Source: Candidatus Latescibacterota bacterium (GTDB lineage Bacteria; Latescibacterota; UBA2968; UBA8231). From it: a stretch of DNA of 64,000 bases. The stretch spans positions 4,256,001 to 4,320,000 of the forward strand of contig OZ241867.1 of NCBI GenBank assembly GCA_965203175.1, given 5' to 3'. The notes below the pieces were generated by a model that ran no database searches, was not told the DNA's origin, and saw only the letters and a program-made list of their open reading frames with translations. This document shows positions 1-64,000 of this stretch, one piece after another; position 1 is the first letter of the stretch, and each line of letters starts with the position of its first letter. The position numbers and the translations under genes are program-made.

Positions 1-290
1 AACACCGTGGCGGCCAACAGGATCCCAAGCATGCCGATGGCACCCAGGGCCAGCACCCAGGCATCGCGGTGCTCACGGCAACCCAGGCTGAACGCCACGA
101 TTCCGGCCGGGAGAACCAAACACAGCAGGCCGAGATGGAAGATCTCCTCGCCCATCAGCGTGAGAGGCAAGGTGGTGCCCAGTACTAGGCTCAGGGGGAG
201 GATGGCGCAGTGCAGGGCGCACAGTGACGATCCGACGGTGCCCACAACGTCGGCGCCGAGCTGTAGGGCTGGCGACTTGGATTTCAGCAT
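1..290 (-). CDS. MerC-domain membrane protein (runs off window start; not in ORF track)
   Basis: Manual translation from ATG 290: MLKSKSPALQLGADVVGTVGSSLCALHCAILPLSLVLG...EEIFHLGLLCLVLPAGIVAFSLGCREHRD. Contains the MerC-family D-x-x-G-x-x-x-S-x-LCxxHC-x-x-x-P motif; GAGGA RBS upstream. Confidence 0.8.
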   Translation of the reverse strand, partial: MLKSKSPALQLGADVVGTVGSSLCALHCAILPLSLVLGTTLPLTLMGEEIFHLGLLCLVLPAGIVAFSLGCREHRDAWVLALGAIGMLGILLAATV

Positions 291-437
291 TTATCCTCGC
301 TGGTATTTGGCGTCTCGGCCCCTGACCGTTCCTATGTAGTCAGGAAGCCCGCTGGCTGGCCCGAGCGTCCGGCCCTGCCGGTTCTCCGCGTTCCGGCCCG
401 AGGCCCAGGGACGAGACTCCCGTGCTGAAAGCAAGCC

Positions 438-466
438 TTGACGATAACTGAAAATCGATTATCATG
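438..466 (+). promoter_or_regulatory. sigma70 promoter overlapped by Fur/Zur-type palindrome
   Basis: TTGACG(438-443)-N16-TATCAT(460-465); overlapping TGAAAAT-CG-ATTATCA(449-464), matching the sites at 6674 and 11331. Confidence 0.7.
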
Positions 467-472
467 CAATTC

Positions 473-760
473 ATGCAGAGAGCGAAGCAGCAGATGACCG
501 TCTTGCGAGCCCTTGACGAGGCGGACGGCCCCCTGTCCGCCAGGGAACTGTGGAGCCGCCTGAGCGGAACGGGTGTCGGTCTCGCCACGGTATACCGCGC
601 TCTCCAACGGGGTGTTGAGGAAGGCACGCTGGAATCGGTCGAGGGGTTAGGCGGCGGCGTTCGGTACGAGCCCAAGGACCGCGAGCATCACCATCACTTT
701 CTCTGCTCGGCCTGCGACCGCGCGTTCGACCTCTTCGAACCACTCACCCAGGAGAATTAG
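473..760 (+). pseudogene. Fur-family regulator, C-terminally truncated
   Basis: Wing-helix 'VGLATVYRAL' and 'HHHHFLCSAC' present, but the ORF stops shortly after the first CxxC; the second CxxC seen in the intact paralog at 6794-7174 is missing. Confidence 0.75.
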
Positions 761-909
761 ATGAATACGCCTCAAAAAGTACCCGTAACGATCCTCACCG
801 GCTTCCTCGGCTCTGGCAAGACGACCCCCGCCGCAATCAGCTCGTCTTCATCGGCCGCAACCTCGATGAGCAGAGCATGCGGCAGGGGTTTGAAGCATGT
901 CTGATTTAA
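761..909 (+). pseudogene. CobW/COG0523 zinc metallochaperone GTPase, internally deleted
   Basis: MNTPQKVPVTILTGFLGSGKTT (Walker A N-terminus) joins out of frame at a C-run (~825-829) to RRNQLVFIGRNLDEQSMRQGFEACLI* (CobW_C end, stop 907-909). Confidence 0.85.
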
Positions 910-1943
910 ATGGCGGCAGCCCGAGGGGCGCTCTTCGCCGGGGCTGGTCTGCGGCGGTTGGCGACTACGCTATCGCCGGGGGTTGGAGCCTACGCGGTGA
1001 GGCGCTGATGGTCGGTGATGCTGCGGGTGGCGTTTACGCATTCGACGGCAAGTCTGGCGCGACCGTCTGGGAGCGGCGCGGGGTTCATGAAGGCGGTGTG
1101 CTCGCGGTGGCGATCCACCCAAGCGGAACCGCGTTCGCTACGGCCGGCCAGGACAGCCGAGTCTTAATCTGGAGTGCCGCCGAAGGTCAGGTAAGCCGGG
1201 CTATCGACGTCGGAAGCGGTTGGGTAGAAAACGTGGCGTGGTCGCCGGACGGCCAATGGTTGGCGGCCTCCTGCTCCCGGCAGGTTCGCGCGTATGGTGC
1301 GGACGGCGCGGAGGTTTGGCGATCTGATGATCATCCCAGCACCGTCAGCGCGATCGCCTGGTCAAGCGCAGGGGAGCTGGCGACGGCCTGTTACGGTCGA
1401 GTGACGTTCTTCGACGCGCCCACTGGCGAGCTTCGCCAGAAGCTGGAATGGCAGGGATCCTTGGTGTCGATGGTACTGAGCTCGGACGGGGATATCGTGG
1501 CCTGCGGCAGCCAGGACAACTCGGTGCACTTCTGGCGTCGCTCCACGGAGCAGGACTCCATGATGTCCGGATATCCTGGCAAGCCGTCGGCCTTGGATTT
1601 CGATGACACCGACACCCTCTTGGCCACCGGCGGAGGGGAGGCGGTGACGGTCTGGAGCTTCCAGGGAAGGGGTCCCGAAGGCACGCGGCCCGGCGTTCTG
1701 GAACTTCATGATCAACCTGTTACAACGCTCGCCTTCGCTCGCCGCGGGATGCGTCTGGCCTCGGGAGCTCGGGATGGCGGCGTAGTTGTGTGGTCGCTCA
1801 GGCGCGATGGACAAGGCGATCCGACAGGAGTTGCGCTTGTGGCAGATGTTGTCGGCGGCTTGTACTGGCGACCAGATGGACGCGCGCTTGCCGCGCTCGA
1901 CGCGCAGGGTGGCGTGACGGTTTGGCGAGTGAGCAATAGGTGA
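897..1943 (+). CDS. WD40 repeat beta-propeller protein (COG0523-associated type)
   Basis: Repeated units 'VLAVAIHPSG..FATAGQD..VLIW', 'VAWSPDGQWLA', 'LASGARDGGVVVW'; start overlaps the cobW remnant end. Confidence 0.9.
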   Translation: MSDLNGGSPRGALRRGWSAAVGDYAIAGGWSLRGEALMVGDAAGGVYAFDGKSGATVWERRGVHEGGVLAVAIHPSGTAFATAGQDSRVLIWSAAEGQVSRAIDVGSGWVENVAWSPDGQWLAASCSRQVRAYGADGAEVWRSDDHPSTVSAIAWSSAGELATACYGRVTFFDAPTGELRQKLEWQGSLVSMVLSSDGDIVACGSQDNSVHFWRRSTEQDSMMSGYPGKPSALDFDDTDTLLATGGGEAVTVWSFQGRGPEGTRPGVLELHDQPVTTLAFARRGMRLASGARDGGVVVWSLRRDGQGDPTGVALVADVVGGLYWRPDGRALAALDAQGGVTVWRVSNR

Positions 1944-1958
1944 AGCACGACCGCAACT

Positions 1959-2045
1959 CCTTTCTTTGTCGACAAGGTACGGGATATCGTCGGCTTATAC
2001 CTGAATCCCCCCGAGCCCATGGTGCTGTGCGTGGACGAGACGAGC
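1959..2045 (+). mobile_element. IS630-family transposase fragment
   Basis: Translates as PFFVDKVRDIVGLYLNPPEPMVLCVDETS, the conserved IS630 segment leading to the first catalytic Asp; no rest of gene or IRs seen. Confidence 0.75.
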
Positions 2046-2085
2046 CTCTCGCCCTAATGGGCCTAATACAGGTATTTCGGTCACT

Positions 2086-3342
2086 CTAGAAAATGAACTC
2101 GGGAAGATGTGCCGTGCCTAGGACCATGCTCTTGCGACGAAGCTCCTCTCCTTGCTCTTGAATCTGGCTGATGTTTTGCACTCCGAGCAGTTCCATGGAG
2201 CGAAGTAGGTCTTCCTTCATTAACTCAAAGGCTCGGGTTAGACCCAAGTGACCACCGGCTCCTAGTCCACCTGCGGTCACTCTGCCCAAGCCCACAGCCT
2301 TCAGGCCGTAGCTCAGCCCAATAAGAACATCCAGTCCGCTGCGGATACCGCCGTCCATCGCGCAATCGAGTTTGGACTTGGCCGCGCCCAACTTAGGCAT
2401 AGCCTCGGCGACAATCTGCAGGGACGGAATAGCCCGACCTAACTGGCGACCGCCGTGGTTGGAGAAAATTACTCCATTTGCTCCTAGCTCCTCCGCTTTT
2501 AAAGCGTCCTCCGCGCAGTGAACGCCTTTGACGATGAGCGGTTGCCCACCCCATGTTTCTTTAATCCATGGGAGGTCGCTCCAGGTAACAGCCGAGGCAG
2601 CAAGCTGTTCTCCAATACCGGCATATGGCATGGGCTCGCCGCATTCGTCGATGATGTTAACAAAGGGAAGCAATCCACCGTCACGCCAATGCCTCCGTAA
2701 CCACCCCATTCGAGGGACGATCTGTGGTGCTAGCTTCACCTTGTGTAACGCGCGCTTTAGCTTTCTCGGGCCAGAGTAAATAGAGCCCACAGCATCCATC
2801 GGCTTCATCCTGGCATGTTCTATTCTGTTCCCCGACACCGCGGTGTCGATAGTAAGGACCAGTGCAGAAAAACCCGCATCTCTTGCCCGCCTGATTCCTC
2901 GTTTCGCGGTTTCCACTCCGCCGCACAGGTAGAGCTGAAACCACTTCGGACCGTTCGACGCGTCGGCCACGGCTTCCATGGGTGTTTGTGAAAGCGTCGA
3001 CAGCGTCATGGCCGTTCCAAATTCCCCGGCGACTTGGGATGCGACCGCGTCGGCCATCGGCCATAGCGTGCGCAGACTCCCAACCGGCGCGACGAAAAAA
3101 GGAAGAGAAAGTTCCTGGCCGAATATGCTCGTCGTCGTGTCCAACGTCTTGTGTTTGACGGCTCCGGGAGGCGCGAGCATCGTCTGTTGAAACGCCAGGA
3201 CATTCGCCTTCAGCGTAGTCAGCTCATCAGCGCCACCGATAAAGTATTCAGCGGCGATCGGAGGAACTTCTCGCAGCATAATCCGCCAAATATCTGCTGT
3301 TGTCAGCGCATCGGCGATTTCGTTTTCCCTGATTCGGAACAT
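2086..3342 (-). CDS. FMN-dependent alpha-hydroxy-acid oxidase/dehydrogenase (LldD/glycolate oxidase family)
   Basis: 'WFQLY', 'LVLTID', 'IVKG', 'SNHGGRQ', 'DGGIRSG' motifs; start placed at ATG 3342 (ORF track extends to 3390). Confidence 0.9.
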   Translation of the reverse strand: MFRIRENEIADALTTADIWRIMLREVPPIAAEYFIGGADELTTLKANVLAFQQTMLAPPGAVKHKTLDTTTSIFGQELSLPFFVAPVGSLRTLWPMADAVASQVAGEFGTAMTLSTLSQTPMEAVADASNGPKWFQLYLCGGVETAKRGIRRARDAGFSALVLTIDTAVSGNRIEHARMKPMDAVGSIYSGPRKLKRALHKVKLAPQIVPRMGWLRRHWRDGGLLPFVNIIDECGEPMPYAGIGEQLAASAVTWSDLPWIKETWGGQPLIVKGVHCAEDALKAEELGANGVIFSNHGGRQLGRAIPSLQIVAEAMPKLGAAKSKLDCAMDGGIRSGLDVLIGLSYGLKAVGLGRVTAGGLGAGGHLGLTRAFELMKEDLLRSMELLGVQNISQIQEQGEELRRKSMVLGTAHLPEFIF

Positions 3343-3818
3343 AAGGTGTTCCCATATTCGCGGCGGCCTGGGGTGGGTGACTGCACGCAAACGGATTGCT
3401 CACGGGGTTCGGAAACAGCGAACCGTTCAAATCGGTGGCGATCCAGTTCAGCGGGCAATTCGAGTAAAACACCCGCGTCGCGCGAGGCTTTGGCCCAATC
3501 GAGGAGCAAGCCGTATTGCCACTGTTCCTGGAGGCCGCCAAACCACTGTATCCCCTGAGGCGAGATGACACAGGCGACATTGGCCAGGTCGCACGGGCCA
3601 AGGCATCCGGAGATCGTCAGTTCCACCGTCCTGTTGAGTTTTTCCTCTTTCCACTGCTGCTCGATCCAGTCGCAGGGCACGGGTTTGAACCCTCTGTCCG
3701 TCCGACCGCAGCAACAGCCTTCGCAGAGCAGGATCTGCCCGAGAGCGCGGCTCCGGGGCGTAGCCAGTGCTTCGCGTCTGTCGAGCTTTTCGCGGATGCG
3801 ATGAGTCTGCGCATTCAT
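3303..3818 (-). CDS. Thioredoxin-like (2Fe-2S) ferredoxin-domain protein
   Basis: From ATG 3818: 'LLCEGCCCG' ... 'SGCLGPCDLAN' Cys pattern of TRX-like ferredoxins; C-tail overlaps the next gene by 40 nt. Confidence 0.7.
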   Translation of the reverse strand: MNAQTHRIREKLDRREALATPRSRALGQILLCEGCCCGRTDRGFKPVPCDWIEQQWKEEKLNRTVELTISGCLGPCDLANVACVISPQGIQWFGGLQEQWQYGLLLDWAKASRDAGVLLELPAELDRHRFERFAVSEPREQSVCVQSPTPGRREYGNTLCSESGKTKSPMR

Positions 3819-3910
3819 GGGCGTGCCTTTGGCGCATCGGCCCCGCAGTCCGGCTTGTTCTTTTTCCTTATTCCCATATGCTGTTTGCTTGTGAATGTAG
3901 CGATAAGCTG

Positions 3911-5098
3911 CTAGCCACGTGCCCTTGCGGCCGCGACCAACCGGGTGCCGGCTAGTCTCGCTCCGGCGATGTCGCGGGACGCGGGCCCCAGCTCGAGCTC
4001 GGCGAGAGGGCCCGAGACGTGAATGCGCGGATGCCAGCGAAGCGCGGAATCCACGATGGGGTAGCCGCAGCGCGCGCACGGCAACGAGGCCGAGGCGATC
4101 AACGCATCGACCATCGATCCGCCAGGGCGGGTCGATGCGAACCCGGTCGCGAGCAGAACGCGCTCCGCTTCCAGCCCTGAGTGGGTCGCGAGCCGCAGCG
4201 CGAGGACATCGCGGCGCGCATCGAACCCTTCAACCTCGCCCTCGTGCCAGAGCAGCTGGCCCCCTGCGATGGACCGGCGCAGCGCGCGCCGGACGTCGGG
4301 GGGCACCGAACCTTTGTGGCGCGCTTCAGCGATCAGGGTCCGCCGACGATCAAAATTCCGTTCGCGGTGGAAGCGCTCCATGCACTTCGGACCGAGCCAG
4401 CCCGGATCGCTGTCGAATTGGTGCTGGCGCAGGGCATGGCGCGAGACGAGATGGACGCGATGCCCTTCCTCCACGAGGCGGAGCGCCACTTGGGCCGCCG
4501 AGATACCGCCGCCGATGACCACGACGGTCTCGCTTGACGACGGCCACCCGTCGAACCCCGGCTCGCAGACATGGTGGACGCGGGCGTGACTGCGCGGCGC
4601 CCAATCCGGCCACTCGGGCTGTTCGCTCGCGCCGATGGCCAATACGAGGTGCTGCGCTGCGATCTCGCGCCCGGTCGCGAGCAGAACGCCGACGCCGTCA
4701 CGGTCGATCGAGCACTTCGTGGCCCGGTCCTGGATGTGGAGGTTGGCGAGCCCGAAGGTCTCCACCACCCGGTCGCAGTGCGCATTGAAGAGGGCCAGGG
4801 CGGGCCGGTCGTAGGGCGGGGCGAACAGCCCGGTCTTTCGGCGCTTGCGTTTCTTGCGTTTGCCCGCAAAGTGTAGGAGCGAGAAGGGGTCGAGGTCCAG
4901 GTGATGGACTCCCGATGAGCGCAGGTGGGTCATCCCCGTCGTGGCGGTGCAGCTGCGCCAGTGCGCGAGCAGCCGGTCGCCCGGGTCCACGATGCGGAGT
5001 CGTTCGGGGGCGACACCCGATTCTCCAAGCAGACGCGCGGCGATGTGCACGCCGTGAATCCCGCCGCCGATGATCAGCCAATCCAGTGCCACCGACAT
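3911..5098 (-). CDS. FAD/NAD(P)-binding oxidoreductase (lysine N6-monooxygenase-like fold)
   Basis: Two Rossmann motifs 'IIGGGIHG' and 'VIGGGISA', plus 'LLATG' and 'LAELELGP.SR.IAGAR'. Confidence 0.85.
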   Translation of the reverse strand: MSVALDWLIIGGGIHGVHIAARLLGESGVAPERLRIVDPGDRLLAHWRSCTATTGMTHLRSSGVHHLDLDPFSLLHFAGKRKKRKRRKTGLFAPPYDRPALALFNAHCDRVVETFGLANLHIQDRATKCSIDRDGVGVLLATGREIAAQHLVLAIGASEQPEWPDWAPRSHARVHHVCEPGFDGWPSSSETVVVIGGGISAAQVALRLVEEGHRVHLVSRHALRQHQFDSDPGWLGPKCMERFHRERNFDRRRTLIAEARHKGSVPPDVRRALRRSIAGGQLLWHEGEVEGFDARRDVLALRLATHSGLEAERVLLATGFASTRPGGSMVDALIASASLPCARCGYPIVDSALRWHPRIHVSGPLAELELGPASRDIAGARLAGTRLVAAARARG

Positions 5099-5099
5099 C

Positions 5100-5327
5100 T
5101 CAATCAGCCCTGGCAGTCGCCACCGCTGCGATATTGGCCAGCAACCAAGCCGACGCAGCGCACAGCTGCAACCAGTCCCCTCCGGAGCTGATCCCGTAGA
5201 CGAACATGCTGCCGATCCAACACACGCTAGCCGCCGTCTGGCCGAGCCACTCGGGGCGAAGTGCCCGTTCGACCCGGCTTCGCCGCGGCGTCATGGAGTT
5301 GGTATCATTGCCACCGCCGGTCAGCAT
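5100..5327 (-). CDS. small membrane protein, two predicted TM helices
   Basis: EWLGQTAASVCWIGSMFVYG...DWLQLCAASAWLLANIAAV; ATG overlaps the upstream stop (ATGCTGA); alternative start 5294. Confidence 0.65.
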   Translation of the reverse strand: MLTGGGNDTNSMTPRRSRVERALRPEWLGQTAASVCWIGSMFVYGISSGGDWLQLCAASAWLLANIAAVATARAD

Positions 5328-6448
5328 TCGCATTCTTGGCCGCAGCAGGACAGGTCGTCCAGGTACATGCCCCACATACGGTACATCTCTAGACCCTCCG
5401 CTGGCAGTCCCAGCGATGTTGCGATCGCCTTGGCGACGACGGCGAAGCGCTGTCGGTACTTGTAGATGAAGCAGAAGATGAGGTTGTCGTGCCGAACGGC
5501 CGCCCCGCAGAGGAAGATCCCCGGGACGAGCGTCGATTCATCGTGCTCGTTCAGCAGCGGAAAGCCGTCCTCCCGCTGTTCAAACAGGTCTGAGACGAGC
5601 GTATGGCTTCCCTCGAATCCGCCAGCGAGCAGCGGCGGCGCAGGCGTGTAGAACCGGCGCCCGTCCTGCGTGACGACCTCGTACGTGGAGTCCGACAGGG
5701 CGACCGACTCGACGGGTGAGTCCGGGATTAGTTCCACATGTTCAGTGAAGGCTGTCCGACGCGTGCGTTCGAGCGAATACGTCGACAGCGCCACGCTGGG
5801 GTCGGAGCTTTGGGACTCCCAGGGATTGCCCCTGTCGAAGAGCCGCACGTGCTTGCCCCGTTCGGCGAGGTGGTAGGCGACGTCAACGCCGCTCTCGTAG
5901 CCGCCGACGACGATGAAGTCGTCGCCGTCCAGCTCGGCGTAGCTGGGGATCGTGGCGGTGTGCCGGCACAGGGCGCTGCCTGCAAATCCGTCCAATCGCG
6001 GGTACTGGAAGTCGCCTGCCGCCCAGATGACGTGGCGGGCCCGCACGGTCCCATCCGCCGTTTCGATCGCGAACTCGTCTCCCTGTCGGGCGATGCTCGT
6101 CACGTCGGTGTGTTCCTGGACCGGCAGTTCGAAGTGCGTCACCGTCGCCTTCAGGAAGGCCGAGTACTCCCGTCCCGTCGGATGCTCGACCCCTATCGTG
6201 TATGCGGGCGAGGTGCCAATCACGACGGAGTTCAGGTCGAGCATGCCGATGGAGTTGGTCGTACACGAGGGCGTGATGAAGCGCATCTCGGCCGGCCACG
6301 AGGCGAAGGACGCGCCGACGGTTTGACGCTCGAGCACGAGGAAGCTCTCGATGCCCGCATGCCCAAGGGCGACCGCGACGCCCACACCTGCCGCGCCGCC
6401 ACCGACGACGACCGCGTCGTACACGTGATCTGTAGTCGAGGCGCTCAT
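5321..6448 (-). CDS. NAD(P)/FAD-dependent oxidoreductase (CzcO/TrxB-like) with Cys-rich tail
   Basis: 'VVVGGGAAG', 'VIWAAGDFQYP', 'VVGGYESG'; ends WGMYLDDLSCCGQECEC. Confidence 0.88.
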   Translation of the reverse strand: MSASTTDHVYDAVVVGGGAAGVGVAVALGHAGIESFLVLERQTVGASFASWPAEMRFITPSCTTNSIGMLDLNSVVIGTSPAYTIGVEHPTGREYSAFLKATVTHFELPVQEHTDVTSIARQGDEFAIETADGTVRARHVIWAAGDFQYPRLDGFAGSALCRHTATIPSYAELDGDDFIVVGGYESGVDVAYHLAERGKHVRLFDRGNPWESQSSDPSVALSTYSLERTRRTAFTEHVELIPDSPVESVALSDSTYEVVTQDGRRFYTPAPPLLAGGFEGSHTLVSDLFEQREDGFPLLNEHDESTLVPGIFLCGAAVRHDNLIFCFIYKYRQRFAVVAKAIATSLGLPAEGLEMYRMWGMYLDDLSCCGQECEC

Positions 6449-6564
6449 TCGCCCGTTCCTTCGACCATTTCAAGCCCGGGGAAGGGGTTCGGAAGCCCTG
6501 CCCAGTCCTGGCTGTCGCGGGACGCAAGAGCGTCGTCGCGAGGGGGTATTTCTTCGAGTGTCAT
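6445..6564 (-). pseudogene. possible remnant of a second COG0523 (YciC/ZigA-type) gene
   Basis: 39-aa ORF MTLEEIPPRDDALASRDSQDWAGLPNPFPGLEMVEGTGE; 'W..LPNPFP' resembles the YciC-type C-terminal 'W..L.DPFP'. It follows the metal-box promoter and its stop overlaps the next ATG (ATGA). Confidence 0.4.
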
Positions 6565-6669
6565 CGGGGTTTTCGTCCAGGTGTGGAGCAGCAAGCTCCG
6601 GTTTGTTTGGTAGCGAGACGCTGCCGCAAACCGACCGCGAATCAAGCGAGGGCGGCAACTTTTGAACCG

Positions 6670-6701
6670 ATAATGATAATCCGTTATCATTATTTGGGCA
6701 A
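6670..6701 (-). promoter_or_regulatory. sigma70 promoter with Fur/Zur-type palindrome
   Basis: Palindrome ATAATGATAA-TCCG-TTATCATTAT (6670-6693); minus strand TTGCCC-N17-TATCAT. Confidence 0.8.
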
Positions 6702-6703
6702 GT

Positions 6704-6772
6704 CAAATACCGAATATTCGATACCCCTACTTGATCCAGCTCGATCTCCCGCTCGTCGGGTAATTCGTTCAA
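6704..6772 (-). pseudogene. folE2: GTP cyclohydrolase IB (FolE2) N-terminal remnant
   Basis: TTG-NELPDEREIELDQVGVSNIRYL resembles the FolE2 N-terminal 'D.R.I.ID.VGV..IRYP'; similarity ends at the next promoter. Confidence 0.6.
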
Positions 6773-6793
6773 ATCATCCTATTCAAGCCTGTT

Positions 6794-7174
6794 TCACTTG
6801 TCCGCGCTGCAATCGCGGCATTGTCCGTACAGCGTGATCTCGTGCCCTTCGAGCTCGAAGCCCGGCGGCGCCAGCTGCGCGATACCCTCGGCACACCCGT
6901 GGATGTCGAAGGCTTCGTCGCACTCGCGACAGAGAAAATGGTGATGATGACCCCGGTCGGTCGGCTCGTAGCGCACATCATTGACGCCCAGATCCACGGC
7001 CCGCACTTCACCGGCGTCTTGCAGGCGCCTGAGCTGCCGATAGACCGTTGCAATGCCCAGCGTCGGCACTATGGGGGACGCCAAGTCGAGGATTTCCAGG
7101 GGGCGAAGTGGGCCGGGGGCGTCGCGAATAACCCGCACGATGGCGCTGCGTTGGCTGGTGCGTCTGTTGCTCAT
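6794..7174 (-). CDS. Fur-family transcriptional regulator (probable Zur)
   Basis: 'LGIATVYRQL', 'HHHHFLCREC', 'HEITLYGQCRDC'; co-oriented downstream of the Zn ABC operon. Confidence 0.9.
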   Translation of the reverse strand: MSNRRTSQRSAIVRVIRDAPGPLRPLEILDLASPIVPTLGIATVYRQLRRLQDAGEVRAVDLGVNDVRYEPTDRGHHHHFLCRECDEAFDIHGCAEGIAQLAPPGFELEGHEITLYGQCRDCSADK

Positions 7175-7226
7175 GGGGATGCCTCCTTGATCTGCCGGAT
7201 GCCGGATCGGACCTGGTTGTGGCGAA

Positions 7227-8108
7227 TTACGCTTTTTGGCTGAGCGCTTGAATCAGCGTTCCCAAATTGTGCTCGAACATCTTCTCGTAGCTGGTCGCCG
7301 GGCTGCCGCGTTCCGAGAGCGCGTCGGAGAACAGTCGGCCACCGATCTGAATTCCGGTTTCGTGCGCGATCTGCTGAATCAGGGATGGGCTGGTGATGTT
7401 CTCAACGAACAGTGCGCCGGCGCCGACGGCCTTCAAGTGATCGATCAGCTTGGCGAGGTCTCGTGCCGACGGCTCGGCATCGGTGTCGATCCCGACCGGG
7501 GCCAGAAATGTGAGCCCATAGGCTGCCTCCAGATAGCCAAAGGCGTCGTGGGCGGTCACGACCGTACGCTGGCCGGCGGGCAGTCTTTTGAGTTGGCCGA
7601 GCGCGCGGTCGTGTAATGCCTTTAGTCTCGCGGTGTAGGCGCGGGCATTGGCCTTGTAGGCTGCCGCGTTTTGCGGATCGGTTTCCGCCATGCCATCCGC
7701 AATATTGGCGACATACTTCATGCCGTTTGTGAGCGAGTTCCAGGCGTGCGGGTCGATTGCGCCGTCAACCTTCAAAGGCGCTATGCCATCCGTCGCGACG
7801 AACACTTTGGCCTGGGTAGCGGATGTCTCGATCAGGGTTTGCGACCAGGTCTCGAAGCCCAGACCGTTGACAAAGATCACCTCGGCGTTGGTCACTGCTT
7901 TGGCGTCGGCCGCGTTGGGGGTGTAAACGTGCGCATCCGCGTCCGGGCCGACAATGGTTGTCACCTCGGCTAAATCGCCGGTGACCTGGCGCACCATATC
8001 GCCGAGGATGGAGAAGCTGGCGACGACCTTGATTCTGTCCTGGGCGGCCGCCGGGATTGAGGTCAACGCCAGGCCCGCTACCAGCAGTGCGCTGAAGAGT
8101 TGTTTCAT
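7227..8108 (-). CDS. znuA: Zn/Mn ABC transporter substrate-binding protein (ZnuA/AztC, cluster A-I)
   Basis: Signal peptide; 'DAHVYTP', 'NGLGFE', 'DPHAW', 'HDAFGY', 'LFSDAL'. Confidence 0.9.
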   Translation of the reverse strand: MKQLFSALLVAGLALTSIPAAAQDRIKVVASFSILGDMVRQVTGDLAEVTTIVGPDADAHVYTPNAADAKAVTNAEVIFVNGLGFETWSQTLIETSATQAKVFVATDGIAPLKVDGAIDPHAWNSLTNGMKYVANIADGMAETDPQNAAAYKANARAYTARLKALHDRALGQLKRLPAGQRTVVTAHDAFGYLEAAYGLTFLAPVGIDTDAEPSARDLAKLIDHLKAVGAGALFVENITSPSLIQQIAHETGIQIGGRLFSDALSERGSPATSYEKMFEHNLGTLIQALSQKA

Positions 8109-8120
8109 GGTTTTTTGCTC

Positions 8121-8999
8121 CTACATTGAGTTTCTGTTGATGGTCAGAGGTTCGCGGCGGTACGGGTTGAGGCGTGCGCCGACCTGAAATCCTTGCGGTG
8201 CGAAGATCAGGCTGAAAAAGAAAAAGACCGCCGCAACCAGCACGATTGCGGGACCTGAAGGCACGTCCGACAAATAGAACGAAACGATCAGCCCGATCCA
8301 GCCGCTCAGCAGCGCGAATATGAAGGTAACGATCAAATAGCCGGTGATTGTCGAGACCCAATAACGCGCCGCCGTCGCCGGCAGGATCATCAGCCCGACC
8401 GCCATCAGCGTGCCGAGCGCCTTGAAGGCGCCCAACAGATTGAGCACGACCAGAAACATGAACCAGTGGGCCACGAGGCCTGGGTGCTTGGACTGGCTCT
8501 CATGGAAGACCGGATCGATTGTACTGATGATCAGCGGCCTGATGATCAGCGCGAAGCTCACCAATGTGATTGTAGCCGTCATCCCGATCAGCAGGAGGCT
8601 TTCGTCGTTGATGCCGAGGATCGAACCGAACAGGAAACTCTTCAGCGGCACCGCCGAGCCGGCGGCGGACAGGATGAAGATGCCGAGGGCGAGGGCGGTC
8701 AGGTAGAGCGACGCCAGACTCGCATCCTCGCGGATGATTGTCATACGGGCGAGCAGGCTGGTCAGCGCGGCGACGGTGATACCGGCGGTCAACCCGCCAA
8801 CGATCATGGATCCCACCGACAGACCGGCAATCACGAAAGCGATGACGATTCCCGGCACAATAGCGTGAGCCATCGCCTCGCCGGCGAGCGACAGACGCCT
8901 GAGCACTAGGAATGCTCCGACCGGGGCGACGGAGAAACTCAACACCGTCGTCGCGGTCAGTGCCCGGACCATGAACGCGTAGTCGAGCCACTCAAACAT
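8121..8999 (-). CDS. znuB: Zn/Mn ABC transporter permease (ZnuB/AztB)
   Basis: Start MFEWLDY at 8999; 'GAFLVLRRLSLAGEAMAHAIVPG', 'LFGSILG', 'PSGPAIV'. Confidence 0.9.
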   Translation of the reverse strand: MFEWLDYAFMVRALTATTVLSFSVAPVGAFLVLRRLSLAGEAMAHAIVPGIVIAFVIAGLSVGSMIVGGLTAGITVAALTSLLARMTIIREDASLASLYLTALALGIFILSAAGSAVPLKSFLFGSILGINDESLLLIGMTATITLVSFALIIRPLIISTIDPVFHESQSKHPGLVAHWFMFLVVLNLLGAFKALGTLMAVGLMILPATAARYWVSTITGYLIVTFIFALLSGWIGLIVSFYLSDVPSGPAIVLVAAVFFFFSLIFAPQGFQVGARLNPYRREPLTINRNSM

Positions 9000-9753
9000 C
9001 GTCTGCTTTCGATTGCGAGTACATGTTTTCGATCCAGGCGGCCTGACTTTGCGACAGGTACCGGTGAACGACCAGATTGTCGGGCGTAAGCGTTTCTTTC
9101 GGGGCACCGAAAAGCGCGCGGCCATCTCCCAGGAGAAGCGCTGAGCCGCAATGTTGTAGAACGGCGGAAAGGTCGTGCAGAACGAGGATGATGGTGCGTC
9201 CTTCCGCGGCCCAGTGATCGATCAGCGTCAGCAGAGCCGCTTCCGTTGTCTGGTCGACGGCCGTAAACGGCTCATCCAATAGGATCAGCGGCGCATCCTG
9301 AACCATGGTCCGGGCAAATAGCGCCCGTTGCAGCTGACCCGCGGATAGTTTGTGCAAGGGCATATCGGCGATCTCGGCGGTGCCTGTGCGCTCGAGCGCG
9401 CACCCGATCCGAGCCCGGCACTCGCTATCGATGCGGCCGAGAAACCCCAAGTTGGGCCAAGCACCCATTGCCGCTAGGTCGCGGACCCGGATGGGAAAGC
9501 GGCTGTCGAACTCGGTCCTTTGGCCTAGATAAGCAATTGTCGGTGGCCGCCCGATGGGCCAGTTGAGCGTACCGGCAAGCGGCGGCAAGGTGCCCAACAG
9601 TGTTTTGATCAGGGTCGATTTTCCCGATCCGTTGTGACCGACAACAGCAAGCACATCGCCGAGCGCAAGGTTGAACGCGACGTCTTCAGCGACGGTCTCG
9701 GTCCCATAGCCGAGCGAGAGTCCAGTTGCCGAAAGGAGCATTGGATTCGCCAT
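8992..9753 (-). CDS. znuC: Zn/Mn ABC transporter ATP-binding protein (ZnuC/AztA)
   Basis: Walker A GHNGSGKST, signature LSAGQ, Walker B ILLDEP, H-loop VLHD. Confidence 0.92.
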   Translation of the reverse strand: MANPMLLSATGLSLGYGTETVAEDVAFNLALGDVLAVVGHNGSGKSTLIKTLLGTLPPLAGTLNWPIGRPPTIAYLGQRTEFDSRFPIRVRDLAAMGAWPNLGFLGRIDSECRARIGCALERTGTAEIADMPLHKLSAGQLQRALFARTMVQDAPLILLDEPFTAVDQTTEAALLTLIDHWAAEGRTIILVLHDLSAVLQHCGSALLLGDGRALFGAPKETLTPDNLVVHRYLSQSQAAWIENMYSQSKADDV

Positions 9754-9768
9754 CGGCCTCTGTCGGAC

Positions 9769-9906
9769 TCAGATGCCGAGGGTCGCGATGATGATGACCC
9801 AGAGTCCTGCGCAGGCAACGCTGACTGCAATCAGATAATGGAGCGTACTGGCAACTGTAAGATCGAATCCCGCCAAGCTTTGAGTCTGTAAGTTTTGCGA
9901 GCTCAT
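9769..9906 (-). CDS. 45-aa single-TM protein heading the znu operon (below ORF-track cutoff)
   Basis: MSSQNLQTQSLAGFDLTVASTLHYLIAVSVACAGLWVIIIATLGI*; GAGG RBS upstream; ends 15 nt before znuC. Confidence 0.6.
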   Translation of the reverse strand: MSSQNLQTQSLAGFDLTVASTLHYLIAVSVACAGLWVIIIATLGI

Positions 9907-11205
9907 AAAAACCTCGCGTGAGACCGTCGCCTTTAGGCGATGGAGGGATAGCGATTCAATCGGCGAGAGGCGGCTTGCCCGCCTTTAGCCGGTTGAAATC
10001 TGTTGTAGAAAGGTTGACACGGCTTCTTGTAGAGATTGTATTTATCTCTATGAAGAAGGTGATACAGATACAGCTTAAGCCTACCCCTGAGCAAGCGGCT
10101 GCGCTGGAGAAGACGATGCGTCGATTCAACGAGGCGTGTAACTGGCTGGCTGTTCGCGCTTTTGAGCGCAAGCTGGCCAATCGCTTTGGCTTGCACAAGC
10201 TGTATTACTACGAACTGCGTGAACGCTTTGGCCTGCCTGCTCAGATGGCCTGTCTGGTATCGGCCAATGTATCGGCCGCCTACAAGCGGGACACCGCCAA
10301 GCCAGTGTCCTTTCGTCCCTTGGCGTCGATGCCCTATGACCGGCATCTGCTGCGCTACCAAGACCTGACTACGGTCTCCATGTCCACGTTGGATGGGCGC
10401 ATCAGCCTGCCGATGGTCATGGGCGCCTATCAGGCCGAGCAGTTTGCCCAAGTCAAATACTACGCCGAACTGGTGCATCGCAAAGACGGCCAGTGGTTCC
10501 TTATGGCTGTGGTCGAGACCGATGACCTGCCGCCGCTGGATACCGACGACTTCCTCGGCGTTGATCTGGGGGTCGAGAACCTTGCCACGGACTCCGACGG
10601 ACAACAGCACTCGGGCGAGGACGTAGAGCAGGTGCGCGTCAAGCACCAGACGCTCAAGCAAGCCCTTCAATCGGCGGCTGATTTGGCGGCTAATGCTCGG
10701 AAGCGCAAGCGCATCCGTAAGAAGCTCAAACGTATCGGCGATAGAGAAGCACGCTTTCGCCGCAATACCAACCACTGCCTCTCTAAGCGAATCGTTGCGA
10801 AGGCTAAAGGCACTCTGAGAGGGATAGCCCTCGAAGACCTCAAGGGCATCCGACAGAGAACCCGGTTTCGCAAGCCGCAACGTAACCGCATGGATAGCTG
10901 GGGATTCGACCAGCTTCGCCAGTTTGTCCGCTACAAGGCGGAGCAAGCCGGCGTACCGCTCAAGATTGTCGATCCCAAGCATACCTCTCAGATGTGTTCG
11001 CAGTGTGAACATGTCGAAGCGGCTAATCGCTCCTCTCAGTCTCGGTTTCGTTGTAAGCAGTGTGGATATGCCGTCCATGCCGATTACAACGCCGCCCGGA
11101 ACATCCGGGCCAGGGCTCTTGTCAGCGAGCCTATAGTTTCAAGCTACTCCGCTGCGGCGGGGTAGCTTAGGGACAAGCCGCTCGCTTTAGCCGGCGGTGG
11201 TTGAC
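9907..11205 (+). mobile_element. IS200/IS605-family element, tnpB only (IS1341-like)
   Basis: LE hairpin CCGTCGCC-TTTA-GGCGATGG (9924-9943) preceded by GAGA; RE hairpin CCGCTCGC-TTTA-GCCGGCGG (11178-11197) preceded by CAAG and followed by TGAC (11202-11205); TCAT precedes the LE; no tnpA. Confidence 0.85.
10050..11165 (+). CDS. tnpB: RNA-guided endonuclease TnpB
   Basis: N-terminal 'IQLKPTPEQ', RuvC-I GVDLG, RuvC-II ALEDL, zinc ribbon CSQC...CKQC, RuvC-III HADYNAARNI; all catalytic residues intact. Confidence 0.95.
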   Translation: MKKVIQIQLKPTPEQAAALEKTMRRFNEACNWLAVRAFERKLANRFGLHKLYYYELRERFGLPAQMACLVSANVSAAYKRDTAKPVSFRPLASMPYDRHLLRYQDLTTVSMSTLDGRISLPMVMGAYQAEQFAQVKYYAELVHRKDGQWFLMAVVETDDLPPLDTDDFLGVDLGVENLATDSDGQQHSGEDVEQVRVKHQTLKQALQSAADLAANARKRKRIRKKLKRIGDREARFRRNTNHCLSKRIVAKAKGTLRGIALEDLKGIRQRTRFRKPQRNRMDSWGFDQLRQFVRYKAEQAGVPLKIVDPKHTSQMCSQCEHVEAANRSSQSRFRCKQCGYAVHADYNAARNIRARALVSEPIVSSYSAAAG

Positions 11206-11328
11206 TATTCTCTCTTTCAGGGGTATGGCCACTGGGTTCCCTGTTATGCATTCCGCCTTCGGCCTCAGGACACCAAGCTACTGCCCCATAGCAACCCTCT
11301 CCCCATCGCTCAACCTGGACTGACCTCC

Positions 11329-11358
11329 AATGATATTCTATTATCATTAAGTAGTCAA
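11329..11358 (-). promoter_or_regulatory. sigma70 promoter with Fur/Zur-type palindrome (original znu operon promoter)
   Basis: Minus strand TTGACT-N17-TATCAT; palindrome AATGATA-TTCTAT-TATCATT (11329-11348). Confidence 0.8.
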
Positions 11359-11414
11359 CCCAACTCGGGCGGATAGGAATGTTTCTGTTGCCCTCTAGAT
11401 CACCATGCGCCTCA

Positions 11415-11722
11415 AAGCCAGCCGATGCGTACTCCGTTATCAGCATGATGAAGTCCGCCGGTCACAGCCAGCGCGCCCGGACATGGACCAATGTCGGCTT
11501 TGCCCTTCTGTGCCCGGTAGTGGCCCTGGCGAGCTTTGGGGGGTGGAATTGCTTGGCCCGGAAGAAGGGGCGGTGATCGGCTATGTGCTGTCCTTTGCGG
11601 CGGGCGCGTTTTTGTGCATTGCCTTGAGCGACCTGTTACCAGAGATTCATTTCCACAGCCACGATCGCGGCAAGCTCATCGTGTCCCTCCTCGTGGGAAT
11701 CAGTCTCGCCTATGTACTTTGA
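11415..11722 (+). pseudogene. ZIP-family (ZupT/GufA-like) metal transporter, C-terminal remnant with frameshift
   Basis: KPADAYSVISMM...FALLCPVVALASF, then a frameshift near G6 (11538-11543) to GVELLG...LSFAAGAFLCIALSDLLPEIHFHSHD; N-terminal half absent. Confidence 0.8.
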
Positions 11723-14021
11723 ATCCAGCACCCTTTATGGCGCACGAAGGGCATTAGCTATATCGCTACCTTCTGCCCGGTCTGCACCGACTCAATTTTC
11801 TTCAAACTGGCCCCGACTGATTTTGAGGTTCGTACCTGTACTCGGCCTAGCAGTAAGTTCCGCTTGGGGCGACCAGACTGGCACTCTAGCTGGCCACGTG
11901 ATCGACGCCGAAAGCGGTCAACCCGTCGGTTGGACTACCATCGTCATTGAGGGGCTCGAACGAGCGCGGATGAGCGATGCCGAGGGGTACTTCTTCTTCG
12001 CCAACGTACCCGCTGGCGCGCACGTCTTGCAAAGCCTACACGTCGGCTACCGCGAGGAGCGCTTTAAGGTCGAGATCGTCGCGGGAGATACCACTCATGT
12101 CGATCTGGTTATCGGCCACGAGTCCCTGCATGTAGATGAGATCCTCGTCGAAGGCGAACGCAAGATCCCTGCTTCTCCACTCCAAGCACCCGAAGTCGTC
12201 TTCAGCGGCAGCAAGCTGCGGCAGAATTTGAGCCGCACCATCGCCGAGACCATCGCCTACGAGCCGGGCATTGCCCAGCGCTCGATGGGGCCCGCGCCTG
12301 CGCGTCCGGTGCTGCGCGGGCTGGGCGGCGACCGCTTGCTGATGGTCGAAGACGGCGAGCGCACCGGCGATTTGTCTGCTACCTCTTCGGACCACGCCGT
12401 AGCCATTGAGCCAATGACCACCGAGCGCATCGAGGTCGTGCGCGGCCCTCGCACCTTGCTCTACGGCTCCAATGCCTTGGCCGGGGTCGTCAACGTGGTG
12501 CGCGGGTACGTGCCCTCCGAGCGACCCGACGGCTTGGGGGGAGCTGTGACGTATCAGGGGGAGAGCGTCAACCGAGGTTTGTCCGGCGGCCTGACCCTCG
12601 AACAGGCACTCGGCCCACTGGCCCTGCGCTTCGACAGTAGTCTGCGCAATGCCGACGATATTGCCACGCCGCGTGGAGTACTCACCAATACGGATATCCG
12701 CACGGGCAATGCTTCAGTCGGCCTGAGTCTGGTTCGTCCTTGGGGGCATGTAGGCGCGTCCGGCAGCTTATACGACTCCGACTACGGCATCCCTCCCGAC
12801 CCAGAGGGCGGCCATCCGCACGGCGTATCCATTGATCTCCAACGCCAGCATCTCGAAGGGCGCGGCGAAATCCTCACCGGGCCGGACTGGCTCCAGCGCT
12901 TAGAACTGCACCACTCGTTTTCGCGCTATCAGCACGGCGAATTCGAAGCTAGTGGCGACTTGGGGATGGAGTTCGGCGTGCTCACGCACAACAGCGGTGT
13001 GCTGGCCCACTTGGATCGCATGGGGCCTTTTGAAAACGGTGCGATTGGCTTGTGGTACGAGTACCGCAACTATGCCGCGGCCGGGCTTAACTTCACGCCG
13101 CCGGCCGAGGAATATGCCGGTGCTCTTTTCACGTACCAGGAGTGGGAGCATGGGCCTTGGGCGGCCAATGCGGCCTTGCGCGTTGATGCCCGCCGCGTCG
13201 AGCCAAGAGAAGAGCGCGACGCGCGCAGGGTCGGCAGCATCCAGACGCGCGATTTTGCCGGTATGTCTGCCGGTCTGTCCAACCACTATCGCGCCAACTC
13301 GACCTTGACGCTGGGTACGACCTTGATGCGCACTTTTCGCGCTCCTGGTATCGAAGAACTATTCTCCGAAGGGCCGCATTTGGCTGCCTATTCGTACGAG
13401 GTGGGCAATGGTGCTCTCGGCAGCGAACGTGGCTTGGGACTGGAGCTGTTCGCCGACTACCACCGCGAAGAAGGCCATGTACACGTGGCCGTCTTCCGCA
13501 ATGCGATCAATGGGTTCATTTTTCCCAAGAACAGCGGTGAGCACAGCTTGCGGCGCGCCGATCTCTTTCTCTATCGGACTGTGGGGGAGCGCGTCCTCAT
13601 GCACGGCGCCGAAGCCAACTTTGATTGGCATCTGGTGGAGCCTTGGAAGGTGGCTGGCACCCTCAGCTATGTGCGCGGTCGTCTCATTGATCTCAACGAC
13701 GAACCCCTGCCGCGTCTGCCGCCCCTACAAGGGCATCTGGGCCTGACTTGCGAACCCACTGAGGCGCTGAGTGCGACCATTGACGTGCGCTTGGCTGCGG
13801 AGCAGAACCGGATCGGCGAGTTTGAAGAGCCTACGGAGGGCTACGCAGTGCTGGATTTTTCAGGTCAGTACTATGCGGAGTGGGGGGGACGGTTGCACAC
13901 CTTCTCCTTGACCTTGGAAAACGCCACTGACGCGGTGTACCGCAATCACCTCAACCGCGTCAAAGAGATCCTGCCCGAGCCAGGCCGCAATCTGCGCCTG
14001 CTGCACAAGATATTCTTCTGA
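11712..14021 (+). CDS. TonB-dependent receptor, ZnuD-like, with carboxypeptidase-regulatory-like N-domain
   Basis: 'GHVIDAESGQPV', plug 'ARPVLRG', 'HAVAIEP..ERIEVVRGP.TLLYGSNA.AGVVN', 'EELFSEGPHLA', C-terminal 'PEPGRNLRLLHKIFF'. True start uncertain, probably downstream of 11712. Confidence 0.9.
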   Translation: MYFESSTLYGARRALAISLPSARSAPTQFSSNWPRLILRFVPVLGLAVSSAWGDQTGTLAGHVIDAESGQPVGWTTIVIEGLERARMSDAEGYFFFANVPAGAHVLQSLHVGYREERFKVEIVAGDTTHVDLVIGHESLHVDEILVEGERKIPASPLQAPEVVFSGSKLRQNLSRTIAETIAYEPGIAQRSMGPAPARPVLRGLGGDRLLMVEDGERTGDLSATSSDHAVAIEPMTTERIEVVRGPRTLLYGSNALAGVVNVVRGYVPSERPDGLGGAVTYQGESVNRGLSGGLTLEQALGPLALRFDSSLRNADDIATPRGVLTNTDIRTGNASVGLSLVRPWGHVGASGSLYDSDYGIPPDPEGGHPHGVSIDLQRQHLEGRGEILTGPDWLQRLELHHSFSRYQHGEFEASGDLGMEFGVLTHNSGVLAHLDRMGPFENGAIGLWYEYRNYAAAGLNFTPPAEEYAGALFTYQEWEHGPWAANAALRVDARRVEPREERDARRVGSIQTRDFAGMSAGLSNHYRANSTLTLGTTLMRTFRAPGIEELFSEGPHLAAYSYEVGNGALGSERGLGLELFADYHREEGHVHVAVFRNAINGFIFPKNSGEHSLRRADLFLYRTVGERVLMHGAEANFDWHLVEPWKVAGTLSYVRGRLIDLNDEPLPRLPPLQGHLGLTCEPTEALSATIDVRLAAEQNRIGEFEEPTEGYAVLDFSGQYYAEWGGRLHTFSLTLENATDAVYRNHLNRVKEILPEPGRNLRLLHKIFF

Positions 14022-14024
14022 GAC

Positions 14025-14330
14025 TCAACTCCCCGGCTGCCACTCGTTGAGCGTGCGGGCGAAGAGGATATCCGAGCGGGTGACGGCCCCTTCGCTGTGC
14101 GTTGTTACCGAGACGGCAACGGTGCGCTTGCCGGTGTCCAAGGAGAAGTCGGGGTGGTGGTTCTGCTCGGTGATGGTGCGGGTCAGGTGGTTGAGGAACG
14201 AGGTGATGTCCTTGAAATTGGCAAAGACGAAGTCGCGCGAGATGATGATGCCGTCGCGGCTCCATCCTTCGAGAGTTTGCAATTCGGCATCTACTTCGGC
14301 GGCAGTGAGGGTGGTTTTGTCTTCGGTCAT
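14025..14330 (-). CDS. phhB: pterin-4a-carbinolamine dehydratase
   Basis: 'LEGW', 'NHHPD', 'TTHSEGAVT..D..FA'. Confidence 0.85.
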   Translation of the reverse strand: MTEDKTTLTAAEVDAELQTLEGWSRDGIIISRDFVFANFKDITSFLNHLTRTITEQNHHPDFSLDTGKRTVAVSVTTHSEGAVTRSDILFARTLNEWQPGS

Positions 14331-14356
14331 GGTGGATTGGCTCCTCGTTGAGATGG

Positions 14357-15466
14357 TTAGAGGGTTAGGATGCGGTGGAGGCGGTCGGCGATGATTTCGG
14401 CTTCGCCGTCTAAGAGGGTTTGCGGCCCAACGCTGAGCGCGGTGTCATCGCCGCTGACGAGGATCGACGGCTCGCCTTCTTCGAGTGCGCGCACTACGTC
14501 GCCAGCCGAGAGGGGGGCCGCGTCGCCAAAGTGCAGATGCACCAGCGGCGAGGCCGGCGGAAATTTGTTCTCGTAGGCTTTGGTAAAACTGGCTTCAATA
14601 CCGGCGATGCCTTCGACGGCCTCGGCGACGACCCGACAGCGGTGCTCCCACTCGGCGACGACCGCCGTTTCGTCCATTTCAAAGAACAGTTCGACGGCGC
14701 GGAGCAGGCCGCAGATCTCCTCTTTGCCGACCTTCATGCCGCGGCCGATGGCCGAGTGCGGGTTGGAGTTGAGGTGGCACGCGGCAATCAGGTCTTTGCG
14801 TCCCAAGATCAGGCCCGATGATTGTGGCCCGAACAGGCCCTTGCCGCCGCTGAAGACGGATAGATCGCATCCCATAGCCGGTAGATCGGTCAGGTTGGAG
14901 CGCGGCGGCAATTGCGCGGCCGCATCGACGATGACCGGCACGTTGCGCTCGTGGGCGGCGGTGACGAGCGCGGGCAGTTCGGACAGGGGCTGGCTGCCGA
15001 GGAAGTACACTACGGCTGCGGTCTTGGGGCCGATACCGGCGACGTAATCGTCAATAGTCACAGACTTTGTGGTCCCTACTTTGACCAGTTCGCCGCCGCT
15101 GAGGCGAAAGCCCTGGTGGATGTAGTAGTGAGAATCGACCAAGCTGATGACGAACTGGTTGGGCCGATCTCCAACATCGGGAAGCTGGGCAATGGCACGG
15201 GTGTCCGTGCCGGTCAGGCAGGCTGCACCGGCCAAGAGCATGCCGCCGGCTGCGCCCGAAGACACAAAGGCCGCTTCTGCGCCGGTGAGTTCGGCGATGC
15301 GAGCACCGGCTTTTTCGTGCAGTTCGTTGAGGTGGACGAATTGGCGCGACGCTTCGGCCATGGCCTCGACCACGGGCGCGGGCATGATGGAGCCGCCGAG
15401 CGTGGTGATGGTGCCGCGGGCGTTGATGAAAGGGCGCAGGCCTAGGCGTTGGTACAGGGGGGTCAT
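14357..15466 (-). CDS. SelA-like PLP-dependent enzyme (DgaE-like family)
   Basis: 'INARGTITTLGGS', 'VIVDAAAQ', 'FSGGKGLFGPQSSG', 'GRGMKVGKEE'; lacks the N-terminal extension of true SelA. Confidence 0.85.
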   Translation of the reverse strand: MTPLYQRLGLRPFINARGTITTLGGSIMPAPVVEAMAEASRQFVHLNELHEKAGARIAELTGAEAAFVSSGAAGGMLLAGAACLTGTDTRAIAQLPDVGDRPNQFVISLVDSHYYIHQGFRLSGGELVKVGTTKSVTIDDYVAGIGPKTAAVVYFLGSQPLSELPALVTAAHERNVPVIVDAAAQLPPRSNLTDLPAMGCDLSVFSGGKGLFGPQSSGLILGRKDLIAACHLNSNPHSAIGRGMKVGKEEICGLLRAVELFFEMDETAVVAEWEHRCRVVAEAVEGIAGIEASFTKAYENKFPPASPLVHLHFGDAAPLSAGDVVRALEEGEPSILVSGDDTALSVGPQTLLDGEAEIIADRLHRILTL

Positions 15467-15513
15467 AGGTAGATCCTTAAGGAAGCAGTGGATTGAAGTC
15501 GCGCATCCAATGA

Positions 15514-16053
15514 CTATAGCGTTTGGAGTATGGGTGGATTGCCGGGTCCTTGGGCGATGATTGTCGAAAACTTGAACTTGAACACCGTCTTGCTGTCATC
15601 GACATAAGCAATCAGAAGGTAAGTGTCCCCTCGTGCACCGTTAAATGCGCCGACATGTTTGCATAGCAGGTTGCCGACGCCTTCCGCCCCGCCATTTATT
15701 TGCTTTGTGTGACACACCATCACCCGAACCGCCGATCTCGCGAGTAGTAGCTTCTGGAAATCGTATTCGATTTCTTCAAATTTGCCCCATTCGCTCTCCC
15801 CGACCATTGGCACAGAAATTAGCTGCTTGGAGGAGTTGAATTGACACCAAATAACGTCATAGAGCCATTCAAATCCATTGTTTTTTGCCCCTGCTGTGTA
15901 GCCTAATCGTCTACCTATGTCGCAGAGAGTGGTAAGCACTAGTCGAGTCCATTCAGTATTTGTATGAGGTATCTGATTGGGACATTTCAATAGCTCTTGT
16001 TCCAGTTCTCTAAATGCGGCGACAATTTCGTGCACTAGTGCGTTTGGGCTCAT
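15514..16053 (-). CDS. hypothetical protein, possible restriction-endonuclease-like fold
   Basis: Lower GC than flanks; 'EWLYDVIW...GESEW...DFQKL' resembles a D...ExE PD-(D/E)XK variant; GGAG RBS. Confidence 0.6.
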   Translation of the reverse strand: MSPNALVHEIVAAFRELEQELLKCPNQIPHTNTEWTRLVLTTLCDIGRRLGYTAGAKNNGFEWLYDVIWCQFNSSKQLISVPMVGESEWGKFEEIEYDFQKLLLARSAVRVMVCHTKQINGGAEGVGNLLCKHVGAFNGARGDTYLLIAYVDDSKTVFKFKFSTIIAQGPGNPPILQTL

Positions 16054-16224
16054 TCTTTTCTCCTATAGAGTAGGTAAGACGGTTTACAATATACGTATCA
16101 GGTGAAGACGATCAACAGCACGGGCCTGAGCCACCAATCAAACTATACACGCGCTACGCCTTAAGCGACATCAATCAGAGGGGAGTCGGCTCGAACACCG
16201 ATGAGGAAGGCGGTGCTATGACAA

Positions 16225-16256
16225 GTCCCGCTCTGGGAGCAATTCCGGAGCGGGGC
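16225..16256. repeat. strong GC-rich hairpin
   Basis: GTCCCGCTCTGG / CCGGAGCGGGGC stem (with G-U pairs) around an 8-nt loop; no clear U-tract. Confidence 0.5.
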
Positions 16257-16368
16257 CTTCGTATGCTTGCTAGCACCGTCGCCTAGACCAATTAGGTAGA
16301 TCAAATCCACGCTGGACGAGTCATACCTTGCATAATATCGAGATTGTCGCTCGTTCACAGGTTTGATT

Positions 16369-16540
16369 TTGCCAATTCGCTACTTACGCTTATATATCCG
16401 AAGTGGTCCCAAAACTAGCGTCGGACCGCCATCAAGGGTCGTCAAGAGCCTTCGCATTGAGCGTTTTTCATAGGGCGAGACGCTCTTGATCCGACGCTTT
16501 TTCTCCACATAAGGAACTAAATCCGGAGTTTTAGGACCAT
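16369..16540 (+). ncRNA. candidate structured leader/antisense RNA with promoter
   Basis: TTGCCA-N16-TATATA followed by several nested and alternative complementary segments and a T-run (see findings). Confidence 0.35.
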
Positions 16541-16548
16541 TTCATCCA

Positions 16549-17634
16549 TTAAAATAAAAATAGATCCTGATTCTCAGTATTCAACCAATCCCGCTCAAAA
16601 ACAGCTCTCGGTTGATGTTTATCAACAAGTAGATCCTGATTATATTCAGTGGGAATTGTTTGAAAATAAAACTCTTCAATTGCTTTTCTACTCTGTTCAG
16701 ATTTTGTATCCCAATAATCAGGAGATAAAGCAAAAAAATCACAAGATTGTAGTATATATTTAGAGAGGAGATAGTTCAAATAATAACCGTCACTATTTAA
16801 AAGTCTACTTAAGGAAAAGCCCACTTGAGTACAATCTCTTTGAAGAGCTGAAAAAACCACTGCTGTTTCTTTATCATTTATGGGAAGAACTTGTAAAAAA
16901 ACTCTAGGAACAGTTAATAGCTTTTCACCCTGAGGACCTCTGAGACACGATGGAACAGGATCAGAGTCAACGATTACGATCCCAGAACTAACAGCAATTG
17001 TTGGACGTTCAACATGAATAATCTTAACCCAACTTTTGAGTATATCCCAGCATTTACCCAAAAGAGCGTTATCAAATATATATTTATATTCGTATGCTTG
17101 ATGCAAATGCATCATCTTTTGCGAAAAGATATTCTTTATTCTGTTTATATTAATCGACTTAACCTTACAAAATTCTTCAAAGCCTTCTAAATCTAATCCT
17201 TCTTCAGAGCCAAAGAAAGATTGCAATTGTTTAAATACACTTACTTGTACGAAATATTCTCGTAGTGTTGCTCTATATGCCAAAAGAAATTGATGTTCTT
17301 TATTGCAAACATCAAGATCGTCATCTATCGGATTAAAAATTTCCTCGTCATGCTTATTACATAAACCTCTAAACGTTGTTGCGTTTCTAGCGTAAACTAG
17401 GTCAAAAGACATACTAGACGATTCCATCATATTTTTAAAAGAAGTATAGTTTTGCCAAGCAGCAGTCAAAACCTTATTATCTCTATTTTGCAATCTCTTT
17501 AATAGAGTATACTGTACTGTATGTGCTCTTATACCTTCTTCATTGCATGTTCCTGATGGTTCAGCACAGAAATTTATATCTCTAATACTAGAGATCGAGT
17601 TATTTAATCTCTCAATAAATTCCCGATTATTCAT
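16549..17634 (-). CDS. AT-rich hypothetical protein, possible His-Me finger (HNH-like) nuclease
   Basis: 'C..EGIRAHTVQ' ... 'ATTFRGLCNKHDEEIF' Cys/His pattern; composition very unlike the host. Confidence 0.65.
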   Translation of the reverse strand: MNNREFIERLNNSISSIRDINFCAEPSGTCNEEGIRAHTVQYTLLKRLQNRDNKVLTAAWQNYTSFKNMMESSSMSFDLVYARNATTFRGLCNKHDEEIFNPIDDDLDVCNKEHQFLLAYRATLREYFVQVSVFKQLQSFFGSEEGLDLEGFEEFCKVKSININRIKNIFSQKMMHLHQAYEYKYIFDNALLGKCWDILKSWVKIIHVERPTIAVSSGIVIVDSDPVPSCLRGPQGEKLLTVPRVFLQVLPINDKETAVVFSALQRDCTQVGFSLSRLLNSDGYYLNYLLSKYILQSCDFFALSPDYWDTKSEQSRKAIEEFYFQTIPTEYNQDLLVDKHQPRAVFERDWLNTENQDLFLF

Positions 17635-17717
17635 AATAAGTTCCTAATGTTGTCTCCTAAATATCTGCGGGTCGCATAGCGCGCATTTAGAGATTTAGGA
17701 AATGGCTTTTACTAAAG

Positions 17718-17751
17718 AAAGCGGGCGGGATGAAACACCCCGCCCGCTTTT
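17718..17751. terminator. bidirectional intrinsic terminator downstream of groEL
   Basis: AAAGCGGGCGGG-loop-CCCGCCCGCTTTT. Confidence 0.85.
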
Positions 17752-17771
17752 ACATATGTGCCAAGCGTCCC

Positions 17772-19719
<1,948 letters not shown>

Positions 19720-19768
19720 GTTAGCTCCTCCTTTTATGGGTAAAATGGCTATGGCACGCTATATGCAA

Positions 19769-19784
19769 TGCAACTTTCGTGCCA
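19769..19784 (-). promoter_or_regulatory. sigma54 (-24/-12) promoter of groESL
   Basis: Minus strand TGGCAC-GAAAG-TTGCA, a perfect consensus, about 50 nt upstream of groES. Confidence 0.8.
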
Positions 19785-19813
19785 AATGACGAAAAATTTG
19801 CTAGTGTTTTGTT

Positions 19814-19987
19814 TATAAAGCACTTACGACTTATCTTGACGCAAGACAATAAATGGGGATTTTATCATATTGAGAATATACGCGTAAAAAAGACATAAAA
19901 AACAAATATAAGTACATTAAAAATAATTTATTGTGTTATTTTCTCTAAATGATAATAAGAACATAAAATTCTCATTATGAAAAAATC
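19814..19987. promoter_or_regulatory. putative IHF site and three upstream activator sites
   Basis: TATAAAGCACTTA (19814-19826, one mismatch to WATCAAN4TTR); TTATCA-TAT-TGAGAA (19862), TTCTCT-AAA-TGATAA (19941), TTCTCA-TTA-TGAAAA (19969). Confidence 0.55.
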
Positions 19988-19996
19988 GAGGGATTA

Positions 19997-20779
19997 ATGA
20001 ATTGGGATGACCAGCGGGTTGTACTGACCGGAGCCAGCAGCGGCATCGGTCGCGCCTTGGCCCTCGTGCTAGCCGAGCGAGGGGCGCGCTTGGTGTTGGT
20101 GGCTCGCCGCGCTCAGGCGCTAGCAGAGCTAGGATCGGCCATTGAAGAAAGCGGTGGTCGCCGACCGTTAGTGGTACCGTGCGACGTAAGCGATCTAGCC
20201 CAAGTCGGCGCTTTGCACGCCGAGGTGGAGGCGCAATGGGGCGGGGCTGACGTGCTGATCAACAACGCGGGTCGGGGGCACTACAACTTTTTTGCCGACG
20301 CGGATGTGCGCGAATGCGAGGCCGTGGTGCAAACGAATCTGCTCGGTGCCATCTACTGCACTCGGGCGTTTCTGCCGGGTATGCTGGCGCAAGGGCGGGG
20401 CCGGTTGGTCTTTATATCGAGTATTGTCGGCGAATTTCCCGTACCCAAGCACGCAGTGTATAGCGCGACAAAATTCGCGGTGAGCGGTTTGGCCGAAAGC
20501 CTCGATTACGAGCTGGCTCCCCGAGGCATTGGCGTCCACCTCGTAGAGCCGGGTTTGGTGCATACCGAGTTTGCTGCGCGGGCTGGCACTAAGCACCTGC
20601 CCGTGCAGAAAAAATTCGCCAAGTCGGCGGAGGAAGTGGCCGAAGCTATTGCAGACGCCGTAGCCGCGGGCAAGCGCAAGAGCGTCCCAGATGCGGCCGC
20701 GCTTTTGCTGATCAAGCTGCGCCAGCACTTGCCCCGCTTGACGCGGTTTGCTTTTAGGAGGGTCTGCCGTCGGCTCTAG
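19997..20779 (+). CDS. short-chain dehydrogenase/reductase
   Basis: TGASSGIG, NNAG, YSATK. Confidence 0.92.
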   Translation: MNWDDQRVVLTGASSGIGRALALVLAERGARLVLVARRAQALAELGSAIEESGGRRPLVVPCDVSDLAQVGALHAEVEAQWGGADVLINNAGRGHYNFFADADVRECEAVVQTNLLGAIYCTRAFLPGMLAQGRGRLVFISSIVGEFPVPKHAVYSATKFAVSGLAESLDYELAPRGIGVHLVEPGLVHTEFAARAGTKHLPVQKKFAKSAEEVAEAIADAVAAGKRKSVPDAAALLLIKLRQHLPRLTRFAFRRVCRRL

Positions 20780-20785
20780 GCCGTA

Positions 20786-21568
20786 CTACTGAGAGGTGTA
20801 CCCGCCATCGACGACTAAGGTCGCCCCGGTGGTAAAGCCAGATGCTTCCGAGGCGAAGTAGAGGACGGCCGTGGCTAGCTCGGCCGGGTCGCCCCAGCGG
20901 TCCATGGGGACTTTGGCGATCATTGCGCGCGCCTTGGCTGGGTCTTGCAGCAGAGGTTCATTGATTGGGGTGATAAAAGGGCCGGGGCAGATGGCGTTGA
21001 CGGTGATTCCGTGCGCTGCCCATTCGAGGGCGAGGGTCTTGGTGAGTTGGACGATGCCGCCCTTGCTCGATGCATACGGCGTGCGGTCGGCGATTGAGAC
21101 CTGCGATACAGTGGATCCAAGGTTGATGACGCGGCCGTAACCGCGCTCGATCATCTGCGGCCCCACGGCTCGACAGTAATACATCGGGCCGGTGAGGTTG
21201 ATGGCGATAACCGCGTCCCAATCCTCGTCGCGCAAATCGACGATAGGGCTGCGGATGTTGATGCCGGCGTTGTTGATCAGAATGTCGATGGGGCCCAAGG
21301 CGTCGTTGATTTGGCTCACTGAGGCTTCCACTTGGGCGCGGTCGGCCGCATCGGCTTGGAAAGCGAGCACGCGGCCGTTGGTGTGAGCGCTGATTTGCGC
21401 GGCTGCGACGCGGGCTTCTTCTGCATTGCGGCTGGTGAGGGCCACGTCGGCGCCGGCCGCGGACAGCGCACAGGCCATGGCTTCTCCGAGGCCCTTGCTG
21501 CCGCCCGTCACCAAGGCCGTGCGGCCCTTGAGACTGAAGAGGTCGAGCGAGGAAGGCGGAATCATCAC
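20786..21568 (-). CDS. short-chain dehydrogenase/reductase (gluconate 5-dehydrogenase/FabG-like)
   Basis: [28 protein letters not shown]. Confidence 0.92.
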
Positions 21569-21810
21569 AGCGAGGACCAGCCTTCGGCCTCGACCATGGA
21601 CTTGGCGAGGTCGCCTAACTCGGCGACTAGCTCATCCTGATCTTTGGCGCGGGCCTTATTGGTGATCTGCATGGTTAGGGCGATCAACCCCAAGCCGAAA
21701 ATCCGCTGCAAGCTCTGCGGCGAGTCTGGTTCGAGGTCGGGAATCAGCTCGGACAGGCGGTTGAGCAGGTCGCGGTGCTCGGCGGGAATTTCAATGACTT
21801 CCAAGGACAT
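21565..21810 (-). CDS. small hypothetical protein
   Basis: [12 protein letters not shown]... 81 aa, host-like codon use, stop overlaps the SDR start. Confidence 0.55.
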
Positions 21811-21845
21811 AGCGGCATTAAAAGTAACGCACGGTATAGTTGCGG

Positions 21846-22691
21846 TCAAAGTTCCACATCGCAGGTGACGAAGTGTTCGTCCTCTTGGGTGATGCGGCTC
21901 CAAGGCGCGTCGGGATCATGGTCCCAGGCGACAATCCACCCTTGAGCGGCGGCTTCGGCGGTAAATTGCTGTTTGCGGGTCAGGGTCTGGTAGGGGAACA
22001 TGTCGTAGGCCATGTTCCAATAGGGCCGCAGGTGGAGACGCGTGGGGATTAGCTCCCCGGGATAGATGAGGGTGTGGCCGCTGGCCTCAAGGCGAAAGCC
22101 CTGATGAGTGCGGGTGTGGCCGCCGGTGACAAAAGTCGTCAGTCCCGGTGCCAATTCGCTGTCGCCGTCGAGGAAGCGCATCTCGACTTGGCGGGCGAGA
22201 GCGTGGAGTTCTTCGGGCCGATAGCTGCTGCGCATGGTACTGCGACCGGCCAAGGCGTCGTCCCACTCGCCGCGCTGTACCATGTGGACGGCATTGGGAA
22301 AGAGCGGCTCTAGATCCGTAGGCTCCTCGACGAGACAGCCACTGAAGTGGTCGAAGTGCAGGTGGGTGAGCGCGACCATGGTGATTGCCTCCGGGGCCAC
22401 GTCTGCGGCGGCGAGCGAGCCACGCAGCGTCTGCGCGCCATCCATGCCGTACATAGTGCGTTCGCGTGAAGAGAAGCGCTCGCCAAATCCGGTGTCGAGT
22501 AGCACGAGTTCGCGACCCGTTTTTAGGAGTAGGCAGTTGCACGACAGGCGGATGCGGTTGTGTTCGTCGGCAGTTGTGACGCGCTGCCACAGGGCCTTGG
22601 GCACCAAGCCGAACATGGTCCCTCCATCGAGGCGAAAGTCGCCGCCGGGCAGGTGTACGGCCTCTGCGTCGCCTAGGTCGAGGGTGTGCAT
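21846..22691 (-). CDS. MBL-fold metallo-hydrolase (YtnP-like)
   Basis: 'LDGGTMFGLVPK.LW', THLHFDH, GGHT..HQ. Confidence 0.9.
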   Translation of the reverse strand: MHTLDLGDAEAVHLPGGDFRLDGGTMFGLVPKALWQRVTTADEHNRIRLSCNCLLLKTGRELVLLDTGFGERFSSRERTMYGMDGAQTLRGSLAAADVAPEAITMVALTHLHFDHFSGCLVEEPTDLEPLFPNAVHMVQRGEWDDALAGRSTMRSSYRPEELHALARQVEMRFLDGDSELAPGLTTFVTGGHTRTHQGFRLEASGHTLIYPGELIPTRLHLRPYWNMAYDMFPYQTLTRKQQFTAEAAAQGWIVAWDHDPDAPWSRITQEDEHFVTCDVEL

Positions 22692-23680
22692 CAGGTGTGG
22701 ACGAGGACCTTGACGCCCTCGGTGGCAAATTGGCAGCGCATCTCGCGCAGGCCCTCACGGGCCATGCTTGCGCGCAGCTTGGCGTGGTGTTCAGCCGGGC
22801 AATAGAACATGAGGAAACCACCGCCGCCGGCCCCTAGCAGCTTGCCGCCGAGGGCACCGGCGGCGCGACCGGTCGCGTACCAGAGGTCGATATCCGCATT
22901 GGATATCTGCTGCGCCCGTTGCTTTTTGGCCAGCCAGTGCTCGTGGAGCAATTCGCCGAAGCGTTCGAGCGCGTTTCGTTCGAGCGCCTCCTTGATCTGG
23001 TAGCCGATTTGCTTGGTCTGATGTAGGCTGTCTATGACCTGGTCGTCGCCTTGTTGGGTATCTTGATTTTGTTGGGAGAGGATGTCCGAACTCTCTCGCC
23101 GAATGCCGGTAAAAAAGACCAGCATGTTGGCGGCTAGGGCCTCGGCGGTGGGTGTGGGGATTGCCAGTGACGAGACTGTGACGCGCCCGCTGGTGTCGAT
23201 GTCGAGGCAAGTCAGGCCGCCGAAGGTGCCCAAGTAATGGTCGTGTTTGCCCGCTGGCTGGGCGGCCCGTACCGCTTCGATATGGTGGGCTTCCTCTGCT
23301 AGCGCTTGGGGGGAGGGCTGTTCGCGTTTATAGGCGTGGAGCGCGGCCAGCAGCGCCACGGTGAACGCGCCAGACGACCCCAGACCCGTGCGTCCTGGCA
23401 CGTCGGACATCGCGCTAATTTCGATCCCACCCTCGATTCCGGCGTAGATCAGGGCTTCGCGCAGCAGAGGGTGTTGGATCTGGTCGGGTGCATCGACCTT
23501 TTCGGTCTGCGAGTACTTGACGCGGATGAAGTCTTCCACCTTGAGGTCGTTGAGCTGGATATAGACGTATTTGTCAATGCCAGCGCTGAGCACAAAGCCC
23601 CCGTAATGGGTGTAATAGGAGGCTAGGTCGGTGCCGCCACCGCCGAGCGGAATGCGCAAGGGCGCTCTGGTGATGATCAA
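22691..23680 (-). CDS. GHMP sugar kinase (HddA-like heptose-7-phosphate kinase)
   Basis: 'RAPLRIPLGGGGTD', 'PGRTGLGSSG', 'GGKLLGAGGGGF'. Confidence 0.88.
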   Translation of the reverse strand: MIITRAPLRIPLGGGGTDLASYYTHYGGFVLSAGIDKYVYIQLNDLKVEDFIRVKYSQTEKVDAPDQIQHPLLREALIYAGIEGGIEISAMSDVPGRTGLGSSGAFTVALLAALHAYKREQPSPQALAEEAHHIEAVRAAQPAGKHDHYLGTFGGLTCLDIDTSGRVTVSSLAIPTPTAEALAANMLVFFTGIRRESSDILSQQNQDTQQGDDQVIDSLHQTKQIGYQIKEALERNALERFGELLHEHWLAKKQRAQQISNADIDLWYATGRAAGALGGKLLGAGGGGFLMFYCPAEHHAKLRASMAREGLREMRCQFATEGVKVLVHT

Positions 23681-23692
23681 ACTATCCTCGTT

Positions 23693-24412
23693 TCAGGGAA
23701 GGGCAAAAGCGCCCGAGTCCACGCACTGACAGGCGTGACGATAGCGCTGCGGCGTATCGGTCGAAAGGAGCTGACCGCGCAAGGGATGCCCGAGTAGGGG
23801 GCGGCCTGCGGCGAGCAAGTCGGCGAAGACCTCGCTGAAGTCGCAGGGGGTGTCGAGCGGGATGCGGTCGAGGATTTCGGGTTGTAGGGCGTAGATCCCG
23901 GCATTGACCCAGTAGTTGTCGAATACTTGGTCGGGCCGCGGTTTTTCTATGAAGCGCTCGATGCGGTGGTGTGCGTCGAGGCCGATGATGCCCCGCGTGG
24001 TCGGATCGTCCATCCACAAGAGTCCGATGCTGGCGATTTCGCCCTCGCGTTGGTGGGTTTGCCACAAGTCGCCTAAGTCGAAGTTGGTCAGGTTGTCTCC
24101 GTAGTACACTAAAAAAGGGTCGTCGAAGCAGTCGGCAACTTGCCGCACAGCGCCAGCGGTGCCTAGTAGCTCGTCCTCCAGTGAATAGGTGATCGACACG
24201 CCCCAGGCCCGACCATCGCCGAAATAGTCGGTGATGATTTGGGGCAAGTGGTGGAGGTTGATGACGAGGTCGTCGAATCCGTGTTGCGCCAACAGGCGCA
24301 CGACGTATTCGAGCAGGGGTTTGCCGGCAAAGGGGACCATCGCCTTGGGGGTCGCGTCGGTGAGCGGGCGCAGGCGCGTGCCGCGCCCGGCGGCTAGGAT
24401 CATCGCCTTCAC
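23693..24412 (-). CDS. sugar-1-phosphate nucleotidyltransferase (HddC/mannose-1-P guanylyltransferase-like)
   Basis: 'ILAAGRGTRLRPLT..PK', 'LGTAGAV', 'FIEKP', 'NAGIY'. Confidence 0.9.
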   Translation of the reverse strand: MKAMILAAGRGTRLRPLTDATPKAMVPFAGKPLLEYVVRLLAQHGFDDLVINLHHLPQIITDYFGDGRAWGVSITYSLEDELLGTAGAVRQVADCFDDPFLVYYGDNLTNFDLGDLWQTHQREGEIASIGLLWMDDPTTRGIIGLDAHHRIERFIEKPRPDQVFDNYWVNAGIYALQPEILDRIPLDTPCDFSEVFADLLAAGRPLLGHPLRGQLLSTDTPQRYRHACQCVDSGAFALP

Positions 24413-25524
24413 GCGCTAGCCATGCGAAGGACGTTGGCAGCTCGCATATTCGCTTGGGCCGCCGCGTAGAAGTCCGCGAGGTTGGGCTGACCTTTAATCC
24501 ACTCGATGTATTCGCCAATAGTCTGTTCGAGCGAGCCCTCGGGCTGCCAGCCGAGGGCTTGTAGGGCCGCGCCGGAGGAAACGGTGTGGCGGGTGTCGCC
24601 AAAGCGATATTCGCCGCTTACGAGCGGTTCGATGGTCCGCCCGGCGATGTGCGTTACTAGCTGGGCGTATTCGAGGACGGTGGTGCCGCGCTGTCCGGCG
24701 ACATTGAAGGAGCGAAAATCGGCGCGCTCGTCTTCGAGACAGAGGACATTGGCGCGGGCCACATCGCCGACATAGACGTAGTCGCGCAGCGATTGGCCGT
24801 CCTCGTAGCAGATGGGGGGTTGGTCGTGTAGGACGCGGAGAGCAAAAATGCGGCCGATGCCCGAATAGGCATTGAAAAAAGAGTTGCGCGGCCCTTGGAC
24901 GATGGAGTAGCGCATGTTGACTGTGGGAATGTCGTATTTGCGACCGAGGCTGAAGGAGGTCAGTTCTGCCGCGTATTTGGAGATGCCATAGGGAGTGTGG
25001 GGGTTGACGGTATCTTCAGTGATTGGCTGGTGTTCGAGTTCAGCGGCGCAGTAAGGGCAGCGGACTTCCCACTCAGCTCTAGCTAACTGTGCATCGGGAC
25101 GGGCGTCGGGATAGACGATGCCGTGCTCGCCGCAGCGGTACTTGCCCTCGCCATAGACGGCTTGCGACGAGGCTAGGACGACTTTTCGCACGGGTAACTT
25201 CTCGGCGACGATCAGTTCGTAGAGCAGGGTGGCACCGACGGTGTTGACGTGGTGGAAGGTGGAGAAATCGGGCAGGTAGTCTTGGTAGGCCGCTAAGTGA
25301 ATGACGCCATCGATGCCGTCGAGCGCGGCCAGCCAGTCGGTGCGGTGGCGCACGTCGCCGCGCATCTTTTCCACGCCTGTGGGGAGATAGGTGGGCCAGC
25401 CTTCGGGGTGGACCCGCTCCTGGAGGGAGTCGAGGATGCGGACGCGATAGCCCGCGGCGACGAGGCGATCTACGGTGTGCGAGCCGATAAAGCCGGCACC
25501 GCCTGTGACTAGAATGTGGCGCAT
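24409..25524 (-). CDS. NAD-dependent epimerase/dehydratase
   Basis: TGGAGFIG, YGISK, 'RDYVYVGDVA'. Confidence 0.92.
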   Translation of the reverse strand: MRHILVTGGAGFIGSHTVDRLVAAGYRVRILDSLQERVHPEGWPTYLPTGVEKMRGDVRHRTDWLAALDGIDGVIHLAAYQDYLPDFSTFHHVNTVGATLLYELIVAEKLPVRKVVLASSQAVYGEGKYRCGEHGIVYPDARPDAQLARAEWEVRCPYCAAELEHQPITEDTVNPHTPYGISKYAAELTSFSLGRKYDIPTVNMRYSIVQGPRNSFFNAYSGIGRIFALRVLHDQPPICYEDGQSLRDYVYVGDVARANVLCLEDERADFRSFNVAGQRGTTVLEYAQLVTHIAGRTIEPLVSGEYRFGDTRHTVSSGAALQALGWQPEGSLEQTIGEYIEWIKGQPNLADFYAAAQANMRAANVLRMASA

Positions 25525-25643
25525 GAGTTGGCTCTAAGATAAATAGGGGGAGAAATCCCAGCCAAGGGCGTCGCGGTTGACAGAAAATCGCTGTTGTGTG
25601 GATTTTCAGAGGTCGCAGTGAAATCGAATGGACGAAACAGAGA

Positions 25644-26765
25644 ATGCGCTACGCGCCTAAAATAGCCCTCGCACTGGTCAGCTTAATCATCGGGATTGCA
25701 CTGTGCGAGTTGGCGTTGAGCTTCTTGCACCCGCAGCTCTTCCGCCGGCCTCCCGTCTGGCACTACGATCCCGAACTGGGTTGGAGCCACATCCCGGACC
25801 GCGCCGGCCGTTTGATCACCCCGGAATTCGACGTGGAAATGCGGATCAACAGCATCGGGTTGCGCGATCGCGAATTCGCAACAGAAAAGGCCGCGGGCGT
25901 CCGTCGTGTGGCCCTGTTCGGCGACTCATTTGTCGAAGGGTGGGGCGTTCCCATAGAATCCGCGGTCAGCCGTCAGCTCGAAGCTTGTCTCCAGCGGGAG
26001 GAGGCCGAGGTGGAGGTGGCTAACTTCGGGGTGGCTGGCTACGGCACCGATCAAGCCTTGTTGTTTTTCGAACAACAAGGACCGCGATTCAAGGCCGATG
26101 AGGTGGTGCTCTTTTTTTACGGCAACGACCTGTGGAACAATGCCTCGCGCCGGGGCATTGGTGCCGAGCGGGGCTTCAAGCCCTACTTCCGGGTGCGGAA
26201 CAACGGGCAGCTCGCGCTCGCGGGTGTCCCGGTAAAGGAGTCGAGCTTTTGGCGACAGCCCGCAGACGCGTTGCCCCTTACGGTGCGATTGGAACGCTAC
26301 TTTTCGCAGCACTGGCACTTGTACCGGCTGGTGCAAAAGGCGTGGCAGCCGGAGGTGCCGCGCGGGCAGCAACAGGATTTTTACGCGGGCCTGTACGGCG
26401 CGGAGGCGCGCTTTGCTCCCGCTTGGGAGCTGACGGGCCGCATCCTCGCGGCCTTTAAGCACAGCGTCGAGCGACACGGCGCGCGCCTAACCGTTGTGTA
26501 CGTACCGTCGATCGTCCAGGTAGAAGAGGACAACTGGCGCGCCAAGCGCGAGCTGTACGGCCTGATCGGCGAGTTTGACCTGAGCAAGCCCAATGCCAGG
26601 CTAGCCAGCTTTGCCGAGGAGTACGGATTCGCGTTGATCGACTTGCTCGACGAGTTCAGGGAAAAGACCCAAACCCAAACCCTGTATTGGCGCGATAGCC
26701 ACTGGAACGCGGCTGGCCACGCCTTGGCGGCTGAGCGGCTCTGCGCGCATCTGCGGAGGCCCTAG
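25644..26765 (+). CDS. membrane-anchored SGNH/GDSL hydrolase (AlgX/AlgJ-like)
   Basis: N-terminal TM; GDSF, 'NFGVAGYG', GND, 'DSHWN'. Confidence 0.85.
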   Translation: MRYAPKIALALVSLIIGIALCELALSFLHPQLFRRPPVWHYDPELGWSHIPDRAGRLITPEFDVEMRINSIGLRDREFATEKAAGVRRVALFGDSFVEGWGVPIESAVSRQLEACLQREEAEVEVANFGVAGYGTDQALLFFEQQGPRFKADEVVLFFYGNDLWNNASRRGIGAERGFKPYFRVRNNGQLALAGVPVKESSFWRQPADALPLTVRLERYFSQHWHLYRLVQKAWQPEVPRGQQQDFYAGLYGAEARFAPAWELTGRILAAFKHSVERHGARLTVVYVPSIVQVEEDNWRAKRELYGLIGEFDLSKPNARLASFAEEYGFALIDLLDEFREKTQTQTLYWRDSHWNAAGHALAAERLCAHLRRP

Positions 26766-26768
26766 CCA

Positions 26769-29132
26769 GTGGAGTGGCGCAAGGATCTAGGTGCTGTGGG
26801 GCTGCTCGGGGCGGCGGTCGCCATTTTCTTCTGGCCGGCCGCTGTGTTAGAAGGGGCGTTTTTCGTGCAGGACGTGATGGTGCAAAACCACCCGTTCCGC
26901 GACTTTTTCGCCCGCGCCCTCCGCGAAGGCCAATTGCCGTTATGGAATGCGGCCATCAACTGCGGCTTCCCGCTGTTTGCCGAAGGCCAAGCCGGGCCGC
27001 TGTATCCGCCCAATGTGATTTTGGCGTTGCTGTTGCCTACTTGGGCCGCTATCAACTGGAACATTGTCTTGCACCTGTGGTTGGCGGGCGCGGGCATGTA
27101 CGCGCTGGTGCGCACTTTTGGTACTGTGCGACCGGCTGCGCTGTGCGCGGGGCTTTGCTACGCCCTGAGCGGGTACATGGTCGTGCGGGCCATGTCACCC
27201 AACTTCATCGACGTATGCGCTTGGTTGCCGCTGCTGTTTTGGCTCGTCGATCGCATCCTGAACCGGAGGCACTTTTTTTGCGTACTGCTCTTTGCCTTAG
27301 TGATTGGCTTGCAATTGCTGGCTGGCCATCCCCAAGCCGCTCTGTACGGGGCCGTCGCCGTTGCGGGCTACTGGCTCTATCGAAGCTGGGTTCAAGGCGC
27401 GGGATGGATCGCTTGGCCGATGCTGGTTGGCGCACTCGTGCTGGGTGCGGCCCTAGCCGCTGTCCAGCTAGTACCTACTGCCGAATTAGTGCAGCTATCC
27501 AATCGCGGGGCCGGTCTGTCGTGGGCCAGCTTTGTGGCAATGTCGCTGCCTCCCGAGCGGCTGGCTACCTTGTTGTGGCCCAACTTCTTCGGCAATTCGG
27601 CACACGGCACGTACGGGAGCCGGGAAGTGGGCTTCTTCATCCAACTCTGCACTTATGTCGGCGTGGTGCCCCTGTTTTTGGCTTGGGCAGCCCTGCGCGA
27701 GCGGCGGGACGGCCAAGTCGGTTTTTTCGCTGCGCTCGCCCTTGTCGGGCTAGTGCTCGCACTGGGCAAATACACGGCCATCTTTTCCTTTTTTTATCAA
27801 ATTCCAGGGTTTAGCCTATTCCGCATCCCAACGCGCTTTTTGTTGTGGTTTGCCGTGGGAGCATCCGTGCTCTGCGGCCTCGGCCTCGATCAAGTGTTGC
27901 GCCGTGAGCGTCAACGGCCTGCGAATGGTTGGCTGTTGGCCGCAGTCCTCGGCGCGGCCAGTGTAGGTCTGCTATGGGCTAGCGAAGTTGCGCTCTTTGG
28001 GGATGGTTTAGAGCCAACGCGCTACATTCACCACTTGCGCGGCGACGGCCTGCGGCTCGTAGGAGCGTTGATAATCGGCGCGTGGCTGCTCGGCCGACGA
28101 ACTCGACGAGCCGCAGCGTGGGCTGCGCCCGTGGTCATTTTTGCCGAGCTGTACAGCTTTGGCGCGGATTTTAACGGCACCATAGAGCCAACTGCGTACA
28201 CCGAAACTCCGGCGACGGTCCGCGAGATTTTGGCCGACCACACGGCTGTGGCACCGCCGCGGATCGTCAGTTTGGTCAACGAGCGGAACTCGCCATTTGA
28301 CTGGCACGGGGGATGGGCCTACGACTTGGAGTCCTATCGGCGCTATAACGAGACCTTGCGGATGTATTCGGGGGGGCTGTACGGATTGGCCAACGCGCTG
28401 CCTGGGTGGAGTCCGCTGCACCTGTATCGCCACGGGGAGTTCGCTCGCGGTTATCCGGCGTTTGCCTCCTTGGCCAGCGTGGAATACGCGGTGCGCTACA
28501 GCCGAGCTGGGGGCTTTGACGTGCAGCGTCTGACTACGGCCTTGCCCCGCGCGTACGCGGTGGATCAATTCCACCTCGCCACTAGTCCGCGAGCCGGGCT
28601 GAATTATATGGCTCGCGGGTTTCCCATGCGGCGCGAAGTCGTTTTGGAGGAAGCACCGACCGCGCCGATTGGGCCGGGAGGTGCAGCGCGAATCGTCCGC
28701 TACGAAGACGAGGAAGTCGCCGTGGCCCTTGCCGACTCGGCCGGGGGAATTTTGGTCTTGAGCGATACCTATTATCCGGGCTGGCGAGCCTTTGTCGACG
28801 GGGTTGAGCGCCCGATTCTTCGCACCAATCACGTGTTCCGCGCCGTAGTGGTCCCGGCCGGAGCGCGAGAGGTTGTCTTTTCGTACGAGCCGGATAGTTT
28901 CCGCTATGGCTTACTGGTCAGCGTGGCCGCGGCAGCGCTCTTGTTGGGGCTAGCTTGGGGCGGTAGGCGGCTGATCTTGCCACCGGTGGAGAATATGCCG
29001 GTGGCCGCAGGGGCGCAGTTGAAAGTCCGGGCTGTGTTGGGAGTCTTGGTTTTCGTACTCCACGCAATAGCCACGCAAGGGCCTTTGTGGAGCGAGTGGC
29101 TCGAACGCCTGCGGCTAGGGGTGGGGTCGTGA
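26769..29132 (+). CDS. YfhO-family GT-C membrane protein
   Basis: 'GQLPLWN..INCGFP.FA', many TM helices, 'LAGHPQ', C-terminal 'LSDTYYPGWRAFVDG'. Confidence 0.88.
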   Translation: MEWRKDLGAVGLLGAAVAIFFWPAAVLEGAFFVQDVMVQNHPFRDFFARALREGQLPLWNAAINCGFPLFAEGQAGPLYPPNVILALLLPTWAAINWNIVLHLWLAGAGMYALVRTFGTVRPAALCAGLCYALSGYMVVRAMSPNFIDVCAWLPLLFWLVDRILNRRHFFCVLLFALVIGLQLLAGHPQAALYGAVAVAGYWLYRSWVQGAGWIAWPMLVGALVLGAALAAVQLVPTAELVQLSNRGAGLSWASFVAMSLPPERLATLLWPNFFGNSAHGTYGSREVGFFIQLCTYVGVVPLFLAWAALRERRDGQVGFFAALALVGLVLALGKYTAIFSFFYQIPGFSLFRIPTRFLLWFAVGASVLCGLGLDQVLRRERQRPANGWLLAAVLGAASVGLLWASEVALFGDGLEPTRYIHHLRGDGLRLVGALIIGAWLLGRRTRRAAAWAAPVVIFAELYSFGADFNGTIEPTAYTETPATVREILADHTAVAPPRIVSLVNERNSPFDWHGGWAYDLESYRRYNETLRMYSGGLYGLANALPGWSPLHLYRHGEFARGYPAFASLASVEYAVRYSRAGGFDVQRLTTALPRAYAVDQFHLATSPRAGLNYMARGFPMRREVVLEEAPTAPIGPGGAARIVRYEDEEVAVALADSAGGILVLSDTYYPGWRAFVDGVERPILRTNHVFRAVVVPAGAREVVFSYEPDSFRYGLLVSVAAAALLLGLAWGGRRLILPPVENMPVAAGAQLKVRAVLGVLVFVLHAIATQGPLWSEWLERLRLGVGS

Positions 29133-30973
29133 CGGCCGGGATTGTCGGGATGGCCGCAGGGATCGCCGCATTCGCGGTCTATGGGATGACGCTGTGCCCG
29201 ACCGTGTACGTAGAAGGGAGCGGCGAACTGATCGGCGCGGCCTATAGGTTGGGGACGGCGCATCCGACTGGGTATCCCCTGTTTTGCCTTGGCAGCCGCT
29301 TGCTCGCACTGGCTCTGCCGTGGGTTAGTCCGGCCGTGGCGATCAATGCCGCATCGGCTCTGTTTGCCGCTGCCTGTTGCGGAGTCTTGGCAGCCGTGCT
29401 CTACGGCCGTGGGGTGCGGCCTGTGGTGGCCTTGGCCACGGCCTTGGCGTTAGCGTTCTCGCGCACTTTTTGGTCCCAAGCCGTCATCGCCGAAGTCTAT
29501 GGCTTGGCCTTGTTGCTGGTGGTCTTGGTTCTGGCCCAAACCCTTAGAGTATGTGAGAACAAGGAGCCGCGCCAAGTTCTTCTCTTGGGCTGGCTCATGG
29601 GTTTGGGGCTGACGGCTCACTTGATGCAGGTACTCGTTTGGCCAGGCGTGGTCGCGGTCTTGGCTTGGCGCTGGCCCGCACTTTGGCGTCGGCCCTTGTT
29701 GCTGGCGCAGGGGATGCTCGCTGTGCTGGGTGGGTACAGCTTGGTGGCGTACTTACCGCTGCGCAATGGCCGGGGTGCGGGGTTTCACTGGGGGCCACTC
29801 GGCGACCTAGCGGCTCTGTGGCAACACTTGAGCGGTGCGCTATATCGCTCGTCGTTTTTTTCTTTGCCCTTGGAGGGTATGCTGCTCAACGCCCAGCGCT
29901 GGTTGGAGCAGGCGGCAGGCGAGTTTCACTTCGCATTGGTGCCGTTGGTCGCTTGGGGCGGGTGGACGGCTTGGCACCGTGATCGCAGTGTGTTCGTCTT
30001 GGTTGGGGGGGCAATCGTTTGTAATTTGATCGCTGCGCTCAACTACCACCGCGATCCCAATGGCTTGCCAGTGTTTTACTTGCTCAGCGTAGTGGGATTG
30101 GCCGTGTGGTTAGGCATGGGATTGGACGCGTTGGCTCGCCGGGTGAGGCCGGTCGTCTCGGTGCTGATTGCCGCGCTGGTCGTCGCCTTGGTGCTGATCG
30201 CGCACTACGAAGAATCCGACCGCAGCGAAAATTGGGTCGCCGACCGCTATGGCCGCGACATCCTCGCCGACTTGCCCGAAGGCGCGATTCTGATTGTCGA
30301 GGGGGATGATGCGGCTTTTTTGCTCGATTATCTATTGAGGATAGAGGGGTTGCGCCCGGACGTAACCTTGTACAACCGTTTAGGACGAGGGACGGATGTA
30401 CTCGCTTGGAGCGAGCACGTGCTGCCGTCACTAAAGCAGGAGCGGCTGCGTTGGCGGCGCGAGGCCACATTGGCCCGAGCAGGACACGCTCTCTTTTATT
30501 TGGTCCCGCGCCGTGCGCCGATTTCGGGGTGGGTGTTTGTGCCTGCGGGCTTGGTTTATCGCCTGCAAGCTCCCAACAACAGCACTGGAATTGCCCCACA
30601 AATTGAGATGGGCAATGCGTTGGCCACGGGATTTTTCCGCGATCCTTGGGTGCGGAAGATTCAAAGTAATTATTATTTTATGGCCGGTGAGGAGCGCCTG
30701 TGGGCTGGGGATCGGGCTGGGGCAGCGGCCGCGTACGAGCAGGCGGCCGCCATTGCTTTCGACTCGCGCACTGCGCGCTTTAACGTGGCGCTTAAGCTGT
30801 TTGAAGTCGGCGAGTGGGATCGCGCTATGGACCATGCGGCGGCCTCGGCAGCCATCGACCCTTGGCAGCCTACTCCCTACCGCTTGATGGCGCGCATTGA
30901 GCGAGAACAGGGTCGCTATGACGAGGCGCGCCGCTGGAACCAAAAAGCAGGTGAGTTGCAGCGGGGGCCTTGA
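29129..30973 (+). CDS. DUF2723 (TMEM260-like O-mannosyltransferase family) protein with C-terminal TPR
   Basis: 'PTVYVEGSGEL...LGTAHPTGYPL', 'FWSQAVIAEVY'; GTGA overlap with the YfhO gene. Confidence 0.85.
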   Translation: MTAGIVGMAAGIAAFAVYGMTLCPTVYVEGSGELIGAAYRLGTAHPTGYPLFCLGSRLLALALPWVSPAVAINAASALFAAACCGVLAAVLYGRGVRPVVALATALALAFSRTFWSQAVIAEVYGLALLLVVLVLAQTLRVCENKEPRQVLLLGWLMGLGLTAHLMQVLVWPGVVAVLAWRWPALWRRPLLLAQGMLAVLGGYSLVAYLPLRNGRGAGFHWGPLGDLAALWQHLSGALYRSSFFSLPLEGMLLNAQRWLEQAAGEFHFALVPLVAWGGWTAWHRDRSVFVLVGGAIVCNLIAALNYHRDPNGLPVFYLLSVVGLAVWLGMGLDALARRVRPVVSVLIAALVVALVLIAHYEESDRSENWVADRYGRDILADLPEGAILIVEGDDAAFLLDYLLRIEGLRPDVTLYNRLGRGTDVLAWSEHVLPSLKQERLRWRREATLARAGHALFYLVPRRAPISGWVFVPAGLVYRLQAPNNSTGIAPQIEMGNALATGFFRDPWVRKIQSNYYFMAGEERLWAGDRAGAAAAYEQAAAIAFDSRTARFNVALKLFEVGEWDRAMDHAAASAAIDPWQPTPYRLMARIEREQGRYDEARRWNQKAGELQRGP

Positions 30974-31024
30974 TGGGGTATATAAGCTGTGACTGCTTCC
31001 CCTCTGACGCCGTTGAGGATCGCT

Positions 31025-31489
31025 ATGGAAAAATTAAAACGCATACTCGATCCTAATAAGGTCGTCCTAAACCTCGCGGCGCAGCGCAACTTCGACGCCA
31101 TCCGCGAATTGGCTGCCGCGTTGTGTCAAGACGAGGTCGTCCCTGATCAAAAGGGCTTGCTCGCCGCTCTGATTCGGCGCGAGCAACAGGCCTCTACGGG
31201 CATTGGCAAGGGCGTGGCCGTACCCCACGCACACGAGGACGGGATCCAACGCCAACTCTTGGCCATCGGCATCTCGCAGGCCGGCATTGACTTTGGCGCG
31301 CCCGATGGCCAGCCCGTACACATCATCGCGCTGTTGGTCACGCCTCTCAAACACCAAAAACAACACATGGCGCTGCTGGCGGCTCTGTCGCAGTGCTTGC
31401 AGCAAGAGGAGGTACGCCAGCGTTTGCTGCAAGCGGCTGATGCGGCCGAGGTCGTCGATATCTTCGCGGGCAACCCCCCCCCGGGCTGA
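31025..31489 (+). CDS. PTS EIIA component (PtsN/fructose-mannitol type)
   Basis: 'RREQQASTGIGKGVAVPHA', 'GIDFGAPDGQPVH'. Confidence 0.9.
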   Translation: MEKLKRILDPNKVVLNLAAQRNFDAIRELAAALCQDEVVPDQKGLLAALIRREQQASTGIGKGVAVPHAHEDGIQRQLLAIGISQAGIDFGAPDGQPVHIIALLVTPLKHQKQHMALLAALSQCLQQEEVRQRLLQAADAAEVVDIFAGNPPPG

Positions 31490-31505
31490 GCACAGCGCAA
31501 AAATC

Positions 31506-33581
31506 ATGGTTCCAGAATTCGCTAGGGCGGTGCACACCCCCCTATTTGAGCGGCACTCTTGCTTTCTCGCGGGACCGCTTGTAGCGGGGCAGCGGCAGGC
31601 CCTGATCGAGCGGCTGCGGGTCTTGCTCGCAGCAGGGGTGCCCGGGTACGCGATCTTGGTGTTGCTGCCCGACCGGGCGACCACGCGGCGCTTTCGCCAG
31701 GCAATAGATCGGCTCGACTTGGGTCCGTACAGCACTGTTGATCTACAGACGTACTACGGGCTGGCGAGCCGGTTGGTGCGGCTGTTTTGGCCGCTGGTGG
31801 CTGGCAAGGCTGGCTTTGCTGCACCAGCGCGGCCGCCGGTCTTCCTCAACTACGAAGCCGCCCAATACCTGATGGGGCAGGTCGTTGAGCCGCTGCTTGC
31901 CGAGGGCTATTTCGAAGGTCTGTACCTGCGACCCCAGCGCATTCTCTCCCAATTACTCGACAATTTGAACAAGGCGGCCGTAGCGGATTTCTCGCTCGCG
32001 GAGGTGGCACCGCGTCTGAGTCGCGCTTGGGCTGGGGAAGAACAGCGGCTGCGCGTGTACGAGCAGGTGCAGACGTGCATTGACCGCTACCGCGGTCAAT
32101 GCTTGCGGCACGGGTTGCTCGACGCATCACTGGTCTTTGAGGTCTGCAATCGCCACCTGATCGCGCAAGAGGAGTTCTGGCGCTATTTCACCGAGCGCTA
32201 TCGCCACCTCTTGGTTGACTCAGCCGAGGAACTGGTGCCGGTGGCCGGCGATCTAGTGGGGAGACTCTTGCCGAGGTGCGATTCGGCCCTATTGGGCGGA
32301 GATGCACAAGCTGGCTTTCGCATCTTTTTAGGCGTTGATGCCCCTGGTGCCGCTGAGCTACAGCAGCAGTGTACGGAGACGATTGCCGTGGTTCCGGATG
32401 TATGCGCCAGCCGGGATATGGTGGCCTTTGCCGACCGCATTGGTGCGAAGTTGGGTCAGGTAACTGACGGAGTCTCGGAAGGATCGCCGCGGCAGGCGGT
32501 GGCGGATGTAGTGCAGGCCCGTTACCGAGGGCAGATGATCGAGGCCGTGGCCCAGCGGATTGTCCAGAAAATCGCCGAGGGCGTGGCTCCGGGCGAAATT
32601 GCGGTCGTGGCTCCGCACGCCGACGGGGTGTTGCGCTTCCTCTTGTCTGAGACTTTTCGCGCCGCGGATATTCCCTTTGCGATTGTGCGGCGCTACGAGA
32701 CGCTGCGCGAAGAGCCGGTGGTGCGAGCCTGTCTGGCGCTGGCCATTCTCGCTCATCCCGATTGGGGACAGCGGCTCTCGCTCTTTGATTTGTCCGGGGC
32801 GTTGGAGCGGGCGCTCAAGCCCCTGGACCGGCTGCGGGCCGAGTTGATTGCGCGACACTTGTATGATTCGCGTTCAGGCCAACTCAAACCTGCGAGCGAG
32901 TTGAATGCCGCGATGGGTGAGCGGATCGGCAGAGCCGCGCTCGCTCGCTACGAGGCTCTGCGCGCCTGGATCGAGGTGTATCGCGGTGGTGGGGCCGACC
33001 CTTGGGACCACTTTTTGCGCCGGCTCTTCGGGGAAGTGTTGTCGCACGCCGCGCTGGAGCCTGAAGAAGCCGAGGTGTACAGCAAGTTGATCGCTTCGGC
33101 TGCCTCATTCCGCGAGGTAGCCCCGGCCATGGCGCTAGAAGGCGCGACCATTGGCCAGCGCTACGTCGAGATGATATGGTCTGGGGTCGTCGCTGCTCAA
33201 TACCTGACCGATGTCGATCTCGACGAGGCTCCAGAGTCCATTGCCCTCGTCGCTCCGGTCTATACCTATTTGCTCTCCGGCCATGTGGCGCGCTACCAGT
33301 TCTGGCTGGATATTGGCTCGGCTAACTGGTGGGAGCCTCTGCACCAGCCCTTGACCAACCACTACGTACTGACCCGGCGCTGGAACTCGGAGGAACGTTG
33401 GACCGACGCCGTGGATTACTCGATCCGCAACCGCAACCTCTATCGCTTGGTGCGGGGCCTGTGTTTGCGCTGCCGCGACGGGATCTACCTCTGCGCCAGC
33501 GAGTCGGAAGGGCACGGCTCGGCGCAGGACGGGCCGCTGATGATGGCGGTGCAACAGGTCCTACAGGAGGGGCGCGCGTGA
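31506..33581 (+). CDS. degenerate (inactive) SF1/UvrD-like helicase-fold protein
   Basis: Walker A replaced by GPLVAGQRQ and Walker B by LLVDSAEE; retains 'TYYGLA' and 'GEIAVVAP'; coupled to the next gene. Confidence 0.7.
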   Translation: MVPEFARAVHTPLFERHSCFLAGPLVAGQRQALIERLRVLLAAGVPGYAILVLLPDRATTRRFRQAIDRLDLGPYSTVDLQTYYGLASRLVRLFWPLVAGKAGFAAPARPPVFLNYEAAQYLMGQVVEPLLAEGYFEGLYLRPQRILSQLLDNLNKAAVADFSLAEVAPRLSRAWAGEEQRLRVYEQVQTCIDRYRGQCLRHGLLDASLVFEVCNRHLIAQEEFWRYFTERYRHLLVDSAEELVPVAGDLVGRLLPRCDSALLGGDAQAGFRIFLGVDAPGAAELQQQCTETIAVVPDVCASRDMVAFADRIGAKLGQVTDGVSEGSPRQAVADVVQARYRGQMIEAVAQRIVQKIAEGVAPGEIAVVAPHADGVLRFLLSETFRAADIPFAIVRRYETLREEPVVRACLALAILAHPDWGQRLSLFDLSGALERALKPLDRLRAELIARHLYDSRSGQLKPASELNAAMGERIGRAALARYEALRAWIEVYRGGGADPWDHFLRRLFGEVLSHAALEPEEAEVYSKLIASAASFREVAPAMALEGATIGQRYVEMIWSGVVAAQYLTDVDLDEAPESIALVAPVYTYLLSGHVARYQFWLDIGSANWWEPLHQPLTNHYVLTRRWNSEERWTDAVDYSIRNRNLYRLVRGLCLRCRDGIYLCASESEGHGSAQDGPLMMAVQQVLQEGRA

Positions 33582-35776
33582 GGTTTGAGCCGCGCGCGGG
33601 GCAGCGCGAGATCTTGGCCTACCAAGGCGGCCTGCTAGGCGTATCAGCCGTGCCCGGTAGCGGCAAGACCGCCGCGATTGTCGCCTTGGCGACTCGGCTG
33701 ATCGCCGAGAGGCGCGCTGAGGGGGGGCAGGTGCTGATCGTAACCTACCAGAATGCGGCCGTGGATAATGTCCGCGCTCGGATCGCCCAGCGCTTGCAAG
33801 AGATGGACAGGCTACCGGTCGGCTACGACGTGCGGACTCTGCACAGCTTGGCCTACGGCATCGTCCAAGCCAACCCTGGGTTGGTGGGGGCTGTGGCCGA
33901 GTTCACGGTACTCGACGAACGCGCTAGCGAGAGCCTGCTCGACAAGGCGGTGCGGACCTGGAACGACGACAACAAGGGGGTGTGGGGTCGATTGGGGCCT
34001 GGGGAATACGTAGATCAGCAGTGGGAGCAGGAGTGGCGCGACATTGCGCGGAAAGTCGCCCGCACGGTCATTACCACGGCCAAAAATCGCCGGCTGCGGG
34101 CCGAGGACCTCTTGGCGCGGCTTGGCGGTCGGGAGGACGGCGACCCGTTTTTGCGGATCGGCGCGGAAATCTACCAGCTCTACCAGCAGCAAGTCGAGAC
34201 CATCGGCGGCCTCGACTTCGACGACTTGGTGTGGATGGCCGTAGAGATGTTGCAGCAATACCCGGATTTGTGCCGCCGCTACCGGCGGCGTTGGCCCTTT
34301 GTCTTGGAGGATGAGGCGCAAGACAGCGTCCCCTTGCAGGAGGAACTGATCGCGCTATTGGTGGGGCCGGGCGGCAATTGGATCCGGGTCGGTGACCCCA
34401 ATCAGGCGATTATGAGCACCTTCACCGCGGCCGATCCGCGCTATTTGCGCGACTTCTTGGAGCGCGAAGATGTCGCGGTCGCAGAGATGACGATCTCCGG
34501 CCGCTGCGCCCCCAAGATCATGGCTTTGGCCAACTTTTTGGTCGATTGGGCTGCGGTCGAACACCCATTGGCCGAGGTGCGCCAGCGCGCTTTCCGTCCC
34601 CAGCAGATGCAGCCCACCGATCGCGGCGATCCCCAGCAAAACCCCGCAGACGCGGACAGTGCCATAGGACTCCGCGAATACAACAACCGCCACGATGAAT
34701 TCGACAGCATTGCGCGCCGGGCCAAGGGCTTTGCCGAAAGCAATCCGAATCTGACGGTAGCGGTGCTAGTACCGACTAACCGCATCGGCTACGACATGGC
34801 CGAGCGCTTGCGCCAAGCCGGAGCGGACTTCGACGAGGTGCTGCAAAGCCCGCGCTCGGCACGGCGGGTGGGTGAGGCTCTGTGCATAGTGTTAGATTTT
34901 CTCGCTGATCCTTTGGGACGCAATCAGTTAGAGAGATCCTATCGCGCCTTGGTCGGCTTTTGGCCCGGGCCGAGTGGGCCGGGGAACGAGGAGGCCGTGG
35001 CCATGTTGTTGCGCAGTTGCTATCGGCCCGAAGCGCTGCTCTACCCGGAGGCTGGTCAGCGCATGGAAGCGGCCCTACCCCCAGTGGAACACATAGAGCC
35101 GCAGGATTTGGAGGCCATTGGCCTCTTGTGTGGTTATCTGCGGCGCTGGCTGCGGGCGGTTGCGCTGCCGGTAGATCAGCTTCTGATGACGGTTGCCCAA
35201 GATCTGCTGCAGGAAGAGGATATGGCGCGGGCGCAGCAACTAGCGGTCTATGTGCGCACTCGTGCCGACCAAAACGCAGACTGGCAATTGCCCGAGTTGG
35301 TGCGCGAGTTGAGCGAGGCCGTGCAGGGTCGGGCGGGTGTGCTTGCCGAGGCGGATGATGCATTGGCACCTCAGCCCGGGCGGATTTTCCTGACGACCAT
35401 GCACAAGGCCAAGGGGATGGAGTGGGATCTGGTATATGTCATGGGGGTTGATGGCGACTGGTTTCCCCACGACCTCGACGCGCGGTTTTTGGGCGAGTAC
35501 GAATTCTTAGGCGGCGATCCCTGCGAGGATGCAAAGGCCGAACTGTTGGACCTGATCGGCGAAATCGGGTCGAGCCGGCTGTCGGCCACCGATCGCTCCC
35601 ACGCCGAGGTGATCGCCGAGCGGCTGCGGCTGCTCTACGTGGCCATCACCCGTGCGCGGCGCTATTTAGTCTTGAGTTGGAGCCGTCAGATTCCGCGTGT
35701 GACGCGCACACAGCCCGTGCCCATGGCGGAGGTGTTCCGCCAGTTGCAACTCTATATCGAGCAGCGGAGCCGATGA
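33578..35776 (+). CDS. UvrD/REP-family ATP-dependent helicase
   Basis: AVPGSGKT, 'RTLHSLA', EDEAQD, VGDPNQAI, TMHKAKGMEWD, RLLYVAITRAR; GTGA overlap. Confidence 0.93.
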   Translation: MRFEPRAGQREILAYQGGLLGVSAVPGSGKTAAIVALATRLIAERRAEGGQVLIVTYQNAAVDNVRARIAQRLQEMDRLPVGYDVRTLHSLAYGIVQANPGLVGAVAEFTVLDERASESLLDKAVRTWNDDNKGVWGRLGPGEYVDQQWEQEWRDIARKVARTVITTAKNRRLRAEDLLARLGGREDGDPFLRIGAEIYQLYQQQVETIGGLDFDDLVWMAVEMLQQYPDLCRRYRRRWPFVLEDEAQDSVPLQEELIALLVGPGGNWIRVGDPNQAIMSTFTAADPRYLRDFLEREDVAVAEMTISGRCAPKIMALANFLVDWAAVEHPLAEVRQRAFRPQQMQPTDRGDPQQNPADADSAIGLREYNNRHDEFDSIARRAKGFAESNPNLTVAVLVPTNRIGYDMAERLRQAGADFDEVLQSPRSARRVGEALCIVLDFLADPLGRNQLERSYRALVGFWPGPSGPGNEEAVAMLLRSCYRPEALLYPEAGQRMEAALPPVEHIEPQDLEAIGLLCGYLRRWLRAVALPVDQLLMTVAQDLLQEEDMARAQQLAVYVRTRADQNADWQLPELVRELSEAVQGRAGVLAEADDALAPQPGRIFLTTMHKAKGMEWDLVYVMGVDGDWFPHDLDARFLGEYEFLGGDPCEDAKAELLDLIGEIGSSRLSATDRSHAEVIAERLRLLYVAITRARRYLVLSWSRQIPRVTRTQPVPMAEVFRQLQLYIEQRSR

Positions 35777-36576
35777 TACCGCAGGGATTCAATTACAGCC
35801 AGAGCAGTCTGACGGCCTTTGCGCGCTGTCGGCGGCAGTTCCTGTTGCGCTATGTCGAGCGGCTGGCGTGGCCAGCGCCGCTGACCGACCAGCTCGACGA
35901 ATGGGAAGCTGCCGCTGATCGGGGAAGGTCGTTTCACCAGTTCGTGTTGCAGGAGAGCCTGGGCATGGATGTGGAGGACGCGGTGCAGCGGAGCCGCGAC
36001 CCGCTGTTGGCCGCTTGGTGGCGCAATTGGCGCGAGCAGCCGCCGGTTGTGCCCGAGGGAGCGGTGTTTGGGGAAACCATGCTCTCCGTGCCTCTGGCCG
36101 GGCGGCGTCTCGTCGCCAAGTTCGACCGCGTGGTACTGGCCGACGATGGGTGCGCTTGGATATTCGACTGGAAGACCGGCCGTAAGAAACCAGAGCAAGC
36201 CGCCTATGCCCAAAGCTGGCAAACGCTGGTTTATCGCTTTGTCCTAGTCGAGGCTGGCGCGGTCTTGAACGAGGGCCGCGCACTCGCGCCCGACGACGTG
36301 ACATTGGTCTATTGGCACGCGCAGTACCCGCAGGTTCTGCAGCCGATTACCTATTCAGCCGCCGAGCACGAGCGTGCGCGCGCGCTTTTGTCAGAGGCGA
36401 TTGCCGCCATTGAGGCCCTTCCAAATGCGGATGCGTACGCCAAAACCGACGACGAGGGCGAGTGCCAGCGCTGCGCATTTCACACCTATTGCAACCGGCC
36501 AGCGGCGCGGAGCGACGATTGGGACATCGACGAGGACGAGCTGGATTGGGAGCAGGTTCCCGAAGCAGAGCTTTGA
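35773..36576 (+). CDS. PD-(D/E)XK nuclease, RecB/AddB/Cas4-like, with four-Cys Fe-S staple
   Basis: 'SQSSL..FARCRR', 'GRSFH', 'KFDRV', 'IFDWKTG', 'QTLVY', CQRCAFHTYC; ATGA overlap. Confidence 0.88.
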   Translation: MIPQGFNYSQSSLTAFARCRRQFLLRYVERLAWPAPLTDQLDEWEAAADRGRSFHQFVLQESLGMDVEDAVQRSRDPLLAAWWRNWREQPPVVPEGAVFGETMLSVPLAGRRLVAKFDRVVLADDGCAWIFDWKTGRKKPEQAAYAQSWQTLVYRFVLVEAGAVLNEGRALAPDDVTLVYWHAQYPQVLQPITYSAAEHERARALLSEAIAAIEALPNADAYAKTDDEGECQRCAFHTYCNRPAARSDDWDIDEDELDWEQVPEAEL

Positions 36577-36582
36577 CGCCGG

Positions 36583-38064
36583 TCAGCCTTTGAGCGCACC
36601 GAGCTGGATGCCGCGCACGAAGAACCGCTGGCCAAAGACAAAGAGCACGATCATTGGCAGCATCATCAGGACGCTCCCCGTCATCAAAAGCGAGTAGTTG
36701 GTTCCCTGTGACGAATCGAAGTAGCGCAGAGCTACCGGCAGGACTCGCATGTGCTCGGAGTGGGTGACGATCAGCGGCCACGTAAAGGACTGCCAAGTGC
36801 CCATAAAGGAGAAGATCGAGAGGGTGATTAGCGCCGGCTTGGACAGGGGCATGACGATGGTCCAGAAGGTCTTCCAGAGATTGGCACCGTCGATTTCAGC
36901 AGCCTCTTCGAGTCCTCTGGGCAGCCCGGTCATAAACTGGCGCATCATAAAGGTGCCAAAAGCGGTGAACATGGCTGGGATGATGAGCGCTTGGAACGAG
37001 TCGAGCCAGCCGAGGCTTTTGAGAATCACGTAATTGGGCAGCAAGGTGACGATCCCGGGGACCATCAAGGTGGCCAAGTAGAGTAGAAAGACGGCGTCGC
37101 GGTAGCGCCATTCGAGGCGGGCAAAGGCAAAGCCGGCCATGGCCGAGGTCACCACTTGGCCGACCATCACGCAGACGGCGACAAAGAGGCTGTTCCAGCC
37201 GTAGAGCGAAAACTTGATGTCCTTGTCGCGCAAAACCCGGATGTAGTTGGACCACATGAAGCGCGGCTCGCTGATTTGCAACACATCGCTGCCGTACGCG
37301 ATGCGCAGTTGGTCTTCGCCGGGGAAGCGGACGTAGAGGACATCGCCTCCGGCTTTTTCCGTCAGCGGGTCGTCGTCGCTTCTGAGCAGGGGAAAGGCCG
37401 AGCGAAAGGGAATGGTGTTGCCGTCGGCGTCGAGAATCGGCTCTTTGGCTTGGACGTCCAAAACCGGGTCCCCGACGCGATCCCAGGAGATATCGCGATA
37501 GGTGTAAGCCTCGCCGTTGGCGCGCAACAGCGGGGTGCCGTCAGCAAGTTCGACCGAGGCCGGCGGTAGCTGTTCGGCCGTGCGCCATTTCTGGCGCTGC
37601 TGCACGAGCCGCTGCTGCCACTTGTCGCGCAGGGCTTCGGTCAGCAGCAGGGGAGCACCATCAACGAGGACTGGGTTCCAGCGGTTTTTGTACACGGCGA
37701 TGCCGCCGCGCTCTTCGACGTTTTTGCCGGGGATGGGCTGGCTATCTGGGTCGTAGATTAGGCGGCCCTGCTGGTCGCGGATCGGGTCGCCGGGGGCACC
37801 GAGTATCACCGGGTTGCCGAGAGTGATGCGGATCGGCTCGCCTTGGCCGTCGAGCAGCGGTTGACCATCGCGAGTCCTCAGCAGGTCGCCTTCGTTGCCG
37901 AGGCGCACTTCCTGCGGCCAGACATGGCTCTGGAAAACCTCGTTTTCGCTCTTGAGCGAGGTGAGTACCATCCACAGGAACGGCACGAGCGTGGTGAAGC
38001 CGAAGAGGACGAGCAGCCCGTGGCTCAGCGAATGGATCGCGGTCGTTTGCGCAACTTTGGCCAT
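36583..38064 (-). CDS. carbohydrate ABC transporter permease (MalG-like) with large extracytoplasmic insertion
   Basis: EAA loop 'LEEAAEIDGA', 'PFLWMVLTSLK', C-terminal 'QRFFVRGI'. Confidence 0.9.
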   Translation of the reverse strand: MAKVAQTTAIHSLSHGLLVLFGFTTLVPFLWMVLTSLKSENEVFQSHVWPQEVRLGNEGDLLRTRDGQPLLDGQGEPIRITLGNPVILGAPGDPIRDQQGRLIYDPDSQPIPGKNVEERGGIAVYKNRWNPVLVDGAPLLLTEALRDKWQQRLVQQRQKWRTAEQLPPASVELADGTPLLRANGEAYTYRDISWDRVGDPVLDVQAKEPILDADGNTIPFRSAFPLLRSDDDPLTEKAGGDVLYVRFPGEDQLRIAYGSDVLQISEPRFMWSNYIRVLRDKDIKFSLYGWNSLFVAVCVMVGQVVTSAMAGFAFARLEWRYRDAVFLLYLATLMVPGIVTLLPNYVILKSLGWLDSFQALIIPAMFTAFGTFMMRQFMTGLPRGLEEAAEIDGANLWKTFWTIVMPLSKPALITLSIFSFMGTWQSFTWPLIVTHSEHMRVLPVALRYFDSSQGTNYSLLMTGSVLMMLPMIVLFVFGQRFFVRGIQLGALKG

Positions 38065-38076
38065 GCGCCTTTTCCC

Positions 38077-39234
38077 TCAGTTGACCGCGCCCCGACCGAA
38101 GCGCCAGTTGAACAGCGTGATAGTGAATATGATGACGAACATAAACCAAGCCACCGCGGCCGCGTACCCGAACTCTAGGTTTTCAAAGGCCGAGCGGTAG
38201 ATGTAGTAGCCGAGCGTGACCGTGTTGTCCCCGTCCTTGCCCGGGCCGCCATTGGTCATCAAATAGGCGATCTCAAAGCCCCCTTGCAGCCCACCGATAA
38301 TGGACATGACACATATAAAAAAGGTCGTCGGGGCGATCATCGGCCACGTGATGTGCCAAAATTGCTGCCACTTGGAGGCTCCGTCGATGTCCGAGGCTTC
38401 GTACAGCTCCTCGGGCACATTGGCTAGGGCCGCGAGGTAGAGGATCATATTGCCCCCGCCCATGGACGCCCAGATACCCATAAAGATGATGGCCGTCTTG
38501 GCCCAATAGGCGGCTTGTTCTAGGCCGAGCCAAGAGAGCCAGCCCAAATCGACGCTGCTGGAAAGCCAATTGGGCAAGTCGTCGATGCTGTTGAGACCAG
38601 CGAGGAGGGCCATGCGTCCCGACAGCCAAGCCCACGGGCCGCCGTACTCGTATAGACCGCTGACGACCCAGTAGAGTGTAGTGGCCGAGAGGAGTGCAAA
38701 CAGGACTTGGGCCGGTCGTTCAGACATGGCTTTGCGCGCTAGGGATTGTAGGACCAAACCTACCAGTACCAGTACCGCAACGCGCACGGCGAGCGAGAAG
38801 TAGGGCCAAGAGAGCACGGGCAGCAGGACTGAGTTGACGAGGCCGTACTTGGGATTGTAGAGCCACTTCCAGAGCAAGAACAGCGCGACCCCATTGGTGA
38901 CGGTGGGGAGGTAGAAGACCGTGCGATAGATGATGATGCCGCGCAACTTTTGCGAAAGGACGATAGCCAAGAGGAGCGAGCCGCCGATGGACAGGGGCAA
39001 GCCTATCATGAGAAAGACCGTGTTGTAGAGATAAAACCAGAGCTTGGGATCGGTCAGCAGCCGAATAAAATTGTCAAAGCCAATGAAACGCGGCGCAGAG
39101 AACGTGTCCCACTGAAAGAACGCGAGGCCAAAGGAGAACAGCACCGGCAGGGACGTGAAGATCAAGAACCCGGTCAGATTGGGCGCGAGAAAGAGCAGCG
39201 CCCAGCGCAGAATTCTCTTTTCGCGGGGCTTCAA
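38077..39234 (-). CDS. carbohydrate ABC transporter permease (MalF-like)
   Basis: 'LYEASDIDGA', 'GFDNF', 'GYAAAVAW'. Confidence 0.92.
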   Translation of the reverse strand: MKPREKRILRWALLFLAPNLTGFLIFTSLPVLFSFGLAFFQWDTFSAPRFIGFDNFIRLLTDPKLWFYLYNTVFLMIGLPLSIGGSLLLAIVLSQKLRGIIIYRTVFYLPTVTNGVALFLLWKWLYNPKYGLVNSVLLPVLSWPYFSLAVRVAVLVLVGLVLQSLARKAMSERPAQVLFALLSATTLYWVVSGLYEYGGPWAWLSGRMALLAGLNSIDDLPNWLSSSVDLGWLSWLGLEQAAYWAKTAIIFMGIWASMGGGNMILYLAALANVPEELYEASDIDGASKWQQFWHITWPMIAPTTFFICVMSIIGGLQGGFEIAYLMTNGGPGKDGDNTVTLGYYIYRSAFENLEFGYAAAVAWFMFVIIFTITLFNWRFGRGAVN

Positions 39235-40940
39235 GCGTCCATCTCCGCGCGTTGCCGCCGCGCGTAAAACGCCAAGCCGACGCCGATTGCCCCTAGAAGG
39301 ATCGCGATCCCGAGGAGATCGAGTGCGTGGCTGCGGCTGGAGAGCGTGCGGTTGCGCTTGGACTTGGCCAAGGACTCGCGCATACGGACGGACATTTCAG
39401 TGACAGCCGCTTGACCGACCGTGGGGTTGCTCACCACGCTCTGGTCGGGCATGCGGCCGAGGAATTGGTAGGTCTGGCGGGCCGTTGAGTCGGTGGGCTG
39501 ATAAGCCGCGTTGATGAGGTTGGTGCCCAAGGCGCCCTGCAAACGGGTAATGTCAAAAGCGGCTCCGTAGGCTGCGGCCTGCTCTGCGACCGGGTGTTCC
39601 ATGGCGTCGAGCAGGGCCGAGCGGTGTTGATCCTCATCGGGGAACTCAGGGTCGGGCTGGGAGAAATAGCGCACCGAGAATTGCTTGCGGCTGCCGAAGG
39701 CATCTGCGTCCTTGGTCAACAAGTTGTTGAAATCCGGGCTGGACAGATATTCCAAGAAGTAAAAGGCCTCCCGCTCGTGCTGCGTGCCCTTGCGAATGGC
39801 CGTCACGCGTCCGCCCATCTCGCCCGCCTTGCCCCGGTAGCGACCGGTCTCACTGATCTCGCCCCAAGGGCCGTCGCGCAGACTCGAGTTGGCGCGGATC
39901 TCGGGATCGCTCATCCAGCGCTCCCACTCCTCATAGGGCACGTAGCGGGGCATGGGGTAAATTTCGGTAGTAAAACGGGCCTCGCGACGCACCTTGATCA
40001 GCCCCCAGCGGCCGATGAGGATAGTGCCCAGTTTGCCCGCCGAATACAGCCCCAAGATGGATTGCCCGCCCCAACCGCCTCCACCTGTTTGCGCGGATTG
40101 GTCTTCGGCTGAGGGCACGACGTGGAAGGTGTTGACCAAATCGTACAGATATTGGGCGGCTATGGCACCGGCTGGAGAATCAAGGGCGATTTCAGTGCCA
40201 TCGTCGCTGAGGAAGCTGCCACCGGCCTGGTAGATGAAGTTGTTCAACCCCCCGCCAAAGCCCGCCCCGCCCGAGCCAAAGGTTTCATAGCGCCGGCCAT
40301 CGGCGCTCTTTTTGGTGAGGGCCTGACACAAGAGGACGTAGTCCCACCAAGTCCAGTGATTCCACGGCAAGGGTGGCATGGCCAAGCCCCGTGCTTGGCG
40401 CTCGCGCTGGACTGCGTCGTAGAGCGAGCGGTTGAGAAAGGTGACGCTGACGGTGACGTTGTTGGGGACGGCGTAGATGCGAAAGCGCTCGTATTCGTCG
40501 GCCTCGGCCGGCGCACCGGCCACGGGCACGGCGAGGGCGTTGCGCCGATGCAGCCAGAAATCGTCGAGGCTTAGCTTGGCCTCGTGCATGTAGTCGTTTA
40601 GTTCGACCATGACGCCCTTGGAAGCATAGAGCGCAAAGGTCGCATAACTATAAATGTCGAAGACGTCCGGACCGGAGCCGGCCGCTGCTTGGGTGAGGAT
40701 CTTTTGCACATCCGCGCTTGGGTCGAGGACGACGCGCACTTTCTTGTCTTCGTAGAGCCGGTTGAAGAGAGCCATTTGTTCGGTGCGCGCCGGGTTGGGG
40801 TCAGAGGCCCAGCGGATGACAGTGTACTCGCCGCCCGCAGACGGATCGTCTGGATAGACGGATAAGACCCAGCGGTTAAGGGCGTACCAACCGACCAAAA
40901 TCAGGGTGAGGACGGCGATAGTCGTAGATAGATCGCGCAA
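39231..40940 (-). CDS. sugar-type extracellular solute-binding protein with N- and C-terminal TM helices
   Basis: 'AAGSGPDVF', 'WTWWDY', 'AFYFLEYL' SBP_bac_1-like segments; hydrophobic helices at both ends. Confidence 0.8.
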   Translation of the reverse strand: MRDLSTTIAVLTLILVGWYALNRWVLSVYPDDPSAGGEYTVIRWASDPNPARTEQMALFNRLYEDKKVRVVLDPSADVQKILTQAAAGSGPDVFDIYSYATFALYASKGVMVELNDYMHEAKLSLDDFWLHRRNALAVPVAGAPAEADEYERFRIYAVPNNVTVSVTFLNRSLYDAVQRERQARGLAMPPLPWNHWTWWDYVLLCQALTKKSADGRRYETFGSGGAGFGGGLNNFIYQAGGSFLSDDGTEIALDSPAGAIAAQYLYDLVNTFHVVPSAEDQSAQTGGGGWGGQSILGLYSAGKLGTILIGRWGLIKVRREARFTTEIYPMPRYVPYEEWERWMSDPEIRANSSLRDGPWGEISETGRYRGKAGEMGGRVTAIRKGTQHEREAFYFLEYLSSPDFNNLLTKDADAFGSRKQFSVRYFSQPDPEFPDEDQHRSALLDAMEHPVAEQAAAYGAAFDITRLQGALGTNLINAAYQPTDSTARQTYQFLGRMPDQSVVSNPTVGQAAVTEMSVRMRESLAKSKRNRTLSSRSHALDLLGIAILLGAIGVGLAFYARRQRAEMDA

Positions 40941-41072
40941 GAAAAACCCCGTTGAGGATGCGAGGCGAAAGGGCCAAGTGTAAAAAAAAACGCCGGATTG
41001 TCAATGTGGTAAAGAGGTGCTCTTGATCTTTAGAGAGATAACTATAACTAAAAATCGATAATAATAATTAGC

Positions 41073-41101
41073 TTGACAGGCAGGCGGACAGTCCATAGAT
41101 T
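41073..41101 (+). promoter_or_regulatory. sigma70 promoter of the exported-protein cluster
   Basis: TTGACA-N17-TAGATT with an AT-rich UP-like element upstream. Confidence 0.7.
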
Positions 41102-41155
41102 GAGCACTTCGTCTCTCGCTCTATCAACCTTGAACCTTGCCAAAGGAGGTTTCCC

Positions 41156-42055
41156 TTGAAGAGACTGAGTCTTATTGCCTTGGTCGCGGTGATGGCTGCT
41201 TCGGCTGCTTTCGCGCACCAGGCTAACTATTTCATGCCGCAGATTCCCAACCCCGACAACATGGTCGTTGACGGCAACGACGACGACTGGGGCTGGATCG
41301 ATCCGGCTTTTGCCATCAACCCGGACACCATGTACGAAATTCTCGGTAGTGAGTGGCCCCCGGCCAAAGACGACTGGGACTGCATTCTCTACGTGGCTTG
41401 GAGTTCGTCCCCCGACAATTCGCTCTACTACTTTGCTCGGGTTACCGATGACTCGCTGGGCCTCTTCGTCGAGAACCCCCAGGAGTATTGGAAGGACGAT
41501 TCGCTGGAAATCATCGTCGATGCCGACCACTCGAGCGAGAACTTCAACGAGACCGAGATGACCTCCGGCCAGCAGTACGGTATCCGCGTTCTGCCCGCCG
41601 CCGGTCAGAAGGACACTTGGATCTTCAACGTGCCGCAGGAGAGCATCCTGTGGTCCACCGAGCGTCCTTATTTCGTCTATGAGTGGACCCTCGATCCGCC
41701 GGACGCTCGTCCGATGGAACAGCCCGCTGGTAGCTCAGTGACCTATACCTACGAGGTCAAGCAGGCTGTGTGGACCTTCCACGACAAGACGGGTCCCGAT
41801 GGCAGCGCTCGCCACAACTTTGCCTCCGACCAGATCATCGGTCTGACCTTCCAGTTTGACGAGACCGAGAATCCCGAGGTGGGCCGCGAGAAGCAGCCGG
41901 GCACGACGCCGGTTAACGGCGCGTTCCAGGACAACTCGAACGGCTCGGACTTCATCACAGTGGAGACCGAAGGCGCTACGGGCGGCACGGGCGTTACCGA
42001 CACGTCTGTTGAGGCCGATAGCTGGGGTCGGATCAAAGGCTATATGATCCAATAA
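41156..42055 (+). CDS. secreted CBM9/DOMON-like protein with C-terminal 'VEADSWGRIK' motif
   Basis: Signal peptide (AFA|H), 'VDGNDDDW', 'LYYFARVTDD', 'WKDDSLEIIVD', 'IIGLTFQFDE'; Gly/Thr linker then TSVEADSWGRIKG; RBS AAAGGAGGT. Confidence 0.75.
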   Translation: MKRLSLIALVAVMAASAAFAHQANYFMPQIPNPDNMVVDGNDDDWGWIDPAFAINPDTMYEILGSEWPPAKDDWDCILYVAWSSSPDNSLYYFARVTDDSLGLFVENPQEYWKDDSLEIIVDADHSSENFNETEMTSGQQYGIRVLPAAGQKDTWIFNVPQESILWSTERPYFVYEWTLDPPDARPMEQPAGSSVTYTYEVKQAVWTFHDKTGPDGSARHNFASDQIIGLTFQFDETENPEVGREKQPGTTPVNGAFQDNSNGSDFITVETEGATGGTGVTDTSVEADSWGRIKGYMIQ

Positions 42056-42177
42056 AGCACACCCCTAGCATTTTTCGCTAGGTAGCACATTGGACGTAGG
42101 TAGGTAAAGAGAGGTGGAGGTTGACTTCATCTCTCTTTATCTATCGCCTCTGCACCGTTTTCAGGAAGGCATTTTCA

Positions 42178-42924
42178 ATGAGGATACGGAACATCGCAAC
42201 GAGCGGGCTCTTGTCGGCCCTTTATCTGTTCGTGCTCGCCGGTTGTATCTCGCAGGTGGGGCTGCGGCGCTTTGCAACGTTCCCCGAGCCGGTTCCGCAA
42301 CAGGACGAGGCCATGACTGTCCTCGACGACGGCGCGATCGTCTATGCCAAGGATCGCTTGGAGATCTCGCTACAGGTGTTGGATGACGGATTCCTCAATC
42401 GCCAGTTCGCGGCGGATTCAAGGAAGGGCGCTGAATCGACCAATCCATACACGTATGGCAATTGGAAGCCTTGGGGCCAAGACTGGACTCCAGAGCGCTT
42501 TACCGTGGTCTTGCTGAAGGTCAAAAACTACGAGTATCCCAAGGTTTTCATCGACCCCAAGGCGCTCGTGATCACTACGTCGAACAACCGAGTGTACAAC
42601 GCGCTCGACAGCGGACAGCTTGAAGATCTCTTCAGCCCGTATCTGCGGGCTTATGCTGGCAACCAGCGGCGGCAGTTTGAGGCTACCACCGACCTGCTCA
42701 AACGCACTGTCTATCCGCCTGACATAATCTTTTCCGGTCAAGAGGAAGTCGGGTATATCGTCTTTCCGGTTTTGCACCGAGACGTGGGCAACTTCACCGT
42801 CAACGTGCCGGACATGGCCGTGCGCTTCGACTACAAGGGCGAACCGGTGGAGACCATTGATCTAGCATTCAAATTCCAACGCGAAATTTACCACGCACTT
42901 CATCCGCGCGCGGAGACGCCGTAA
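42178..42924 (+). CDS. hypothetical lipoprotein, beta-rich
   Basis: Lipobox LAGC; 'FTVVLLKVKN...GQEEVGYIVFP' Ig-like pattern; stop overlaps the next ATG. Confidence 0.75.
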   Translation: MRIRNIATSGLLSALYLFVLAGCISQVGLRRFATFPEPVPQQDEAMTVLDDGAIVYAKDRLEISLQVLDDGFLNRQFAADSRKGAESTNPYTYGNWKPWGQDWTPERFTVVLLKVKNYEYPKVFIDPKALVITTSNNRVYNALDSGQLEDLFSPYLRAYAGNQRRQFEATTDLLKRTVYPPDIIFSGQEEVGYIVFPVLHRDVGNFTVNVPDMAVRFDYKGEPVETIDLAFKFQREIYHALHPRAETP

Positions 42925-44885
42925 TGAATCGGGGGACAGCCCGCATTGCGGCGCTGTTGTTCGCCTTGTGTGCCTATGCGCAGTGGCTCAGCGCCGACGA
43001 ATGGGTGCTCGGGGGGCATGGGTTTTCTTGGGGCGATCTCGTCGAGGTCCGCGCCCAGATCGACGATCAAAGTAGCCCTGGCGCGATTCAGATCCGCGGC
43101 TTTACGCCCGACGAGAACATCATCACCACGCTCTCTTGGAAATACGGCAAGCCCAACGATTTGGTCAGCGAGGGCAATGCGGCGCTGTGGGACAATACAG
43201 CGGCCAGGAATTCCATTTCGCTGTCGATTGTCGATGGCGACGACACCACAAGTACGGCAGACCTCTTTAAAACCGCTGGCGTCGATCAAGACGGGCGCAC
43301 GTTCTTTTTGGATATAGGCTCGCGCGTGCCGGCCGACAGCTTGGTCTTTTTTCCTCGGCAAGAGGGGACGTACGCCAACGGCAAGCCTTTTAGAGACGAC
43401 TTTGTCCGCAAGCACCGGATTTCCGTCAGCGATGGGCTGACGTACGTGAACGAGCAGCCACTCTTCACCTTACTGCGCGACGTCCCGGTGAACCCCAACA
43501 GTGTGTTCACTATGAAATTTCCCCAGCAGTTCATTCGCTTTATTCAGTTGCGCGTGGGGTCGCGGAGTCCCTTTGAAATTGCCGAATTTGAACTCTACGG
43601 TAACGGCTTCGTGCCGCGGGCCACGTACCGGAGCCAAGTTATCGACTTAGGCGAGGTCTCCAACTACGGCACCATATCTTGGGCCCAGCGGGCACTGGAA
43701 CTGGTGGACGGCGAGTTGATCGAGTTGTCGGATCTGGGGCAGACCTCGGTCGCGGTGCGCATGAAGACGGGACAGGACGACAGCCCGCTGGTTCACTTCC
43801 AAAAGGTTGTTGACGACGAAACGCGAGCCGTCAGCCAAGTAGTGGTCTCGGAAGCGGATTACAACAAGCTGCCCTCGGGCGAGAAGGGCGATATCGAGGA
43901 CGACGCTGACAACTGGAGTCCCTGGTCGTTGCCGCTCGAATCCGGGCAATTGATCCCACTGCCCAGCCCGCGCCCCTATTTTCAGCTACAGATTATCATG
44001 GAGAGCCAATCCGTGACGCAGACGGTGCGCATCGACTCATTGCGGATTGAGCATTCGCTACCCCCGGCTGCTGCAGTCGTCGGCGAGATCTCCTTGGCCG
44101 ACGAGCCCAACCCACCAGCCGACATCGGCGTAATCGACAAAGACGATGCCGTTGTGCTGCCGAGCATCGACGGGGGTGAAGAGGTGCTCTTCGCCTATGA
44201 TGTGCGAGCCATAATAAACAACAACCAGAACGGCTTTGATGCTTTGCGCATCGATACGCCGACGCCAGCGCGCTTTGTCGGCTTGCAGATGGGCGATCCG
44301 CTCGAGCCTGTGGAGCCAGATCGCGTGAGCGCGGGCGACAGAAGCATTGAAGTGATTTTCACTAGCAACAAGGTCACCTTTGACAACAATGTGCCACTAC
44401 GCGTGCTCTTTGAGGGATCGACCGTGGTATTCGGTACGATTTTCACTGGCACGGTCTGGGATACCCAGTCCGATATTCTCGGCCAGCCCGTGCTCGAAGG
44501 CGATGCCAATTTCGACGTCAGCACCAACTCGCTGCGCGTGGCCTTGACCCAGCAGTCCGTGGGCGAAATCGTCCGCGCTATAGAGTTTAATCCTTCGGTC
44601 TTCACGCCGAATGGAGATGGCATCAACGACCACATCGCCATCAAGTACACCGTAATTCAGATTTCCGAGCCCAAGCCCATCGAGGTGGCCATTTACGACT
44701 TAGCGGGTCGGCTGGTGCGCGTGCTGGCCGATCGCGATCAGCCCGGCGGAATTTACACCGAGATGTGGGACGGACGGAGCGATGTCGACGAGGCCGTGCC
44801 TCCAGGTAGTTACGTGGTTTCGCTCTCAGTTGATAGCGGGATCGGCAACTTCAGGCGAGTCGGCGTCGTCGGCGTGGCCTATTGA
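42924..44885 (+). CDS. large exported protein with C-terminal TPNGDGxND/FlgD-Ig domain (paralog 1)
   Basis: Signal peptide; 'FTPNGDGINDH', 'IYDLAGRLVR', 'WDGR...VPPGSY'; ends GVAY. Confidence 0.85.
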   Translation: MNRGTARIAALLFALCAYAQWLSADEWVLGGHGFSWGDLVEVRAQIDDQSSPGAIQIRGFTPDENIITTLSWKYGKPNDLVSEGNAALWDNTAARNSISLSIVDGDDTTSTADLFKTAGVDQDGRTFFLDIGSRVPADSLVFFPRQEGTYANGKPFRDDFVRKHRISVSDGLTYVNEQPLFTLLRDVPVNPNSVFTMKFPQQFIRFIQLRVGSRSPFEIAEFELYGNGFVPRATYRSQVIDLGEVSNYGTISWAQRALELVDGELIELSDLGQTSVAVRMKTGQDDSPLVHFQKVVDDETRAVSQVVVSEADYNKLPSGEKGDIEDDADNWSPWSLPLESGQLIPLPSPRPYFQLQIIMESQSVTQTVRIDSLRIEHSLPPAAAVVGEISLADEPNPPADIGVIDKDDAVVLPSIDGGEEVLFAYDVRAIINNNQNGFDALRIDTPTPARFVGLQMGDPLEPVEPDRVSAGDRSIEVIFTSNKVTFDNNVPLRVLFEGSTVVFGTIFTGTVWDTQSDILGQPVLEGDANFDVSTNSLRVALTQQSVGEIVRAIEFNPSVFTPNGDGINDHIAIKYTVIQISEPKPIEVAIYDLAGRLVRVLADRDQPGGIYTEMWDGRSDVDEAVPPGSYVVSLSVDSGIGNFRRVGVVGVAY

Positions 44886-44944
44886 TGGTTGATTGTGGTG
44901 CTGATGGTACTGACTGGCAAAAATTCAAAAGGGAGGATTCCAGC

Positions 44945-47575
44945 GTGAGGTGCATGCTCTACGCAGCAGTTGTCACAGCCGGCGTCGCACTCCTATGCGA
45001 TGCCGCTTTTGCCCAACGGGTCGGCTTTCTGACCGGACGCGAACCGCGCGGTGTGGATGTCTATGAGATGGCGATGACGCCGGCGCAGCGAAAGTGGCAG
45101 TATCCGCAAAGCCTGTATCACTTCTACCGTTGGACCGGCGAGGAATACAGCAATTACGCCCGCCAAAACTACGAGCGCTACGTATCTACCGAGCTTGAAG
45201 GCTTTCGCACCTACGACCTCTACGGGAACTATATCACTCGCGGTTTTGAGGTGTACAACTGGTCCATTGACAGTCCAGTGACTTCGGGCAGTACGGTGCG
45301 CAAGGGTCCCAAGTATGGGGGGTGGTTTCAAAGTTTGATCGTCTCGTCGATGTCCAAGGGGCAGTTTTATTCCTCAATGACCATTGGCGAGGCCCTGCGC
45401 ACCACCCTGACGCCGCTGACTTTTTCCAAGCCAGCCTTCAACGGGGTGCAGTGGGACTTTGCCGCCGACAAGTACCAGATGACACTCTTGGCGTCGCGCC
45501 TGGCCTCCCCGGGCTCAGCCGTGTCGTTTGAAAACTCAATCGGCCAGATATTGGGCGACATGACGAATCTCTTCGGCGTGCACTCTAAAGTGCAGCTCGG
45601 AGATTTTTCTAAGTTGGGCTTTACTTATCTCAACATTGCCAACTTCTCTACAGGTCGCAAGCTGGGTGCCAACTCGCTCAAAGGCGTGTTGACCGAGGCC
45701 CAAAACGGCGGCAATGTCGAGACGATCGTCCTGCGGCTCTCCGATGATTCGCCCGAAGACGGCGTAGGCGGTGCTCAGCTTTTTGCCGAGCGCATTATCA
45801 TCAACGGAGTCGATCACCCCGAAATCGTCCCCTCGCCGCGCGGAGGTGTGCGGCGCGCCGGCGTCATCGAGGCCAATGGTGCTGAGACGTTGGAGCTGAC
45901 CTACAACATTGCCCGCGACTTCCGCCAACAGCCCGATGACGAGATCACCACGTTTCAGGAAATCAGCGAGATCGAGTTCGAGTTGGTCATCGCCAACGAC
46001 TACCGGATCGAAATCACTTCTAACCTCCAAGTCAATGCCCAGGGCGAACCCGTGTTCTTGGAGGTCGAGCGCGCCCATGGCAACGTCAGCGATGGCTCTA
46101 ACCAACGCTTCATCCGCTTTGAATACGGCCTGCCCACCGGCAAGGATATCATCGGCTTCAACTTTGATATAGACGATATCAAGGGCTTCAATATGCGCTC
46201 GGAGCTTGCTTTCAGCCGGGCGTTTCGCCGCTTCCCCAACCAAAATTTCCAAGATCACGCTCTCGCCCAAGACCAGGGCATGGCCTATTACATCACGGCC
46301 TCGCAGGACGCTTATCCGTTTTTCGCGTACGGAGAATTCTACCGTCTAGAGCCTGAGTACCAGACCAATGCATTTATCTCGGATGCGCGGGGTTTCATCG
46401 ATTACGAGCACCCGGAGCGCTATTCCTTTGAGGCGGTTGACGACAACGACGACCAAGATCGCTTTGCCGACTGGAAGCGTCTGTGGCAAAACGGCGACAA
46501 CGCCTTTCGCGAATCGCCTTTTGGCACAGGTGGCCAAGCCGACCCGCAGGTTTTCCCTGGATATGACGAGAACGCGGACTTCATCTCGGACTTTAACCAA
46601 AACGACAACAGCGAGCCGGATTTCGCCGAGCCGTTTCTGCGCTACAACGTCGATCCACCCGAGTTCCTCTTCGGCGTTGACATGAACAACAACAACGTCA
46701 TCGACCGCTTTGAGAACGATACGTTCGCCGACTATCCCTACCGACACGACCGCGATGGCTACAACGTGTACGGGGGCGTTCACTTGACCGAAGCGATCAA
46801 GGCGACGATGGGCTACTCAACGGCCGACGAGATCAGTTCCAAGCGCAGCGCGCAGATGAGCTATGCGGTGGTCTCGGGCGAGTGGAAATGGCCGGGCATT
46901 GAGGCTCGGGCTTTCCAATACGCTCGCTCGGTCCAAGACGACATCGAAGACGATGTGATCCAATGGGTCGATCCAGATGGATTTCGCGAAACTATCGATC
47001 CGCTGATCGCCCAAGACACCTTTGTTTGGACTGGCTATCTGACGTTCGATTACCTGCGCCTTAAAAACCTGAACATCTACAACAAGGTGAAGTACGATTG
47101 GTTCAGGCAGCGCGGCGAGCAGGCCGAGGTCAAGGACGACCGCCTCTTCTTTGGCGCTATCAACAAGGTGGACTACCCCCTGCCGATTACTGACAACCTG
47201 TCTTTTTGGCCGCGTTACAAGAGCGTGTACCGCAAGATCAACCCGACCTTTAGCACTGACCTCGACATTACCGAATGGTCGCAGTTTTACATGCTGACCT
47301 CGAAGTACTTCCTCCTGCCCGGCACCTTTATCGAATACGGCGTCGAGTTAAACCTCTTCCGCAACCTTGAAGAGCGCCCAGAGATCTTGCCGCCTGGATA
47401 CGTCGATGACTTTACGGGTTCGGTGCTGGCCTTACAGCTTTCCAACAGGTCGGCGTACCTCGGTTATTCGCTGACTATGAATACGGGCTTTCGCTGGGAG
47501 CGCCGGGCCTTTGCCGAGGCGACCGAAACCAACTCTCTGCTCTTCATTCGGGTTTTCGCAGGCCTCCAAGACTAG
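44945..47575 (+). CDS. large exported protein, putative outer-membrane beta-barrel with Ca-binding motifs
   Basis: GGAGG RBS, GTG start, signal peptide (AFA|Q); aromatic-rich amphipathic strands; DDNDDQD, DENAD, DFNQND, DMNNNNVID; ends LLFIRVFAGLQD. Confidence 0.65.
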   Translation: MRCMLYAAVVTAGVALLCDAAFAQRVGFLTGREPRGVDVYEMAMTPAQRKWQYPQSLYHFYRWTGEEYSNYARQNYERYVSTELEGFRTYDLYGNYITRGFEVYNWSIDSPVTSGSTVRKGPKYGGWFQSLIVSSMSKGQFYSSMTIGEALRTTLTPLTFSKPAFNGVQWDFAADKYQMTLLASRLASPGSAVSFENSIGQILGDMTNLFGVHSKVQLGDFSKLGFTYLNIANFSTGRKLGANSLKGVLTEAQNGGNVETIVLRLSDDSPEDGVGGAQLFAERIIINGVDHPEIVPSPRGGVRRAGVIEANGAETLELTYNIARDFRQQPDDEITTFQEISEIEFELVIANDYRIEITSNLQVNAQGEPVFLEVERAHGNVSDGSNQRFIRFEYGLPTGKDIIGFNFDIDDIKGFNMRSELAFSRAFRRFPNQNFQDHALAQDQGMAYYITASQDAYPFFAYGEFYRLEPEYQTNAFISDARGFIDYEHPERYSFEAVDDNDDQDRFADWKRLWQNGDNAFRESPFGTGGQADPQVFPGYDENADFISDFNQNDNSEPDFAEPFLRYNVDPPEFLFGVDMNNNNVIDRFENDTFADYPYRHDRDGYNVYGGVHLTEAIKATMGYSTADEISSKRSAQMSYAVVSGEWKWPGIEARAFQYARSVQDDIEDDVIQWVDPDGFRETIDPLIAQDTFVWTGYLTFDYLRLKNLNIYNKVKYDWFRQRGEQAEVKDDRLFFGAINKVDYPLPITDNLSFWPRYKSVYRKINPTFSTDLDITEWSQFYMLTSKYFLLPGTFIEYGVELNLFRNLEERPEILPPGYVDDFTGSVLALQLSNRSAYLGYSLTMNTGFRWERRAFAEATETNSLLFIRVFAGLQD

Positions 47576-47601
47576 GGGCCGCACTATTTCTCTGTGGATC
47601 C

Positions 47602-47641
47602 AAAGCGCCCGGCGTTCTCTAGCGGAGATGCCGGGCGCTTT
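47602..47641 (+). terminator. intrinsic terminator
   Basis: AAAGCGCCCGGCG...TGCCGGGCGCTTT stem. Confidence 0.8.
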
Positions 47642-47653
47642 ACTGCCTAACAA

Positions 47654-48898
47654 ATGGACATGCGCCTTGCTGTGATGTGGATAGGGCTAGTCGGCCTTCT
47701 CGGAGGGATCGGCTGTGGTGCTCCGGAACGCCACGTCCTCAAAAAGCCTGCCACGCCCCAGTCCCTTGCATTCTACCAACGCGCCTACGGGCAAAATCCG
47801 GCAGACCCGGAAGTGCTCTTGGCCTTGGGGTGGCTCTACCTGCAAAAGGACCGCACGCGCCGCGCCGTTGATGTGCTGTCCGAACTGGTCGCGATCGCGC
47901 CCGACGACGCGGATGCTCACTACTACCTCGGGGTTGCCCTCGCCAAAGAGCACCGCAAGAGCGAGGCCATAGCTACCTTTAAGCACGCACTCGAAAAAGC
48001 GCCGGGCTTTGCCGAAGCGTACTGGGCCTTGGCGCTGCTATACAACGAGCGCGGCGACGGGTACGAAAAGGCGCTTGCAACGGTCGAAGAGGGGCTGCAG
48101 TTGGCCGGACAGAGCGGCTATGGGCACTTTGTGTTGGGATTTGTGCTGTGTTCGCGCGGCGACAATGAAAATGCCAAGACCGCGCTGCTGAAGGCGATTG
48201 AACTCGACCCTGACTTGGCACACGCCCACTACTACTTGGCGCTGGTGTACTTGCGCTTGCAGGACGATCCGCGGGCCATGGCGGCCATGGAGCAGACCAT
48301 TGCCGCAGACCCGGGTTACACCTCGGCCTATTACAGCTTGGGCACGCTCTATGCGCGCACGGGCCGCGACGCCGAGGGCGCGCGAATGATCGAACTTTTT
48401 CAGCAGTTGAGTAGCGCGACAATGGACGAGGACCACTACCGCCGCTTGCTCTATCGCCAGGCCGTGCCGCTGGCGACCGACAAGCAGGCTGCCACGCATT
48501 TCAACTTGGGGTTGGTCTATTTGCGCAGAAAGGAGTTGGCGGCGGCACTCGAACAGTTCGAGGCGGCCTTGGCCCTCGATTCCACGTATGCGGAGGCCAG
48601 CCACAACATTGGGGTGATCTATTCGCTGCAAGAGCAACACGCGGCTGCTCGGCCCTTTTTGCTGCGCGCGGTCCGCCACAAGCCCGACTACGCGTTGGCC
48701 TTTGAAAACATAGGCAACAACAGCTTGGCCCTCGGCGAGTACGCAGAGGCGGTCGCTGCGTTTCGCCGCGCCTTGTCCCTCGACGGGAGCATGGCCTCAG
48801 CCCTCGACGGCTTGGGGACTGCGCTAATCCAGCAGGGCCAAGTGGCAGAAGGCCGCGCGGCTCGTGCCGAGGCCGCAGCCTTGAGGGCGCAACAGTAA
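47654..48898 (+). CDS. TPR-repeat lipoprotein
   Basis: Lipobox-like GIGC; repeated 'AHYYLG..L', 'A..NLG..Y'. Confidence 0.9.
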   Translation: MDMRLAVMWIGLVGLLGGIGCGAPERHVLKKPATPQSLAFYQRAYGQNPADPEVLLALGWLYLQKDRTRRAVDVLSELVAIAPDDADAHYYLGVALAKEHRKSEAIATFKHALEKAPGFAEAYWALALLYNERGDGYEKALATVEEGLQLAGQSGYGHFVLGFVLCSRGDNENAKTALLKAIELDPDLAHAHYYLALVYLRLQDDPRAMAAMEQTIAADPGYTSAYYSLGTLYARTGRDAEGARMIELFQQLSSATMDEDHYRRLLYRQAVPLATDKQAATHFNLGLVYLRRKELAAALEQFEAALALDSTYAEASHNIGVIYSLQEQHAAARPFLLRAVRHKPDYALAFENIGNNSLALGEYAEAVAAFRRALSLDGSMASALDGLGTALIQQGQVAEGRAARAEAAALRAQQ

Positions 48899-50590
48899 AT
48901 GTGGGTTGTACTAGTTGTTATTGGGGCATTAGTAGGATGCGGGGGTGAGGCAGCGCGACCCCTTTTCGTCGATGTAGCCGCCGAAGCGGGAGTCCAATTG
49001 CGCACCGTATCTGGAACGCCGCAAAAAGAGCACATCGTCGAATGCAATACGGGCGGGACGGCCCTTTTAGACCACGACCTAGATGGGGACGTGGATATTT
49101 TCATTGTCAATGGCACGCGCCTCTCCGGCTATGCCCCAGGCCGAGAACCCCGCGCTGAGCTGTACCGCAACGACGGCGCTTGGCGATTTACAGGTGTTGG
49201 CCGAGAGGCTGGCGTCGCGCACGTGGGATGGGGTATGGGGGTCACGGCGGCTGACTACAATGCCGATGGATGGCCCGATCTGTACTTGGCGAACTACGGT
49301 CCCAATGCCCTGTACGAAAACGAGGGCGACGGCACGTTCGTCGATGTGGCGGCCGAGCGGGGCGTGGACTTTAGCGGCTGGAGCTCGTCTGCGGCCTTTG
49401 GCGACTACGACCTCGACGGCGACTTGGACTTTTACTTGGCTAATTACATCGACTTTGACCCGGCGTTTCGCCCGATTGATCCGAGCTATTGCACCTGGCG
49501 CGGGATAGACGTATTCTGCGGCCCGCGCGGGATGCCGGGCGAGCGGGATCAATTCTATCGCAACGACGGCCCGAGTGCGGGTTGGACTTTTACCGACGCC
49601 ACTGAGGCTTTTGGCATTGCCGACTACGAGTACTATGGTTTTGCCGCGCTGGCCGGCGACTGGGATGAGGACGGCGACTTGGACATTTACATTGCCAACG
49701 ATTCGACACCGAATGTGCTCTACCGCAACGACCAAGGTGCATTTGCGGATGTATCGCTCCTGTCGGCGACTGCGTACAGCGAGGACGGCCGCGAACAGGG
49801 CGGCATGGGTTTAGCGGGAGGCGACTACGATCAAGACGGCGATTTTGATCTCTTTGTCACCAATTTCTCGCACGACAATAACTCGCTCTACGACAACAAT
49901 GGCCGGGGGTTTTTCACCGACGCCAGTTTCAGTTCAGCCCTAGGCCGTGCGAGCATCAGTTCTTTAGGGTGGGGCACGGGTTTTTTCGATTACGACAACG
50001 ACGGCGACGACGACCTGTTCGTCGCCAACGGGCACGTGTACCCAGCCGTTGACCGCCGCGACTTGGGGACTCGCTACGCCCAGCGCAACCACCTGTTTGA
50101 GAATCGCGACGGCGCTTTTGTCGAAGTCGGTGCAGCCTCAGGTCCGGGCCTAGCAGTGGAAAAGTCCAGTCGCGGCTCGGCCTTCGGCGATTTGGACAAC
50201 GACGGCGACTTGGACCTTGTGGTGGTCAATATCGACGACACGCCGACCTTGCTGCGCAACGACGGGGGCAATCGCCACAACTATCTGATGGTGAGGCTGC
50301 TCGGCGATGGAGGAAATACAGAGGCCATTGGTGCGCGAGTCTCGGTGTCGGTGGGTGGTGCGGTGCAGATGCGGGAGGTGCGCGCGGGCACGAGCTATCT
50401 GTCACAGGACGACCTACGGCTGCACTTCGGCTTGGGGGCGGCGACCGAGGCCGATCACCTCGTGGTGCGCTGGCCCGATGGAGTGGAAGAGCGCATCGAC
50501 GGGGTGGCGGGCAATCGGCTGATTACCATCCGGCACGGCGCGGGTCTCGTCGCCGAGGGGTTTGGGCCAGTGCCGAGGCCGGGGCCGTGA
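48899..50590 (+). CDS. CRTAC1-family FG-GAP repeat protein with ASPIC/UnbV domain
   Basis: Multiple DYDxDGDLD repeats; 'AIGARV', 'SYLSQDD..LHFGLG', 'VRWPDG'; lipobox LVGC. Confidence 0.92.
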   Translation: MWVVLVVIGALVGCGGEAARPLFVDVAAEAGVQLRTVSGTPQKEHIVECNTGGTALLDHDLDGDVDIFIVNGTRLSGYAPGREPRAELYRNDGAWRFTGVGREAGVAHVGWGMGVTAADYNADGWPDLYLANYGPNALYENEGDGTFVDVAAERGVDFSGWSSSAAFGDYDLDGDLDFYLANYIDFDPAFRPIDPSYCTWRGIDVFCGPRGMPGERDQFYRNDGPSAGWTFTDATEAFGIADYEYYGFAALAGDWDEDGDLDIYIANDSTPNVLYRNDQGAFADVSLLSATAYSEDGREQGGMGLAGGDYDQDGDFDLFVTNFSHDNNSLYDNNGRGFFTDASFSSALGRASISSLGWGTGFFDYDNDGDDDLFVANGHVYPAVDRRDLGTRYAQRNHLFENRDGAFVEVGAASGPGLAVEKSSRGSAFGDLDNDGDLDLVVVNIDDTPTLLRNDGGNRHNYLMVRLLGDGGNTEAIGARVSVSVGGAVQMREVRAGTSYLSQDDLRLHFGLGAATEADHLVVRWPDGVEERIDGVAGNRLITIRHGAGLVAEGFGPVPRPGP

Positions 50591-52224
50591 AGGCGCGCTA
50601 CGGAATGGTCCTGCTGCTTTGTTGCAATGCTGCGGCGGAATCGCGTTTTGTCGATATCGCGCAATCCGCTGGGGTTGATTTCATCCACCGCAGCGGCGCG
50701 GCCGGCGCGCGCTATTTGCCCGAGACCTATGGCTCTGGAGCCGCGTTTTTGGATTTCGATGGCGATGGTGCGCTCGACCTGTACTTGGTCAACGCCGGGC
50801 GACTGCCTCAGTTGTCGGATGCGCCTGAAGCGGCCAACGCGCTTTTTCGCAACGAAGGTGCAGGCCGCTTCTCAGAGCAGACGGCGCAGGCTGGCGTCGG
50901 TGATCGCGGCTACGGCATGGGCGCAGCCGTTGGCGATTACGACAACGACGGCTGGGCCGACCTCTACGTCACCAATTTTGGCTCCAACGCGCTTTTCCAC
51001 AATCGCGGAGAGGGTCGCTTTGCCGATGTCACGGCCACAGCCAGCGTTGGCTGCCCGGGATGGGGGACGAGCGCGGCCTTTGCCGATGTGGATCTCGACG
51101 GGGATTTGGACCTATTCGTCGGCAACTACCTCGACTATCCAACCGAAGATCCGCTCGTGTGCCGGATCGGCAACAGCGAGGAGCGGCTCTACTGCGACCC
51201 GCGCAAGTTCGACGGCCAAGTCGACCGCCTCTATATCAACGAGGGTCGCGCCAGGGGTTGGGCTTTTGCCGACCGCACTGCAGCCTTCGGCCTCGCCAGC
51301 ACTGCCGGCAAAGAGTTAGGAGTCGTCTTTGGCGACTACGATCAAGACGGCGATCCTGACCTGTACTTGGCCAACGACCTCGTGCCCAACATGCTCTATC
51401 GCAACGACGGCGCGCGCTTTGTCGATCGCGGGCTTGCCAGCGGCACCAGCCTCAACGGCGAGGGGGTTGCCGAGGCCGGGATGGGAGTTGACATGGCCGA
51501 TGCAGACGGCGACGGCGACTTGGATCTATTCGTGACCAACTTCCAGTGGGAGAGCAACACCCTGTACAGCAACTTGGGTGGGGGGTTCTTTGCCGACGCG
51601 ACCGTAGCGTCGGGCATCACCCGTGCCAGTATGGCCTTTCTCGGGTTCGGCACGGGGTTTTTTGACTGCGACAATGACGGCGATCTCGACCTGTTTGTCG
51701 CCAATGGCCACGTGTACGACAACGTGGAAAAGGTCGATCGAGCGGCTGAGTACGCGCAGCGCAATCAGCTCCTAGAAAACACCGGTGCGGGCACTTTTGT
51801 CGACCGCGACGGCCGCGGCCCAGGACTGGCGCTGGTGCAGGTCAGTCGCGGTACTGCATTCGGCGATATCGACAGCGACGGCGACTTGGATATTGCGGTG
51901 AACAACTCCAATGAACGGCCAGCCCTGTTGCGCAACGACGCAGATGCCGGCGGGTGGTTGGGGCTTAGGTTGCGGGGCGCGGCGAGCAATCGCGACGCCA
52001 TTGGGGCGCGAATCGCGCTGACGACTGGCGGCCGCACTCTCGTGCGCGAGGTTCGCCGCAACGCGAGCTATCTGTCGTCGAACGATCCCCGAGTGCTCTT
52101 TGGCCTTGGGGATGCCGAGGTCGCCGAGCGGGTTGAGATCCGCTGGCCGTCCGGCGTCATCCAAGTTGTCGAGACCCTGCCCGGGCGGCAATACGTGGCC
52201 ATAGAGGAGGAGACTAGCCAGTGA
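50587..52224 (+). CDS. CRTAC1-family FG-GAP repeat protein with ASPIC/UnbV domain (paralog)
   Basis: DFDGDG/DYDNDG repeats; 'AIGARI', 'SYLSSND..VLFGLG', 'IRWPSG'. Confidence 0.92.
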   Translation: MKARYGMVLLLCCNAAAESRFVDIAQSAGVDFIHRSGAAGARYLPETYGSGAAFLDFDGDGALDLYLVNAGRLPQLSDAPEAANALFRNEGAGRFSEQTAQAGVGDRGYGMGAAVGDYDNDGWADLYVTNFGSNALFHNRGEGRFADVTATASVGCPGWGTSAAFADVDLDGDLDLFVGNYLDYPTEDPLVCRIGNSEERLYCDPRKFDGQVDRLYINEGRARGWAFADRTAAFGLASTAGKELGVVFGDYDQDGDPDLYLANDLVPNMLYRNDGARFVDRGLASGTSLNGEGVAEAGMGVDMADADGDGDLDLFVTNFQWESNTLYSNLGGGFFADATVASGITRASMAFLGFGTGFFDCDNDGDLDLFVANGHVYDNVEKVDRAAEYAQRNQLLENTGAGTFVDRDGRGPGLALVQVSRGTAFGDIDSDGDLDIAVNNSNERPALLRNDADAGGWLGLRLRGAASNRDAIGARIALTTGGRTLVREVRRNASYLSSNDPRVLFGLGDAEVAERVEIRWPSGVIQVVETLPGRQYVAIEEETSQ

Positions 52225-53609
52225 CTAAATGGATTTCGTTCGCACTGAGCATTGCGCTGGCAGTCGGCTGCGAGACCAAGCCGGAAGCCCCGCCCGCTCA
52301 GCCGGTAATGCAGCCGCCTCCAGTTGAGGACCCGCTGCTGATCGGGCGTGCCCTGTTGCGGCAGAAGCGCTACGCGGATGCGCTCGAGGTGTATGGGGAA
52401 GCGCGCAAGCGCCATCCGCAGTCGGGCGAGGTGCTGGCCACGTTGGGCCGGATCCATTTGGCCTTGGGCCAGTCCGAAGAGGCGACCCAATTCTACGAAA
52501 TGGCCGTGGCCCTTGAATCCGATCAGCCCGAATGGCTCGTTGCCCTAGGCAATGTGCATCTGAAACTGAGCCGCTACGACGAAGCCCATGCCGCGTTTGC
52601 TGCGGCCTTGGCCTTGGACTCGACGTACGCGCCAGCGCGGCGCAACAAGGCGGCGGTGTACAGCAAGCAGGGGCGGTTGGGCGACGCCGCTCACGAATAC
52701 GAGCGCGCCTTAGCACTGCGTCCCGAACACCTCCACACCCGCTTTAACCTCGGGCTGGTGTACGCCGGTTTAGGCCGCTATGCAGACGCCAGCGAGGCCC
52801 TGCAACAGGTCTTGACGGCAGCGCCGAAAAATGCGCGCGCACTCTACGCGATGGGGGAAATTCGGCTACAGGACGACGACGACAAGGGAGCAGTCGAGTA
52901 CTTTGAGCGCACGCTGGCGGCCGACACTACGTACGCGGAGGCGCATCTGCAATTGGGGAGGATCCAGATGCGCCAAAACGATCTAGCGGCTGCGGCCGAT
53001 CACTTCCGCCGGACCATTCTAATCGAACCTGGGCTTGCCGAGTCCTTCCGTCTGCTAGGCCAGATCCACCTGCGGCAGGGCCGTGAGGCAGCCGGAGAAA
53101 AATCTCTCGCCGCCTACGAGAAGATTAAGCGGGTCGAAGGGGATATCCAGCGCTATCGCGAGCAGGTACGCAGCGATCCGGACGACGCCGAAGCTCATTA
53201 TAGCTTAGGTTTTATATACAACCGCTTAGGGTTTACCGGCGTGGCCCTGCCGCACTACGCCCAAGCTGTGCGGATCAACCCCGCACATGTGCGGGCGCTG
53301 AACAACATGGGCAATATCTACTTGCGCACTGGCCATTTCGATCAAGCGGCAGCCGCCTATCAGCAGATCGTCCAACAAGACCCCGAGCACGTGGCCGCCT
53401 TTGTGGCCCTCGGTCAGGTTTATTTGAACCAGCAGCGCACGGATGAAGCCATCGCCATGCTCAACCGCGCCCTCGCGCTCGACGAAAACTGGCTCGGTGC
53501 CCACCAAGCCTTGGCCGAAGCCTACAAGCGGCTGGGGCAGATTGCCAAAAGCGAAGAACACAAACGCATGGCCGACGCTTTGATTAGAAAGCAAAAAGAT
53601 GACCAATAA
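52221..53609 (+). CDS. TPR-repeat lipoprotein
   Basis: Lipobox AVGC; TPR repeats throughout. Confidence 0.9.
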   Translation: MTKWISFALSIALAVGCETKPEAPPAQPVMQPPPVEDPLLIGRALLRQKRYADALEVYGEARKRHPQSGEVLATLGRIHLALGQSEEATQFYEMAVALESDQPEWLVALGNVHLKLSRYDEAHAAFAAALALDSTYAPARRNKAAVYSKQGRLGDAAHEYERALALRPEHLHTRFNLGLVYAGLGRYADASEALQQVLTAAPKNARALYAMGEIRLQDDDDKGAVEYFERTLAADTTYAEAHLQLGRIQMRQNDLAAAADHFRRTILIEPGLAESFRLLGQIHLRQGREAAGEKSLAAYEKIKRVEGDIQRYREQVRSDPDDAEAHYSLGFIYNRLGFTGVALPHYAQAVRINPAHVRALNNMGNIYLRTGHFDQAAAAYQQIVQQDPEHVAAFVALGQVYLNQQRTDEAIAMLNRALALDENWLGAHQALAEAYKRLGQIAKSEEHKRMADALIRKQKDDQ

Positions 53610-55362
53610 CGCGAAAAAATGGGTGGGGCTTGCAGCTTGTGCGCTCCTTCTTTGTTGCGCCCAAGAGTCGGCGGTCCCGACTGCGGAGAGTGGTGGTTTA
53701 GTGGTAGTTGGTACCGCTTTGGCCCAAGTTGGCGACGACCTAATCGACGAGCGCGAATTCCGCCGCTACGAAGCGCAGATCCAACCGCAGCACCACTCGT
53801 TAGCGCACGGCGTGGAAAAGCACCGCGAGCACCTGATAAGTTTGATCGACATCAAGCTCATGGTGCGCGAGGCGTATGCGCGGGGATTGGACAAAAATCC
53901 CGCATGGATCAAAGCTGTGGACCTAGCTCGGCACAAGGCCATGGTCGAAGCCTATATACGCAAGCAGGTCGGTCTACAAATCGAGATTTCCGAAGACGAG
54001 CTGCGAGCCAATTTTGCCGCGCATCCGGCTCGCCACGCCGTGCGCGGTGCGCACATCCTGCTCGACAGCCGCGCCCGCGCTGATTCTATCTACGCGGAGA
54101 TCACATCAGGTCGGGCCACCTTTGAGGACATGGCGCGCAAGCACTCGCTGGACGAGGCGACTGCGGCCGCTGGGGGCTGGTTTGATTCGTACTATGCCTT
54201 TGACCGGGTCTCAGACCGAGTGTACGAGCGCGTGTTCTCGTTGGACGTAGGCGAGGTCAGCCAGCCTTTTCGCACGCCCCAAGGCTGGGAAATCGCCAAG
54301 GTAGTAGATAAGAAATTGGTGCCTTTTGAGAAGTATCGCACGGTGATCCAGCGGGCGACTTTTCTCGAAAAAATCGAGAACTTGCGCAGCGAGCACATCG
54401 ACAAGCTGGTCGCCGAGAGCGGCTTGCGCCCGGTGGGGGAGCAGGTGCGGCGCTTCGTCGCGGCGTGGAACGAACAGCCTGGCTCGCCGCAGTTAACGCC
54501 CGAGGAGTGGGCCGCCCCGCTCTATGAGTACGATGGCGGCGTCATCACTGTGCAGCAGGGCAGCTATTTGCTGCACAATACGCGGCTGGGCCACGCCCAA
54601 ATCGACAGCGCCTTGCTCGACGATCGAATCCGCCGCCGTGGGGCACCAGATCTACTATTGGGCTTGGCGGCCGAGCGCGGTGGATACGGCGAGCGGCCAG
54701 AGGTGCAGGAGAAAGTGGAAGCCGAAAAGGAGCGGCTGCTGCTGCAAGGGCTGTGGGAAGAACTACTCGAAAATGCCCTAGCGGTGAGCGAAGAGGAAAC
54801 GCGTGCCCACTACGAGGCGCATCCAGAGATGTACTGGGCACCAGAGGAAATCGTGGTCCAAGAAATCATGGTCGCCGACGAGTCGCTTGCACAAGAGCTG
54901 CTGGAGCAGATTCGCAACGGGGCCGACATGGCCGCACTGGCAACCAAACACAGCATCCGCCGCGACGCGGATGAAAACGGCGGCCTCTACGCGCTGCGCG
55001 CATTTGAAAAAATCGTTTACAAGGAGCTAATGGACGCGGCCATATCCGCGCCCGAAAGGGAATTGCAAGGCCCAATTGAACTAGCCAGCCCCTTGCCGTC
55101 TTCCTTGCGCGACCCTCGCCCCTTAGAAAGGGCCTTTTCGATCTTCAAGGTCTTGCAGCGTCGGCCCAAGCGAGTGCAAGAATACGACTTGATCCAACAG
55201 AAGGCCTACTACTTGGCTCGGCAAGCAAAGCAACAGCGCGAATTGCGAACCCTCAACCTGCAGTTGCGCGACAAGTGGCACAGTGCATGGGGCATCAACG
55301 ACGACGCACTGGCTGAGTACGCACTCGCCGTTGATAGAGAGAAAAAAGCGCCGCTGCCGTAA
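53599..55362 (+). CDS. exported parvulin-type peptidyl-prolyl isomerase/chaperone (SurA/PrsA-like, two PpiC domains)
   Basis: 'AHILL...FEDMARKHSLD...GG', 'GEVSQPFRTPQGW', second 'QEIMV...ALATKHS'. Confidence 0.85.
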   Translation: MTNNAKKWVGLAACALLLCCAQESAVPTAESGGLVVVGTALAQVGDDLIDEREFRRYEAQIQPQHHSLAHGVEKHREHLISLIDIKLMVREAYARGLDKNPAWIKAVDLARHKAMVEAYIRKQVGLQIEISEDELRANFAAHPARHAVRGAHILLDSRARADSIYAEITSGRATFEDMARKHSLDEATAAAGGWFDSYYAFDRVSDRVYERVFSLDVGEVSQPFRTPQGWEIAKVVDKKLVPFEKYRTVIQRATFLEKIENLRSEHIDKLVAESGLRPVGEQVRRFVAAWNEQPGSPQLTPEEWAAPLYEYDGGVITVQQGSYLLHNTRLGHAQIDSALLDDRIRRRGAPDLLLGLAAERGGYGERPEVQEKVEAEKERLLLQGLWEELLENALAVSEEETRAHYEAHPEMYWAPEEIVVQEIMVADESLAQELLEQIRNGADMAALATKHSIRRDADENGGLYALRAFEKIVYKELMDAAISAPERELQGPIELASPLPSSLRDPRPLERAFSIFKVLQRRPKRVQEYDLIQQKAYYLARQAKQQRELRTLNLQLRDKWHSAWGINDDALAEYALAVDREKKAPLP

Positions 55363-55399
55363 ATTTTTTATACTATATAGTCTAGCGGGAGAAGAAGTT

Positions 55400-57451
55400 A
55401 TGAAACGTCTAGCGAATTTGTGGCTTTGGTTTCTCGTCGCAGCATCGGCTACGGCCGCGGCGGCGGACATTTCTTTGTGGCAGATCGGAGGGAGTGGCCT
55501 TCGGTGGGCCGATAGCGACTCGGCTCAAGTGATGATCGACTTTGCCAGCCCGAATAACTCAATCCAGCCGGTGCTGGTCAGCGCGGATACGACGGTCTTT
55601 CCCCTGCTCGAAAACTGGTCGCCAAAAAAGAATCCAGACGAGCTGGGTTTTGTCGATGGCGAGCGGCCCCGCGCTTGGAAGGGCCAGGCCGGCACCTCTT
55701 CGACGGTTGACAACGCGCTCAACCTCATCGACGGCAGCGGCAAGACGTACAATCCGGTGACTAGCAACAGCATTAACAGCGAGTACTACACCATTGATTT
55801 GGGGGTGCCGGTGCCGTTGTTCCGCTTTGCCATGAGCACGCCGGACAAGGGGTTTTTCCGCTCGGATGGAACCCCGCTAGAGGAAGACGCCATCCCGGCC
55901 TTTGAAGTGTCGATCGCCCCAGACACCAACAACGACGTGCTGCACACGCCCAACGGGCCCCCTATCGGGGAAATCATCGCCGAGGCGCGCGAGAATGTCG
56001 TCCCCAAGATTGTGGCTGATTTTCCCCTGCAATACGTGCGCTATGTCCGCTACAAGCGCAAGAATTCGATCCTCGACGAGGCGACGAATCAGTCGTCTGG
56101 GCATTCGGGCACGGCGCGCAAGGGGACGGTGGCCGAGTTCTTTCTCTGGGGAGAGGGAATCCCCAAGCGGGCCACGTACAAGACGTTCATTTTTGACCTC
56201 GGCACGGTCGTCAACTTCGGTCGGCTGTTCTGGAAGGCCACGCCCATGCGCCTAGTCGACGGCGTGGCCGAGGAAGCTCCGGATGCCAACGTGCAAATCG
56301 AGGTCGAAGCGCGCACTGGGATCGACGCAGATCCAGACATCTACTACGAATTCACGGATATGGGGACGCGCGTCGTCGTCGAGCAAAAACGCTATCAGGG
56401 CGTGCTGAAAAACCAGAGCGCGGCCGTTACGAATGCCGATGGGTTGGGCGGAACCCTGACTCTTTCCACGCGGCCCAAGCCGGGGCTCCGCGCTGGCATT
56501 GAGTACGACCAACAAAACTGGACGTTTTGGTCTTTTCCGACGACCGAGTCCGACCGACCCCTCAATCTCAATCGGGGATCCCATCTGCAAATTAAGGTGG
56601 TGCTGCACAGCGAGCGGTTCGACGAATTCGTGCGCCTCGATTCCCTGTGGATTGAGACCTCGCCGATCTTGGCCAGTCGCGTCGTGGCCGAGGTGGCCGA
56701 GCTTGGCCAGCCCAACCCGGCGCGCGGTGTGGCCGAGGTCCCCTTGGGCGAGATGACGGACTTCACCTACGACATCAAGGCGGAATTCGCGGCTGGTGAG
56801 GTGGGTTTTGACGCCCTGCGGATTAGCACCGGCAGCACCCAGACCGAGTTCAAAGGGCTGGAAGTGGATGGAATTGCAACCGATCCAGCCGGGGTAGAGG
56901 TTGTGGACGACGGCTTTGTGGTGCAGTTGCCGCAGCGCATAAACAGTGCCTACAATCCGAATTTACGGGTGACCTTTGCCGCCGAAGTCTTCGACTTTGC
57001 GCGCACCTTTGAAGGCGAGGTCTTTAACTCCGGTGGTACCGAGCTGCCACAGCCTGTCGAAAGTGGGGACGTCAGCGATGCGATCGGCACCAATAGCCTG
57101 CGGGTTTTGGCTGCAAGCGCGACCAATCCGCAGTTAGTGCAGGATGTGCGGTTTTCCAGCGGCGTGGTCACTCCTAACGGCGACGGAGTCAATGACGAGT
57201 TGGTCATTTCCTACTCGCTCTTCGCCCTGCCACAATCGGTGCCGGTGCAGTTGCAAGTGTTTTCGCTGGACGGTCGCCGAGTGGCTCAAGTCCAGCGCGG
57301 TCAGCAGGGGTCCGGTCCCCAGCAATTGCACTGGGATGGCCGCGACCAACGCGGTGAGACGCTCGCCCCGGGCCTTTATCTTTTGGGGATCGGCATTGAG
57401 GCCGAAGACAAGAGCGCCCTACAACTGCGGCCCATTAACATCGCTTATTGA
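55400..57451 (+). CDS. large exported protein with TPNGDGxND/FlgD-Ig C-domain (paralog 2)
   Basis: Signal peptide; 'VTPNGDGVNDE', 'WDGRD..G..LAPGLY'; ends NIAY; same subfamily as 42924. Confidence 0.85.
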   Translation: MKRLANLWLWFLVAASATAAAADISLWQIGGSGLRWADSDSAQVMIDFASPNNSIQPVLVSADTTVFPLLENWSPKKNPDELGFVDGERPRAWKGQAGTSSTVDNALNLIDGSGKTYNPVTSNSINSEYYTIDLGVPVPLFRFAMSTPDKGFFRSDGTPLEEDAIPAFEVSIAPDTNNDVLHTPNGPPIGEIIAEARENVVPKIVADFPLQYVRYVRYKRKNSILDEATNQSSGHSGTARKGTVAEFFLWGEGIPKRATYKTFIFDLGTVVNFGRLFWKATPMRLVDGVAEEAPDANVQIEVEARTGIDADPDIYYEFTDMGTRVVVEQKRYQGVLKNQSAAVTNADGLGGTLTLSTRPKPGLRAGIEYDQQNWTFWSFPTTESDRPLNLNRGSHLQIKVVLHSERFDEFVRLDSLWIETSPILASRVVAEVAELGQPNPARGVAEVPLGEMTDFTYDIKAEFAAGEVGFDALRISTGSTQTEFKGLEVDGIATDPAGVEVVDDGFVVQLPQRINSAYNPNLRVTFAAEVFDFARTFEGEVFNSGGTELPQPVESGDVSDAIGTNSLRVLAASATNPQLVQDVRFSSGVVTPNGDGVNDELVISYSLFALPQSVPVQLQVFSLDGRRVAQVQRGQQGSGPQQLHWDGRDQRGETLAPGLYLLGIGIEAEDKSALQLRPINIAY

Positions 57452-57462
57452 GGGAAGCACTC

Positions 57463-59919
57463 ATGTTCAATCGAGCCACCGCCTTAGTGCTGCTGCTCAC
57501 CTGCCACGCCCGCGCCGAGTTTCTCACCTTCGACAGCCAAGAGACCTGGGAGGCCAACTGGTCGCTTAAGCCGCAGTTAAACGTCTTCACCCCAGAGGGG
57601 CACTTGGGGCTGATCAAGTTCCGCAAGGACATCAATGCCACGCTCGACGCCCATCTCTTCGTCCACCCGACCAATGAGCGCGGGGATGTGCCCGGCGGCA
57701 TCTGGTCTGCGCTGAGTAACCCCAACACCGCTCCCCGGATCATAGACGGGGATGCAGCCACCTTTTGGAAGCCAGCCGGCGGCGACCCGCTCGACAAGTG
57801 GATCGTGCAAATCGACTTGGGTCGCGCGGTACTGGCCAAAGAGATCCGCCTCCACTTCCCCGATGAAGAGGGGGCCAAGCCCTTTCGTCAGTTCAGCGTT
57901 TTCGCTTCTACAGGTGCCCACGTGGCGGCCTTAGAGGACGTATATCGCTTCGCGCCAATCTATCGCACGACCAAGCCCAACTTGGATACGTATGTCAGCT
58001 TTGGGTTCAAGCCGGCTGTGGAGGATACCACCCGCGCTGTAGAACAACTGAGCGGTGCCGGAGGCAGCGCGGATTTTACCGCTCCGGAGTTTACCGGTGA
58101 TGCCAATACCGCCACCACGGGAGGTCGCAACAAGGTAGTGGCTACCGGCCAAGCGGATTCGCGGGTAGCCGCTAACTCTAGGTGGCAAATGATCCAGTTC
58201 ATCCGCTTCCTCGTCGATGAGCACCAGCTCGATGGCGCGCTTGCCGAAATCGAAGTCATTACCGTTGGCGACAACATCAGCCTTGGGGTCGAGGAAAAGG
58301 GCGGCACGTACATCAATGGATCGCGGGCGACCGACCCCTTCTTTTGGCTCGACGGAGATCTTAATACGTACGGGGTCATCGAGGTGCATCAGCAGTTTAC
58401 TGAGTCGCGCGGCACGGCCTATGAAGGGGGCTTGTGGTGGCAGGTGGATCTGGGGGCGACCTACTGGGTGGACGACGCGTTCGTCTATTGGCAAAAAGCT
58501 GGCGAGCGTCTGGCCGACTTCCGCTTGGGTACCAATAACGCCGGCACAGGGTACACTTTCTTCTCTTCCGACGGCACCAAGACCCTGACCGGTGAAATTG
58601 ACTTTGATACGTGGATTTTTGAACCGGAATGGGCCAACGAGCGCGAGAAATACAAGCGGCACTATCGCTATTTGTTCAATCCGCGCAAGGTGCGGCATAT
58701 CTTCTGGCTGGCCCTACACGACTTGGGTTGGCGCGCCCATCCCATGGAGCTACAGATGTTCTCCCCAGGCCACCCGGCCGAAGTCGTGATCCAATCCAAT
58801 TTTTTGGATCTGAGCGCGCTTGCTGGCGACGGACAGCCCAAGGTGATCAAGGCCCTCCACTACGACGCTGATCTGCCGCCCAATACTCAGATTGAACTGC
58901 GTTCCCGCTCGGGCAACGAGATGGGCGAGGTGTACACTTTTCACAACAAGATCGGCGAGGTCGTCACTGAGGAGAAGTGGAACAGCTCGCCCAAGGTACT
59001 GCGGGGCCGAGTGGATACCTCGGTCGTCGTTGGGGAGACTTGGAGCGAGTGGAGCAACGTGTACAAGCTGTCGGGCGAGCCTTTTAAGTCGGATTCGCCG
59101 CGCAAATTCGTGCAGCTAGAGTTGGTTATGAGCACGGAAGACCCGGAGGTGGCTCCCACAGTGCGCTCGGTCGAACTGGAGTTTGTCGATGCGCTGGTCA
59201 ACGAGGCGCGCGGATCGATTCTACCGCGCCAAGCCAAGCCCAACGAGGCTACCCGTTTCACTTATATGCTGTGGCCGTCCGTGACCCCGGAGAACACGGG
59301 CTTTGATCGCCTGCGCTTGGTCGTGCCCGACCTAGTGCAGGCCGAGGAAGTCGAGGTAATGATCGCCGGTCAGGTGGTCGTGCCAACCGCTATGGATATT
59401 GCCGCTGATTCGCTGCTGATCAACTTGCCGCAGGTAGTCCAAGGCGACTCCGTGCAGGTCGCTTTCACCACTCGGCTGGTGCGGAATGCCGCGGTTGTAG
59501 AAGCCGATCTGGGCCTGAGCGATGCGCCGGGCCTGTGGCAAGATGTCGAGCCGGCCGAGCGCCGATCTAACGTGGTACTTCTACCTGAACTGGCCGACAG
59601 CGACCGCTTGATTGGCGACTTGCAGCTTTCGAGCCGGGTACTCACGCCCAATGGCGATGGGGTCAACGACGCTGTGGAGTTGAGCTTTGTCGTCTTCAAG
59701 GCCCAAGATGCGGTGCCCATAGTCGAGGTGAGCGACTTGGTAGGCCGGCCCGTGGCCCAATTGACGCCGGTCTCAGAGGGACCGACTCGCCGCTTTGAGT
59801 GGAATGGCCAAAACGCAGCCGGCGCGATTGTGCCCCCGGGCATCTATCTCTGGCGCATAGACGTAAACGCAGACTCAGGCGATGCCATTGAGCTGCGCGT
59901 CGTCGAGGTGGCGTACTGA
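57463..59919 (+). CDS. large exported protein with discoidin-like modules and TPNGDGxND/FlgD-Ig C-domain (paralog 3)
   Basis: 'IIDGDAATFW...WIVQIDLG', 'LTPNGDGVNDA', 'VPPGIY'; ends EVAY. Confidence 0.85.
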   Translation: MFNRATALVLLLTCHARAEFLTFDSQETWEANWSLKPQLNVFTPEGHLGLIKFRKDINATLDAHLFVHPTNERGDVPGGIWSALSNPNTAPRIIDGDAATFWKPAGGDPLDKWIVQIDLGRAVLAKEIRLHFPDEEGAKPFRQFSVFASTGAHVAALEDVYRFAPIYRTTKPNLDTYVSFGFKPAVEDTTRAVEQLSGAGGSADFTAPEFTGDANTATTGGRNKVVATGQADSRVAANSRWQMIQFIRFLVDEHQLDGALAEIEVITVGDNISLGVEEKGGTYINGSRATDPFFWLDGDLNTYGVIEVHQQFTESRGTAYEGGLWWQVDLGATYWVDDAFVYWQKAGERLADFRLGTNNAGTGYTFFSSDGTKTLTGEIDFDTWIFEPEWANEREKYKRHYRYLFNPRKVRHIFWLALHDLGWRAHPMELQMFSPGHPAEVVIQSNFLDLSALAGDGQPKVIKALHYDADLPPNTQIELRSRSGNEMGEVYTFHNKIGEVVTEEKWNSSPKVLRGRVDTSVVVGETWSEWSNVYKLSGEPFKSDSPRKFVQLELVMSTEDPEVAPTVRSVELEFVDALVNEARGSILPRQAKPNEATRFTYMLWPSVTPENTGFDRLRLVVPDLVQAEEVEVMIAGQVVVPTAMDIAADSLLINLPQVVQGDSVQVAFTTRLVRNAAVVEADLGLSDAPGLWQDVEPAERRSNVVLLPELADSDRLIGDLQLSSRVLTPNGDGVNDAVELSFVVFKAQDAVPIVEVSDLVGRPVAQLTPVSEGPTRRFEWNGQNAAGAIVPPGIYLWRIDVNADSGDAIELRVVEVAY

Positions 59920-59949
59920 ACTTACAACGACCCGCAGGAGCTTGAAGCC

Positions 59950-60612
59950 ATGTCGAACCTCGTGAGCATTTCCGCGCTAGCGGTACTCATCGCGCTCACG
60001 GCCTGCGCCCAAGGATCGGGCGCGAGGGCCAAACGCCAGTTGAACTTATCCGAGCGAGTGTTATCGGAGGCCCCGCCCAGCGTTACCGAGGGACAGATCG
60101 GGCCTTTGCTGATCCGGGGCCGCTCGGCCTATCAGAACAAAATCGAAAGGGCAATAGTGCGCGCCCAAACGCCGCCGCTGGAAGATCACGGTCTATTCGC
60201 CTTTTTCGGCACTGTTAATAAAAGCTACCTCCGCTCGCAGGTGACAGACCTCCATCTGGCGATCATCCCCCGTCTCATCAGGGAATTGCAAAGCAAAGGC
60301 GACGCCTTTAGGAGCAAAAATGTATCGCCTGAGTTCGCGGTTTCATTTGTGGTAACAGACCTCCATTTCTGGCAACAAATAACCCCGTCCCAAGTAATCA
60401 CTAGGAACCATCGGGCGGGCCACGGCCACATGCACTTGGAGCTAGAAATAAGGCACTTGGCAACCAACAAGGTGGAAGCGACGCATGTTCTGATCGGGCA
60501 AGTGGAAAAACCCGAGTCAGCCGGCGTGTACACTGTGGATGATCTACTCGATGAGGTCGCACAGCAGACGGGTGAGACTGTCGTAGAATTCATGAGGTCG
60601 TTGGAACTGTAA
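59950..60612 (+). CDS. hypothetical lipoprotein
   Basis: Lipobox LTAC; AGGAG RBS; alpha/beta pattern ending in an amphipathic helix. Confidence 0.65.
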   Translation: MSNLVSISALAVLIALTACAQGSGARAKRQLNLSERVLSEAPPSVTEGQIGPLLIRGRSAYQNKIERAIVRAQTPPLEDHGLFAFFGTVNKSYLRSQVTDLHLAIIPRLIRELQSKGDAFRSKNVSPEFAVSFVVTDLHFWQQITPSQVITRNHRAGHGHMHLELEIRHLATNKVEATHVLIGQVEKPESAGVYTVDDLLDEVAQQTGETVVEFMRSLEL

Positions 60613-60669
60613 AACCTTCTGGTGATGAGAAGTTTTACTTCAATATCAACGAGGCTTGCAGTAGCATGC

Positions 60670-63018
60670 ATGATCGAGAGACGCGGGATTTACTGCGTGC
60701 TCACGGCCCTGTTCATCTGCGGTGTTAGCCATGCCGAAGAAATCCGCTTCGACTCCCCGGCCGAGTGGGCGACTTGGGAGGTTCCGGTTGATATCGTCCA
60801 GTTTGCAGACGACGGCTCGCTAGAGCTGAGAAAATTCCGCAAGGAAATCAACGCCACTCTTGATGCTCATCTTTTCACCCAACCCACTCAGACCCGTGGC
60901 AAGGTCCAGGGGGGGATCTGGCAGGTCGGATCCAATCCGACGGCGGCCCGACGCATCATGGACGGCAATCTGGAGACGGTGTGGCGACCTAGTCAAGCCG
61001 ACGACTTGGTCGATTGGGTGGTGACCATCGACTTGGGGCGGCCCGTGCTAGCCGAGCGCATCCGCTTGGTGTTTCCCGACCGCGCAGGAGCGCGTCCTTG
61101 GCGGCAATTTAGCGTTTTCACGGCCAATGGTGCGCGCATCCAATCCACGGATGACGTCTTCAAATTCGACCAAGCCTTTCAGACGACTCAGCCCAACCAA
61201 GAGCAGGTCGTCGATATCGAACTGGTCGGCGAGCGCGACGTAACGCGGGTCATTGACGAAAACCTCGGGCTGGATCCAGCCGCGCTAAATACCTTCCGCA
61301 TGGTGCGCTTTGTGCGCGTGCGCGCCGACGAAAAAAGTGCGGATGCAGCTTTGGCCGAAGTGGAGGTGGTCGCCGCAGGCGACAACATAAGTCTCGGAGT
61401 CTTGGCGCGCGGCGGCAGCTTCGACAATGGACTTTTGGCGCGCGAGCCGCAGAATATGTTCGACGGCATCACCGACACGTACGGCAATATATTCACTGTT
61501 AAGACTAAGGGCGGCTGGCGCGAGAGTGGGGTGTGGTGGTCGGTTGATTTAGGGGCGCTGTTCTGGCTCGACGAGGCATTCATCTACTGGCAGGATCGCG
61601 GCGAGGGCCTGTCGAGCTTCCTATTCGAGGGATTGCAGGCTGGTTCTGGATACCAAATCCTCTTTTCCGATGGGCGGCGCACCATTGCCGGCGACATCGA
61701 CTACACGCCGCTGATCTTCGAGCCAAGGCCAGTCGGCGCGGAGTGGAACTTGCGCCACCATCGCTACGCGTTTGCTCCGCGCAAGATCCGCTACTTGTTC
61801 TGGCATTCGCTGACCGATACGGGCTGGTTTTCCCACCCCATGGAGTTGATGCTGTTCTCGCCGGGCTATCCCGCGCAGGTGGTATTGCTCTCGGACTTTA
61901 TCGACCTCGGCCAACTCGCTGGCGATGGCCGCGCCAAGGCCATCAAGCGCTTGCTCTGGGAGGCGACAACGCCGGATCAGACGCGGTTACAGGTGCGCTC
62001 GCGGTCGGGCAATACCCTGCAAGAGTTCTACACGTTCTACGATAAAAAGGGTGAGGAAGTCACCGAGACGCGCTACGGGAGCCTGCCCAAAGTCATCCGC
62101 GGCCCCATTGACACCACGGTCGTCGTAGGAGCCGATTGGGGCGCGTGGAGCAACTTCTACCAGTTTTCCGGCGAGGCGTTTAAGTCGGAGACGCCACGCC
62201 GCTTTATCCAATTGGAGTTGATTCTCTCTACGGAGGATCCCGCTGTCGCACCGGTGCTACACGCGCTGGCACTGGATTTTGAGGATGCGCTGGTCTCGCA
62301 GGCGGCTGGACAGGTTGCTCCGCGCTATGTCGTACCCAACGAGGCGACGCGGTTTACGTATGCGCTGCGGACGAGCGCAACGGAGGGCGATTCAGGGTTT
62401 GACCGGATGCGCTTTTCTACGCCTAGCGCTGTGGATGCAGCAGATGTGCGGCTGTGGATTGGTGGTGCGGCGCACGAGCCGAGTGCCGTGCGGGTAGTGG
62501 GGGATTCGCTGCTGTTTGTCGATTTGCCGGAGACGGTGCGGACGGATTCTGTCACCGTGGAATTCACCACTAAGGTCCTGCGCAACGCCACGGTTTTTGC
62601 CGCGGACTTAGGGCAAGAAGCACGTCCTGATCTGTGGCAGTCGGTGGAAGCGGCTGAGCGGCAATCGAACTTGGTGTTTCTGCCGGATTTACCCGGCAGC
62701 GAGCGGTTGATCGGCGATTTGCAGGTTGTGCCGCCGGTGTTTTCGCCCAACGGCGATGGGATCAACGACCACGTGCAGATACACTTTGCGCTGTTTAAGG
62801 CGGTGGATGCGTCTCCGAGCGTGCGCATTTTCGATTTGGCGGGGAGGGAAGTGGCGGTTCTTACTTCGTCGGGTGCGGATGTGTTGCAGTCGTTTAGTTG
62901 GGATGGATTGGATGCGTCGGGTGAGTGGGTGGCACCGGGCGTTTACGTATGCCGCATTGCTGCGGGAGCCGATGCTGGGCAGGGAGAAGTAGTGCGCACC
63001 CTAGCTGTAGCCTATTGA
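60670..63018 (+). CDS. large exported protein with discoidin-like modules and TPNGDGxND/FlgD-Ig C-domain (paralog 4)
   Basis: Colinear with 57463 ('KFRK.INATLDAHLF', 'HPMEL..FSPG.PA'); 'FSPNGDGINDH'; ends AVAY. Confidence 0.85.
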   Translation: MIERRGIYCVLTALFICGVSHAEEIRFDSPAEWATWEVPVDIVQFADDGSLELRKFRKEINATLDAHLFTQPTQTRGKVQGGIWQVGSNPTAARRIMDGNLETVWRPSQADDLVDWVVTIDLGRPVLAERIRLVFPDRAGARPWRQFSVFTANGARIQSTDDVFKFDQAFQTTQPNQEQVVDIELVGERDVTRVIDENLGLDPAALNTFRMVRFVRVRADEKSADAALAEVEVVAAGDNISLGVLARGGSFDNGLLAREPQNMFDGITDTYGNIFTVKTKGGWRESGVWWSVDLGALFWLDEAFIYWQDRGEGLSSFLFEGLQAGSGYQILFSDGRRTIAGDIDYTPLIFEPRPVGAEWNLRHHRYAFAPRKIRYLFWHSLTDTGWFSHPMELMLFSPGYPAQVVLLSDFIDLGQLAGDGRAKAIKRLLWEATTPDQTRLQVRSRSGNTLQEFYTFYDKKGEEVTETRYGSLPKVIRGPIDTTVVVGADWGAWSNFYQFSGEAFKSETPRRFIQLELILSTEDPAVAPVLHALALDFEDALVSQAAGQVAPRYVVPNEATRFTYALRTSATEGDSGFDRMRFSTPSAVDAADVRLWIGGAAHEPSAVRVVGDSLLFVDLPETVRTDSVTVEFTTKVLRNATVFAADLGQEARPDLWQSVEAAERQSNLVFLPDLPGSERLIGDLQVVPPVFSPNGDGINDHVQIHFALFKAVDASPSVRIFDLAGREVAVLTSSGADVLQSFSWDGLDASGEWVAPGVYVCRIAAGADAGQGEVVRTLAVAY

Positions 63019-63034
63019 GGTGGATTAGAGCGGT

Positions 63035-64000
63035 ATGAGGTGGAGAAAATACAGGGTTTGCCATTTGCTCTTGGGCCTGTTCATCTGTGGTGCGAGCCGA
63101 GCGGAGGAAGTTCGTTTCGACACTCCGGAGGCGTGGGAGGCTTGGGATATCCCGGTAGATATCGTCCAGTTTGCGGACGACGGTTCGCTGAAGTTGAAGA
63201 AATTTCGCAAACAGATCAACGCTGTCCTCGACGCACCCCTCTTCACTCATCCCTCTCAGAAGCGCGGCGAGGTCCAGGGCGGGATATGGAGTGCCGGTAG
63301 CAACGAGGTGGACGCGCCCAAGCTCATAGATGGCGATCCAGCGACCTATTGGCAGCCCGATGTAGCAGACCAGCTCGTCGATTGGTCGGTCGGTATCGAC
63401 TTGGGAAGGCCGGTACTGGCGCGGGAGATCAAGCTGATATTCCCCGACGAAGAGGGCGCTCGGCCCTTGCGGCAGTTTAGCGTCTTTGTCACTCAGGGTG
63501 CCCGGATTCAGTTCCGGGACGACGTGTTCCGCTATCGCAAGATCTTCCAGACGACCAAGCCCAATACCGAGACTACCATTGCGATTCCGCTGCTAGGCAG
63601 TGCGCTGGATACCACGCGGGTGCTTGATGAGGACAGAGACGTTGACTTGAATGCCGAGCAGGACTTCCAGATGGTGCGGCTAATCCGCGTCGTCGCCGAT
63701 GAGCAAAGCAGCGATGCAGCCCTAGCCGAAATTGAAGTCCTCGCCCAGGGGGACAACGTCAGCTTGGGGACTTTGGAACGAGGTGGGCGCTTTGAACACG
63801 GCTTGCTGGCGCGCGAGCCGCAGAACATGTTCGACGGCAATATGGACACCTTCGGCAATATTCTCACCTCGGGGGGGACCAAGGGCGGCTGGCGCGAGGG
63901 CGGGCTATGGTGGCAGGTGGATTTGGGTGCACTGTTCTGGATCGACGAGATGTTTATATATTTTAAAACTCGGGGTGAGGGCATGTCGAGTTTCTTGTTC
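63035..64000 (+). CDS. paralog 5 of the exported family (runs off window end; not in ORF track)
   Basis: MRWRKYRVCHLLLGLFICGASRAEEVRFDTPEAWEAWDIPVDIVQFADDGSLKLKKFRKQINA..., close to 60670; reads open to 64000. Confidence 0.85.
   Translation, partial: MRWRKYRVCHLLLGLFICGASRAEEVRFDTPEAWEAWDIPVDIVQFADDGSLKLKKFRKQINAVLDAPLFTHPSQKRGEVQGGIWSAGSNEVDAPKLIDGDPATYWQPDVADQLVDWSVGIDLGRPVLAREIKLIFPDEEGARPLRQFSVFVTQGARIQFRDDVFRYRKIFQTTKPNTETTIAIPLLGSALDTTRVLDEDRDVDLNAEQDFQMVRLIRVVADEQSSDAALAEIEVLAQGDNVSLGTLERGGRFEHGLLAREPQNMFDGNMDTFGNILTSGGTKGGWREGGLWWQVDLGALFWIDEMFIYFKTRGEGMSSFLF

Follow-up and report, generated by a model that had tools for sequence, protein, structure and literature searches.

A modular, amplified cassette of outer-membrane barrel and exported-protein genes in Latescibacterota, a possible capture-and-import unit without Sus components

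What is the function of a row of 14 genes, all apparently encoding exported proteins, in the genome of an uncultured, sponge-associated member of the Latescibacterota? In the window analyzed here, a stretch of 64,000 nucleotides, the ORF listing places these genes, all co-oriented on the plus strand, at 41156-64000 (Table 1). A signal peptide (g1, g3, g4 from M25, g10 from an internal Met, g11, g13 and g14) or a lipobox cysteine (g2, g5, g6, g8, g9, g12 and probably g7) is found at the start of each protein, as called by eye rather than by a predictor program, in agreement with the original observation of 14 co-oriented exported-protein genes over 23 kb. The answer that we favor, with about as much doubt as confidence, is that a modular, heavily amplified Latescibacterota cassette, of which the region is one copy, functions as a PUL-like capture-and-import unit without Sus parts.

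Table 1. Features of the analyzed region in order of position
Feature	Position	Strand	Description	Basis or remark
ABC importer	36583..40940	-	divergent, CUT1-like (sugar or oligosaccharide type)	Pfam SBP_bac_1, BPD_transp_1
ABC permease	36583-38064	-		
ABC permease	38077-39234	-		
ABC binding protein	39231-40940	-		
Promoter-like site	41073..41101	+	TTGACA-17-TAGATT	
g1 (C)	41156..42055	+	exported CBM9/DOMON-like protein	tail TSVEADSWGRIK plus 5 residues at the end
g2 (L)	42178..42924	+	lipoprotein	lipobox LAGC; ORF opens at 42121
g3 (X)	42924..44885	+	exported, T9SS-type C-terminal domain (residues about 557-653)	VAY end
g4 (B)	44954..47575	+	large outer-membrane beta-barrel (predicted), unnamed family	897-aa ORF opening at 44882
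Hairpin	47602..47641 (about)	+	GC-rich, just 3' of the g4 stop	dG -45.8, z -4.25
g5	47654..48898	+	TPR lipoprotein	Pfam, lipobox by eye
g6	48899..50590	+	FG-GAP + UnbV_ASPIC (CRTAC1-like) lipoprotein	Pfam, lipobox by eye
g7	50587..52224	+	second FG-GAP + UnbV_ASPIC protein	46% identity to g6
g8	52221..53609	+	TPR lipoprotein	Pfam, lipobox by eye
g9 (P)	53599..55362	+	lipoprotein with two parvulin-type PPIase domains, SurA/PrsA-like	Pfam, NCBIfam
g10 (Y)	55283..57451	+	g3 paralog, T9SS-type C-terminal domain	IAY end
g11 (Z)	57448..59919	+	exported, two discoidin (F5/8 type C) domains, CTD-like tail	VAY end
g12	59950..60612	+	small lipoprotein, no family	essentially unique in genome
g13 (Z)	60622..63018	+	discoidin + CTD paralog	
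g14 (Z)	63035..64000	+	discoidin paralog	gene interrupted by window end

The reading frames of the row overlap or abut. The four-gene core, g1 to g4, had been described as running from a promoter to a terminator. The sigma-70-like site is present, but at chance level (4 such sites found vs 3.1 expected), and the hairpin is strong, but contains no T-run and is absent from the terminator scan list; it is possibly a terminator or a processing site. Contigs from RNA libraries (four sponge runs from four studies) cover the core genes, with peak depth at g1, which is weak evidence, and their summed depth drops past 47670 in 4 of 4 runs, a weak hint.

The g4 protein likely starts at M25, with a signal peptide ending in ...AFAQ. 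As anticipated for this gene (given earlier as 44945), its AF2 model is a large beta-barrel (pLDDT 75.4, pTM 0.73), with about two dozen strands. The protein falls into no family known from Pfam, NCBIfam or solved structures and, like g2 and g12, yields zero Pfam matches even at E<=10; its own family comprises 1193 clusters at 50% identity in a library of 1.84 billion proteins. Neither a Plug domain nor a recognizable TonB box was detected, so that the barrel has no evident energy coupling. Two candidate assignments were rejected, namely the DUF5916 barrel (hhalign probability 0.3%) and PorP/SprF (no match to TIGR03519, and about 870 aa vs the 292 positions of that model). The closest structural neighbors are large barrels of the sheath or platform type, namely MtrB (6r2q_B, Foldseek E 7.8e-9), the FimD usher (3rfz_B, E 4.2e-6) and, as the best match to the whole barrel, SlpA, an S-layer/outer-membrane protein (7zgx_A; 417 aligned residues, Z 13.6), with TM-scores of only 0.2-0.37 and partial alignments that are typical of any beta-barrel.

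The lipoprotein g2 has 18 paralogs in the genome, and its cysteine is invariant in the family alignment (A2). The predicted fold is a beta-sandwich with a helical insert (AF2 pLDDT 90.1, pTM 0.83), closest to YcdA (4r4g, Z 8.0), YjhA (3cfu, Z 7.6) and MPT63 (1lmi, Z 7.0), and accordingly, g2 was rejected as a SusD-like lid. Multimer prediction of the barrel with this lipoprotein (42178), which had been proposed as a check, gave a median score of 0.42 (runs 0.42, 0.49 and 0.09) vs 0.00 for the best control, with at least 65% of the contacts in agreement between runs and partner pLDDT of at least 78. Of 157 solved complexes, 116 reach the mark for this score, as do 2 of 215 mismatched pairs; at scores of 0.60 or lower, only 18 of the 157 do so, along with both passing mismatches. 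The models thus weakly support binding of g2 to the barrel.

The genome encodes 62 barrel paralogs in 41 clusters that span 868 kb of 6.58 Mb, about 13% of the total, and in relatives, up to 83 first-look barrel candidates are found per genome. At 70% coverage or more, g4 has 59 paralogs and g1 has 30; the family of g9 includes 36 paralogs and that of g6 about 60. The idea of a single lineage-specific machine does not survive these counts because the region is one of about 41 paralogous clusters, and copy numbers on this scale are typical of substrate-specific uptake loci. Within 10 kb of a barrel, in comparison with random 2.7-kb segments, X/Y/Z genes, which encode C-terminal sorting domains, are present for 60 of the 62 barrels (97% vs 28%), C or C-like genes for 45 (73% vs 13%), PPIase (P) genes for 39 (random, 13%) and DUF6785 or ABC genes for 33 (random, 21%). 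Almost always, the barrel gene is flanked by 1-3 X/Y/Z genes, whose exported products belong to a single superfamily; most units also encode a C protein with the TAVExxSWGxIK tail (see below), and many encode L, P, TPR and FG-GAP/ASPIC lipoproteins. The gene order C-L-X-B-T-F-F-T-P-Y is retained in orthologous loci whose barrels are as little as 74% identical, which bears out the expected co-conservation of the four core genes, and several other cassette types are also retained, each in several MAGs.

The divergent sugar ABC transporter is real, consisting of a binding protein and two permeases whose best NCBIfam similarities (UgpA/E, MalF/G, GlcT/U) all fall under the equivalog cut-offs. In orthologous loci, the divergent upstream position is occupied either by the ABC operon (L031-L035) or, in more distant genomes, by a gene for a DUF6785 membrane protein with many hydrophobic segments (L037, L038, L045).

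Capture and import are suggested by this swap, by the tight linkage of X/Y/Z, C, P and transporter genes to barrels, by the conserved gene order and by domains of the binding type (discoidin, of a sugar-binding type, on Z and CBM9_1 on C). The co-occurrence of the barrel, X and the tail as a unit across sampled genomes points in the same direction, as do the scarcity of alternatives (30 Plug-domain receptors and one SusD-like match, the latter encoded elsewhere in the genome) and the glycan enzymes or sugar genes in some clusters (PL4 lyase, GH5, GDSL esterases, Sugar-bind regulator). The X, Y and Z proteins would be delivered to the cell surface by the single T9SS of the genome, where they would bind ligands at or on the barrel; C and L would associate with the barrel, and P and the TPR proteins might aid folding or assembly of the unit. 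The substrate would cross the barrel and then the inner membrane, the latter by way of the neighboring ABC (CUT1) importer or perhaps, in some of the other cassettes, of the polytopic DUF6785/DUF6784 protein, a guess from its hydrophobic segments. Many paralogs would provide many substrate specificities. Judging from domain types and neighborhood, this is probably a mode of nutrient capture and import that has not yet been described. The non-Sus glycan capture complex feeding the transporter, one of the two original proposals, thus remains the best reading, except that the lipoprotein is not a SusD-like lid. Several observations run against it: it does not account for the roles of roughly 36 dedicated PPIase lipoproteins and roughly 60 FG-GAP/ASPIC proteins, the Plug domain and TonB box are missing, L genes are near only 19 of the 62 barrels, glycan enzymes are few inside the clusters, and catabolic families (sulfatase, FGE, MR_MLE, SDR, PhyH) occur near 25 of 62 barrels, no more often than near random segments (44%).

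The last three residues of the exported proteins g3, g10, g11 and g13 are VAY or IAY. Such ends are found in 92 of the 3943 open frames of at least 300 aa in the genome, VAY being the commonest tail (n=80). Rather than marking a new export class, these tails are T9SS-type C-terminal domains. CHU_C/FlgD_ig domains are recognized by Pfam on g3 (CHU_C 34.4 bits and FlgD_ig 28.6 bits, cut-off 27), g10 and g13; the scores with the NCBIfam type A and type B CTD models are under the cut-offs. The g10 protein, which likely starts at an internal Met near 55397, shows 27% identity to g3 across the full length, g11 matches F5_F8_type_C_2 (49 bits) and, under the cut-off, CHU_C (23.6 bits), and the full g14 gene is 77% identical to g13. 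No SusC/SusD and no core secretion-system component is encoded in the 23-kb row, as originally stated, whereas SprA, PorU and a PorV-like gene are encoded elsewhere in the genome; likewise, the proteins in general map to no characterized system, but their sorting tails do. SprA is encoded in every one of the 44 genomes sampled from families f2-f4, and the barrel was found in none of them; the barrel is therefore not core T9SS, which weakens its proposed role as a CTD-directed secretion system. In contrast, all 53 genomes with X are barrel-positive, and X was not found in any of the 49 genomes that gave no barrel match, 44 of which are those of families f2-f4, a co-occurrence that rests on few real contrasts among genomes that are not independent.

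The barrel might, instead of importing anything, anchor the neighboring T9SS cargo as a PorP/SprF analog and so display a variable adhesin coat for attachment to the sponge or to particles. For type B cargo, the anchor is a PorP-like protein; the highest tail scores come from CHU_C, a Pfam model related to type B; and the PorP/SprF role appears vacant because no TIGR03519 homolog was found in the genome. CTD-protein genes adjoin barrels almost always, glycan enzymes are few among the 40 largest unassigned ORFs inside the clusters, and the best whole-barrel match is SlpA. That match, however, is to a generic barrel, the PorP/SprF model has only about a third of the length of g4, and the cassette is also found in lake, groundwater and sediment MAGs (by record titles), not solely in host-associated ones. 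Because surface display also leaves the transporter enrichment and the divergent-position swap unexplained, we consider it rather unlikely.

Another role for the barrel is suggested by the C protein. The g1 match to CBM9_1 (27.1 bits vs a cut-off of 23.4) covers 47 of 185 profile positions, and the tail is conserved in the family alignment (A3). The TAVExxSWGxIK tail is carried by 84 unrelated exported proteins of the genome, including CBM9-like proteins, PD40 propellers, Cache, HmuY, Temptin_C, polysaccharide deacetylase and LTXXQ proteins, and in 84 of 85 matches, the pattern is no more than 25 residues away from the C-terminus. It is present in 52 of the 121 sampled genomes, every one barrel-positive, whereas the 49 genomes in which no barrel was matched yielded no instance of it. 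The barrel could thus be a receptor or translocon for these proteins, separate from the T9SS, in which case the TPR lipoproteins would serve as receptors for the tail and the PPIase would be a chaperone; most cassettes indeed encode one tailed protein along with dedicated chaperone-like lipoproteins. Yet the genes for 50 of the 84 tailed proteins lie outside the cassettes, 14 barrel-positive genomes (13 in family f10, one in f14) lack the exact pattern, and 62 translocon paralogs for a single signal would be unusual, which makes such a sorting or export system the less likely of these two alternatives. Finally, a chance neighborhood of exported-protein families without a common function, which are so abundant that some adjacency is expected (as in the random segments with X/Y/Z genes), is highly improbable given linkage far over random, the order conserved across genomes and cassette types, and the overlapping or abutting frames.

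Among known systems, the barrels of MtrB in MtrCAB, Deinococcus SlpA and the FimD usher are, like that of the cassette, encoded with partner proteins, but Pfam detects neither cytochromes nor pilins nor usher domains among the cassette proteins. In DUF5916 proteins (PF06452 + PF19313), a CBM9-like module is fused to a barrel, whereas the cassette has two separate genes; the barrels show no detectable homology, and true DUF5916 genes are present elsewhere in the same genome. The T9SS type B cargo with PorP/SprF resembles the cassette in that CTD-cargo genes adjoin an outer-membrane barrel gene, and the genome shares SprA, PorU, a PorV-like gene and the Pfam CHU_C and FlgD_ig tails with T9SS; the barrel length and the lack of a TIGR03519 match, the tail scores under the type A/B cut-offs and the SprA-positive, apparently barrel-less relatives set the cassette apart. 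The capture-and-import reading likens it, as a functional counterpart made of unrelated parts, to the PULs (polysaccharide-utilization loci, with SusC/SusD and surface glycan-binding proteins) of Bacteroidota, which also form many paralogous loci with a large barrel and exported or surface binding proteins containing domains of the carbohydrate-binding type, adjoin inner-membrane sugar importers and, in some copies, include glycan enzymes. In contrast to PULs, the cassette barrel has no Plug domain, TonB-dependent receptor signature or SusC homology, a beta-sandwich lipoprotein is found and no SusD-like protein, and catabolic enzymes are not enriched; the binding proteins of the cassette carry T9SS-type CTDs or the SWGxIK tail instead of being lipoproteins, and PPIase, TPR and FG-GAP/ASPIC lipoproteins are added.

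The plus-strand row of 14 ORFs, with ends overlapping or nearly abutting, encodes products that all start with a signal peptide or lipobox as judged by eye, in agreement with the original prediction. The first gene, g1, encodes a CBM9/DOMON-like exported protein with a weak match to CBM9_1 (PF06452; 27.1 bits against a cut-off of 23.4, profile positions 41-87 of 185 only) and no match among NCBIfam models, and is followed by the lipoprotein gene g2, by g3, whose product carries a type IX secretion (T9SS)-type C-terminal domain (CTD), and by g4, which encodes an 897-aa protein. The TPR proteins g5 and g8 flank two CRTAC1/ASPIC-like proteins, g6 and g7, that combine FG-GAP (FG-GAP_3, 155 and 161 bits) and UnbV_ASPIC (78.5 and 68.6 bits) domains; g9 contains two parvulin PPIase domains, and Pfam detects discoidin (F5/8 type C) domains in g11, g13 and g14. 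The g2, g4 and g12 products have no Pfam match even at E<=10. The small lipoprotein g12, which belongs to no family, is essentially without a paralog, whereas every neighbor has dozens in the genome. The first four genes had been viewed as a promoter-to-terminator core; the promoter-like site is not above chance, and a strong hairpin follows the g4 stop, although it is absent from the terminator-scan output. The operon divergent from g1 encodes a CUT1-like ABC importer. The first 36 kb of the window (1-36 kb) contain housekeeping genes and mobile DNA unrelated to the cassette. There, a TnpB/Cas12f1-like (OrfB_IS605) gene adjoins a zinc ABC transporter and a TonB-dependent receptor gene, and a stretch with a GC content of 0.42, against about 0.60 elsewhere, which may be foreign DNA, holds a family-less ORF beside a GroEL-type gene. 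The locations of these and other features are listed in the table.

Locations of the features discussed, in the window or in the source genome (G000)
Feature	Location	Strand	Remark
Row of 14 ORFs	window 41156-64000	+	
g1	window 41156-42055	+	CBM9/DOMON-like
Predicted mature start of g1	window 41216-41220		
C-terminal tail of g1	window 41996-42040	+	TAVExxSWGxIK
g2	window 42178-42924	+	lipoprotein
g3	window 42924-44885	+	T9SS-type CTD
g4	window 44954-47575	+	predicted barrel
g12	window 59950-60612	+	small lipoprotein
Promoter-like site	window 41073		
Divergent operon	window 36583-40940		CUT1-like ABC importer
OrfB_IS605 gene	window 9918-11165		TnpB/Cas12f1-like
TonB-dependent receptor gene	window 11712-14021		
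Low-GC stretch	window 16001-18000		
Family-less ORF	window 16549-17634		
GroEL-type gene	window 17772-19403		
YfhO and TMEM260-like genes	window 26769-30973		
DUF6785 gene (L111)	G000:3654596-3656737		example
SusD_RagB match	G000:3767002		outside cassettes
Divergent L paralog (one of L134-L136)	G000:5636664-5637905		extra C-terminal domain
Divergent L paralog (one of L134-L136)	G000:6510190-6511317		extra C-terminal domain
Divergent L paralog (one of L134-L136)	G000:6497074-6498261		extra C-terminal domain
Array of tailed proteins	G000:1361496-1376238		tandem
Array of tailed proteins	G000:4966213-4983994		tandem
CCP_MauG gene (L156)	G000:5760086-5761696		FlgD_ig-type tail

The g4 product is predicted to be a barrel of an unnamed family, as had been surmised for the ORF originally placed at 44945. 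The AlphaFold2 model, computed from a 40-row alignment of the family, is a beta-barrel (mean pLDDT 75.4, pTM 0.73) with a wall of about two dozen long strands, as read from the DSSP string, a beta-rich insertion at about residues 240-390 and an Asp/Asn-rich stretch at about residues 495-600 with many invariant acidic residues; the N-terminal stretch (about residues 17-103) combines low model confidence with high conservation. In Foldseek and a full VIA scan, only generic barrels match the model, including MtrB (E 7.8e-9, TM 0.29/0.37), SlpA (Z 13.6, 417 residues aligned) and FimD (TM about 0.2), after which porins and TonB-dependent receptors rank with partial alignments only. No Pfam or NCBIfam family was found for g4, and the Atlas search returned unnamed clusters only, the nearest named family, DUF6029 (0.88), being a lead only. 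Among 8000 scored candidates, 615 match the barrel family, the best 120 of which are all unnamed or 'hypothetical', and a library of 1.84 billion proteins contains 1193 clusters of the family at 50% identity (E<=0.001).

Taken together, the data reveal an envelope cassette that is modular, conserved and present in very many copies, with this undescribed barrel family at its center. The 14 window proteins were located throughout the genome by tblastn and subsequent greedy assignment. Where the original prediction envisaged a single machine, we observe a multi-copy cassette: 59 barrel paralogs are found by tblastn at a coverage of at least 70%, and 62 barrels after assignment, in 41 barrel-containing clusters that total 868 kb. 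The genome further encodes 69 proteins of the g3 type (X), 27 of the g10 type (Y), 68 discoidin proteins (Z), 18 lipoproteins of the g2 type (L), 60 FG-GAP/ASPIC proteins, 36 PPIases and about 45 proteins of the g1 type (C or C-like). The constant partners of the barrel are T9SS-type cargo and the tail-bearing CBM9-like protein. When genes no more than 10 kb from a barrel are counted as linked and random 2.7-kb segments serve for comparison, X, Y or Z genes neighbor 60 of the 62 barrels (28% of random segments) and C or C-like genes 45 (13%), with PPIase genes near 39 (13%) and L genes near 19 of the 62. Twenty-five barrels are in tandem with another barrel (B). Among the layouts, two stand out as recurrent: 'C L X (Y) Z B', exemplified by the window, and 'P B B X Z X C-like', where P is the PPIase. 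Only 70 ORFs of at least 150 aa inside the clusters are unassigned; the 40 largest include a PL4 lyase, GH5, GDSL esterases, family-5 binding proteins, a Sugar-bind regulator and five PMT_2/TMTC-like TPR proteins, and many others are unrelated. The five PMT_2/TMTC-like membrane proteins (loci L143, L147, L149, L151 and L152), along with the YfhO and TMEM260-like genes of the window, suggest that envelope proteins linked to the barrel loci may be O-mannosylated.

The 80 best loci among contigs of one genome per species all come from MAGs titled Latescibacterota, Gemmatimonadetes/Gemmatimonadota/Gemmatimonadaceae or Handelsmanbacteria, some with isolate names that read as sponge-derived. In these loci, the synteny of the four core genes, the conservation of which the original prediction had left to be checked, is retained in orthologous loci down to 74% barrel identity as part of the order (ABC operon or DUF6785 gene)-C-L-X-B-T-F-F-T-P-Y (T, TPR; F, FG-GAP/ASPIC), and each of the other cassette types is retained in several MAGs. 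The barrel profile matches 72 of 121 sampled genomes of the phylum; the counts are 40/40 in the family of the window but, within the same class, 0/29, 0/13 and 0/2 in three of its sister families. SprA is present in 116 of the 121 genomes, including all 44 of the sister families that lack a barrel match, and thus the barrel is not a core T9SS component. The passenger part of g3 was detected in 53 of the 121 genomes, all barrel-positive, with a single-sequence query that may miss distant families.

T9SS core genes, which had been suggested as a point to check, are encoded in the 6.58-Mb single-contig genome: SprA (618 bits, with a neighboring match in the frame), PorU (632.5 bits) and, directly 3' of the latter, a PorV-like gene (147.5 bits, under the cut-off of 250). 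GldM had no match here or in the control genomes and is uninformative. The proteins ending in [VI]AY are indeed an expanded family, as originally proposed (92 of 3943 open frames of at least 300 aa, VAY being the commonest C-terminus in the genome), and are most likely T9SS-type cargo. Four tailed window proteins end in VAY or IAY by eye; the tails of g3, g10 and g13 match CHU_C and/or FlgD_ig above the 27-bit Pfam cut-off, and that of g11 falls just under it (CHU_C, 23.6 bits). Tails of this kind score under the NCBIfam cut-offs (TIGR04131, 24.1 against 35; TIGR04183, 17.9 against 23) and, because they miss both type A and type B thresholds, appear to be related to the known sorting domains but specific to the lineage. 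The g3 and g10 proteins are paralogs over their full length, and g11, g13 and g14 share the C-terminal half with them and add the discoidin domains; among PDB sequences, the matches of g3 are confined to its tail and to FlgD Ig domains (E 0.001), and g11 has no match. A CCP_MauG di-haem cytochrome c peroxidase with a FlgD_ig-type T9SS tail is encoded inside a barrel cluster.

Alignment of the C family brings out a conserved terminal motif, T-A-V-E-x-x-[ST]-W-G-x-[IVL]-K, located 3-14 residues before the stop. A tail-bearing relative reaches 39.2 bits with CBM9_1. The shorter motif [ST]WG.[IVLM]K has 85 matches in open frames of at least 150 aa, 84 of them within 25 residues of the C-terminus, and the carriers, which are exported proteins with unrelated domains, comprise 32 C or C-like proteins, 2 FGE-type proteins and 50 others. 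Twenty of these 50 were scanned against Pfam and 15 matched at E<=0.001; the scan gave nine PD40 propellers, in several cases arrayed in tandem, two Cache proteins and one each of HmuY, Temptin_C, polysaccharide deacetylase, LTXXQ, CBM9_1 and, weakly, zf-HC2. Two tandem arrays of tailed proteins are listed in the table. At the DNA level, VExx[ST]WGxIK has 44 matches in the genome against one for the reversed control. Genomes with the pattern number 52 among the 121 sampled; each of them is barrel-positive, and the pattern is absent from all 49 genomes without a barrel match. Barrel-positive genomes lacking it include thirteen of family f10 and one of family f14. Tripartite C-terminal signals such as PEP-CTERM, LPXTG and GlyGly-CTERM, in which the motif precedes a hydrophobic helix and a basic end, do not fit, since no more than 3-14 residues, most of them polar, separate SWGxIK from the stop. 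A literature search for SWGRIK and variants did not find the motif in the sense of a sorting tail and returned one unrelated virus paper. At the other end of the C family, the residue after the predicted cleavage site (AxA|H) is His in most members and absent in some paralogs; by analogy, a mature N-terminal His would recall copper 'histidine brace' proteins.

In the L family, the lipobox Cys is invariant, and the segment after it is conserved. The confident g2 model (pLDDT 90.1) takes the form of a beta-sandwich that has a helical insert and resembles neither SusD nor LptE; its nearest folds, YcdA, YjhA and MPT63, have Z scores of 7-8, a range that the tool calls common. For the pairing of barrel and lipoprotein, one of those proposed for complex prediction, B(105-873) and L(24-248) were used: the median score of 0.42 (runs 0.42, 0.49 and 0.09; best control 0.00), contact agreement of at least 65% between runs and partner pLDDT of at least 78 weakly support a putative B-L complex. 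Among solved complexes, 116 of 157 reach the mark, as do 2 of 215 mismatched pairs; values up to 0.60 occur in only 18 of the 157 and in both passing mismatches. The tool itself rates a pass of this kind as wrong more often than right, except where the pairing is likely beforehand. Three divergent L paralogs (L134-L136) carry an extra C-terminal domain of ~130 aa, which in one of them scores 23.7 bits with TonB_C, just under the Pfam cut-off of 24.6.

With respect to function, the neighborhood includes putative carriers. The genome has 56 DUF6785/DUF6784 genes, the products of which are about 650-710 aa long with many hydrophobic segments and yield nothing meaningful among PDB sequences; 24 of the 56 have a barrel gene within 10 kb. 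DUF6785 or ABC genes are found at this distance from 33 of the 62 barrels, compared with 21% for random segments. Sulfatase, FGE, MR_MLE, SDR and PhyH genes show no enrichment near barrels (25 of 62 against 44%). Among orthologous loci, five genomes have the ABC operon as the divergent neighbor of g1 and three have a DUF6785 gene there; of the hints that an inner-membrane carrier is supplied by the cassette, this is the best one. Contigs from four RNA libraries of four studies (sponge metagenome or coded organism) span the core genes, with depth peaking over g1 (summed 289, 97, 70 and 4393, values that cannot rank genes) and low after 47670, a drop that is a hint only given that the runs were chosen with the window stretch.

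A role in capture and import has, in our judgment, about an even chance, favored by copy number, binding-type domains, transporter adjacency and the few Sus-type systems (30 Plug matches and one SusD). An anchoring or display system, which could coexist with import, appears rather doubtful; that the SWGxIK tail serves in sorting, which also could coexist with import, is quite unlikely. Similarly improbable is a new outer-membrane pathway under which each barrel would provide both the docking site or translocon for proteins with the TAVExxSWGxIK tail and the anchor for T9SS CTD proteins, two routes that would meet at one barrel and build dozens of different surface 'utilisomes'; if true, these would be substrate-specific uptake complexes owing nothing to TonB-dependent receptors.

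If the capture-and-import reading is correct, a whole phylum that is common in sponges, sediments and waters devotes about one-eighth of the genome to an envelope system annotated at present as 'hypothetical', inference of carbon use by Latescibacterota and sponge symbionts from genomes would change, and the undescribed SWGxIK tail would gain a context for testing, with T9SS cargo as parts of uptake complexes. The barrel family itself comprises about 1200 public clusters at 50% identity and has no Pfam entry. The published literature searched contains no description of such a cassette, nor did we find papers that combine polysaccharide utilization with the outer membrane in Latescibacterota, or papers on type IX secretion in this group or on DUF6785; those on ASPIC, FG-GAP, SusD and CRTAC1 were unrelated animal papers, and the portions available of PMC7081726 (on PAUC34f) and PMC4454575 (on Latescibacteria SAGs) do not mention one.

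The cassette shows none of the features that define the Sus, PorP/SprF, DUF5916 or usher systems. A chaperone-usher system is rejected, given that g4 has no Pfam family at E<=10 and no chaperone or pilin family is present among the 14 genes. For DUF5916 (PF19313), the matches in the genome are at other loci and profile comparison of the barrel alignment with a DUF5916 protein of the same genome gives a probability of 0.3%; for PorP/SprF, the sole TIGR03519 match (21.3 bits) is on the PorV-like gene. The absence of SusC/SusD from the row, noted originally, is borne out: g4 has no Plug (PF07715) or PF00593 match at E<=10, none of the 30 Plug matches in the genome coincides with a barrel paralog, g2 is modeled as a beta-sandwich closest to YcdA, YjhA and MPT63 and not as SusD/RagB, and the one SusD_RagB (PF07980) match lies outside the cassettes. 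In the functional sense, the cassettes resemble polysaccharide utilization loci, with multi-copy barrels paired with exported proteins that carry binding-type domains and with importers; provided that the uptake inferred here is real, they would represent a second, independent answer to the task solved by SusC/SusD, namely capturing large substrates selectively at the outer membrane.
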